61,714 nt of DNA from contig JAUCBJ010007364.1 in assembly GCA_032718475.1 (NCBI GenBank), forward strand, positions 1-61,714, given 5' to 3'. The notes below the pieces were generated by a model. It searched no databases, was not told the origin of the DNA, and was given only the letters and a program-made list of their open reading frames with translations. This stretch comes from Nemertoderma westbladi. Taxonomy: Eukaryota > Animalia > Xenacoelomorpha. Shown here piece after piece: positions 1 through 61,714 of the stretch (position 1 is the stretch's first letter; every line of letters begins with the position of its first letter). Made by a program: the position numbers and the translations under genes.

Positions 1-758
1 GACTCATGGAATCACTGCTGACTGATGATCATACATGCTGACTGCTGAAACATTGCAAACTCATAACAATCAGTGTTTTCATTGTTGTTTTATACTGCTA
101 TTTACCGTCAGTTCTTCATAATATGGTTGATGAATAATTATATTTGGAATAACGATAAATAACCCCGAAACCCAATATTCTTGATATACCGAAGGTAAGA
201 GAGAAGGGTTACAGATAAACGATTGTGACTTATGTTAAAGTGGTTTGAAGTGAATCTAATGTTATTTGATAGACCCTACATGAGTCAGTCTGTGTTCCTT
301 TTATATGTGACTAAAATCAGTGAAGATTGGCAGATTAGTGTGCAGTATTGTGCAGCATTGTGTATGAGTGAGTCTGTTAAAGAAGCAATTCCTAAAGAAT
401 GCGCCATATATGTGAATTATAATTAAGCCATATCGTTGTGAGTAGTTTAAGTCATAACTCTGTTTATATAGATAAAGCGCCACGTCCTAAAGGAACTGTT
501 AATATTCCCGAAGGTGAATAATATTGTCAGAGATTATATAATACTGTCAGTCGAATAATACATTAGGCTTACATAGCAATAAAATTAAACCGTCGAACCC
601 AATCTCCCGGGAATATCCAGCGGGTGAATGATCGCGCACAGATTGGTTTCGACTAGTGTAGTGAATCAAATACTTGTCATAGACTAAAAACCGATTTAAT
701 ATCTAGCAGACATCTTAATTTGGTGGGTTAAACTGCCAAAGGTCTGAAAGCGCGAACA
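1..758 (+). mobile_element. 3' part of an LTR of the same BEL/Pao family as the 37777-49792 element (3' LTR or solo LTR, cut by the window edge)
   Basis: Reverse complement closely matches the start of the LTR at 37777 (ORF-track peptides 301..483 and 38052..38234 are near-identical). Ends ...GCGCGAACA at 758, directly followed by minisatellite. Confidence 0.9.
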
Positions 759-1394
759 ACCGTCTCACAAGGATCTCATGATCAGGCGAAAATGAATAAT
801 GTACCACCATCTCACAAGGATCTCACATTAAGGCGAAAGGGAATAATGTACCACCGCTGTACCGCGGTACCGTCTCACATCTCGTTCAGGTGAAAGGGAA
901 TAATGTACCGGTACCACCGTCTCACAAGGATCTCATGTTCAGGCGAAAGGGAATAATGTACCGGTACCACCGTCTCACAAGGATCACATGTTCAGGCGAA
1001 AAGGAATAATGTACCACCGTCTCACAAGGATCTCACATTAAGGCGAAAGGGAATAATGTACCACCGTCTCACAAGGATCTCATGTTCAGTCGAAAAGGAA
1101 TAATGTACCACCGTCTCACAAGGATCTCACATTAAGGCGAAAGGGAATAATGTACCACCATCTCACAAGGATCTCACGTCCAGGCGAAAGGGAATAATGT
1201 ACCGGTACCACCGTCTCACAAGGATCTCACGTTCAGGCGAAAGGGAATAATGTACCACCGTCTCACAAGGATCTCATGTTCAGGCGAAAGGGAATAATGT
1301 ACCGGTACCACCGTCTCACAAGGATCTCATGTTCAGGCGAAAGGGAATAATGTACCACCGTCTCACAAGGATCTCATGTTCAGGCGAAAGGGAA
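759..1394. repeat. 47/53-bp minisatellite, about 13 units
   Basis: Unit ccaccgtctcacaaggatctcatgttcaggcgaaagggaataatgta, with or without an extra ccggta. Confidence 0.95.
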
Positions 1395-3639
1395 CCTGCT
1401 AAGTCAAATAGACTCGAAAACATGTTTGTTCAAATCGAGTGTCATTGAATAGATACGTTGGCAAACATGATGAACAATTTGTGCTCCAGTAATTACTATT
1501 TTTAGACGATACGGTAATTTTTTGCGGAGTAGAGGGAGTTGTGCTAAGCAAATAAATATATTTATTGAATTTTGTAAGTTGTTTAACATGAAAATTAGTA
1601 GTAAAAAAACTAAATTTATGGTAACTAATGTGAGTGAAATAGATAAAGATGAATTTGAATTCGGCGACATTATAATAAAAAATACTGACAACTAATGTAC
1701 GTTTATCTTGGTGATGTATTCTCCTCACTAGACGGACTGTTACGCACAGCAAAACGGTTACATATAGAACAGTGTGCAAAATAAGTAAATTATCAACATT
1801 AATAATGCGCTAAATTAAAATTATGTTAAATGTAAGAATTGCAACGACAAATTAACTTTATTTACTGTAGTAATAATTAATGCGGCCGACGTTTCAGCTA
1901 TTATTAATTCCAATATTAAGAAATCTTTTTTGAGGTTAAAAACAATTGGACTGAAGAAGCAGCTTATTTTGCTTACGAATTATTTAATTACGTAAATAAA
2001 ATAGCAATTATAATAGCAATATATAATAGCAATTATATAGTAGATAGTATATAGCCAATATAAAGAATGAGGCGATTACAAAGAGTAAATTTACTGTAAA
2101 ACGTATTTATGATTAAATCCACCAGAGTTATCGGTACATGGTTAGGTACATGTTTAGGAGAATTTAATAAATTTATACCAGATATTACGATAAAAATTGT
2201 GTCAACGTTCCGTTTGAGTTCACATTAACTAAGAGTATAATGTATACTGTTGCTAACAGAATCAGTACGTAGAAATTTCCCGGTTGTACTTACCGATAAT
2301 GTTAATCATTTTATGCAATAATTGAATAGTCCAGAATTATTGATCTTACAATTTTTAGGTGCCGTTTTACATGAACTACAGTAGATCTGTGATTTTTCCT
2401 TTGTAATAAAATTGAGATTTACCCGGAAATTCTAATTAATTTAGTAAATAGGCCAAAGTGTATGTTTTTGTATTAACTACAATGTATGGACTGATACTTT
2501 TTTCTTTGGACTTGTGTTCGTTAACCGGTATTCAATTACAAATTGTAACCTACAGTAGTATCTTGGATTTATTGTGCATATTATATTATTGTGATGAATT
2601 GTCTATTATTTATATTGATCGCCGCAAGTCAATAAGTATATATATAGCCCAACATACATGTAGCGGGGTCTATGGACTTTACCTCTATGTGAGTGTCGGT
2701 GTTGTGTTCTAGTTCTACTGATAACAAGGAACTCCATTTTAGAAGAGGAGTGAGCATGAGCAATAACTCTCCCGAATAGCTGTAGAACAGCAATACTGCA
2801 ACAAGGCCCCCAAGAATAGAGAGCAGGCCGTAAACAGCCATGTTATTGATTAAACCAAAACACTGATAGTAACTGCATTATAGCCTATACCGACCGACCA
2901 TACTGTACTGTAAATTATAACAGTATGTCTATATTTACGCACCACAGTAGTATAAGTACGGTACAGTACATGTCATGATGTGCACAGTAGGCCTACAGAG
3001 AAGTGCGCCATCTACTATAGAGTAACAAGAGTTAAATATGTATGATAATCTCTACATTATGTGTCATCATTTATTTGACCAGAACGCCGCTATTATTTTG
3101 CACAATTATTAATTGATTAAATTGTTAATGAACAGTATGTGCAGTAAACAGTTCGACGTGTAATCATATGCGCTTTAGGCTACAATAATTAGCATAATCA
3201 GCTGTGCATTCGGGTTTTAGATATAACCATATGGCGTACATGTGAGTTAACGTCAACAATATATCGGAATTGAGTTATTTATTGAGTCATACCGCGCTGC
3301 TTTTGGCCGCACCACATCATACTGTTATAGTATTGACAAGGAATAGGGTTGGGTTGGAGCGCGAAAAAATTGTTGGGCTATAGATAAAATTGACTAAGGG
3401 GTAACAAGGTGCCCTGAATCGAATGTCGGAGTGTATGTTTTGTAGAAATACGAGGAAACGGTCAAAATGGCGGGTTTAAGTAAGAGTGGGAAGCCAATTT
3501 TGAAACTCTGCTGTGATTGGCTGAGGCTACAGATTTGACATCACTACAAAGTGCTCTGATAATTTTTTATCTTGGTTTCTACTGTATGGATAGTGATTTT
3601 CGATCCATTCAAATAGGTCTACACAGTAAACCAAGCGCA

Positions 3640-4030
3640 GGGGCCCATAGTAATAACAAAAACACACAATAGCACATTATATTAAAATTTATTACATACA
3701 GTATATTCACCTAACTCTCTGGCTACTAATACAGGGATGTTACTATGTACGCAGAGTATTAAATCTGAGTATGCGAGATACGGATTTACATATATTGTAT
3801 ACAACACACAAAATAAATATTGCTGTACAGTACGCACGAAAAAGATAAATCTTAACTTTGACAGATGCATGACTAAACTTCCTAGCCAAAATATTAACTC
3901 TGACATAAAGATGATGCCTCTGTCGGATAATATCAGGGTTATCATCAGTCGATGAGCAGATAATAAGCCCTAGATAGCAAAACTTCTCAACAATTTCTAC
4001 TTTGGAGCCATACAATTTAACTCTCGCAAA
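3640..4030 (-). mobile_element. Degenerate 3' fragment of an L2/CR1-group LINE
   Basis: Translation VEKFCYLGLII...DIIRQRHHLYVRVNILARKFSHASVKVKIYLFRAYC resembles the RT thumb/C-terminal region of this group; frameshifted. Confidence 0.7.
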
Positions 4031-4208
4031 AGCGGTGAGAGCACACGACTTAGGAATGAAGTACAAACATTTAGTTTTATTTGTATTAAAAATGATTGAA
4101 TTTCTCTAGAAGCAAAAAGAACGTCTATACAGTATCTATTAACTACAGACGGGCCTAGCGGCCCGTGAAGCAAGTCGTAGGAGACAGTACGAGTCAAGTA
4201 ATAACTAT

Positions 4209-4345
4209 TTACATACTTGTGTGAAAAGTAGCACTTTACAGTGTGATGATCCGAGTGGCTTTGTTATACGAACGAACGTTAGTGAGTGAGTGAAAATAAA
4301 GCCACGAGGTTCAGAAAACTGTAAAGTACTTTGCAACAAGTATGT
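4209..4345. repeat. Imperfect hairpin, probably the end of a non-autonomous DNA element
   Basis: tacatacttgt...ctttacagt...gtggcttt pairs with aaagccac...actgtaaag...acaagtatgta. Confidence 0.5.
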
Positions 4346-5311
4346 ATGTAGTTTTATTCCGAAATTTTAACATTACGAAATGATTGTACATATAAGTGCA
4401 CATAAGTGATAGAAACTGCACAAATTACACCATAACCCTTAATACAACAACCATTTTTAGGGGGTCGGAGCCCCCCCCCCCCCCCCCTAATTTTTTTCAA
4501 ATTTCAATAAAATGCTACGAAATTCGGTATGATGATAGATCGACACCTTTTCTTACTGGTGGCCTGGCCGGATTTTTCAATTTCTCAGATATTTCCATAC
4601 AACAATCCCTTAAAAAATGTCTATTTAGCAATGTTTAACCACCTCCGTAGACTTTATTTTACGTCTTTGAAATGTAATCTAGATATCATTCGAAGCGCCT
4701 TCGTCTGTAGATTCCGAATCTGAAAACCGTTTTAAATTTAACCAAAAATTGGTTAAGATATTATCAAAATACTAATGTGTAAATTTAGAGATGTAAATCG
4801 CTATAATTCTGATGTTTTGTTGTCTTTATTCTAGAATATTAATTATTATTTAGCTGAGCGTTTAAAACTCTCCATCTTGCTTTTTCATTATCCATAATTA
4901 ATATTCTAGAATTGAGTAAATAAAACATTAGAATTATAGCGATTTACGTCACAAAAATTTACACCTTAGTATTTTATTTGATAACATCTCCGGAAGTTCT
5001 TGGTGAAATTTACAACGGGTTTCATATTCGGAATCTGCAGATGAAGGCGGTTCTAATGATATCTAGATTTCATTCCAAAGACGAAAAATAAACCTGACGG
5101 AGGTGGCTAAATATTGCGAAATAGACGATTTTTAACGGCTTGTTGTATCGAAATAGCTCAAAAATTAAATATCCGACCAGGCCACCAGTAAGAAAAGGTA
5201 TCGATCTATCATCATACCAAACTTCGTAGCATGTTATTGAAATTTGAAAAAAATTAGGGGGGGGGGGGGGGGCTCCGATCCCCTAAAAATGGTTGTTGTA
5301 TTAAGGGTTAT

Positions 5312-8300
5312 TAGTCAAGTAGACAGTACCGACCACCGTTCAAATTGGGTATGACTGCAGTTTTTTTGCTGAAAGTGTTAACTTGTATAAACCATTTGAA
5401 ATTATGTTATATTTCACATAGTCCGCATTGAGCAATTTTTTCTAGAACACTATTTATCTTAACGACAGATGTTTTACATAGCAACAATAATGAATTAACA
5501 CGCAGGGGTATATTTATCTATTTAGACACTGGTCAATCATAAATAAGGAGAAACCAAGCTCGAGAAAATAAAAATGTAAGGAATAAGGATTATATTTGCA
5601 GTTATGAGTTACAAATTTTGTAACATTGCAGTGTTATGGCAAACACTGTTACTGGTAGTGAACTTGTAATACATACAAGGCTCGGTGTGCAATTTGGAGC
5701 TCATCACTGTGGCCAAGTAATGCACCGACATACCTGTCTGTCAGGAATATATGCTGTCAGCACCCGAACTCTCGCTAGACATGTATCCTCAAGAACTGGT
5801 GGATAATATGTTGGAAATATGTTAATTCGAATGTGGACTTTGTGGCCGACGCATTTATGGACAGAATGGCGCAGGTTTATCCTTTTCGAAGTACTGTAGC
5901 AGTGGTTAGCCAAACTGAGATGTTGTTTATGTAAGGTGATGTTCGGTAGTACCAGTGGACCGTGAAATAAAAGGTGAAAGACTGTCGATGAAACAACTTC
6001 TGCATTAGCAGTAATTACTTTTAGTTGAATGTTTGATAATATATATATTTACACGTTATCACTGTCCTTGTTCGCACACTTGCAATAAAAATTAAAAGCC
6101 CAATTTACAAATTGCTCCCACATCCAACCAAAGTTTGTAGGCTATAGTGGCGGCTGCCGGCTGCATATTATCTACAGCCGCTCTCCAGAATATTACTTGC
6201 GAGCCCGCTCTTCTTATTCATTCTTGACTGCTGCAGTTTCCTTTAATTCTAAATTTTACATCTGAAATAAATAATACTTTCATTATATTTTGTGCAAGAT
6301 AATTCGCAATGCTAGGTTAGCTTTGCAAGAATTAAAAGTTCTAGGAATTCGAATAATATATCAATATCTGTGCATTATACAATAGTAAAAAAAGCCAATC
6401 AAACAGTCGGACTGAAGCATCTCTTCAAAGATAGGGAGGGCCTTTAGTCGCAATCAAAATTCATCCCTCTCCAGGGAAAAATCGACGCAAATAACAGCTG
6501 GTTACTCCCAAAAATAAAACTGTAATCTGTTCTGTTGACTTTCGTTTATCTATTTGGTTAGAATAATGTGCCACTATAACATGCATCTGTCTCCCTCTTC
6601 AGTAGCTGCTACCCGAAGGTATGACTGGTGCTACTCGTATCCCAAGGTTTGTTCCCAGTAATTCAACAGGTACGCATTTTATCGACCCCAGTGAATGAAA
6701 AAAGGTCGAGCAGAATGAGAACCAACCTTTGAAACTTAGAAAGACACTAAATATTGCTACAATGAACGCACGCACTCTAAAACTGCTTAGCAAACATTAT
6801 TGCAGCTCTGGCAATGGAATATTACATCGACATCATTTGTATTCAAGAATATCAGATTAGTCATGAGCCATCGTATAATGAATGACATTTGAAATGGACG
6901 TTTATAACGTCCATCCACTTCCAGTCTGCAAATTCAGCAGAAAATATTCGGTCAAAGTTTCAATTGGTTGAGTATGAATTCTCCTAAGTCCATTTACACT
7001 TCTGACACTAAACCCCATCGAATATAAAAATTCCAGGATCATAAACTAATATAATGGCATTTAACTGCGAGGCATACAGTAGTCAGCTCGTTCAACCTAA
7101 TTTGTTCGGACCAGACCAGACTGCAGAGCTCAGACTCAGTTTGAGAGCCAGTACACTCAGGACAAGCAAGCGAATCAACTATGACTGGGAGAAACTCAGA
7201 ACTGACAATGCAGTAAAGGAAGCTCACACAGTAAAAAGTTCAAAATCGCAAGAGAGAAAAGATGTTAAGATACTCCTACTCCAAAGTAAAAACTGAACAG
7301 CCAACAGCCGAAAACATCAACAAGGTTGAAAAACAACTAGGCACCTGCCGAACTCCAAAGAAGTATTAAAAGCATGTCCAACTATAAAGCGAGTGGATTA
7401 GGTGAAATCCCTGAAGAGGTATGGAAAACATGAGTGCTAAAAAGACAATTTTCGGATGATTGCAACCGGATGTTAAAAGGGGAAAATCCACCACCAATTT
7501 GGACTAAATGTCAACTAAAGCCTCTCCCCAAGAAAGAAAGGCGACCTCGGTATACCAACAAACTATCGTGGGATCTGTCTGCTTGTGGTAGCTGCCAAAA
7601 TATACAATAAAATGATTCTATATAGGATTAGGCCTCACATAGAGAATGTTGCTCTTTTATGTTGCGTTTTATAAATAAATACAGTTGAAAAAATATTTCT
7701 ATCATAACAAAAAAAATCTGCCATATTTTAAAATAAATAAATAAAATCTGAAATATCTAAAAAAAAATACAATAATATTGTATAAATGTTGGGTAACGGC
7801 AATATGTTCCAGAACCTTTATATGTATCAAAACTTAAAAATAGCTACATAAAAAGTATTATAAAATGAACAATAATGCTTGATAGGGCCGTGGTGATGGA
7901 GACGTTTTAAAATTCTTTTCTAACAACAATTGTAAAGCAAAAATACAAATCTTTTTAAATATAAGTATTATACAATATTCTATATATTAAATGGTGGTGT
8001 ACATTAAGTATATTACCTTTAAAATTGACGTAACAACTTCGATAGAATCGGGTTCCCAAAATAGTTAGGTCTTCAAGCTCACCATCTCCCAAATCCAACG
8101 GAATCTTCAAATTTCCAGCTACTGTAATTCTTCGTATCGTGGCAATCTTGTTTCGCAAATGGCAAAAGTCCTTTCTCATATTGCTATCGCTGCATTTTTC
8201 TAGCGTTTCCAACTTTTGGATTTTTTGGATCTAACGCCTTACATAAGGCGGTAGATCCAGATAAGGCAATCTTTCTCAAAACTAAATGTCACTATTAATC

Positions 8301-8719
8301 ACAATATTTTTTAATTATTTTAGTCAAAGCACTCGTCGCCTCCAACTCTCTTTAAGGTCATTTTCATTGCCTAAATGTAACTTATTACTGTTGCAGTGTT
8401 TTGAATCATAATAAATTTTCATTGCCTAACTAAATATAACTTATTACTGCAATGTTTTGAATCATAAAAACATAATATTCTAGAATGTTTAATGTTGTTG
8501 CTAACACATTCTCTACATAGATTAACATTTTTTTGGTAATTTTGTTATGATTTTAACCTCCAAACAAACGGCAATAAAAAAAATTGCTCAACCTTTCCCA
8601 AAGTCTTTAAGGCGAAAATTTATTGTTATAATGTTGAACATCATCATGAGCAAATAAAATTGCAGTCATACGCTGGAGAACGGTTCGTCAGTAAAATGTA
8701 CCAAGCGTCTACTCGACTA
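5312..8719. mobile_element. Decayed Academ-like DNA transposon (TAG..CTA TIRs, 3-bp TAT TSD)
   Basis: Left TAGTCAAGTAGAC..ACCGTTC..GTATGACTGCA mirrors right TGCAGTCATAC..GAACGGT..GTCTACTCGACTA. TAT at 5309-5311 and 8720-8722. Transposase-like remnant (RFYRSCYVNF) at 7955-8212 on the minus strand. Confidence 0.65.
6740..7650 (+). mobile_element. Degenerate RTE-like LINE fragment (APE endonuclease start and RT start)
   Basis: Remnant motifs LNIATMNARTL, DIICIQE and GDLGIPTNYRGICLLVVAAKIYNKMILYRIRPHIE, with stops and frameshifts. Confidence 0.75.
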
Positions 8720-8910
8720 TATGGTGTTAGTTGCTGTATAAGTAATTGTAAAAATGACATAAATTATGTTATAAATAAGTTAGCATATATTTATCGCGGC
8801 GTTTGGAGCCATGTTATAATAATATAGCTAGGCCCTACTGGTTATTAATAGCTATACCCCGCCTACCGGTAGGTAATGCAGTAGGCCTATCTGGCTGTCA
8901 GGCTATCATC

Positions 8911-8999
8911 TATTGTTTACGTGGTAACCATGACGGCGTTAAGTAATGCCCACTAGGGGGACATTACTTAACGCCGCCATGGTTACCACGCAAACAATA
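8911..8999. repeat. Near-perfect hairpin of about 89 bp
   Basis: tattgtttacgtggtaaccatgacggcgttaagtaatg pairs with cattacttaacgccgccatggttaccacgcaaacaata. Confidence 0.85.
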
Positions 9000-9349
9000 A
9001 CACCAAATACAATACTAAATGTACAGGCCAATACAATGCTGCAATGTCCTCTAAAGTTGTAAAGTGCTAAATAACAACTCGCTGTTAATACTAACGGCGT
9101 TGAGTAATGTTATAATTTTGGAATAAAAGCTTTTCGTTCTGTCTGATAATAAATTAGTGTGAGGGTAGTCCCGGTGGTGTACGGATTATAGAAGATAGAG
9201 AGCAGTTAGCGAAATGATTATTTTGTTCTATCGGATAGAGTAGTCAGAGAGGAGTCGAGGTGTCAATTGATTAATAATAATAACATCAGTTGTCATGAAT
9301 TCAATACAATTCAATACTTATTTTTGTTATAAATAAAACAAGTTGAGAT

Positions 9350-9645
9350 GTTTCAATGTAAACCGCGATTAAACCGCGATTAAGTTGCTCAACTTTTACG
9401 GCAACTTAAAGGAATTTGCGTTGACGAATAATCAAATTAAATTATCAAAAACTAGCTAGTAGATAAAATGACCCACCATTTTACAGTCAAACTAGCCAAG
9501 TTGCTCTAAAAGTTGCCGGCCAAGTTGCTGGTAAAGTTGCTGGTAAAGTTGCCACGTGTAAACAGCAATTAAATTAAGTTGCTCCAAAAAAAGTTGCTAG
9601 TTGCCGAGAAAGTTGCTCTAAAAGTTGCCACGTGTAAACAGGCCT
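9350..9645. mobile_element. PIF/Harbinger-like MITE remnant with internal AAGTTGC repeats
   Basis: Ends GTGTAAACAGGCCT followed by TAA; many aagttgc motifs; left end not recognised. Confidence 0.45.
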
Positions 9646-10076
9646 TAAACGTCAGTTGTTCTAATCATGGCGTCATTAGTATGTCTACAAATTTACAGCA
9701 AGAGGTAATTAGCAACCATGATTGATTGTGGTTGTTTATACGTGGGTCGGATACACTTTTTTTTTTTTTTTTTTTTTTTTATTATTGATAGTAACAATGT
9801 GTTGGCAAGCTGTATCTTTCGAGGTGTTTGTTATTATACATTTATTATAGGAAGGGATCTATGGGTCTTAACCTCGAATGATAAGTTTATTTTACCGAAA
9901 ATAACTAATCGGATACATTTATAACTTATTACAGTATAATTGATTTATTTGTCTTTGCAGATGACACTGTATAACAAAATAGCCAAGTAGCCTACTCAGT
10001 TAAGGGATATATTTATAGAGATCATCTTGCCTTACTTCCTGCCTGGTAATTTTTATGAAATTTGCATGAACCTTAA

Positions 10077-11177
10077 GGCAAGTTCCGTTCACATCAAGGT
10101 GTACTAAATAACAGGTCATACAGCGAGCGAATTGCCGAAATTAGTGTGGGTCGATCGTTTCCCTATTTATGGCACTATTTTCATAATATTTCCTTAGAAA
10201 CTTATTTTATGCTACTTTTGTTAGGTGGATATGATGACTATGGTTCATAGAAATGTAATAAAATGTTTTTCTGGAATTTTTATCTTGTAGTTGCCAAGGT
10301 AACTGGGTGCAAAGTTCAAACTTTGCGCGCCTGTATTTCAAGGCGACAATGGATTCTTCCCTTGAGATTTGGTAGGTGAGTAAAGGGAATAAAAGACTAT
10401 CAAAATATTTTACATTTGAATTTGGTTACATTCCCGTTGCCATGTAAATAAGGTAAATGAAACATTTGAAAAATTGTCTACCAATTCTATAAAACACCTT
10501 TTTATTCGGTTTGGCAGTCTAAATAATAAGTTAAAATTTCCAACATTTTATTTTATAATTCGTCAATTGTATTAAATCATATTTCTAAGTCAATATTTTG
10601 CTAAAATAAACTAAACTATCCAATAAGAGAGCAAGATCTGTGATGGCATGATTTTGACATTCCAGAATATTAAATTTCGGTTAGCAATTATTAGAAATAA
10701 AGGACAGCCACCAGGCATGTTTGTTGAAAATTATATAAGTAGTAAATAGTAGCCCAATTTCAATCTGGCGGTCATAATGGGAAATTATCATAATTCCCGT
10801 CACCATGGAAACGGGATTGAAAAAAATTGAATTGTAAAATATTTTGATAGACTTTTATTCCCTTTACTCATATACCAAATCTCAAGAACAGAATCCCTTG
10901 TCGATTGGAATTACAGGCGGTCGAATTTTGAGCTTTGCACCCGGTAAACTTGGCAACAACAAGATAAAAATTCCAGAAAGACATTTTATTACATTGCTAT
11001 GAATCGCAGTCATCATATCCACCTAACCAAAGTACTGTAGCACATAAGAAGTTTCTAAGGAAATATTATGAAAAAAGTGTCATAAATAGGGAAAAGATCG
11101 GCCCACACTAATTTCAGGAATCCGCTCGCTGCATGACCTGTTATTTAGTACACCTTGGTGCACATCCAACGGAACGT
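10077..11177. mobile_element. Foldback MITE with arms of about 350 bp (Kolobok-like TTAA|GG left end)
   Basis: 10077-10420 is the imperfect reverse complement of about 10830-11177 (e.g. aaggtgtactaaataacaggtcat / atgacctgttatttagtacacctt). Confidence 0.75.
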
Positions 11178-11380
11178 TACACCGCGCGGTGTACCGCAGG
11201 GCCAGCGGTACACCGCTGAGTGTGAATGACCCTGCGGTATACGAGCGGTGTACCGATGTCAACGCCTCAACGAGATTATTTAGCGAATTATTCTAAAGAA
11301 TCACGATTAAATACTCAGCCAATCATTTTGTAAGGTAAACACAATAAGCAAGGTTAAGCTCTCTATTAGTCTGGCTCATA

Positions 11381-14300
11381 TGGTGAATGTGCTATGGAGT
11401 ATGTCCCAGGGACAGTGTCAATAAGGACTCGTAGACTTCCTGGTGAATGTGCTATTGAGTATGTCCCAGGGACAGTGTCAATAAGGACTCGTAGACTTCC
11501 TGGTGAATGTGCTATTGAGTATGTCCCAGGGACAGTGTCAATAAGGACTCGTAGACTTCCTAGTGAATGTGCTATGGAGTATGTCCCAGGGACAGTGTCA
11601 ATAAGGACTCGTAGACTTCCTAGTGAATGTGCTATGGAGTATGTCCCAGGGACAGTGTCAATAAGGACTCGTAGACTTCCTAGTGAATGTGGTATGGAGT
11701 ATGTCCCAGGGACAGTGTCAATAAGGACTCGTAGACTTCCTGGTGAATGTGCTATTGAGTATGTCCCAGGGCCAGTGTCAATAAGGACTCGTAGACTTCC
11801 TGGTGAATGTGCTATGGAGTATGTCACAGGGACAGTGTCAATAAGGACTCGTAGACTTCCTGGTGAATGTGCTATGGAGTATGTCTCAGGGACAGTGTCA
11901 ATAAGGACTCGTAGACTTCCTGGTGAATGTGCTATGGAGTATGTCTCAGGGACAGTGTCAATAAGGACTCGTAGACTTCCTAGTGAATGTGGTATGGAGT
12001 ATGTCCCAGGGACAGTGTCAATAAGGACTCGTAGACTTCCTGGTGAATGTGCTATGGAGTATGTCCCAGGGACAGTGTCAATAAGGACTCGTAGACTTCC
12101 TAGTGAATGTGGTATGGAGTATGTCCCAGGGACAGTGTCAATAAGGACTAGTAGACTTGCTGGTGAATGTGGTATGGAGTATGTCCCAGGGACAGTGTCA
12201 ATAAGGACTCGTAGACTTCTTGGTGAATGTGCTATTGAGTATGTCCCAGGGACAGTGTCAATAAGGACTCGTAGACTTCCTAGTGAATGTGCTATTGAGT
12301 ATGTCCCAGGGACAGTGTCAATAAGGACTAGTAGACTTCCTGGTGAATGTGGTATGGAGTATGTCCCAGGGACAGTGTCAATAAGGACTCGTAGACTTCC
12401 TGGTGAATGTGCTATGGAGTATGTCCCAGGGACAGTGTCAATAAGGACTCGTAGACTTCCTAGTGAATGTGGTATTGAGTATGTCCCAGGGACAGTGTCA
12501 ATAAGGACTCGTAGACTTCCTAGTGAATGTGGTATTGATTATGTCCCAGGGACAGTGTCAATAAGGACTCGTAGACTTCCTGGTGAATGTGCTATTGAGT
12601 ATGTCCCAGGGACAGTGTCAATAAGGACTCGTAGACTTCCTGGTGAATGTGGTATGGAGTATGTCCCAGGGACAGTGTCAATAAGGACTCGTAGACTTCC
12701 TGGTGAATGTGCTATTGAGTATGTCCCAGGGACAGTGTCAATAAGGACTCGTAGACTTCCTGGTGAATGTGCTATTGAGTATGTCCCAGGGACAGTGTCA
12801 ATAAGGACTCGTAGACTTCCTGGTGAATGTGCTATGGAGTATGTCCCAGGGACAGTGTCAATAAGGACTCGTAGACTTCCTGGTGAATGTGCTATTGAGT
12901 ATGTCCCAGGGACAGTGTCAATAAGGACTCGTAGACTTCCTGGTGAATGTGCTATTGAGTATGTCCCAGGGACAGTGTCAATAAGGACTCGTAGACTTCC
13001 TGGTGAATGTGCTATTGAGTATGTCCCAGGGACAGTGTCAATAAGGACTCGTAGACTTCCTGGTGAATGTGCTATGGAGTATGTCCCAGGGACAGTGTCA
13101 ATAAGGACTCGTAGACTTCCTGGTGAATGTGCTATTGAGTATGTCCCAGGGACAGTGTCAATAAGGACTCGTAGACTTCCTAGTGAATGTGGTATGGAGT
13201 ATGTCCCAGGGACAGTGTCAATAAGGACTCGTAGACTTCCTAGTGAATGTGGTATGGAGTATGTCCCAGGGACAGTGTCAATAAGGACTCGTAGACTTCC
13301 TAGTGAATGTGCTATTGAGTATGTCCCAGGGCCAGTGTCAATAAGGACTCGTAGACTTCCTGGTGAATGTGCTATTAAGTATGTCCCAGGGACAGTGTCA
13401 ATAAGGACTCGTAGACTTCCTGGTGAATGTGCTATGGAGTATGTCCCAGGGACAGTGTCAATAAGGACTAGTAGACTTCCTGGTGAATGTGGTATTGAGT
13501 ATGTCCCAGGGACAGTGTCAATAAGGACTCGTAGACTTCCTAGTGAATGTGGTATGGAGTATGTCCCAGGGACAGTGTCAATAAGGACTATTAGACTTCC
13601 TGGTGAATGTGGTATTGAGTATGTCCCAGGGACAGTGTCAATAAGGACTCGTAGACTTCCTAGTGAATGTGGTATTGAGTATGTCCCAGGGACAGTGTCA
13701 ATAAGGACTCGTAGACTTCCTGGTGAATGTGCTATGGAGTATGTCCCAGGGACAGTGTCAATAAGGACTCGTAGACTTCCTGGTGAATGTGCTATGGAGT
13801 ATGTCCCAGGGACAGTGTCAATAAGGACTCGTAGACTTCCTGGTGAATGTGCTATGGAGTATGTCCCTGGGACAGTGTCAATAAGGACTCGTAGACTTCC
13901 TAGTGAATGTGGTATGGAGTATGTCCCAGGGACAGTGTCAATAAGGACTATTAGACTTCCTGGTGAATGTGGTATTGAGTATGTCCCAGGGACAGTGTCA
14001 ATAAGGACTCGTAGACTTCCTAGTGAATGTGGTATTGAGTATGTCCCAGGGACAGTGTCAATAAGGACTCGTAGACTTCCTGGTGAATGTGCTATGGAGT
14101 ATGTCCCAGGGACAGTGTCAATAAGGACTCGTAGACTTCCTGGTGAATGTGCTATGGAGTATGTCCCAGGGACAGTGTCAATAAGGACTCGTAGACTTCC
14201 TGGTGAATGTGCTATGGAGTATGTCCCAGGGACAGTGTCAATAAGGACTCGTAGACTTCCTGGTGAATGTGCTATGGAGTATGTCCCAGGGACAGTGTCA

Positions 14301-17300
14301 ATAAGGACTCGTAGACTTCCTGGTGAATGTGCTATGGAGTATGTCCCTGGGACAGTGTCAATAAGGACTCGTAGACTTCCTGGTGAATGTGCTATGGAGT
14401 ATGTCCCAGGGACAGTGTCAATAAGGACTCGTAGACTTCCTGGTGAATGTGCTATGGAGTATGTCCCAGGGACAGTGTCAATAAGGACTCGTAGACTTCC
14501 TGGTGAATGTGCTATGGAGTATGTCCCAGGGACAGTGTCAATAAGGACTCGTAGACTTCCTGGTGAATGTGCTATGGAGTATGTCCCAGGGACAGTGTCA
14601 ATAAGGACTCGTAGACTTCCTGGTGAATGTGCTATGGAGTATGTCCCAGGGACAGTGTCAATAAGGACTCGTAGACTTCCTGGTGAATGTGCTATGGAGT
14701 ATGTCCCAGGGACAGTGTCAATAAGGACTCGTAGACTTCCTGGTGAATGTGCTATGGAGTATGTCCCAGGGACAGTGTCAATAAGGACTCGTAGACTTCC
14801 TGGTGAATGTGCTATGGAGTATGTCCCAGGGACAGTGTCAATAAGGACTCGTAGACTTCCTGGTGAATGTGCTATGGAGTATGTCCCAGGGACAGTGTCA
14901 ATAAGGACTCGTAGACTTCCTGGTGAATGTGCTATGGAGTATGTCCCAGGGACAGTGTCAATAAGGACTCGTAGACTTCCTGGTGAATGTGCTATGGAGT
15001 ATGTCCCAGGGACAGTGTCAATAAGGACTCGTAGACTTCCTGGTGAATGTGCTATGGAGTATGTCCCAGGGACAGTGTCAATAAGGACTCGTAGACTTCC
15101 TGGTGAATGTGCTATGGAGTATGTCCCAGGGACAGTGTCAATAAGGACTCGTAGACTTCCTGGTGAATGTGCTATGGAGTATGTCCCAGGGACAGTGTCA
15201 ATAAGGACTCGTAGACTTCCTGGTGAATGTGCTATGGAGTATGTCCCAGGGACAGTGTCAATAAGGACTCGTAGACTTCCTGGTGAATGTGCTATGGAGT
15301 ATGTCCCAGGGACAGTGTCAATAAGGACTCGTAGACTTCCTGGTGAATGTGCTATGGAGTATGTCCCTGGGACAGTGTCAATAAGGACTCGTAGACTTCC
15401 TGGTGAATGTGCTATGGAGTATGTCCCAGGGACAGTGTCAATAAGGACTCGTAGACTTCCTGGTGAATGTGCTATGGAGTATGTCCCAGGGACAGTGTCA
15501 ATAAGGACTCGTAGACTTCCTGGTGAATGTGCTATGGAGTATGTCCCAGGGACAGTGTCAATAAGGACTCGTAGACTTCCTGGTGAATGTGCTATGGAGT
15601 ATGTCCCAGGGACAGTGTCAATAAGGACTCGTAGACTTCCTAGTGAATGTGCTATGGAGTATGTCCCAGGGACAGTGTCAATAAGGACTCGTAGACTTCC
15701 TAGTGAATGTGCTATGGAGTATGTCCCAGGGACAGTGTCAATAAGGACTCGTAGACTTCCTGGTGAATGTGGTATGGAGTATGTCCCAGGGACAGTGTCA
15801 ATAAGGACTCGTAGACTTCCTGGTGAATGTGCTATTGAGTATGTCCCAGGGCCAGTGTCAATAAGGACTCGTAGACTTCCTAGTGAATGTGGTATTGAGT
15901 ATGTCCCAGGGACAGTGTCAATAAGGACTCGTAGACTTCCTGGTGAATGTGGTATGGAGTATGTCCCAGGGACAGTGTCAATAAGGACTCGTAGACTTCC
16001 TGGTGAATGTGCTATGGAGTATGTCCCAGGGACAGTGTCAATAAGGACTCGTAGACTTCCTGGTGAATGTGCTATGGAGTATGTCCCAGGGACAGTGTCA
16101 ATAAGGACTCGTAGACTTCCTGGTGAATGTGCTATGGAGTATGTCCCAGGGACAGTGTCAATAAGGACTCGTAGACTTCCTGGTGAATGTGGTATTGAGT
16201 ATGTCCCAGGGACAGTGTCAATAAGGACTCGTAGACTTCCTGGTGAATGTGCTATGGAGTATGTCCCAGGGACAGTGTCAATAAGGACTCGTAGACTTCC
16301 TAGTGAATGTGGTATGGAGTATGTCCCAGGGACAGTGTCAATAAGGACTCGTAGACTTCCTAGTGAATGTGGTATGGAGTATGTCCCAGGGACAGTGTCA
16401 ATAAGGACTCGTAGACTTCCTGGTGAATGTGTATGAGTATCCCAGGGAAGTGTCAATAGGACTGTAGACTTCCTGTGAATGTGTATGGTATGTCCCAGGG
16501 ACAGTGTCAATAAGGACTCGTAGACTTCCTGGTGAATGTGCTATGGAGTATGTCCCAGGGACAGTGTCAATAAGGACTCGTAGACTTCCTAGTGAATGTG
16601 GTATGGAGTATGTCCCAGGGACAGTGTCAATAAGGACTCGTAGACTTCCTGGTGAATGTGCTATTGAGTATGTCCCAGGGACAGTGTCAATAAGGACTCG
16701 TAGACTTCCTGGTGAATGTGCTATTGAGTATGTCCCAGGGACAGTGTCAATAAGGACTCGTAGACTTCCTAGTGAATGTGGTATGGAGTATGTCCCAGGG
16801 ACAGTGTCAATAAGGACTCGTAGACTTCCTGGTGAATGTGCTATGGAGTATGTCCCAGGGACAGTGTCAATAAGGACTCGTAGACTTCCTGGTGAATGTG
16901 CTATGGAGTATGTCCCAGGGACAGTGTCAATAAGGACTCGTAGACTTCCTGGTGAATGTGCTATGGAGTATGTCCCTGGGACAGTGTCAATAAGGACTCG
17001 TAGTCTTCCTGGTGAATGTGCTATGGAGTATGTCCCAGGGACAGTGTCAATAAGGACTCGTAGACTTCCTGGTGAATGTGCTATGGAGTATGTCCCAGGG
17101 ACAGTGTCAATATTGACTCGTAGACTTCCTAGTGAATGTGGTATTGAGTATGTCCCAGGGACAGTGTCAATAAGGACTCGTAGACTTCCTAGTGAATGTG
17201 CTATTGAGTATGTCCCAGGGACAGTGTCAATAAGGACTCGTAGACTTCCTAGTGAATGTGGTATGGAGTATGTCCCAGGGACAGTGTCAATAAGGACTCG

Positions 17301-17965
17301 TAGACTTCCTAGTGAATGTGGTATGGAGTATGTCCCAGGGACAGTGTCAATAAGGACTCGTAGACTTCCTGGTGAATGTGGAATGTGGTATGGAGTATAT
17401 CCCAGGGACAGTGTCAATAAGGACTAGTAGACTTCCTGGTGAATGTGCTATTGAGTATGTCCCAGGGGCAGTGTCAATAAGGACTCGTAGACTTCCTAGT
17501 GAATGTGGTATGGAGTATGTCCCAGGGACAGTGTCAATAAGGACTCGTAGACTTCCTAGTGAATGTGGTATGGAGTATGTCCCAGGGACAGTGTCAATAA
17601 GGACTCGTAGACTTCCTGGTGAATGTGCTATTGAGTATGTCCCAGGGACAGTGTCAATAAGGACTCGTAGACTTCCTAGTGAATGTGGTATGGAGTATGT
17701 CCCAGGGACAGTGTCAATAAGGACTAGTAGACTTCCTGGTGAATGTGCTATTGAGTATGTCCCAGGGACAGTGTCAATAAGGACTCGTAGACTTCCTGGT
17801 GAATGTGCTATTGAGTATGTCCCAGGGGCAGTGTCAATAAGGACTCGTAGACTTCCTAGTGAATGTGGTATGGAGTATGTCCCAGGGACAGTGTCAATAA
17901 GGACTCGTAGACTTCCTGGTGAATGTGCTATTGAGTATGTCCCAGGGACAGTGTCAAGGACTCGC
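11381..17965. repeat. 60-bp minisatellite, about 110 units
   Basis: Unit tggtgaatgtgctatggagtatgtcccagggacagtgtcaataaggactcgtagacttcc with three common variable positions; phase breaks near 16430-16490 and 17380. Confidence 0.98.
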
Positions 17966-18247
17966 ACTTATTTTTTAAATAATAATAATAATCAATAAAA
18001 ATGAAACGCAGCAGTATTTAATTTCAACTAATTATATCCAATGTTAAATTATTAATTATACAGTATAACCCGCAGTAGGCTAATTTATACTATGATTCAA
18101 AATATTTACACGCACGGTGAGGAATTAAAATTATGGTTTTATTAAACCGTACATGCTGAAATTGATTAAATAAATAATTTTTTGCAACTCAAAGGCAATG
18201 TTCTGTTAAGAAGCAAATTGTACCATTGCTATAGATAGAATATCGGA

Positions 18248-19153
18248 TTAAACAATAATATATGGATTGATAATATGTTCAATAAACCATTCTTGTGTGA
18301 ACTGAAGATGATCTCCCGGAACAGTTAGGAAAGCGACCTTACCTAACTTAATCATTTCCTTTAGACCCAACCTATCTTCTGTGTACAACGGGCTCTCTTT
18401 CAACGTATACAATTCCTGCGCCTGTCCGGGTTTATAAAACCCAAACCATTCGCTTTCTCTGGGCACTACCATCCCATCCTTGAGAAACTTCACCAAAACC
18501 AAGTTGCTCAGCTTCTGCAGGTTGTCTTTGTAGGTCTGGTTCACCGACCTTTCCTGGTTTATATCAGCGAGGAACACTGATTTCTCTTTGTACTCGGCCT
18601 CGTTTAGGGGATCGTGCCAATACTCAGCCTGAACGAGATGGTTCTGTACAAATCCGACGTAAGCGCCGACGTTCAGCAGATCTCGGATCGTATCGCAGAT
18701 CTTAGAGGAGGCGGGACACCGCGGGAAACCGTAGACGCCCTGGTGCTGACCCCCCACCGAGAGGAGATTGCGCATGCGCGGTTCCGGACATCTTTGGGCG
18801 ACGGCGCGAAGGAACTGACCTCCTTGCGAGAAGCCGACGGCGTCGTAACCGTTAGCGAGTTTGGGATCGGACCTGATCTTGGCGCAGGCCATATCGATCT
18901 GCTCGTTGGAGTTCATGAAGAAACCGTTCTCTGTGTCCTCTATGATGTTGTTTCCAATCATTAGGGAGTGGACGTATCCTTCAGCTCCCAGATGCTTCTC
19001 TATTAGTCCCTTTATGGCTCCCATACTCAGCGGGTTGCAACAACTATCTCCCATCCCGTGCCATATAACAACGGCTTTTGGTGGAGCATTGGTCTCCAGA
19101 TGTGCGGCTGGTAAGATGACAAGAACCAGGTAGACAAGTCTCAATGCCGACAT
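18248..19153 (-). CDS. PPT1: Palmitoyl-protein thioesterase 1, single coding exon, 301 aa
   Basis: ATG at 19153 followed by a hydrophobic signal peptide; [17 protein letters not shown] (catalytic Ser), [23 protein letters not shown] (Asp), GDHLQF (His). Candidate AATAAA at 18143-18138. Confidence 0.96.
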
Positions 19154-19409
19154 ATTATACGAGAATATCGTGAAATTCTGTAATGTTGAAATCGTACTTA
19201 AATTTATCAACCTAATTAGTTCAATTAGACGCCCGAAGAATTTCGTATGAGATATTTTATAATACGGCCAAATGATTGTAATTATGTAATTACAAGTGGC
19301 GGAGGTAGGTTATAGTTGGTTAGATATCAAAGTTCACAAGCATTCAACCAATCAAAAGGCATGAAAATGAAGTTGGAGAGGTAAATAATTGCGATAAGAA
19401 ATCAATGTG

Positions 19410-19515
19410 TTTTACTTGTGGGGCGAGCCACGAAGTTGGCGGAGCCTTAGCGAATTGACACTGTTAGGGGGTGGGTCAATTTATGCAAATAGTTGTCGTC
19501 GTCGTCGTCGTCGTT

Positions 19516-19569
<54 letters not shown>

Positions 19570-19960
19570 GTCGTCGTTACGATTTTGACATGCTAATAAC
19601 TTTGTCGGATTTAAAGCTGCAAAGTTGAAAATTTGTAGGTATCAATATGAGCAAAAGTTGAGATTTTTGAGAGACTTTCAGACGCCATCAGTGCAATGGT
19701 CTCCCGCTAGAGGGCCACATGTCTAAACATTAAATGCCCTCCCATTTCTTTGCTTTTAATCCGTTTAAGCTGAAACTTGGCAGATATGTATTAGACCATT
19801 AGCTGTGACTTTCAAAGGAGGCGAATCCATCTGCAGTTCTCCAGTCTGCCGCTAGAGGGCCAACGTGACTATTTGCATAAATTGACCTACCCCCTAACAG
19901 TGTCAATTCGCTAAGGCTCTGCCAACTTCGTGCTGCGCGAAGTCCCCACTTCGTGTAGAT
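19410..19960. mobile_element. Helentron/DINE-1-like non-autonomous element with (CGT)n microsatellite
   Basis: About 65-bp subterminal inverted repeats (19429-19493 and 19869-19932) flanking (GTC)n at about 19495-19577; family assignment from architecture only. Confidence 0.6.
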
Positions 19961-20727
19961 TTAAACAATACGGGTCATCAGTTCGGAAAAAGGTTGAACC
20001 CAACTGTTATCAAACATTTATTTTTTTGTTTCAAAAACAAATCGTTGATAAATTGATTTTGTTAGTCCGTTTTAAGTATCACATTAAAAACAATTAATAT
20101 TTGATTATGAACACATCACTATTAATTAATAGCAAATAATATTACACAAATTAAATATTATACTGCCTAAAATAACAATAATAAAATTGTTAGTTAACTT
20201 AATTGGAATAACTGTATATAAATGAAACTATTTATTTCAAGCCGTATAATCTAGCACATTATATGATTACAGTGTGAGAGATTTCAGAGGTGAGACGACC
20301 CACGAAATAGGCGATCCATGGCTTAGCGTACGACAGGGTCAAATCGGCGTTGTCCATCTGTCCGACCGCAGGTCTGACTGTCTGCCTCAATTTTTGGACG
20401 CCAATATGTAAGCAACGGACAGTCACATTTGGTATGTACATGTATGTAGTAGATAAAATGTTTAAAAAGTTTAGAGAATTTTGGACAATAAATTATTGTC
20501 AATAGAACTGTACTCTTATCAAGTGCTAGAATACAACTTTGACTATTATATTATATTTTAATCGAAAATGAAAATATTTCTTTAAAAAAAATAAATGTTA
20601 ATTTATCACCCTGGTGCTGTTCCTTTTATAGTCGTTATAACTATAGTTGATTGTTAGCGGCAGTATACATTGCTGCATCATTATCATTATGTTTCGACAT
20701 CTACCGCTACTTACCTGTGCGGTGCGC

Positions 20728-21436
20728 CGGTGTAACAGGCTGAGATAACTCCCCAGTCTTCTCAGACTAAGCTGAGAAGACTCCCCAGTTTTCTCCCTAG
20801 ATTTCTTAATTAACGGAAAGGAGCAGGTTACAGTGGCGGGCTTTTCTAACCAAAACAATACACGATCACTCAATAACATAGGTTACAGTTATATTTTTGC
20901 TATATACGAAAATAACACAGGTACATGAATTATACGGTACATGAATTATAACTCAAATAGGGGAGTCATCTCAGCCTAAGGGGAGTGTCCTCAGCCTAGG
21001 CTGAGATAACTGGGGATTGTTCTCAGCATGGCTGAGATAACTGGGGAATGTTCTCAGCCTAGGCTGAGATAACTGGGGATTGTTCTCAGCCTAGGCTGAG
21101 ATAACTGGGGATTGTTCTCAGCATGGCTGAGATAACTGGGGAATGTTCTCAGCCTAGGCTGAGATAACTGGGGATTGTTCTCAGCATGGCTGAGATAACT
21201 GGGGAATGTTCTCAGCCTAGGCTGAGATAACTGGGGATTGTTCTCAGCATGGCTGAGATAACTGGGGAATGTTCTCAGCCTAGGCTGAGATAACTGGGGA
21301 GTATTCTCAGCCTAGGGGTTGAGACGACTGAGGAGTGTTCTCAGCTTAGGTTGAGACGACTGAGGAGTGTTCTCAGCCGAGGCTGAGATGACTGGGGAGT
21401 CATTTCAAGAGGGAGTTATCTCAGCCTTGTATACCG
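20728..21436. mobile_element. MITE with about 26-bp TIRs and an internal 32/33-bp self-complementary tandem repeat
   Basis: CGGTGTAACAGGCTGAGATAACTCCC versus GGGAGTTATCTCAGCCTTGTATACCG. Array of ggctgagataactgggg..ttctcagcct at about 20960-21425. Confidence 0.75.
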
Positions 21437-21699
21437 ATACATTATACTGATACACCGTGTAATGAATGCTGACTCGGCCATACGACAAAAGTACGGTGAC
21501 CGCACGGTAAGAAATTGTGATATTTGTCGCTACAGCTGCCGTCAGGCGGCGGTACGGTATGTCTGGTATGCCGTACAGCAATAGACTTACCGTCGTAAAA
21601 CAACTGCAGAATCAGTACGGCAATAGACTATACGGTAGTAAAACAACTTCGACGTTGACGTACGTACGGCTGAGTATAAATGGGCCTATATAGGTGAAG

Positions 21700-21915
21700 T
21701 TTTAAAACACCCGGGACCATCCAAAGGCTCCTCTCTTGGATGTTACCTATAAGGCTGGGAGAGCACCACACTAACTCCCAAGGGTGAATGAACACTTCGT
21801 AAACAACTAACCCCTTTTATTTACTCCCCCAGCAGGTTCCCATATCACTGGGTTGGCGCACCAGTTACACGGCTACAAGCAAAACCTGTGACCACTCCAC
21901 CAGCTAGCTGATAGT
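21700..21915 (-). mobile_element. Possible degenerate tRNA-derived SINE
   Basis: A-box-like TGGTGGAGTGG near the minus-strand 5' end; B-box poor. Confidence 0.25.
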
Positions 21916-22257
21916 ACCCTAACTAAAAAGTAATGTCTTATGGATAATTCTGGATTATCACCTGCTATATAATCTTCTACAGAAAACATCACGTTTTACA
22001 CCTACGGAGTTAGAAATATTTTCAATTTCGAATAAAAGTGATTTATTTATTTTTGTACTTATAATATTTGACTCAGTAGCCCCAGTACAGAGCACAATGG
22101 ATCCTCAAATAATCTTTGTAACAAAAGCGACGTCAACAATTTAATAAATCCAAAACTAAATCGCAAATATATGTCGACAAAAATCCAAACAACTTGGCCC
22201 TCGGCAATTATTATGTTCTTCTATCAATAATTGAGAATGGAATTGTATTGTAAATAA

Positions 22258-22328
22258 CTAGGATTTCTTTGTCGTTGTAGTTTGTCTAAACAATTGCTTC
22301 AATTGGTATTTCCGATCATTGACGCAGC
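22258..22328 (-). CDS. TTLL9: TTLL9 last coding exon (G)CVNDRKYQLKQLFRQTTTTKKS*
   Basis: Acceptor ttgtttag at 22329; stop TAG at 22260-22258; phase 1 matches the previous exon. Confidence 0.88.
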
Positions 22329-22527
22329 CTAAACAACAATTAATGGATAAATTATGTTAACGATTTATAATTTTTTCTAACTGGATGAGAAACACACACG
22401 TGGGCTAAGACTTATTGATTCAAAAAAGTATATAGTGAACAGTTTAAAGTATAATCTGCCAAGTGTTAAGCTAACGTTATACAAAAGCAAGGTCAAGTGC
22501 GTTGATTATAATGCGTATTCTACGGTA

Positions 22528-23740
22528 ACGCAATAACTTCGTATAGCGGGTGTTACTAACCGATGGTGACGCAATAACCCGTAGCGGGTGTTACTAACCG
22601 ATAGTGACACAATAACCCGTAGCGGGAGTTACTAACCGATGGTGACACAATAACCCGTAGCGGGTGTTACTAACCGATGGTGACGCAATAACCCGTAGCG
22701 GGTGTTACTAACCGATGGTGACGCAATAAGCCGTAGCGGGTGTTACTAACCGATGGTGACGCAATAACCCGTAGCGGGTGTTACTAACCGATGGTGACGC
22801 AATAACCCGTAGCGGGTGTTACTAACTGATGGTGACGCAAAAACCCGTAGCGGGTGTTACTAACCGATGGTGACGCAATAACCCGTAGCGGGTGTTACTA
22901 ACTGATGGTGACGCAAAAACCCGTAGCGGGTGTTACTAACCGATGGTGACGCAATAACCCGTAGAGGGTGTTACTAACCGATGGTGACGCAATAACCCGT
23001 AGAGGGTGTTACTAACCGATGGTGACGCAATAACCCGTAGAGGGTGTTACTAACCGATGGTGACGCAATAACCCGTAGAGGGTGTTACTAACCGATGGTG
23101 ACGCAATAACCCGTAGAGGGTGTTACTAACCGATGGTGACGCAATAACCCGTAGAGGGTGTTACTAACCGATGGTGACGCAATAACCCGTAGCGGGTGTT
23201 ACTAACCGATGGTGACGCAATAACCCGTAGCGGGTGTTACTAACCGATGGTGACGCAATAACCCGTAGCGGGTGTTACTAACCGATGGTGACGCAATAAC
23301 CCGTAGCGGGTGTTACTAACCGATGGTGACGCAATAACCCGTAGAGGGTGTTACTAACCGATGGTGACGCAATAACCCGTAGAGGGTGTTACTAACCGAT
23401 GGTGACGCAATAACCCGTAGAGGGTGTTACTAACCGATGGTGACGCAATAACCCGTAGAGGGTGTTACTAACCGATGGTGACGCAATAACCCGTAGAGGG
23501 TGTTACTAACCGATGGTGACGCAATAACCCGTAGAGGGTGTTACTAACCGATGGTGACGCAATAACCCGTAGAGGGTGTTACTAACCGATGGTGACGCAA
23601 TAACCCGTAGCGGGTGTTACTAACCGATGGTGACGCAATAACCCGTAGAGGGTGTTACTAACCGATGGTGACGCAATAACCCGTAGAGGGTGTTACTAAC
23701 CGATGGTGACGCAATAACCCGTAGCGGGTGTTACTAACCG
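22528..23740. repeat. 38-bp minisatellite, about 31 units, starting at a TTLL9 splice donor
   Basis: Minus-strand unit cg|gttagtaacacccgctacgggttattgcgtcaccat; the first unit supplies the real donor at 23738. Confidence 0.95.
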
Positions 23741-23863
23741 AGAAAGGAATTAGTTGAATACAGAGGATTCGGGAGACAGTCGGTACCGACGTCGTCACAA
23801 TAAACCGGTCCATCGTTCCACATCAAATCGAAACCTCCAACCTGCTTCTCTCTACCTGTCAAC
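23739..23863 (-). CDS. TTLL9: TTLL9 exon LTGREKQVGGFDLMWNDGPV...NSFL(G)
   Basis: ttttatag acceptor; donor G|GTTAGT. Confidence 0.92.
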
Positions 23864-24353
23864 CTATAAAAGAGTTTGGCTAAATCAGTATAAATCGAGT
23901 ATAAAACAGATTGAACTGAGAGAATTGGTTGAGAATAGAACAACAGAAACTGATTGGGAGCAATCATTAAACTCAATCCGACAGAATTAGTTTAGAATGG
24001 CACAGAGAATTATGTTGTGATTATTAACTGACTGCATTACTAACATTGCACTTCGGTTTCAACGTTTATGATTCAGAATAATTAAAAATAATTATGGTGC
24101 CGTAATTTGACCGCAAGTAATAAAGTGATCTTCAGTACATGTGAAATAGGGTTCTGTTTATTGTTTTGGTTAGAAAACACCGACACTGGGGTCAATTTGC
24201 GCCATTAACTCTTATGATTATAGCATTACCCGCCCCAACATAATATTTGAGCTTATATTAGATTATACTAGATTATTAAGTTGAAATGTTGTCGTTTATT
24301 ATGTTTTATAAGCATCTTTAACATATATAACTTTACGTATCAAATCAACTCAC

Positions 24354-24467
24354 TTGTATTCCATGTCCAGAACAGTTAACATATCATCCAAGAGACCGAC
24401 TTTAAGATCATAATCTTCCTGACTGCTGGCTGTCAGGGATGGGGAAGCGTTCACCTCCAATAACCAA
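24354..24467 (-). CDS. TTLL9: TTLL9 exon [37 protein letters not shown](K)
   Basis: Catalytic ExN motif; acceptor ttttatttaaag; donor AA|GTGAGT. Confidence 0.93.
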
Positions 24468-24529
24468 CTTTAAATAAAAAAAATATGAGAAATATTGTAC
24501 ACAAATTCAATGTGAATTCATCGGTTATG

Positions 24530-27500
24530 GGGATTACACGCGCTAACCCCTTAAGGATTCATTCCCGGAACAGTACGTGACTGTTGGATGGTTTGGGATT
24601 ACACGCGCTAACCCCTTAAGGATTCACGGCCGGAACAGTACGTGACTGTTGGCTGGATGGTTTGGGATTACACGCGCTAACCCCTTAAGGATTCATTGCC
24701 GGAACAGTACGTGACTGCTGGATGGTTTGGGATTACACGCGCTAACCCCTTAAGGATTCATTCCCGGAACAGTACGTGACTGCTGGATGGTTTGGGATTA
24801 CACGCGCTAACCCCTTAAGGATTCATGGCCGGAACAGTACGTGACTGCTGGATGGTTTGGGATTACACGCGCTAACCCCTTAAGGAATCATGGCCGGAAC
24901 AGTACGTGACTGCTGGCTGGATGGTTTGGGATTACACGCGCTAACCCCTTAAGGATTCATTGCCGGAACAGTACGTGACTGCTGGATGGTTTGGGATTAC
25001 ACGCGCTAACCCCTTAAGGATTCATTCCCGGAACAGTACGTGACTGTTGGCTGGATGGTTTGGGATTACACGCGCTAACCCCTTAAGGATTCATTGCCGG
25101 AACATTACGTGACTGCTGGATGGTTTGGGATTACACGCGCTAACCCCTTAAGGATTCATGGCCGGAACAGTACGTGACTGCTGGATGGTTTGGGATTACA
25201 CGCGCTAACCCCTTAAGGATTCATTGCCGGAACATTACGTGACTGCTGGATGGTTTGGGATTACACGCGCTAACCCCTTAAGGATTCATGGCCGGAACAG
25301 TACGTGACTGCTGGATGGTTTGGGATTACACGCGCTAACCCCTTAAGGATTCATGGCCGGAACGGTACGTGACTGCTGGATGGTTTGGGATTACACGCGC
25401 TAACCCCTTAAGGAATCATGGCCGGAACAGTACGTGACTGCTGGCTGGATGGTTTGGGATTACACGCGCTAACCCCTTAAGGATTCATTGCCGGAACATT
25501 ACGTGACTGTTGGCTGGATGGTTTGGGATTACACGCGCTAACCCCTTAAGGATTCATTCCCGGAACAGTACGTGACTGCTGGCTGGTTTGGGATTACACG
25601 CGCTAACCCCGTAAGGATTCATTGCCGGAACAGTACGTGACTGCTGGATGGTTTGGGATTACACGCACTAACCCCTTAAGTATTCATTGCCGGAACAGTA
25701 CGTGACTGCTGGCTGGTTTGGGATTACACGCGCTAACCCCGTAAGGATTCATTGCCGGAACAGTACGTGACTGCTGGATGGTTTGGGATTACACGCGCTA
25801 ACCCCGTAAGGATTCATTGCCGGAACAGTACGTGACTGCTGGATGGTTTGGGATTACACGCGCTAACCCCTTAAGTATTCATTGCCGGAACGGTACGTGA
25901 CTGCTGGCTGGATGGTTTGGGATTACACGCGCTAACCCCTTAAGTATTCATTGCCGGAACAGTACGTGACTGCTGGCTGGTTTGGGATTACACGCGCTAA
26001 CCCCTTAAGTATTCATTGCCGGAACAGTACGTGACTGCTGGATGGTTTGGGATTACACGCGCTAACCCCTTAAGTATTCATTGCCGGAACAGTACGTGAC
26101 TGCTGGCTGGATGGTTTGGGATTACACGCGCTAACCCCTTAAGTATTCATTGCCGGAACAGTACGTGACTGCTGCCTGGTTTGGGATTACACGCGCTAAC
26201 CCCTTAAGTATTCATTGCCGGAACAGTACGTGACTGCTGGATGGTTTGGGATTACACGCGCTAACCCCTTAAGTATTCATTGCCGGAACAGTACGTGACT
26301 GCTGGATGGTTTGGGATTACACGCGCTAACCCCTTAAGTATTCATTGCCGGAACAGTACGTGACTGCTGGCTGGATGGTTTGGGATTACACGCGCTAACC
26401 CCTTAAGTATTCATTGCCGGAACAGTACGTGACTGCTGGCTGGTTTGGGATTACACGCGCTAACCCCTTAATGATTCATTGTCGGAACAGTACGTGACTG
26501 CTGGATGGTTTGGGATTACACGCGCTAACCCCTTAAGTATTCATTGCCGGAACAGTACGTGACTGCTGGATGGTTTGGGATTACACGCGCTAACCCCTTA
26601 AGGATTCATTGCCGGAACAGTACGTGACTGCTGGATGGTTTGGGATTACACGCGCTAACCCCTTAAGGATTCATTGCCGGAACAGTACGTGACTGCTGGC
26701 TGGCTGGTTTGGGATTACACGCGCTAACCCCATAAGGATTCATTGCCGGAACAGTACGTGACTGCTGGCTGGATGGTTTGGGATTACACGCGCTAACCCC
26801 TTAGGATTCATTGCCGGAACAGTACGTGACTGCTGGCTGGATGGTTTGGGATTACACGCGCTAACCCCGTAAGGATTCATTGCCGGAACAGTACGTGACT
26901 GCTGGATGGTTTGGGATTACACGCGCTAACCCCTTAAGGATTCATTGTCGGAACAGTACGTGACTGCTGGATGGTTTGGGATTACACGCGCTAACCCCTT
27001 AAGTATTCATTGCCGGAACAGTACGTGACTGCTGGATGGTTTGGGATTACACGCGCTAACCCCTTAATGATTCATTGCCGGAACGGTGCGTGACTGCTGG
27101 CTGGATGGTTTGGGATTACACGCGCTAACCCCGTAAGGATTCATTGCCGGAACAGAACGTGACTGCTGGATGGTTTGGGATTACACGCGCTAACCCCTTA
27201 AGGATTCATTGCCGGAACAGTACGTGACTGCTGGATGGTTTGGGATTACACGCGCTAACCCCTTAAGGATTCATTGCCGGAACAGTATGTGACTGCTGGC
27301 TGGCTGGTTTGGGATTACACGCGCTAACCCCATAAGGATTCATTGCCGGAACAGTACGTGACTGCTGGCTGGATGGTTTGGGATTACACGCGCTAACCCC
27401 TTAGGATTCATTGCCGGAACAGTACGTGACTGCTGGCTGGATGGTTTGGGATTCCACGCGCTAACCCCGTAAGGATTCATTGCCGGAACAGTACGTGACT

Positions 27501-29226
27501 GCTGGATGGTTTGGGATTACACGCGCTAACCCCTTAAGGATTCATTGTCGGAACAGTACGTGACTGCTGGATGGTTTGGGATTACACGCGCTAACCCCTT
27601 AAGTATTCATTGCCGGAACAGTACGTGACTGCTGGATGGTTTGGGATTACACGCGCTAACCCCTTAATGATTCATTGCCGGAACGGTGCGTGACTGCTGG
27701 CTGGATGGTTTGGGATTACATGCGCTAACCCCGTAAGGATTCATTGCCGGAACAGAACGTGACTGCTGGATGGTTTGGGATTACACGCGCTAACCCCTTA
27801 ATGATTCATTCCCGGAACAGTACGTGACTGCTGGCTGGCTGGTTTGGGATTACACGCGCTAACCCCTTAAGGATTCATTGCCGGAACAGTACGTGACTGC
27901 TGGCTGGATGGTTTGGGATTACACGCGCTAACCCCGTAAGGATTCATTGCCGGAACAGTACGTGACTGCTGGATGGTTTGGGATTACACGAGCTAACCCC
28001 TTAATGATTCATTGCCGGAACGGTACGTGACTGCTGGATGGTTTGGGATTACACGCGCTAACCCCTTAAGTATTCATTCCCGGAACAGTACGTGACTGCT
28101 GGATGGTTTGGGATTACACGCGCTAACCCCTTAATGATTCATTGCCGGAACAGTACGTGACTGCTGGATGGTTTGGGATTACACGCGCTAACCCCTTAAG
28201 GATTCATTGCCGGAACAGTACGTGACTGCTGGATGGTTTGGGATTACACGCGCTAACCCCTTAAGGATTCATTGCCGGAACAGTACGTGACTGCTGGATG
28301 GTTTGGGATTACACGCGCTAACCCCTTAAGTATTCATTGCCGGAACAGTACGTGACTGCTGGATGGTTTGGGATTACACGCGCTAACCCCTTAAGGATTC
28401 ATTGCCGGAACAGTACGTGACTGCTGGATGGTTTGGGATTACACGCGCTAACCCCTTAAGGATTAATGGCCGGAACAGTACGTGACTGCTGGATGGTTTG
28501 GGATTACACGCGCTAACCCCTTAAGTATTCATTGCCGGAACAGTACGTGACTGCTGGATGGTTTGGGATTTCACGCGCTAACCCCTTAAGTATTCATTGC
28601 CGGAACAGTACGTGACTGCTGGCTGGATGGTTTGGGATTACACGCGCTAACCCCTTAAGTATTCATTGCCGGAACAGTACGTGACTGCTGGCTGGTTTGG
28701 GATTACACGCGCTAACCCCTTAAGTATTCATTGCCGGAACAGTACGTGACTGCTGGATGGTTTGGGATTACACGCGCTAACCCCTTAAGGATTCATTGCC
28801 GGAACAGTACGTGACTGCTGGATGGTTTGGGATTACACGCGCTAACCCCTTAAGGATTCATTGCCGGAACAGTACGTGACTGCTGGCTGGCTGGTTTGGG
28901 ATTACACGCGCTAACCCCTTAAGTATTCATTGCCGGAACAGTACGTGACTGTTGGCTGGTTTGGGATTACACGCGCTAACCCCTTAAGGATTCATTGCCG
29001 GAACAGTACGTGACTGTTGGATGGTTTGGGATTACACGCGCTAACCCCTTAAGGATTCATGGCCGGAACAGTACGTGACTACTGGATGGTTTGGGATTAC
29101 ACGCGCTAACCCCTTAAGGATTCATGGCCGGAACAGTACGTGACTGCTGGCTGGATGGTTTGGGATTACACGCGCTAACCCCTTAAGTATTCATTGCCGG
29201 AACAGTACGTGACTGTTGGCTGGTTT
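24530..29226. repeat. 65/69-bp intronic minisatellite, about 70 units
   Basis: Unit gggattacacgcgctaaccccttaaggattcattgccggaacagtacgtgactgctggatggttt, with or without an extra ggct. Confidence 0.97.
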
Positions 29227-29564
29227 CTATATAATAAAGTCAATATGAATGAAGAACATATGTGAATAATAATGGTTGTTTTTTCTGTTTGAGTTAAATC
29301 TTTTTTGCACTATTTGGTAATTCGTTTCATTATCACTATTTTTCTGTCGCCGAATATTGCCGGGTAAATGTCTAACGATTCTCTTATAATTATCAACCTA
29401 ACTTGTATACTCTTTGTTTGTGCTACGCCACTATAAATGATATCTTAGATATGCAATATGTACGAGTTTACTTAGTAATAATAATAATTAGCGGCTAGTA
29501 AATAATAAAAATAATGTTTAGTTTAGTAACAATGGAATTTAATAATTATTCTAATGAAACTTAC

Positions 29565-29761
29565 GGTTTCAAGTGGTTATCCAGTAATATATCGTAGCCG
29601 TACAACTCGAAGCAATGCTTATCGTTAATCATTATCTTCTGGACCGATTTCAGACTAATTATTATTATTTCATCGATAATACGAAACAATTCCTTAACAA
29701 CATCGTAACCATGACGGGCAGTTAAATACTGTCGCAGTTGCTGCAACGACCATTTACATCC
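29565..29761 (-). CDS. TTLL9: TTLL9 exon [13 protein letters not shown]...[18 protein letters not shown](P)
   Basis: ttgatttag acceptor; donor CC|GTAAGT. Confidence 0.94.
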
Positions 29762-30083
29762 CTAAATCAAATCAAAATATAAAAACACGAGTAAATAAAT
29801 AATATATTATTTATTAATTTATTAATTTATAACAAATAACAGCGTTAAAACAGAATATTGGCATTGCAATCCTACAAGATTCACATTGTTAACTCGTGAA
29901 GCAAAGATAAACAAGTTAAGAAATACGCCATTACTGTGTTGTTGTTACGTGCCTTTGGTATCGCATCACAGGATTCACTATCACTATGTATCCTTTACTG
30001 CCACAACAGTCTGCGCTGCAATGCGTGTGTAGTTTATATTTACAGTAGTTATATTGTAACATATTATATAGTAGAGATTACAG

Positions 30084-30917
30084 CCCCACTGGAGGATTCC
30101 CCACCATTCGGCACAACGAGATCCGCAACTTCGTTGCCGACACCCTAACCGAGGTGGCCCACAATGTAGGGGTGGAACCGCAACTCCAGCCATTATCGGG
30201 CGAGACTTTCAGCCATCGGTCGACTTCGACAGACCAGCAGGCGAGGCTAGACGTTTCGGTGAGCGGATTCTGGGGCAACCGCTTCCAGAAGACATTCATC
30301 GACGTCTCAGTCTTTAACCCGCTGGCAGACACCAACGCGGCGATGTCCCTTCCGGCAGCCCACCTACACCACGAGTCTCGCAAGAGACTCAAGTACGAGG
30401 ACCGGTTGCGGGAGCTCGAGCACGCCAGCTTCACTCCGCTTATCTTCTCGACGTTCGGTGGAACTTCGCCGGCAGCGTCGCAGTTCCTCAAGCGCCTGTC
30501 ACTGAAGCTGTCCGACAAACGTAACTACCCGTACTACGAGTGCGTGGTGTGGGTGCGCAGGCGGCTGAGCTTCGCGCTATTGCGATCAGCCCTCCTCTGT
30601 CTGCGTGGCAATCGGTCCGCCAGGAAGCGTCCGGTGAGGTGCGATGTTGGGGATACGTCCATCGTCCTCAGTAACGCCGACAGCAATCCGGTGTGATGGG
30701 CAGTTCATTACAGTACTGCAGTATTCAGGTATTAGCTGCAGACAGTACTGGTATTGCAGTCCAGTAGGCAATATTCTACCGTTGTGTTATACGGTTGCTA
30801 GGTGATGGGTAATGACAGCTGGTGGTGGTTGAATTATGTTTGTCCAGTAATTTTTGTGCTTTGTGTGTTATTTTTAAAGATGAATATAATATAATATACT
30901 GTGATGTTATAAAAAAA
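30084..30917 (+). mobile_element. 5'-truncated CRE-like non-LTR retrotransposon (restriction-like endonuclease end) with poly(A) and 11-bp TSD
   Basis: Open frame PTGGFPTIRHNEIR...ARLDVSVSGFW...FIDVSVFNP...FTPLIFSTFGG...RRRLSFALLRS to stop at 30696; A-tail at 30911; AGAGATTACAG at 30073-30083 and 30918-30928. Confidence 0.88.
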
Positions 30918-31194
30918 AGAGATTACAGGATTATAGTATGTAGTATTTGTTCTGGTGTAAAACGTGTTACTCGACGGGAATTGGTGTCTCAAAAATCATA
31001 ATACATTTCAGATGACAACAACTCCTGTTGCGTGTAACCCGTGAATGAGAAAGAATAAAAATAATGTACATAACTCTGCATAAAGGGAGGGAATGGGTGG
31101 GAAAAAAAATCCTAAAGTTTGGATATACAGTATCTAAAAGCAAAATCTGATCCTTCAGCTAAAATCAGAGTGATAAACATATGTGTGTGTTGTG

Positions 31195-31775
31195 ACCTTC
31201 GAATACGTAAGGGAAAGGCATGGGCAGCCTTGAATAGGCTTTCCAGGATTTGGAAGTCACCGAGAATTAATCGGAAACTTAAGGTCCTATTATTTAGAGC
31301 AGCAGTAGTTCCAGTACTCCTCTATGGGAGTCAATGCTGGGCTCTAACTGCTGAGGACACCAAATCTATGGATGGCACATTCACAAGAATGCTACGCCGG
31401 GTTCATTGTGTCAAGTACCATGCACACATCTCCAACCAGACACTATATAACATTGGAGGTGTTTCATTGGTTCCCCCAAGCTTGACACTAGAACAAAATC
31501 GCCTCCGCTTTGCAGGATATTGCTTTCGCCGTGAGGACCAGCCAGTGCATAATCTTGTACTTTGGCAGCCTCATGGAGTGAACAAGCATGGTGGACAGCC
31601 CATGACTTTCTTGAGACGCATCTTAAAGGACACTGGCCTTGAAGATGCGGATGATCTAGCAAAATGTCATGGGTAATAGGGAGTTGTGGCGGTGCAATTT
31701 TGTCGATAAGCCGGCACAGCATTCTTAAAAATGCAGTTGCAATGCAGCATGCCGATCATAGTAGTAGTAGTAGTG
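31195..31775 (+). mobile_element. 3' fragment of an RTE-like LINE with (TAG)n tail
   Basis: RIRKGKAWAALNRLSRIWKS...PVLLYGSQCWAL...RLRFAGYCFR; tagtagtag at about 31758-31774. Confidence 0.85.
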
Positions 31776-32182
31776 TTGTGATACAGTACATAAGTTCCAG
31801 TTGTTGACAATTGGATTTGCTTGAGTCTCATTGGCTAAAACTAAACCACAATGTATATGCCGGAATTATATTGGCTGTACTGTATACTGTAGTACAGGTT
31901 AACAGCGTAAATTTAGATCGCCTACTTTTTGTGTCATCAAATATCCTTTCTGTAGAAAAGATATACTACTCAAAGAGATTGATGTGGTTTAGTAAACTGT
32001 TCAAGTTCAAGTTCTATTCAGAAATATAGATAACTACTACTGTAAACATCAAAATAGGATTGCAACAGAGCTAAAATATGTTGCATCCCCACTACAATAA
32101 TTATACAACTCAGCGACCAGAGCGGGAGCTATCGTGCATCCCCACTACAATACTACAACAACTACATATATAATGAGCTAAC

Positions 32183-32241
32183 CCTATCAGGATCATAGTC
32201 AGGAGCTGTCTTTTGAATGGCGACATTAGTTAGATGGATAT
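32183..32241 (-). CDS. TTLL9: TTLL9 exon (Y)IHLTNVAIQKTAPDYDPDR
   Basis: ctgcag acceptor; donor AGG|GTTAGC; HLTN motif. Confidence 0.93.
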
Positions 32242-33169
32242 CTGCAGCCAAGATAGTAAATGTAATTAAGGATAAATAATATAAGTTCATTAATGAACAC
32301 ATGGTTTAATGGTTGAATACGATGTACAATTAGACAGTCTCTGTTGGAATTGTAGGACTAATCCCATCACATGCGTACTTTTTAACCGGGTAGTGTACAA
32401 ATTTAGGAATCGCGTAATTTGAAAACGAAATTCGTATCTCTTATCTCTCCAAACCACGTGTGCGCGTTTCCACCTTATTACTGGGTCTCATCAGCGTGGT
32501 GTCGGATTCGAAGCTGGGACCTCGAGGTGGAAGCCGGACAACAACCACAAGGCCACAGGTTCTTGAGATATGGAGTATTAATTTCAAAGCCAGCTGCCAT
32601 TTTATTAGCCCCTGATTTTTATTATTGATGTGTTGGCAAGCTGTGTTTTCGAGGTGTCGGTTATTTACATTTATTATAGCCCATGAGACCCAGTAAGGTC
32701 GTAACACAAACTACAGTTTGGATTATTGATCTGTGATAAGAATTTCATTATAAAATTACGCGATTTCTGAATTTCTACACGACTCGGGTAAAGAGTAACG
32801 CATGTGTTCGGGGTTAGTATCTCATTTGCGCGAATAAAAAGATAAGATATTTTCGGTAAAATAAAATATCATTCGTTATCATCAAGTTAAGACCCCTTAT
32901 AACAGATCCCTAAATAATCAATGTACAATAACAAACACCTCGAAAACACAACTGGCCAACACCTTGTCACAACTAACAAGTGACTGACACAAGAAGATTG
33001 CCGATATCCGTTTGGTAGACTCGCAGCAAGATGACTTACTTTAGGTTTGTGATAAACACGTTCAAGTACAACTGCATTGGTACGTCGGCGAGAATGACGC
33101 ATGGGCGTTTGTGTGATACTTCTGTTATATATTTAGTTAATTAGTAATATTTTTGCTAGAAAAGGATAC
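32242..33169 (-). other. U12-type (minor spliceosome) GT-AG intron
   Basis: Donor T|GTATCCTTTT and branch-site-like TCCTTAAT about 25 nt upstream of the AG. Confidence 0.88.
32367..32806. mobile_element. MITE-like inverted repeat containing a tRNA-like A/B-box segment
   Basis: cacatgcgtactttttaaccggg..aatcgcgtaattt versus aaattacgcgatt..cgggtaaagagtaacgcatgtg. Minus-strand TGGCCTTGTGG..GCTTCGAATCC at about 32557-32494. Confidence 0.5.
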
Positions 33170-33380
33170 AAGTATCGTCTATGCTTTCGTGTGTATATCG
33201 ATAGAATGAGAAGCGGGCGAATCCCGAGCGATACAACCAAACTTTTAGCGGCGTGTAGGAAGCGATGAGAACGTAAATCCTTAGATCGAACTTTTTGCCA
33301 CCGATTAGGTAAGGACTGTCGATGTAGCGGGATACAATGTAAGTCTCCGGACCCTCTTTGTTCTCATCAGTTCTCTCCCC
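33170..33380 (-). CDS. TTLL9: TTLL9 exon [38 protein letters not shown]...SIDDT(Y)
   Basis: ttgttttag acceptor; KFDLR motif; ends at the U12 donor. Confidence 0.94.
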
Positions 33381-33524
33381 CTAAAACAAACCAATTTCAA
33401 TGGGTTAGAAATTTACTACATTACAATCAGCGCGGTTCTTGATAGTTAAGGGGCAACAAACATATTAAAATCGTCTGCAAAGATAAGATAGTAGATTTTG
33501 ATTCTCGGCTACTTAACTAAAACT

Positions 33525-33940
33525 TTAGTCATGGGCAGCCCTCCATGCTTATTCACTCCATGAGGGCGCCAAAGCTCAAGATTGTGCACCGGCTGATCCT
33601 CGCGGCGAAAGAAATGTCCTGCGATGTGGTGGCGGCTGGCTCCGTTCATATGTCGAGCTTGGTGGGGCTTATGAAGCACCTCCAGCTGTCTAGGGTCGGT
33701 TGGTGATGTATGCATTGTCAATGACACAATGATCTATTAATAGTATACTATTAACTAGGTTTACTAAATGGTATTATAAATTGCAATTCCAATTACTAAA
33801 TGGTATTACAGCCCATGACTTTCTTGAGATGCCTCTTAAAGGACACTGGCCTTGAAGATGCGGATGCTCTAGCAAACATCACGGGTGATAAGGAGTTGTG
33901 GCGGCAAGATTTTGTCGACAAGCCGGCACAGGCACAGCAT
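33525..33940. mobile_element. Two oppositely oriented pieces of the same RTE-like family as 31195-31775
   Basis: 33525-33620 on the minus strand reads FFRREDQPVHNLELWRPHGVNKHGG; 33809-33940 on the plus strand matches 31596-31720. Confidence 0.7.
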
Positions 33941-34495
33941 TATTATACGTAAGTTATATAATGCAGATACATTAATAATTAATCATTAGACACTATATTA
34001 TGATTCGGTGGTTATAATATGCCTATTTAATTGTGAACCACTGGTCTTACTTCACAATTTTTTCTACCAACTTATTATACATAATGAGAAGGACTTAATT
34101 CAACATTTATCGGAAGTTAGCAACTCGGTTTTGATTTTTCCTCGTTATTGATATCGCTTATGTATGCCGGCTGCTATAGTTAAAACAGGGCTGCGTTACT
34201 CATGACACAGTTAAAGAAGTTACTTATGTAATTGTTAAGAACATTGATTTGCGTCAATTGAATAAACAACTTCAGTTGAATTGGTTAGATAGCTGACGCG
34301 TCGAAATTTTTAATTAGTTCTCAATAATTGCCTTGATTAGATAATAAAACTAAGTTAAAACCAAATAAAAAATTAAATAATTAACACAACCAATAGCGCA
34401 GCAAAATTTATTTTCGCTAAATAGAATTGCGCTGAGGAAACCATCCGATCCATTTCCAATAGATTTCGGTACATTTGCAATATAATAATTCTTAC

Positions 34496-34636
34496 AGAAA
34501 TTTTCTTCCAGTCTGTAATATCTTTCAATCGTTTAAACAGGAATATTCCCTTTCCTTGGGACTTAGCTATTGGTTTCATTATCCATGTGACCCCGGGATG
34601 CTTCTTAAACTCCTCCACAAATATGTGATACTCAGA
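34496..34636 (-). CDS. TTLL9: TTLL9 exon [47 protein letters not shown]
   Basis: ttttacag acceptor; donor TCT|GTAAGA; phase 0 at both ends. Confidence 0.94.
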
Positions 34637-34670
34637 CTGTAAAATAAAATGTTTTGATACAGATGGTTGC

Positions 34671-37600
34671 GATACGTAGATGGTAGAAATCAACTTACTG
34701 GTAGTTCGTACGTAGCGGGTAGAAATCAACTTACTGGTAGTTCGTACGTAGCGGGTAGAAATCAACTTACTGGTAGTTCGTACGTAGCTGGTAGAAATCA
34801 ACTTACTAGTAGTTCGTACGTAGCTGGTAGAAATCAACTTACTGGTAGTTCGTACGTAGCTGGTAGAAATCAACTTACTGGTAGTTCGTACGTAGCGGAT
34901 AGAAATCAACTTACTGGTAGTTCGTACGTAGCGGGTAGAAATCAACTAACTGGTAGTTCGAAAGTAGCGGGTAGAAATCAACTTACTGGTAGTTCGTAAG
35001 TAGCTGGGTGGAAATCAACTTACTGGTAGTTCGTACGTAGCTGGTAGAAATCAACTTACTGGTAGTTCGTACGTAGCGGATAGAAATCAACTTACTGGTA
35101 GTTCGTACGTAGCTGGGTAGAAATCAACTTACTGGTAGTTCGTACGTAGCTGGTAGAAATCAACTTACTGGTAGTTCGTACGTAGCTGGTAGAAATCAAC
35201 TTACTGGTAGTTCGTACGTAGCGGATAGAAATCAACTTACTGGTAGTTCGTACGTAGCTGGGTAGAAATCAACTTACTGGTAGTTCGTACGTAGCTGGGT
35301 AGAAATCAACTTACTGGTAGTTCGTACGTAGCTGGTAGAAATCAACTTACTGGTAGTTCGTACGTAGCTGGTAGAAATCAACTTACTGGTAGTTCGTACG
35401 TAGCTGGGTAGAAATCAACTTACTGGTAGTTCGTACGTAGCGGGTAGAAATCAACTTACTGGTAGTTCGTACGTAGCGGGTAGAAATCAACTTACTGGTA
35501 GTTCGTACGTAGCGGGTAGAAATCAACTTACTGGTAGTTCGAAAGTAGCGGGTAGAAATCAACTTACTGGTAGTTCGTACGTAGCGGGTAGAAATCAACT
35601 TACTGGTAGTTCGTACGTAGCGGGTAGAAATCAACTTACTGGTAGTTCGTACGTAGCGGGTAGAAATCAACTTACTGGTAGTTCGTACGTAGCGGGTAGA
35701 AATCAACTTACTGGTAGTTCGAAAGTAGCGGGTAGAAATCAACTTACTGGTAGTTCGTAAGTAGCTGGGTGGAAATCAACTCACTGGTAGTTCGTACGTA
35801 GCGGATAGAAATCAACTTACTGGTAGTTCGTACGTAGCTGGTAGAAATCAACTTACTGGTAGTTCGTACGTAGCGGATAGAAATCAACTTACTGGTAGTT
35901 CGTACGTAGCTGGGTAGAAATCAACTTACTGGTAGTTCGTACGTAGCGGATAGAAATCAACTTACTGGTAGTTCGTACGTAGCGGATAGAAATCAACTTA
36001 CTGGTAGTTCGTACGTAGTGGATAGAAATCAACTTACTGGTAGTTCGTACGTAGCGGATAGAAATAAACTTACTGGTAGTTCGTACGTAGCTGGTAGAAA
36101 TCAACTTACTGGTAGTTTGTACGTAGCTGGTAGAAATCAACTTACTGGTAGTTTGTACGTAGCGGGTAGAAATCAACTTACTGGTAGTTCGTAAGTAGCT
36201 GGTAGAAATCAACTTACTGGTAGTTCGTACGTAGCTGGGCAGAAATCAACTTACTGGTAGTTCATACGTAGCGGGTAGAAATCAACTTACTGGTAGTTCG
36301 TACGTAGCTGGTAGAAATCAACTTACTGGTAGTTCGTACGTAGCGGGTAGAAATCAACTTACTGGTAGTTCGTACGTAGCTGGTAGAAATCAACTTACTG
36401 GTAGTTCGTACGTAGCTGGGTAGAAATCAACTTACTGGTAGTTCGTACGTAGCTGGGTAGAAATCAACTTACTGGTAGTTCGTACGTAGCTGGTAGAAAT
36501 CAACTTACTGGTAGTTCGTACGTAGCGGGTAGAAATCAACTTACTGGTAGTTCGTACGTAGCGGATAGAAATCAACTTACTGGTAGTTCGTACGTAGCGG
36601 GTAGAAATCAACTTACTGGTAGTTCGTACGTAGCGGATAGAAATCAACTTACTGGTAGTTCGTACGTAGCGGATAGAAATCAACTTACTGGTAGTTCGTA
36701 CGTAGCGGGTAGAAATCAACTTACTGGTAGTTCGTACGTAGCGGACAGAAATCAACTTACTGGTAGTTCGTACGTAGCGGATAGAAATCAACTTACTGGT
36801 AGTTCGTACGTAGCGGATAGAAATCAACTTACTGGTAGTTCGTACGTAGCGGATAGAAATCAACTTACTGGTAGTTCGTACGTAGCGGATAGAAATCAAC
36901 TTACTGGTAGTTCGTACGTAGCGGATAGAAATCAACTTACAGGTAGTTCGTACGTAGTGGATAGAAATAAACTTACTGGTAGTTCGTACGTAGCGGATAG
37001 AAATCAACTTACTGGTAGTTCGTACGTAGCGGGTAGAAATCAACTTACTGGTAGTTCGTACGTAGCTGGGTAGAAATCAACTTACTGGTAGTTCATAAGT
37101 AGCGGATAGACATCAACTTACTGGTAGTTCGTACGTAGCGGATAGAAATCAACTTACTGGTAGTTCGTACGTAGCGGGTAGAAATCAACTTACTGGTAGT
37201 TCGTACGTAGCGGATAGAAATCAACTTACTGGTAGTTCGTACGTAGCGGGTAGAAATCAACTTACTGGTAGTTCGTACGTAGCGGATAGAAATCAACTTA
37301 CTGGTAGTTCGTACGTAGCGGATAGAAATCAACTTACTGGTAGTTCGTACGTAGCGGGTAGAAATCAACTTACTGGTAGTTCGTACGTAGCGGATAGAAA
37401 TCAACTTACTGGTAGTTCGTACGTAGCGGATAGAAATCAACTTACTGGTAGTTCGTACGTAGCGGATAGAAATCAACTTACTGGTAGTTCGTACGTAGCG
37501 GATAGAAATCAACTTACTGGTAGTTCGTACGTAGCGGATAGAAATAAACTTACTGGTAGTTCGTACGTAGCGGATAGAAATCAACTTACTGGTAGTTCGT

Positions 37601-37776
37601 ACGTAGTGGATAGAAATAAACTTACTGGTAGTTCGTACGTAGCGGATAGAAATCAACTTACTGGTAGTTCGTACGTAGCGGGTAGAAATCAACTTACTGG
37701 TAGTTCGTACGTAGCTGGGTAGAAATCAACTTACTGGTAGTTCATAAGTAGCGGATAGAAATCAACTTACTGGTAG
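34671..37776. repeat. 36/37-bp exon-end plus splice-donor minisatellite, distal block, about 85 units
   Basis: Minus-strand unit gttgatttctaccc(a)gctacgtacgaactacca|gtaa. Confidence 0.97.
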
Positions 37777-38973
37777 TGTTCGCGCTTTCAGACCTTTGGC
37801 AGTTTAACCCGCCAAATTAGGATGTCTTCTAGATAATAAATCACCTTTAGTCTATGACAAGTATTTAATTCACTACACTAGTCGAAACCAATCTGTGCGC
37901 GATCATTCACCCGCTGGATATACCCGGGAGATTGGGTTCGACGGCTTAATTTTATTGCTATGTAAGCCTAATGTATTATTCGACTGACAGTATTATATAA
38001 TCTCTGACAATATTATTCACCTTCGGGAAATATTAACAGTTCCTTTAGGACGTGGCGCTCTATCTATACAAACAGAGTTATGACTTAAACTACTCACAAC
38101 GATATGGCTTAGTTACAATTCACATATATGGCGCATTCTTTAGGAAATGCTTCGTTATCAGTCTCACTCATACACAATGCTGCACAATACTGCACACTGA
38201 TCTGCCGATCTTCACTGATTTTAGTCACATATAAAAGGAACACGGACCGAATCATGTAGGGTCTATCAAATAACATTAGATTCACTTCAAACCACTCAAC
38301 ATAGGTCGCAATCATTTATCTGTAACCTTTCTCTCTTACCTTCGGTATATCAAGAATATTGGGTTTTCGGGGTTATTTGTCGTTATTCCAAATATAATAA
38401 TTCATCAACCATATTATGAAGAACTGACAGTAAATAGCAGTATAACAATATAAAAGTATGCACAGTGTTACACAGTATGCAGTGTATGCAGTACTGCAGT
38501 ATGCAGTGATCAGACATCAGATAACGGATATATGTCCTTATAATTAAGCCTACTAGTGTAAGACTAAAAACTGAAAACACAGAGGTGTCAAAAGCCGGTT
38601 CTTAGGCTCTGGGCAAAACATAACACTGAACTACTGAGTTTCTGCATACACCTCCAACACAGAGACAACAAACGCTCTGATTGGTCAACCTGAACAACGA
38701 GAGAACAAAGAAACAAAGAAACGTCGACGTGGCAATATCAGCTGCTAGCCGTCGTCATGGTAGCGACACTGTTTTCAAGAGTATCGAGCTTTTACGTCAC
38801 GGAATTACGGATTATGTCCTCTAAAGTACAAATACAGAAGAAATAGCTTTTATGTCCGCTAAAACACCAGTACAGCAAGGACACGGCCTTTTTATGCCTG
38901 GTAAACCAACTACAGAGTATTTTACGGGAAAAATAAGGAAAAATAACCGGACAATTCAGCAAAAGCTTTTACA
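37777..38973 (-). repeat. 3' LTR (1197 bp)
   Basis: Direct repeat of 48589-49792; by eye two substitutions and one 7-bp gtatgca indel. Confidence 0.95.
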
Positions 38974-41900
38974 CCGCTCCCAGAAAAAGGAATTTTCAGT
39001 CTATAAAATATAAAAATCACAGTTTCTAAAACATAAAGATACTCTAAACAGTTAGTTTCTTTGCGCGGACGGCGTTTACGCAGTTTCTTGAGGCTAGCAA
39101 GAGTCCTTTTCTCTTTGGGGGGAGCCACTTTACTAGGAGGGCTATAAATCCTGGGTGAAGGGTGCAATATGATTGCATCAGAAGGTGTAGGATTATGGTC
39201 GGTGTCTCGTCCATTTCGATATGCTTCTCCTCGAGCTGATTTTCCTCCGCTTATCATGGGATACGTTCGTCCAAAACTCTCGCAGAGAATAGGGTTTTCT
39301 AAGCTTGATATCTTCTTAGAGATTCGAGATTTCCCAATCGAACTGAGATAAGGCCAATTCGTTTATCGATTGGACTTACTGTTATAACTTACGTTTATCC
39401 GAACAAACGCAGGTGTCTTTTTTGATCTTTATAGAATAGCGTTTAACTCGTTTCGTACAACGCTCTCCTTCACCTTGATGAAGGGTTGTATCGCGTTAAA
39501 CGGGGACGACCATACGGTTGGATAGTGATATTAGGTGTCCGCGTCACAATCCGGCTAGGTAAGATGGGCGGCTAGCTAGAAATCACTGTCGGAGTGTTAC
39601 CGATTAATTGTTAGGGTAGCACTAGATCTTTGAACAGTGAATACAGTCCGCGAGGATCCGCGACACCACCAGGATCGCATGTCTGAGGTCCAACTAAGGA
39701 ATGAGGAGGTTTGACCGAGTATTCCGGGACTCTGATCGTAGGTTTACTCCAGGATCGTTCGAGCCGAGTGAGCATAGGTGATACGTCAACAAGTTTCGGT
39801 TTACGTGGATGTTTATGTCTTTCCGTTTATTAGTTGGGTCTAGGGCATTTATCGTAATAATACCAAAGACGCACGTCTGGTAGGGTAAACGCGGGTGATA
39901 TTTATTTGTTGTTACAATGCTTCTATCAAGAATTCCAAATATACGTTGGAGTTACCGCGTCCATTTGTTTCTTTAGTGTCTTTTCTTTCGAGTCGATTTC
40001 GAATAGAATTTTCGCATTCGAATTTCAGTTTATGGTTCCGACTCCGCTGGGCAGGATATATAGTCGACATAGTCCGTATTGTGTAAATCGATAGGATGAC
40101 CAGTAGTTAAGAAGCCCATATACATACCATTACGCTGCGTATATCGAGCAGCGAATTTTCTATAGTCCAACTCACGCGTGAGCTGCTCTTGGGACATTGG
40201 CGGTTCGATATAACGACCATCGTCCTCCGCAGCAGTTGGACTAACGTCGCCGCGTATTAAGCTATCAACAAACGCTTGTAAAAGTAGAGTATATCGCTCC
40301 CCGATACCAAGACCATCTTCTATCAACTCCGTCATATCTGCTATATATGAGTTTATCCATATTATAATGAGTCCACATTTAGGCGAGCGGGCGTCGCTGC
40401 CTACCCCAATCAACCCCCGGACAGTACGAGATCCTCAGCGCCGATGTGTCGTCGCCGCTGTACTTTCGCCAACGACGTAGCCGCACAACGACAACGACAA
40501 CCGGCACAAGTCACTCAACTGTCCGTCCCAAAGGCTTAGATGTACTTCAGGTTTTCCTTGGAGAGTTAGGTTACTTTACGATTGCGACTAGCTACTGTAA
40601 ACACACCTTAGCAGTAACATTCACCTATAAACTCACAAATACCACACAACTGGTCACAACTACGCACATTCGGGCCATTTGTCCGTTAGTCAATGCCTTC
40701 CAGAATGTCACTGTATTATTATGTATCCTTGGATACTAGTAGTGCGCTATTTATTCCCTATGCTATTCAATGGGACAAGCTTTCTATTGTTCTTTTAACT
40801 CAATTCTAATTCTAGCGTGGTTGTTGCTATGGTGACATTATGTAAAGCTAGCGGTAGAATTAGGGTAGTTCCAATGCATACAGATCTGGGATGTTATTTA
40901 ATAGTAATTCTTTAATAGTCAATGTCCTGTTTTATACATGACTTTATGAATTTTATCGGCTATTGACTATGTTTGGGAGACTTTCGTACACGCATACGCA
41001 TAATAATATAAATCTCCGCTCCCTTGATATATTAATTAATGGAATTTTGGGGAATGTTATAAATTGCTTAAAATGGCAATTTATTAAATTCATTAAAAGA
41101 CATGAATTTAAATTTATTCCCTGAAATTTTATTATTTGATAATTAAATGGGCATATTTTGATTCTAGAACATGTCTAGGGACACAAGATCCTTAATTCTA
41201 AGAAAATTGTCTCTTTAAGAATATCGGTAAATGCTACGATATCTTAATTGACTAGAATTGTTGAAGGATCTGAATTTTACAGATTTTGACTTATTTGATT
41301 TGTAAATATTAACTAATTAATATTTGAGATGGGCACCGATTTATTCCAGAACTTGTCTGGGGACGTTAACCACTGATTCTATAATTTGTCTTTCAAGTAT
41401 ATCGGTGGGTGCCACGATATCTTAATCGACTAGAATTACAGATGGTCAAAGGGTTTAACAGATTTATTTTGCATTATACGCTACTGTTAAAGGGACATCA
41501 CGCTACTATATGTATTATTTAATATACGGTATGAGAGCAATATCGCACGAAGCAATGTCAGTGTGAAGAGGCAAGTCGTTTCCAAGGTCTACCCAGAGCT
41601 TGGTTTAGCCGAGACACGAGGATCTGAACTTTGCATTCCTAATACTCTGCCTACCAATAATACTTGAATATAGTAGTGGCTTTATTGTACTTTAATAAGT
41701 ACGGACATTTCATCTTACTGTAGTTACGTATTTGTAATGTAATACGGACAGTAAGGAAGAAGGAAAAGAATTATTTCTTGCCGTCGCACTAAATATAATA
41801 TATACGTAATTACGTACGCAATAAACACGAATATATTGCACTAATCTACTAAATAATCTCTAAAATAACATTCTACTGAATAAAATTAAAGAAAACGATT

Positions 41901-41989
41901 ATGATAAAATTACATAGTAATACATACGTAAATATAAAAATAATAAAATAATATAAAATAATAGAGTCACACGCCCACTCCATATGTTG

Positions 41990-44900
41990 TTACGTTATGG
42001 AGTCCCTAGATGTTTGAAGGATTAGGGAGGTGGTCGTGGGATGAGAATCTTGCCTTCCACAGTTTCCGGAGAGTCCTCCATTCCCTTCCGGTAAACACAA
42101 ACGACCGACTGGGTGATTGAGTCGCTGCATCCTGAATACAATTACAGGTTTCCTCTTAGTCCTGGAATAGTGACGATAGAAACATCGCTCAAAGTATATG
42201 ACGGCGTCACAAAGCCGATTCCAGGAGCTATAGTGGTCCGTCGCTCTCTGCAGGAGAGGTGAGAGTCCCTGCGAGACGTCTGATGTTCCAGAGCTCCAAT
42301 CGCTCTCTCTGATCTTCATGAAGGATCCACTCGCGGTGGGGAGGTTCAGATCCATGGCGTCGTCCCTGGCAATATGTAATACCGACAGATCTATCCCGGG
42401 TTCAAATAACTCCGATCCACCCGTCCGGGTTTCAGGTTCGACTTTCTCCGCTCCCTTGGCTGGTCTAATCTCAGTCGGAGTAAGATGGGGAGGCCATTCA
42501 TTCTCCTTACTCAGGAAGTCGGGTTCACCTAACCGGTCTATAGTATCTGTCAGTTCTTGAGGAGTTGCTCCTCTGGAAGCGATGTCCGTTGGATTAAACT
42601 TCTTGGGGCAATATCTCCATTGATCTACATTGGAGCTAAGATTGTCATTATCTGAGGAGTGTGGTGTTCCCTCAGTTGGGTCGTCTCCCTCACTAGTATC
42701 ATCTTCCCATTCACTCACCTGGCAGACGCGATCTTGAAGCAGTCTTTCCCTGAGCGTTCTACGGGAAGGTCCAGTAAGGTACCAACCTACTCTAGTTCTT
42801 ACCGCATAGGTCTGTAGTGGCTGCGGTTGAGCAGGCCGTTTCTCTAATGTCTCCAGCGCCTCATGCGCGTTTTGGCCGATGAGTATTTGCACTCCAGGAT
42901 AATCAGTCTGGAATCGAGGTATGTTAAGATGTTGGATGCTCTCATCCTCATCCCAATTATAAAGGTCTGCTTGAGTAGTAGCGAAGTTCTTTATAGCCAC
43001 CATTTTCACTGACCTGATGCTATGTTCTCCTAGTTCGTCCTGGGGGGTGGACAACTCACCTATATAATAGTCGGCAGCCACAGTAGAATTCCAAACCTGC
43101 ATGATCCCTGACATGTTTAGCTTGGTTCGGAACTTGGGTTGTCCAGCAAAGATGACTTCGGCTAGTTCTTTATCGATGAATGTTCCTGTGCTGCCGGAGT
43201 CCAAGAGGGCGTTCACTATATAGCTCTTCTGAGGTCCGTGGACCCGTAACTGGACTACAGGAAATTCTCGGATTCCTATATTGGAAGTTGGCGCTTTCCA
43301 AGATGGTTGTTGATCTGAAGTAGTTAGGGTGAGGTCGCTGTTTGTGTCTTTCTCATACATGAGTGCTCGATACACTGCGGTGGTGTTTATTAGGTAACAG
43401 GATTCGTTTTGGTCGGAGAACTCGTCCGTATAGAATCCTTCCATCTCAGATTGATCAGTGTCGTTCACATCACTGAATTGGACATGTAGTTCGGACTCAC
43501 TTACCTGACTCGGGCTGTTTCGTTCGAATTCCGTGTGCAACAAGATATGATGTTTTGCGCCACACTTTGCACACCTTGCGTCGGAGTTACAGGTTCGCCG
43601 TTGGTGTCCTCGTCTGAGGCAATTATAACACAACCGCTTATCCCACATGACTTCACGTCTATCCTTTAGTGATTTCCTCAGGAATTTATCACACGCATTT
43701 AAACGGTGGGGCCCGTCGCACAGCACACATTTCGGCTTGATGTTACTTACTTTAACCTGTGCTATGTGGTGCACACTTGTTCTTTCCTCGGGCTTTCTCA
43801 CCTGAATTCTTTTAGGAGACGTAGGAAGGGTTTTTTGTACCGGTTCCCTTCTGTCATTGGGTCGAGACTCGGATTTACTTACCTGATCTTTAGGCATTTT
43901 ATTGACATAATAAGATCTGTCAGTGTCTTTCCCGCTGTCCTCTCCTTGAGAAGTTTGGCTTTCACCGTCGTCTGTATAACATACTGGTGTTACCCTTCTC
44001 CTAGAAACGGGTTTTTCACTTACCTTGTTTTCCGGTGTCTTCTCTCTGGACTGCCTTAGGAGCTGTAATTTCACTTCTCTATCTAAGAATGACATGAGAT
44101 CAGTCATGGTAGGGTCTCGTTGTTGTTGTTCCATCATATATAACACCTTCTTGTCCCAGCGTGTACCTACTCCACCCTTGGGCAAAGTAGATGCTAAGGC
44201 TCCTACAACCATAGAATTCTGGTATTCATGAGACTTACCTAACCAATCTAGTTGTCTACAGATCTCCTGAATCTCATCGGAAAACTCTATAATCCCGCTG
44301 CTAAGAAACTTTCGGGGCGCCATTAATTTCGCATATAAATACTTAGCGATATTATTCCTATTACCATACCTGATGTTTAGTGTATCCCAAACTTGTCTTA
44401 ATCCGTCTGGATGTCCAATAAACTTTAACGCCATTAACTTGGGAGATCCTTCCAAGCACTCGATGAGGTATCTCAGTTTTTCTCCATTAGATAGTACAGA
44501 GTTCTGTATGTTATCTTTGTAATATTCATTAAAAGGTAACCATTTCATCTCATCTCCATTGAACTTGACGATCTCTCCCACCTTTACCGCTTGCCAGGCT
44601 TCGGTTCTAGCCATTTGACGCGTAAAACTTTCTTGGGCCATCGTGTTATTTAATATAGAATTATCGATATATAAATTTCTCGGATTATGATCAGTTCTAT
44701 AGGGAATATCATTATCAACAGGTCTATAATTACCCTTAATAGGGTTCACTATAGGAGTTTCTACTTCGCTAGCAGTATATATGCGTGTAGGCTCCACACC
44801 TTGCGCATGAGATACTTCAGACCTAACAGGTTGACACATTGTTACAGAGGGTGGTGGTATACCTCTTTGAGTATTTACTAATTTATCGCGTTCTAGCGCG

Positions 44901-46201
44901 ATACTTTGCTGCACTTCTTGCAACTCTAGCCTACTTTCCCTCACTGTTCCCTTTAAATGTTGGACAGTCCCTTCCAACTCTCGGACCTGTTGGGAGGAGC
45001 GTATCCGATTCTCCTTCATCTCTCCGAGGAGAATATCCATCCCCCGCCGTCTCTCGTCTACCCAATCAACCGCCGAAACGGGATCCGCCAACGTCGTAGC
45101 GGGCAGACGAGGGACAACGGGCGACAAATTTGGAATATTTCGCTCGGGGTCCAGGACCTGAACTGTCTCCTGGGCAGTTCTACGGGGCACAGGTAGCTTA
45201 GTGCTATGCAGAGGGAATTTATAGGTAGCTTCAGGGAGCACAGGTGTATCTATTATCGAAGGGGTGATTTCAAGAACAGGCCTACTTATTTCAGGCTCAT
45301 CTACTATAGTAGGGAGTCTTTCTATTGTAATTATTTGGTCTGTGGGTTCTGTACTCTCTAAGTTGGTGTTATTTAGTTGCCTTCTAACAGCTGGAGGCAA
45401 ATCAGGCAATTTCTGACGGTGGAATGTTCTTTTACGTCTGCTTAGGCGGGATCGATTTCCTCCGCCTTCAGTGTCGGTGGTATCGCCTTCCTCAGATGAT
45501 GTATAACCTTGTCGTTTGGGAGTAGATCGATTCATCATCTGCATATTACTAGCTGTTAACTGTTTATTAAAGCTATCTTGCCTCTCTTGAAGATTTTCCA
45601 ACTCTAGTTGGGTTGTCTCTTCAGATGCCCTCCGTTCTGCTTCTGCCACTGCTATCTTTCTTTCCGCTTCTGCCGCTGCCGCTTTCCTTTCCGCTTCTAC
45701 GGCTGCAGCTGCCGCTTTTGCCTCTGCCGCTGCCGCTTTCCTTTCCGCTTCTACGGCTGCAGCTGCCGCTTTTGCCTCTGCCGCTGCCGCTTTCCTTTCC
45801 GCTTCTACGGCTGCAGCTGCCGCTTTTGCCTCTGCCGCTGCCTCTGCTGCCTTTCTTTCCGCTTCTGCCGCTGCCACTGCCGCTGCTGCTGTCTTTCTAT
45901 CTTCTATACGTTTTTTCCTTACTTGTTCTTCCTTTTCTCTAGCGATGCGGAGTTGTTCATCGAATTTAGCTTGGTTCGCCGCTAACCTATCCACATCAAT
46001 CGCATCTAACACAAGTTTGGCTCCTTCGCTATTAGGGCTAAGTCCCTCCAGCCTTCTCCTCAACTCGTCATCTCCTAAAAAACGCTGATAGTCTGACAGA
46101 TAGATGTCAATGGCATCCCTCTTATGCGGTTTCTCTGCTGTCACTTCGCTCTCGGTTGTATCTAGTAGACTGTCTGACAGGTTCTGCTTTGCGTCAGACA
46201 T
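41990..46201 (-). CDS. BEL/Pao Gag-protease polyprotein (1403 aa) with only a vestige of Pol
   Basis: DUF1759-like FNGDEMKWLPF..EKLRYL; three Cys/His knuckles (CVLCDGPH..C, CYNCLRRGH..C, CAKCGAKHHILLH); ALLDSGS protease; then QWRYCPKKFNPTDIASRG and YSSWNRL. No RT or integrase motifs seen. Confidence 0.9.
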   Translation of the reverse strand: MSDAKQNLSDSLLDTTESEVTAEKPHKRDAIDIYLSDYQRFLGDDELRRRLEGLSPNSEGAKLVLDAIDVDRLAANQAKFDEQLRIAREKEEQVRKKRIEDRKTAAAAVAAAEAERKAAEAAAEAKAAAAAVEAERKAAAAEAKAAAAAVEAERKAAAAEAKAAAAAVEAERKAAAAEAERKIAVAEAERRASEETTQLELENLQERQDSFNKQLTASNMQMMNRSTPKRQGYTSSEEGDTTDTEGGGNRSRLSRRKRTFHRQKLPDLPPAVRRQLNNTNLESTEPTDQIITIERLPTIVDEPEISRPVLEITPSIIDTPVLPEATYKFPLHSTKLPVPRRTAQETVQVLDPERNIPNLSPVVPRLPATTLADPVSAVDWVDERRRGMDILLGEMKENRIRSSQQVRELEGTVQHLKGTVRESRLELQEVQQSIALERDKLVNTQRGIPPPSVTMCQPVRSEVSHAQGVEPTRIYTASEVETPIVNPIKGNYRPVDNDIPYRTDHNPRNLYIDNSILNNTMAQESFTRQMARTEAWQAVKVGEIVKFNGDEMKWLPFNEYYKDNIQNSVLSNGEKLRYLIECLEGSPKLMALKFIGHPDGLRQVWDTLNIRYGNRNNIAKYLYAKLMAPRKFLSSGIIEFSDEIQEICRQLDWLGKSHEYQNSMVVGALASTLPKGGVGTRWDKKVLYMMEQQQRDPTMTDLMSFLDREVKLQLLRQSREKTPENKVSEKPVSRRRVTPVCYTDDGESQTSQGEDSGKDTDRSYYVNKMPKDQVSKSESRPNDRREPVQKTLPTSPKRIQVRKPEERTSVHHIAQVKVSNIKPKCVLCDGPHRLNACDKFLRKSLKDRREVMWDKRLCYNCLRRGHQRRTCNSDARCAKCGAKHHILLHTEFERNSPSQVSESELHVQFSDVNDTDQSEMEGFYTDEFSDQNESCYLINTTAVYRALMYEKDTNSDLTLTTSDQQPSWKAPTSNIGIREFPVVQLRVHGPQKSYIVNALLDSGSTGTFIDKELAEVIFAGQPKFRTKLNMSGIMQVWNSTVAADYYIGELSTPQDELGEHSIRSVKMVAIKNFATTQADLYNWDEDESIQHLNIPRFQTDYPGVQILIGQNAHEALETLEKRPAQPQPLQTYAVRTRVGWYLTGPSRRTLRERLLQDRVCQVSEWEDDTSEGDDPTEGTPHSSDNDNLSSNVDQWRYCPKKFNPTDIASRGATPQELTDTIDRLGEPDFLSKENEWPPHLTPTEIRPAKGAEKVEPETRTGGSELFEPGIDLSVLHIARDDAMDLNLPTASGSFMKIRESDWSSGTSDVSQGLSPLLQRATDHYSSWNRLCDAVIYFERCFYRHYSRTKRKPVIVFRMQRLNHPVGRLCLPEGNGGLSGNCGRQDSHPTTTSLILQTSRDSIT

Positions 46202-48588
46202 GCTTATGTGTACAGTTGAATGTCTACTGCTGTATTACAGTCTGAGCAAGTCTAGTAACTCAGTATTAACTGCTAGCCTAGTAATTAATTACCGGTACTG
46301 CTACTCAGTGTAGCGTGATATATATAATATATTAGAATACCGGTATGCTTATAGTATATATAACTATTATTACAGACTAGGTTTATCACAGAATACCGGT
46401 ATAATTTTAGCACAAATATATATAAATATATAATAGGCCTATCGGAATACCGGTATACAGCTTACAGTTTGTAGTATATATAATTCTGGACTAGAATTAA
46501 TTACAAGTACCAGTATAATTTCAGCCTAAATTTATAGAAATAAAGATAATAGGCCTATCGTAAATACCGGTATGCAGTTTACACTTACAGTGTATATATA
46601 TAAGTATAATTACAAACTAGAATTAATTACAGAATACCGGTATGATTTCAACCTAAAATTTATAGAAATAAATATAATAAGCCTATTGTAAATACCGGTA
46701 TATCAATTATTTTAAATAACTGAATTTCTGAATTTCAAGGGTTACTTGGTTACCTTACTTACTTTATTACCGTTATTTGAGCAGTAATCCAACTGATATT
46801 GAGACCTAATGGTTGTATGGCAGGCCTACTATTTATAAATCGTTTGAGTTGATTTATAATATATATATACCCGTTTTAATGGGTTTTGTCAATGTTTGAA
46901 ATAAATGTTATTATTTCTGGGGAGTAATCACTACACAAAGCGGTGCGCTTTCAGTGAAGTGTTACTTATAGGACACTAAAACAAATAATTCTAATTTACC
47001 TAAGTTACTTAATACTACAAATTACGTACAATTCGGGTGAGATTACAATCTCTAAATAAACACAAAAATTTACAAAAAACACAAAATACGAATTTTTAGG
47101 GTAATTTTACAAGAAGTCTACAAACCAGCCTAACAAAGGGTTAGAAACTGGTTATTACAACGGACAGGGTACTACGGTATTTGAAATAATAAGTAGTAGT
47201 AAATACACTGCGTTGTCCAGATAGGAAAATACCACCGCCTGACGACCTATAGCCGTATCGCTATAGGTTCTACGTTATGTATCACGGAGTGTTCCTACCT
47301 AGAAGTTAATAGAGCTAATCGAACGTGCCTATCAACCACTTTACAACACAAATATAATGCCTACACTAATTACTTCGGAAAGTACTGTACACTAAACCCT
47401 AAATTAGGTACGAGTACTTGTACAACAGATAATCAGTAGTTAAATATACTTGAACAGCTAAAAGAACCACGGCATCTGCTGGAGTGACCGATGCACAAAA
47501 TCACCAGTCTTTACCTACGCCAAGCAGCCCGTGTAGTACCGGGGTTAATTTAACTATAGCGGTATGTATAACAAACACAATTACTGTAGGAACAAACTTG
47601 GGGAATGAATGTTGCGGATAATCGCATAAACTCTGAATAATAAATATTACGCTACGCGTACAAACTACTCAAACAAAATGCAGACCAAATACCGACAGAC
47701 TACCATCAAGCCTAAACAAACTAAGGTATATGCAGACTCCGAAATGATTAGGCAGTATGCGTTCTAACCCAGTAGTACGACTTATTCTTTAATTGGGGGT
47801 TTACCTTACAGCATTGGCTGCCCCTACTTCCTAACCGTACTTAATCGGACAGAGGCTCTACACACACTACAATCCGTTCAGACCTAATAACAGCCAGACA
47901 ACTATCCAGTCTACAAATTATCTAAATAAATATTATACGCTACCTGTACGGACTTACACAAACAAAGTACAGACTAAACGATGGCAGACTACTCTCAAGC
48001 CTAAATAAACTACAGGACATGCAGACTCCGAAATGATTAGGCAGTATGCGTTCTAACCCAGTAGTACGACTTATTCTTTAATTGGGGGTTTACCTTACAG
48101 CGTTCGCTGCCCCTACTTCCTAACCGTACTCAATCGGACAGGTGATCTACACACACTGCAATCCGTTCAGACTTAACAGCAATCAGACAACAGCTCAGCC
48201 TACAAATTGTCTGTACAATCTGATCAGGCTTACACGCCTTCTGTTCAATACTGGCCTACAAACAAATAAAACTTGCTGACTTGACAGAAATAAGTAAAAA
48301 TCTCAATAAAAAACCAGGGCTGCAGTCCCTGATTAATTATTAAGACCTACCGGTATACAACTATCAAAATCGAATAATACTAATGTACTTATACGGAAGT
48401 ACCGGTTAGGACAGTTAGGCCTACGGACCTACAGAAGTACCGGTTCTGGCAGTTGGACCTATGGGCCTACGGCAGTACCGGTTCTGGCAGTTGGGCCTAC
48501 TGACCTACAGATGGACCGTTCAGGTTTACCGGTTGACCGGTACTTTCAACTTTATTGCTTACTGCAATAAAGAAGCTATATCCGTTAT

Positions 48589-49792
48589 TGTTCGCGCTTT
48601 CAGACCTTTGGCAGTTTAACCCGCCAAATTAGGATGTCTTCTAGATAATAAATCACCTTTAGTCTATGACAAGTATTTAATTCACTACACTAGTCGAAAC
48701 CAATCTGTGCGCGATCATTCACCCGCTGGATATACCCGGGAGATTGGGTTCGACGGCTTAATTTTATTGCTATGTAAGCCTAATGTATTATTCGACTGAC
48801 AGTATTATATAATCTCTGACAATATTATTCACCTTCGGGAAATATTAACAGTTCCTTTAGGACGTGGCGCTCTATCTATACAAACAGAGTTATGACTTAA
48901 ACTACTCACAACGATATGGCTTAGTTACAATTCACATATATGGCGCATTCTTTAGGAAATGCTTCATTATCAGTCTCACTCATACACAATGCTGCACAAT
49001 ACTGCACACTGATCTGCCGATCTTCACTGATTTTAGTCACATATAAAAGGAACACGGACCGAATCATGTAGGGTCTATCAAATAACATTAGATTCACTTC
49101 AAACCACTCAACATAGGTCGCAATCATTTATCTGTAACCTTTCTCTCTTACCTTCGGTATATCAAGAATATTGGGTTTTCGGGGTTATTTGTCGTTATTC
49201 CAAATATAATAATTCATCAACCATATTATGAAGAACTGACAGTAAATAGCAGTATAACAATATAAAAGTATGCACAGTGTTACACAGTATGCAGTGTATG
49301 CAGTACTGCAGTATGCAGTATGCAGTGATCAGACATCAGATAACGGATATATGTCCTTATAATTAAGCCTACTAGTGTAAGACTAAAAACTGAAAACACA
49401 GAGGTGCCAAAAGCCGGTTCTTAGGCTCTGGGCAAAACATAACACTGAACTACTGAGTTTCTGCATACACCTCCAACACAGAGACAACAAACGCTCTGAT
49501 TGGTCAACCTGAACAACGAGAGAACAAAGAAACAAAGAAACGTCGACGTGGCAATATCAGCTGCTAGCCGTCGTCATGGTAGCGACACTGTTTTCAAGAG
49601 TATCGAGCTTTTACGTCACGGAATTACGGATTATGTCCTCTAAAGTACAAATACAGAAGAAATAGCTTTTATGTCCGCTAAAACACCAGTACAGCAAGGA
49701 CACGGCCTTTTTATGCCTGGTAAACCAACTACAGAGTATTTTACGGGAAAAATAAGGAAAAATAACCGGACAATTCAGCAAAAGCTTTTACA
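48589..49792 (-). repeat. 5' LTR (1204 bp)
   Basis: Direct repeat of 37777-38973; lies upstream of the Gag ORF. Confidence 0.95.
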
Positions 49793-52700
49793 GGTAGTTC
49801 GTACGTAGCTGGGTAGAAATCAACTTACTGGTAGTTCATAAGTAGCGGATAGAAATCAACTTACTGGTAGTTCGTACGTAGCTGGGTAGAAATCAACTTA
49901 CTGGTAGTTCATAAGTAGCGGATAGAAATCAACTTACTGGTAGTTCGTACGTAGCTGGGTAGAAATCAACTTACTGGTAATTCATAAGTAGCGGATAGAA
50001 ATCAACTTACTGGTAGTTCGTACGTAGCTGGGTAGAAATCAACTTACTGGTAGTTCATAAGTAGCGGATAGAAATCAACTTACTGGTAGTTCGTACGTAG
50101 CGGGTAGAAATCAACTTACTGGTAGTTCGTACGTAGCTGGGTAGAAATCAACTTACTGGTAGTTCATAAGTAGCGGATAGAAATCAACTTACTGGTAGTT
50201 CGTACGTAGCTGGGTAGAAATCAACTTACTGGTAGTTCGTACGTAGCGGGTAGAAATCAACTTACTTGTAGTTCGTACGTAGCTGGTAGAAATCAACTTA
50301 CTGGTAGTTCGTACGTAGCTGGGTAGAAATCAACTTACTGGTAGTTCATAAGTAGCGGATAGAAATCAACTTACTGGTAGTTCGTACGTAGCTGGGTAGA
50401 AATCAACTTACTGGTAGTTCATAAGTAGCGGATAGAAATCAACTTACTGGTAGTTCGTACGTAGCGGGTAGAAATCAACTTACTGGTAGTTCGTACGTAG
50501 CTGGGTAGAAATCAACTTACTGGTAGTTCATAAGTAGCGGATAGAAATCAACTTACTGGTAGTTCGTACGTAGCTGGGTAGAAATCAACTTACTGGTAGT
50601 TCATAAGTAGCGGATAGAAATCAACTTACTGGTAGTTCGTACGTAGCGGATAGAAATCAACTTACTGGTAGTTCGTACGTAGCGGGTAGAAATCAACTTA
50701 CTGGTAGTTCGTACGTAGCGGGTAGAAATCAACTTACTGCTAGTTCGTACGTAGCGGATAGAAATCAAATTACTGGTAGTTCGTACGTAGCGGGTAGAAA
50801 TCAACTTACTGGTAGTTCGTACGTAGCGGGTAGAAATCAACTTACTGGTAGTTCGTACGTAGCTGGTAGAAATCAACTTACTGGTAGTTCGTACGTAGCG
50901 GATAGAAATCAAATTACTGGTAGTTCGTACGTAGCGGGTAGAAATCAACTTACTGGTAGTTCGTACGTAGCGGGTAGAAATCAACTTACTGGTAGTTCGT
51001 ACGTAGCCGGGTAGAAATCAACTTACTGGTAGTTCGTACGTAGCGGGTAGAAATCAACTTACTGGTAGTTCGTACGTAGCGGGTAGAAATCAACTTACTG
51101 GTAGTTCGTACGTAGCGGGTAGAAATCAACTTACTGGTAGTTCGTACGTAGCCGGGTAGAAATCAAATTACTGGTAGTTCGTACGTAGCTGGTAGAAATC
51201 AACTTACTGGTAGTTCGTAAGTAGCTGGTAGAAATCAACTTACTGGTAGTTCGTACGTAGCGGGTAGAAATCAACTTACCTACTGGTAGTTCATACGTAG
51301 CGGGTAGAAATCAACTTACTGGTAGTTCGTAAGTAGCTGGGTAGAAATCAACTTACTGGTAGTTCGTACGTAGCGGGTAGAAATCAACTTACTGGTAGTT
51401 CGTACGTAGCTGGGTAGAAATCAACTTACTGGTAGTTCGTACGTAGCGGGTAGAAATCAACTTACTGGTAGTTCGTACGTAGCGGGTAGAAATCAACTTA
51501 CTGGTAGTTCGTACGTAGCCGGGTAGAAATCAAATTACTGGTAGTTCGTACGTAGCTGGTAGAAATCAACTTACTGGTAGTTCGTAAGTAGCTGGTAGAA
51601 ATCAACTTACTGGTAGTTCGTACGTAGCTGGGTAGAAATCAACTTACTGGTAGTTCATACGTAGCGGGTAGAAATCAACTTACTGGTAGTTCGTACGTAG
51701 CTGGGTAGAAATCAACTTACTGGTAGTTCGTACGTAGCTGGGTAGAAATCAGCTTACTGGTAGTTCGTACGTAGCTGGTAGAAATCAACTTACTGGTAGT
51801 TCGTACGTAGCGGGTAGAAATCAACTTACTGGTAGTTCGTACGTAGCGGATAGAAATCAACTTACTGGTAGTTCGTACGTAGCGGGTAGAAATCAACTTA
51901 CTGGTAGTTCGTACGTAGCGGATAGAAATCAACTTACTGGTAGTTCGTACGTAGCGGATAGAAATCAACTTACTGGTAGTTCGTACGTAGCGGGTAGAAA
52001 TCAACTTACTGGTAGTTCGTACGTAGCGGACAGAAATCAACTTACTGGTAGTTCGTACGTAGCGGATAGAAATCAACTTACTGGTAGTTCGTACGTAGCG
52101 GATAGAAAACAACTTACTGGTAGTTCGTACGTAGCGGATAGAAATCAACTTACTGGTAGTTCGTACGTAGCGGATAGAAATCAACTTACTGGTAGTTCGT
52201 ACGTAGCGGATAGAAATCAACTTACAGGTAGTTCGTACGTAGTGGATAGAAATAAACTTACTGGTAGTTCGTACGTAGCGGATAGAAATCAACTTACTGG
52301 TAGTTCGTACGTAGCGGGTAGAAATCAACTTACTGGTAGTTCGTACGTAGCTGGGTAGAAATCAACTTACTGGTAGTTCATAAGTAGCGGATAGAAATCA
52401 ACTTACTGGTAGTTCGTACGTAGCGGATAGAAATCAACTTACTGGTAGTTCGTACGTAGCTGGGTAGAAATCAACTTACTGGTAGTTCGTACGTAGCTGG
52501 TAGAAATCAACTTACTGGTAGTTCGTACGTAGCTGGTAGAAATCAACTTACTGGTAGTTCGTACGTAGCTGGTAGAAATCAACTTACAGGTAGTTCGTAC
52601 GTAGCGGGTAGAAATCAACTTACTGGTAGTTCGTACGTAGCGGATAGAAATCAACTTACTGGTAGTTCGTACGTAGCGGGTAGAAATCAACTTACTGGTA

Positions 52701-54607
52701 GTTCGTACGTAGCGGATAGAAATCAACTTACTGGTAGTTCGTACGTAGCGGATAGAAATCAACTTACTGGTAGTTCGTACGTAGCGGGTAGAAATCAACT
52801 TACTGGTAGTTCGTACGTAGCGGATAGAAATCAACTTACTGGTAGTTCGTACGTAGCGGATAGAAATCAACTTACTGGTAGTTCGTACGTAGCGGATAGA
52901 AATCAACTTACTGGTAGTTCGTACGTAGCGGATAGAAATCAACTTACTGGTAGTTCGTACGTAGCGGATAGAAATCAAATTACTGGTAGTTCGTACGTAG
53001 CTGGTAGAAATCAACTTACTGGTAGTTTGTACGTAGCTGGTAGAAATAAACTTACTGGTAGTTCGTACGTAGCGGATAGAAATCAACTTACTGGTAGTTC
53101 ATACGTAGCTGGTAGAAATCAACTTACTGGTAGTTCGTACGTAGCGGATAGAAATCAACTTACTGGTAGTTCATACGTAGCTGGTAGAAATCAACTTACT
53201 GGTAGTTCGTAAGTAGCTGGGTAGAAATCAACTTACTGGTAGTTCGTACGTAGCGGGTAGAAATCAACTTACTGGTAGTTCGTACGTAGCTGGGTAGAAA
53301 TCAACTTACTGGTAGTTCGTACGTAGCTGGTAGAAATCAACTTACTGGTAGTTCGTACGTAGCTGGTAGAAATCAACTAACTGGTAGTTCGTACGTAGCT
53401 GATAGAAATCAACTTACTGTAGTTCGTACGTAGCGGGTAGAAATCAACTTACTGGTAGTTCGTACGTAGCGGGTAGAAATCAACTTACTGGTAGTTCGTA
53501 CGTAGCGGATAGAAATCAACTTACTGGTAGTTCGTACGTAGCTGGTAGAAATCAACTAACTGGTAGTTCGTACGTAGCGGGTAGAAATCAACTTACTGGT
53601 AGTTCGTACGTAGCTGGTAGAAATCAACTTACTGGTAGTTTGTACGTAGCTGGTAGAAATCAACTTACTGGTAGTTCGTACGTAGCGGGTAGAAATCAAC
53701 TTACTGGTAGTTCGTACGTAGCGGGTAGAAATCAACTTACTGGTAGTTCATACGTAGCGGGTAGAAATCAACTTACTGGTAGTTCGTAAGTAGCTGGGTA
53801 GAAATCAACTTACTGGTAGTTCGTACGTAGCGGGTAGAAATCAACTTACTGGTAGTTCGTACGTAGCTGGGTAGAAATCAACTTACTGGTAGTTCGTACG
53901 TAGCGGGTAGAAATCAACTTACTGGTAGTTCGTACGTAGCGGATAGAAATCAACTTACTGGTAGTTCGTACGTAGCGGGTAGAAATCAACTAACTGGTAG
54001 TTCGTACGTAGCGGGTAGAAATCAACTTACTGGTAGTTCGTACGTAGCGGAAAGAAATCAACTTACTGGTAGTTCGTACGTAGCTGGTAGAAATCAACTT
54101 ACTGGTAGTTCGTACGTAGCGGGTAGAAATCAACTTACTGGTAGTTCGTAAGTAGCTGGGTAGAAATCAACTAACTGGTAGTTCGTACGTAGCTGGGTAG
54201 AAATCAACTTACTGGTAGTTCGTACGTAGCGGGTAGAAATCAACTAACTGGTAGTTCGTACGTAGCGGGTAGAAATCAACTTACTGGTAGTTCGTACGTA
54301 GCTGGGTAGAAATCAACTTACTGGTAGTTCGTACGTAGCGGGTAGAAATCAACTTACTGGTAGTTCGTACGTAGCGGAAAGAAATCAACTTACTGGTAGT
54401 TCGTACGTAGCTGGTAGAAATCAACTAACTGGTAGTTCGTACGTAGCTGGTAGAAATCAACTTACTGGTAGTTCGTACGTAGCGGGTAGAAATCAACTTA
54501 CTGGTAGTTCGTACGTAGCTGGGTAGAAATCAACTTACTGGTAGTTCGTACGTAGCGGGTAGAAATCAACTTACTGGTAGTTCGTACGTAGCTGGGTAGA
54601 AATCAAC
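49793..54607. repeat. 36/37-bp exon-end plus splice-donor minisatellite, proximal block, about 130 units
   Basis: Same unit as 34671-37776; the first unit (54607-54571) is the coding end [11 protein letters not shown] plus GTAA. Confidence 0.97.
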
Positions 54608-54806
54608 TTTTGCTGCTTCCAAACGACCGTTTTCTCTTTCTACCATCTTCCGATATCGTTTTAGATTTTTAATCATAAGATTTTTGCGGGTCAGCTCGTA
54701 ATGATTACGGAAATGACAGATCCTCATGTGTTCCTCTAAGTAGGCGTGGTCGAAAATCTCCTTCATAAAGCCGACGTCACACCAGTAGAGATCCCATTCG
54801 GCTTCA
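54575..54806 (-). CDS. TTLL9: TTLL9 exon (D)[11 protein letters not shown]...[12 protein letters not shown]...[11 protein letters not shown]
   Basis: tttttattctcag acceptor; donor CCA|GTAAGT. Confidence 0.94.
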
Positions 54807-55352
54807 CTGAGAATAAAAATACACGGGACATAATATGTTTCATGCACGTAAACATGGCATAAACAAACAGCCCCCCTAATGTATGTAGCACGCTAAGTCA
54901 ATGACATTTTGTTGATTAAATATTGTTGTTAAATATTGATTAAATATTTTAAAACATTGCACGGCAAGGTGGCATTTGGTGTCCACCGTAAAATTATATT
55001 TGTAATTCTATATCTATATACTCTAACCTAAGGGGGGGGGGGGGGGGGGGTGCTTACCAAAAATCATTAAATGGCAGAGGAATAGTAATTTGAAAATTAG
55101 GGGTGGAGTAAAGGTGTTTAAATAATTATTATCTTCATATTATTAATATATTCAAGTACGTACAAGCAATGAATCTATATTATGTATAAGTTCTATACTG
55201 ATTATTAATATGAATTATATATGTACAAATTATTATTAAATTTAATATATTAAGTTAAAGATTATCGCGTTTGCTGTTACTTCCATCCTTTTATTGTGTT
55301 TCCCTCAATCATTCACTTAATTATTATTATTGATACAGATATACCATATAGG

Positions 55353-56289
55353 GTACTTTACTTACTCTTTAACGTCCTGTCACCCCCTGGCCCGTAGGAC
55401 GTCTAGGATGGTACTTTACTTACTCTTTAACGACCAGCCACCCCCTGGCCCGTAGGACGTCTAGGATGGTACTTTACTTACTCTTTAACGTCCTGCCACC
55501 CCCTGGGCCGTAGGACGTCTAGGATGGTGTTCTGGAGGTACTTTACTTACTCTTTAACGTCCTGCCACCCCCTGGCCCGTAGGACGTCTAGGATGGTGTT
55601 CTACTTACTCTTTAACGTCCTGCCACCCCCTGGGCCGTAGGACGTCTAGGATGGTGTTCTGGAGGTACTTTACTTACTCTTTAACGTCCTGCCACCCCCT
55701 GGCCCGTAGGACGTCTAGGATGGTGTTCTACTTACTCTTTAACGTCCTGCCACCCCCTGGGCCGTAGGACGTCTAGGATGGTGTTCTGGAGGTACTTTAC
55801 TTACTCTTTAACGTCCTGCCACCCCCTGGCCCGTAGGACGTCTAGGATGGTGTTCTGGAGGTACTTTACTTACTCTTTAACGTCCTGCCATCCCCTGGCC
55901 CGTGGCACGTCTAGGATGGTGTTCTACTTACTCTTTAACGTCCTGCCACTCCCTGGCCCGTAGGACGTCTAGGATGGTACTTTACTTACTCTTTAACGAC
56001 CAGCCACCCCCTGGCCCGTAGGACGTCTAGGATGGTACTTTACTTACTCCTTAACGACCAGCCACCCCCTGGCCCGTAGGACGTCTAGGATGGTGTTCTA
56101 CTTACTCTTTAACGTCCTGCCATCCCCCGGGCCGTAGGACGTCTAGGATGGTGTTCTACTTACTCTTTAACATCCTGCCACCCCTTGGCCCGTAGGACGT
56201 CTAGGATGGTGTTCTGGAGGTACTTTACTTACTCTTTAACGTCCTGCCATCCCCTGGCCCGTAGGACGTCTAGGATGGTGTTCTGGAGG
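55353..56289. repeat. 58/69-bp exon-end plus splice-donor minisatellite, 15 donor-bearing units
   Basis: Minus-strand unit (ctcc)agaacaccatcctagacgtcctacgggccagggggtggcaggacgttaaaga|gtaagt(aaagtac) = LQNTILDVLRARGWQDVK plus donor. Confidence 0.95.
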
Positions 56290-56357
56290 AAACATTTGAA
56301 TCTGATTGGCCGATCGAGAGTTGGTCTTCTACGTTCCAAATATTTCGGATAACCAGC
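56233..56357 (-). CDS. TTLL9: TTLL9 exon AGYPKYLERRRPTLDRPIRFKCFLQNTILDVLRARGWQDVK(D)
   Basis: ctacag acceptor; donor GA|GTAAGT; phase 2 matches the next exon. The upstream ATG-bearing exon was not found. Confidence 0.88.
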
Positions 56358-57950
56358 CTGTAGATGAATTAATTACTATAATATTATAATATAATTAATT
56401 AGTTAATGTAATCATCCTGAGACATCGATAGGATGCAACTACCGATCACGGTCTGATAATCTCAACTTAAGTTCTCGATTCTTTCAACCCTTTAGAGGAA
56501 CCGCGCTGGCGCTCGGTAAATAAAATGCCTCGAGAATATTGGAAAAAAAAAGAAATAAAAAAAATAAAAATTTTTTTTCCCCTGTAAAAGGGAATTTTTT
56601 TAAGTTCCTTGATAGAGCGATATACGTGTTACAAAATAAATTGAACTGCAGTATCTCACTTACTTAGGCCTATTGCTTCCATGTTACTGATATTACCAAT
56701 TACCTTAAACTTCAACTCCTGATGCTGCCTTACTTAATCTTAAATAATTTATTGTTCTTGAATATTTAGTACGTAACTAGAAAGCCACTTAATGGAACCC
56801 CCCCCCCCCCCCCCCCACGTAACACTTTTTTTGAAATGTCTACAATTTCACAATAATGAGAGGACCAAGAGTAGACCTACATTATATCAGGGAAGTTTAC
56901 AATTATGCACGGCCGGTCACGTCAGGCGCGTCCCAGGGAATTCAATGACACGCTGATATTTGCAATCAAGACGATTCTTATGCCGATATTTCAAATGGAA
57001 AATATATTGTGGATTCCACTTCATTTCTAGGGCGGAGCAAAGTACAGAAGTAGGCCTAAGTAGATACAGGTACGGGTATCAGCGGTAATGTTGGAAAAAA
57101 GATGAGAGCTCGTAGTTTTACAACATATTGTATGGGAATTTAATTATAGGTGAGAAGACGTCATCACCAACATCCTAAATGTATGATAGCCATATGATTG
57201 TAGACTATGCAGCATTGTATCCAGTATGCAGCACTCATAAGCTGTATTGAAGCAGTTCATTACAATTCTTACAATTATCATAATAACCGCGAATCCTGGC
57301 ATTTATTTAGCAAAAGACGTGCTGCGCGAAGGCTGCACCAATTTTAATTTTTTGAATTTACTAGCTTCAGTACCACGGGCTTTGCCTGAGACTTATAGTT
57401 TTCTTAAATATCGAAATGTATTACCTTTTTAATTATAACTATAATACCGGTAGTTTAATGAAATCAAAATTTTATTTCACCTTTCCACTAAGTCGATGTT
57501 TCTACAACTCATTTTCCCATAGGACCAATCGTTTTCTTAAATAGTGAAATTTATTACCTTTTTAATTATAACTACATTTGTTTTATTTCATTATTTATTT
57601 ATTTCATTAACATTATACACACAGGTTTGATACCATGTTGATTGTTGTCTCCATGCGAAGTTTCGGCTTCATACAATTTGTGGTACTGGAGTTATACGCG
57701 TACAAACAAACGTACTGTACAAACAGATACAACTTTATTACAACTTTCTAGAACTTTATTTTTGTAATTTTATAGTTTTTTTTCTTTAATCCCTTAAATT
57801 TTTAAATAATTTTTCAAAAAATTTAGTATTTTCACATTTATATACTTTTGAACCGCTGGATGGATTTTGATTCTGTTTTCTGCACATTGTAGCCAAACAT
57901 TTCAGCTTTAATATGACTTACCATAATTTTGATATTTGATGTTGATACAA

Positions 57951-60900
57951 CCCAAGCAGCATGCGATATCCGTCGTATCTGTCGGATATCCGTTTTCCCA
58001 AATTTGTAGATATGTTTTTAATATTTTGGTGGCCCTCTTGTGACATTTATTTTAATATACAACATTGTTGTAGCCCTCTTGTAACATTTGCATGTAACTA
58101 ACTTTTCCAACATATCAGGTGACTGAAGGATATACCTCCGATAAACGCAATATCAGATTTATTTTTAGCGATATTCTGTGCATGTATATGTTATTCCAGT
58201 TATATCAGTAAACGACAAAGGAATTTATTCATGGGAATAAATTTTTGACTAAAATAACTCCTGATTTCCATACATGTTGACGATGTAATGCTGATATCGT
58301 TATCCATATTTATAGTTTTCTGGAAGTAAAGAGTGCAAATACGATGTTTATCTGATATTTTTTGTATATTATCTCAGCATATTATACGATGAGCAAGAAT
58401 ATTAAATATACTGAGAATAATATACAGACAATGTACGCAAAGTGGTGGGATTTATTACGGTTATTGTTCGTATATCGTTTTGAGACTTTTGAGACGATGT
58501 TGCACGTGGACGTGGGAACAATTTGTTAACAAACGTGGAATATACGAAAAATATCCGCTGGCCTATTCACAATATACGAAACATAACAGTTTTCTTTCCC
58601 ACGCTAGCAACTACACATTAGGAGTACATGTTGTTATTGCATAGAGACAATTAGACTAGCCTATATATCACTGTCAATTGCCATCTTGTGCAATTAGTCT
58701 TGTTGAGACTTGCGAGCAGGTGAACTATTACAGTATTATATATAAAACATATTTCGTTAGTATACAGTAGTTATTGTTTAATTCATCTGCAAATGTTTGT
58801 AATGTTTTACAGTAAAATTAAACATAATTTATATTAAATTTATAGTTATAAATTTATAAATTTATAGTTTATAAATTTATAGTTAAATTTATAACTTACC
58901 GGTAGATAAAATTATATTAAACAAGAAAAATTTAGATAAAATATAAAAATAATAAAAATACAAATAGGGTAACATTTACCGCCATAAGAGTAGGGTAACA
59001 GTAACTACTGCATTGCATAGTAATACGGCATTCCGTGAATGACAGAATTACCCTGCTTTTTTGTGATTTCTGTGTTAATTAAAGCAAATTAAATGTTTAT
59101 GTAAATTTATTTCGCTAACTAAAACTCTAAAATCCAAAATTTGCAGTTATTAGTCATAAGACACACGGACCGGACATGGATTACCATACTGGATAAAATT
59201 TGAGAATGGAATATAATGGTTAAGCCTGAACAAAGACGTAAAATTATAAACAATACAAAAATTTCCTATTGTAATCGATCCAGAAGAAACCACAGAAATA
59301 ATGAAGTTAAACGATTACTGGGTGCATTAGCAATACGCCCACACCGACAACTCAACTGGATGGGGCAGCAAAAAGGGGGCACTTTACCTTCCTTGCCATC
59401 TACCGCAGTTACTGAGGTGGACCGTGGCGAAGTTGTCAACCTTCCCTCTTCTTCTTCAATTCCCATTCATGATGATATTCAAGCAATACCGGTAAGCATT
59501 GACAATGAAAATCCAATTTTGTCAGAAGCCGTCGAGAGTGAAGATGATGTCAGCGAGAGTGAATGTGAAATATATTCTGTGTCTTCTGAAATATCTTCAG
59601 TTGATGGATACAAGTACGACAAAAACAGGTTATTAATCGATATTAATAAGCTTGCTATAAGTCATAATGTTAATCACACCATTCTGAGAGGATTTCTTGA
59701 CATTTTGAGAAAGCATATAGACGAATCCTTGCCCAGTGATCCTAGAACTGTACTTAAACTCAACACGGGAATGGGTACCATTGTACCTGTTAAACCAAAA
59801 TTTGTAGCTGGCGGCTATTTATGTTACTTTGGTATATTAAATGGCATTACTTCCATGTCGCACATTTGTAGAAATCTATGCAAAGATGTGCTTTCTGTGT
59901 CAGAAAATAACAGAATTTTGTGCTTGCAAAGTAACATTGATGGCCTTCCCATTTCTCGAAGTTCTTCAGCACAATTTTGGCCAATTATCGGCAGTTTAAC
60001 AAACTGCAATCTTTGTCCACCATTTATAATTCAGTTATTTTATGGTACCAAGAAGCCGCATCCATTCAATGACTACTTAGCGCCCTATGTTGATGAAATG
60101 AAAAGTCTTCAAGATAAAGGTTTACCTGTGAATGATGTTAGTTGCCTGTTGAATAATTCAGGGGGAATTATTTGTGATACCCCGGCACGATCTGCAACTA
60201 AATGCATCAAAGGGCACACAGGGTATAACTCTTGTGATAAGTGCACTATTGAGGGTGAGCATTTTAATAATCGTCAAGTATTTACAGAGTTAGACGCAGA
60301 ATTGCGTACAAATCATTCATTCCGAAATCAGCACGATCCTGAACATCATAATGGAATATCAATAATAGAGAACTTACCTATTGATATGGTGTTGGACATT
60401 CCACTGGATTACATGCATCTTTGTCTTCTTGGAATAATGAAACGATTAATTACTAAAGTTTGGATGACGGGGCGATTAAAAACACGTTTATCAAAGGCAG
60501 TGTTAGATAAATTATCGCAAATTATAATCTCTACTAGATCATGTATTCCAAATGAAATCAATCGAAAACCCCGTTCAATACACGAAGTCAAATGGTGGAA
60601 AGCCACAGAATTCAGAACATTTATATTATATATTGGACCAGTAGTTTTAAGCAAGAATGTAGCACAGGAGGTTTATCATAATTTTCTTCTGCTTCACACA
60701 GGGATAACCATTCTGATCAGCAAAGAATTTCATCTCAAATATAATGAATATGCTGAAATGTGCCTACGGGCATTTGTCAAACATTCAATTAAGTTATATG
60801 GAAAAGCTTGGGCATCATACAATGTCCATTCAATCATTCACTTGGCTAAGGATGCTGCCAGATTTGGTCCACTTGATTCATTTAGCTCGTTTAAATACGA

Positions 60901-61714
60901 GAATGTTTTATTCCAAATGAAACGTCAGCTTCGCTCTCCTTACAAACCCTTGGAGCAACTAGCTAACCGTCTCAGTGAGCAGAGGGGTTTGCTAAAATAT
61001 GCAGATGGTAGATGTACCACCCATCGGAACGAACATAATGGAAAACATGAAATTCCTGTGGTGGAATCCACAAATACATATTTGTATTACAGAGTTTTAT
61101 TAAATACAGCGCGGAATTTTAAATTATCATGTGCTAGTACATCCCCCGATAGATACTGTTACATATCATTGGAAGAAAATAATGTGTTTCCCATTGAGAT
61201 TAATCATATAATGTTTGAAAAACAAACTAAAATATGGTTTGTATCTGGTAGAAAAATAATCACTGATGACTTTTTTACTTACCCTTGTCCATCTAGATGT
61301 TTACATATATTCAAGGCATGTGGTATTAACTCGACACAAATTATATATGACTGTGATAAAATAATCTACAAAGGAATTAAAATACAAGATGTATTGTATC
61401 CTATGTGGCACACTGGTAAATAAATAAAATTCCGTATTTATTACTCGTCAACTAAGTACTAAATATAATTAGTAAATGGGGTTGGTGAGTGAAAAAATTG
61501 TTGGGCTAAAAACAATTAAATAATGTTTACTTAATAAGGTTACCTGAATCAAGTTGCGAGGTGTGTTTTTCGTTAAAACATATAAATAACAAACATAATC
61601 AAAAACATTAAAACATATAAATAAATACAAATATAAATTTAATTTTAATTTATAAATTAAAGTATATATATATTTTTTTTTATTATATACTCTATATATA
61701 GTTTTAAGTCCATA
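57951..61714 (+). mobile_element. EnSpm/CACTA-type DNA transposon, left end tentative, right end not seen
   Basis: Candidate terminus CCCAAGCAGCA at 57951; candidate 5'-UTR intron 58720-59146 (CAG|GTGAAC ... GCTAAC ... TTTGCAG); transposase ORF downstream. Confidence 0.55.
59216..61423 (+). CDS. EnSpm/CACTA (Tnp2-family) DDE transposase, 735 aa
   Basis: LPSDPRT, NIDGLP..FWPI, CDTPARS..KGHTGYNSCDKC, DYMHLCLLG, WKATEFRTF, YNVHSIIHL, FGPL..FSSFKYEN. Confidence 0.92.
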   Translation: MVKPEQRRKIINNTKISYCNRSRRNHRNNEVKRLLGALAIRPHRQLNWMGQQKGGTLPSLPSTAVTEVDRGEVVNLPSSSSIPIHDDIQAIPVSIDNENPILSEAVESEDDVSESECEIYSVSSEISSVDGYKYDKNRLLIDINKLAISHNVNHTILRGFLDILRKHIDESLPSDPRTVLKLNTGMGTIVPVKPKFVAGGYLCYFGILNGITSMSHICRNLCKDVLSVSENNRILCLQSNIDGLPISRSSSAQFWPIIGSLTNCNLCPPFIIQLFYGTKKPHPFNDYLAPYVDEMKSLQDKGLPVNDVSCLLNNSGGIICDTPARSATKCIKGHTGYNSCDKCTIEGEHFNNRQVFTELDAELRTNHSFRNQHDPEHHNGISIIENLPIDMVLDIPLDYMHLCLLGIMKRLITKVWMTGRLKTRLSKAVLDKLSQIIISTRSCIPNEINRKPRSIHEVKWWKATEFRTFILYIGPVVLSKNVAQEVYHNFLLLHTGITILISKEFHLKYNEYAEMCLRAFVKHSIKLYGKAWASYNVHSIIHLAKDAARFGPLDSFSSFKYENVLFQMKRQLRSPYKPLEQLANRLSEQRGLLKYADGRCTTHRNEHNGKHEIPVVESTNTYLYYRVLLNTARNFKLSCASTSPDRYCYISLEENNVFPIEINHIMFEKQTKIWFVSGRKIITDDFFTYPCPSRCLHIFKACGINSTQIIYDCDKIIYKGIKIQDVLYPMWHTGK

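What the first reader, a model, noticed from the sequence alone, without database searches (positions are those of the whole stretch)
22528..56289. Splice-donor-seeded minisatellites: three unrelated arrays in one gene each start at, and reiterate, a 5' splice site
Seen: three of eight TTLL9 introns begin with a tandem array whose first unit contains the functional donor (56232, 54574, 23738). The units are unrelated in sequence and length (58/69, 36/37, 38 bp), so these are three separate origins. All extend from the donor into the intron, and none covers an acceptor or lengthens the coding sequence. Inference: either a mutational process that amplifies exon/intron junctions (e.g. breaks or R-loops near donors repaired by microhomology slippage), or a selective filter in which junction-spanning duplications survive because the first donor still works. 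I do not know of this as a named repeat class, but cannot confirm it is undescribed.
Basis: partly seen in the sequence, partly recalled or inferred. Interest (0 to 1): 0.88.

Follow-up and report, generated by a model that had tools for sequence, protein, structure and literature searches.

The report
Splice-site "mirage" repeats in TTLL9 introns
In an invertebrate's TTLL9 gene, three exon-end splice signals have each been copied about 15 to 220 times into the following intron, a repeat type already named "mirage" in lancelets and known from a human clotting-factor gene, and the one RNA-like sample uses the first, genuine signal, so this is likely a dense but ordinary example.

Summary
Observation confirmed. 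Three of 8 TTLL9 introns begin with unrelated arrays that repeat the donor (56232, 54574, 23738). The arrays are in DNA runs of two samples, so they are not an assembly artefact, and contigs of an RNA-like run use the first donors. The class is not new: such arrays are named 'mirages' in amphioxus (PMC3087553), human F7 intron 7 has the same layout with first-donor use shown experimentally (PMC1557585), and this scan noted the pattern before in 14 findings from at least 11 other genomes. Corrections: a fourth intronic array (65 bp) touches no splice site; array 3 holds only 3 exonic bases; array 2 is split by a young LTR element; and an 81-bp unit ending at the exon-2 acceptor loops in tandem in three DNA runs, so the donor-only claim is doubtful (its location is not bridged). 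Local enrichment exceeds a uniform model (P about 0.0008, one gene chosen after the fact), which survival of the first donor alone does not explain. Verdict: new member of a known kind; interest 0.2.

The parts
56233..56357 (-). TTLL9 first located coding exon; its last 57 nt seed array 1
   Evidence: tblastn; frame; X3 contig joins it to exon 2
55352..56289 (-). Array 1: 69/58-bp exon-end + donor units, 15 GTAAGT donors, real donor at 56232
   Evidence: tail bridged to unique intron by an X2 contig
54805..54883 (-). Single copy of an 81-bp unit that ends 2 nt into exon 2, over the acceptor; a head-to-tail loop of it exists in runs X1, X2, X4
   Evidence: tables 5, 5c, 7; no second copy in the window; location of the tandem form not bridged
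54575..54806 (-). TTLL9 exon 2; its last 35 nt seed array 2
   Evidence: X3 contig joins it to exon 3
49793..54609 (-). Array 2, donor-proximal part (36/37 bp, about 133 copies), real donor at 54574
   Evidence: units in X1, X2, X4
37777..49792 (-). LTR retrotransposon inside array 2: LTRs 49792-48589 and 38973-37777, 99.25% identical, 5-bp target duplication CTACC, ORF 46198-41993 with DUF1759
   Evidence: BEL/Pao-like label is recalled from DUF1759 and the 5-bp duplication
34673..37776 (-). Array 2, distal part (about 86 copies), last unit decayed; about 35 nt remain before the acceptor at 34637
34496..34636 (-). TTLL9 exon 3
   Evidence: loose end of X3 contig
33170..33380 (-). TTLL9 exon 4
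32183..32241 (-). TTLL9 exon 5
29565..29761 (-). TTLL9 exon 6
24530..29226 (.). Array 4 (65 bp, about 71 copies) inside intron 6, not at an established splice site
   Evidence: present in X1, X2, X4
24354..24467 (-). TTLL9 exon 7
   Evidence: X3 joint to exon 8
23739..23863 (-). TTLL9 exon 8
   Evidence: X3 contig
22544..23741 (-). Array 3: 38-bp units, 32 GTTAGT donors, real donor at 23738, only 3 exonic bases per unit, last unit decayed
   Evidence: bridged from exon 8 in X1 and X4, and by a shorter overlap in X2
22256..22328 (-). TTLL9 last coding exon to about the stop codon

Best explanation
These are three mirage-type minisatellites: each repeats a TTLL9 splice donor head-to-tail into its intron, likely began as a short local duplication across the exon-intron border and grew by ordinary minisatellite turnover, and is likely harmless because the spliced RNA seen uses the first donor. 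Shown: the arrays, their units, decayed distal edge units, presence in two samples, first-donor use in one RNA-like run at contig level, and an in-frame stop within 2-7 nt of each donor. Inferred: seeding by short microhomology (CC in array 1, TCG in array 3, AAGTTGATT between the exon and a GTAAGTTGATT-type donor in array 2), growth by unequal exchange or gene conversion, first-donor choice by the upstream-first rule shown for human F7, and loss of any mis-spliced RNA through the early stop. Why donors are hit more often than intron interiors is open; I think it most likely (about 0.55 of this explanation) that duplications arise preferentially where a conserved exon meets a polymorphic intron, the rest being longer survival of arrays tied to an exon that cannot be deleted.
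For: Unit anatomy and decayed last units in arrays 2 and 3 match amphioxus mirages, where cluster edges escape homogenisation (PMC3087553 passages). X3 contigs: exon 1 unique sequence runs through one unit copy straight to exon 2 (joint to 54806, GT-AG), exon 2 ends at 54575 and continues with the first 30 nt of exon 3, exon 7 joins exon 8 and the contig leaves the window at 23738. Arrays in X1 (sample S1) and X2/X4 (sample S2). Exact blocks up to 387 bp shared by the two halves of array 2 across the LTR element show block-scale turnover. F7: only the most upstream of 5-9 identical donors is used (PMC1557585 abstract and Discussion). Exon parts inside the units are about as conserved as the rest (mean identity 0.62 and 0.65 against 0.72-0.73 in 86 homologues), so the protein looks undisturbed.
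Against: Array 3 spans the border by only 3 nt, so it is a marginal mirage. The RNA evidence is one run whose type is only guessed, held as contigs that drop rare forms; for array 3 the partner exon was not displayed. No shared hairpin or G-skew signal among the three units (dimer z -0.5/-1.3, +0.2, -1.0), so no sequence-level cause was found. The original start of intron 2 is gone (62 nt remain when collapsed), so its microhomology is inferred. Early stops occur in 7 of 8 introns and are not special to the arrays. The enrichment figure comes from a single gene chosen after the fact.
Confidence: 0.8

Rival explanations
1. No bias at all: the genome is rich in minisatellites, seeds fall at random, and three happened to land on donors of this gene and were tolerated.
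For: At least seven long unrelated arrays in 62 kb; array 4 and the 60-bp and 32-bp arrays are not at established splice sites; the window was singled out because of the pattern.
Against: P = 0.0008 for 3 of 4 at donors under uniform seeding; an acceptor-ending unit of the same gene also occurs in tandem form; the same layout recurs in amphioxus genes.
Confidence: 0.12
2. The copied donors are a regulatory device: occasional use of a downstream copy brings in a stop codon and tunes TTLL9 output, with array length acting as a dial.
For: 203 of 211 array-2 segments keep GTAAGT and all 15 and 32 listed copies in arrays 1 and 3 keep theirs (the split was made on that motif, so this is partly by construction); any downstream use gives a stop within 2-7 nt.
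Against: Units are 85-98% alike overall, so intact donors are expected from homogenisation; X3 contigs join across from the first donors; F7 pseudo-sites stay silent; amphioxus RT-PCR found regular splicing.
Confidence: 0.05
3. Intron 2 is a new intron created from exon-end repeats (the intron-gain route proposed for mirages).
For: 99.8% of intron 2 is array or LTR element; 62 nt remain when collapsed, most of it a decayed unit; no isoform gap edge at residue 119 among 120 homologues.
Against: It ends in a unique T-rich acceptor tract that is not part of the unit; the unit has no acceptor-like tract; isoform gaps only show skipped exons, so the blank is weak; introns 1, 3, 4, 5, 6, 7 match gap edges in other animals.
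Confidence: 0.06
4. Assembly artefact from long-read slippage or collapsed haplotypes.
For: Exact copy numbers were not checked; no listed contig spans a whole array.
Against: Array units and exon-to-array bridges in short-read contigs of two samples from two studies; patterned unit variants and a clean target duplication around the LTR element.
Confidence: 0.01

Closest known systems
'Mirage' minisatellites of amphioxus (Adh3, Canestro et al. 2002, not read, known through PMC3087553 and PMC3902484; globins BflGb6 and BflGb9, PMC3087553 passages; PGBD5, PMC3902484 one passage)
   Same: Tandem units span an exon-intron boundary and copy the splice signal; unit lengths overlap (10-72 bp for Adh3 as cited); several per gene region; regular splicing; edge units escape homogenisation.
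   Different: Host is likely not Branchiostoma (PPT1 only 64% identical to B. floridae; TTLL9 unplaced in the tree). Copy number is far higher than in the globin cases (about 220 against 3-6), one intron is almost wholly array, and an LTR element has inserted into it.
Human F7 intron 7 37-bp VNTR (Borensztajn et al. 2006, PMC1557585; abstract and Discussion read)
   Same: First unit holds the exon-intron junction; identical downstream donors stay unused; array 2 even has the same unit length.
   Different: 5-9 donors against 15, 32 and about 200 here; one array per gene against three; mechanism tested there, not here.
Variable internal tandem repeats at exon-intron boundaries in human segmental duplications (De Grassi and Ciccarelli 2009, PMC2812944; 12 passages read)
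   Same: Repeats at boundaries that vary in number.
   Different: There they often change splicing or make new introns in young paralogues; here a conserved gene with a normal spliced product.

Membership tests
mirage minisatellite | Head-to-tail array with minisatellite-size unit | tested here: met
   Units 58/69, 36/37, 38 bp; 15, about 219 and 31.5 copies
mirage minisatellite | Unit spans an exon-intron boundary and copies the splice signal | tested here: met
   Arrays 1 and 2 clearly (57 and 35 exonic nt); array 3 only by 3 exonic nt; donors confirmed by X3 contigs
mirage minisatellite | Authentic site used, regular mRNA | tested here: met
   X3 contigs join from the first donors; one run, contigs only, rare forms not visible
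mirage minisatellite | Homogenised interior, diverged edge units | tested here: met
   Distal units of arrays 2 and 3 are decayed while interiors are 94-98% matched; not seen for array 1
mirage minisatellite | Length polymorphism between alleles | tested here: inconclusive
   Unit variants differ between runs and window but contigs cannot give array length
mirage minisatellite | Somatic instability (reported for Adh3) | not testable with these tools
   Needs small-pool PCR or long reads of one animal
F7-type donor VNTR | Downstream donors are functional when the first is mutated | not testable with these tools
   Needs minigenes
Intron gain by tandem duplication | Intron absent at this position in relatives and acceptor supplied by the repeat | tested here: inconclusive
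   Intron 1 position matches gap edges in 4 vertebrate proteins; intron 8 weakly (one gap from residue 403); intron 2 no gap edge; the metagenome loci had no intron-rich genes to compare; the acceptors in the window are unique sequence

The most novel reading that the evidence does not exclude
In this species splice junctions of both kinds are mutational hot spots for tandem amplification, fast enough that an array over the exon-2 acceptor is present in some individuals or haplotypes and absent in others; the species would let one watch mirages being born from allele comparisons and test a homology-edge mechanism genome-wide.
Probability: 0.3. Interest if true: 0.5.

Novelty: new member of a known kind. 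Interest (0 to 1): 0.2.

Why it matters
As a class it is known, so the value is as material. Three independent donor arrays in one conserved gene, one with about 200 donors, extend the upstream-first rule of donor choice well beyond the 5-9 copies of F7 and outside chordate models. The open question is why such arrays gather at splice sites; the paper read calls their origin unclear, and my six searches (top listings only) showed no genome-wide census. A segregating acceptor array, if confirmed, would make that question testable within one species. Practical point: such arrays can mislead gene prediction and short-read assembly.

Tried and rejected
Whole-genome enrichment test: no genome held. 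No RNA holder was listed by record; X3 was recognised as RNA-like only from GT-AG joints and exon-only cover. X3 has no cover over array bodies and X2/X4 have none over exon 2; lack of cover is not used as evidence (a filter or assembler clean-up can cause it; the idea that a short exon between two deep loops is removed by the assembler is recalled, not tested). Naming the animal: the TTLL9 tree of 33 rows (32 chosen by me from 120 hits, for taxon spread) put the window in no well-supported group. Intron-position check with metagenome loci: 80 loci, 14 with more than one aligned piece, none intron-rich, uninformative for intron 2. R-loop and hairpin ideas: no common G-skew or folding signal in the three units (mononucleotide shuffles). 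Array 4 as a hidden cassette-exon mirage: its start is only a weak acceptor (top 13% of 259 background AG), its unit has a donor-like site (top 3% of 319 GT) on a crude 8-site matrix; not accepted. The 47-bp array as a mirage of a neighbouring gene: donor-like site top 4%, acceptor top 16%; the putative upstream exon found nothing in the Atlas (best 0.76), and two nearby frames had no Pfam match above cut-off; unresolved. The 60-bp array's donor-like site scored as background (top 22%). PMC10078293 (10 passages) had nothing on junction-spanning units. Earlier notes on this genome: none. Supplements were not opened; those of PMC3087553 hold the mirage alignments.
Full report
Setting. The window is animal DNA of about 40% GC with at least seven long, unrelated tandem arrays. 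No genome is held. A minus-strand gene of nine located coding exons gives an open 424-aa frame; its best homologues are named TTLL9. All eight introns are GT-AG. The animal could not be placed: the tree left it in no supported group, and the neighbouring single-exon PPT1 is at most 70% identical to any listed hit and 64% to Branchiostoma floridae, so it is likely not that lancelet.

The observation. Array 1 has 15 donors from 56232 to 55365; the 69-bp unit is the last 57 nt of the exon plus 12 intron bases, and two 58-bp variants lack 11 nt each. Array 2 starts at 54574; its unit is the last 34-35 exon bases plus GT. It is one array: the same unit variants continue on both sides of a 12-kb LTR element with 99.25% identical LTRs and a 5-bp target duplication, and exact blocks up to 387 bp are shared by the two halves. 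With array and element removed the intron is 62 nt, most of it a decayed last unit. Array 3 has 32 donors from 23738; the unit is the first 35 intron bases plus TCG, which equals the exon end, and the last unit is decayed. The finding omits a fourth array (65 bp) in intron 6 that is not at a donor. Under uniform seeding, 3 or more of 4 arrays at donors has P = 0.0008, at any splice site 0.006; the gene was chosen after the fact.

Independent data. Four runs from three studies were listed, all guessed as DNA; I laid all four on two 1-kb stretches. X1, X2 and X4 (two samples) hold the units of arrays 2, 3 and 4 and of array 1's tail; X1 and X4 contigs bridge exon 8 into array 3, and an X2 contig joins unique intron to array 1's tail. 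The arrays are real; lengths were not measured. X3 behaves as RNA. One 232-nt contig runs from unique exon-1 sequence through a single copy of the exon end to 54806; the tool placed the joint on the last copy only because the first lay outside the stretch, and the loose end is the unique exon sequence. A second contig leaves exon 2 at 54575 and continues with the first 30 nt of exon 3. A third joins exons 7 and 8 and stops matching at 23738, then runs on for 660 nt that were not displayed. So the dominant RNA uses the first donors; contigs cannot exclude minor use of others.

A result against the donor-only reading. One search shows a 111-nt X1 contig that goes back 79 bases from 54883 to 54805 with two letters between, and the same junction as loose ends in X2 and X4, with high summed depth there. 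This is a head-to-tail 81-bp unit that ends 2 nt inside exon 2, over its acceptor. The window has one copy. The listed pieces differ from the window at 3-4 of about 59 letters and none bridges into exon 2, so it is either an acceptor-type array on other alleles or a related satellite elsewhere; I put these near even.

How it likely works. A short duplication across the border, likely helped by a few matching bases (inferred from junctions), gives two donors in a row; unequal exchange or conversion then expands and homogenises the array and leaves the far edge to decay. The first donor keeps working, as shown for F7, where only the most upstream of 5-9 identical sites is used (PMC1557585 abstract and Discussion). 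Use of a later copy would meet a stop at intron base 2, 7 or 3, though 7 of 8 introns have an early stop. The repeated exon parts are not clearly more diverged than the rest of the protein. Tolerance does not explain enrichment, because mid-intron seeds are equally harmless; a bias in origin or in survival is needed if the local excess is general. G-skew and hairpin tests gave no common signal, so the R-loop idea has no support here.

What is known. [quoted passage not shown] The original Adh3 paper was not read. PMC2812944 (passages) covers human boundary repeats. This scan has 14 similar findings in at least 11 other genomes, of which 8 were shown; I had reached the mirage reading before opening them, and I did not check their claims. 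Six literature searches (top listings only) showed no genome-wide census of such arrays.

Verdict. Real, confirmed, and a new member of a known kind. What is unusual is degree: three in one gene, about 200 donors in one intron, an intron almost wholly replaced, and a possible segregating acceptor array. Interest 0.2; novel case probability 0.3, interest 0.5 if true.

Noticed in passing
window 54805-54883: 81-bp unit ending over the exon-2 acceptor: one copy in the window, head-to-tail form in runs X1, X2 and X4; possible acceptor-type array on other alleles.
   Followed up: partly
window 37777-49792 and 90-758: Two insertions of one LTR family, both in or abutting minisatellites: the full element inside array 2, and a 94.8% identical LTR end directly against the 47-bp array. 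Arrays fill much of the window, so two of two is weak.
   Followed up: partly
window 759-1394 and 2683-2841: 47-bp array whose minus-strand unit holds a donor-like GTGAGA and whose first unit follows an AG; a 53-codon hydrophobic frame ending at a GT lies 1.3 kb upstream. Could be a fourth donor array in a neighbouring gene; no homologue found.
   Followed up: partly
window 24530-29226: Array 4 starts right after an AG and each unit holds GGG|GTTAGC, the same hexamer as donor 5; a 47-nt cassette exon would shift the frame. Scores were weak.
   Followed up: partly
window 11381-17957: 60-bp array of about 110 copies just downstream of PPT1, with long open frames on both strands (1688 codons on plus); no evidence that it is translated.
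   Followed up: no
window 18248-19153: Intronless palmitoyl-protein thioesterase 1 gene, 301 aa.
   Followed up: partly
window 24156-24188: 33-bp stretch in intron 7 matches a very high-copy dispersed repeat in all four runs, some copies in tandem.
   Followed up: no
window 20980-21398: 32-bp array whose unit holds a 16-bp palindrome (dimer folding z -2.8), with related inverted copies near 20730-20790.
   Followed up: no
window 59204-61420: 739-codon plus-strand frame with a weak DUF4218 match below cut-off; looks like a DNA transposase (my reading, untested).
   Followed up: partly
window 30049-30693, 31116-31673, 33750-33930: Fragments resembling non-LTR retrotransposons in introns 5 and 3 (frames; weak DUF6451 match for one).
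   Followed up: no
window 56233-56279: The X3 exon-1 end differs from array 1's last copy at one letter while the window's exon differs at two, which suggests the X3 allele carries the array's majority base; possible exchange between array and exon (inferred).
   Followed up: no
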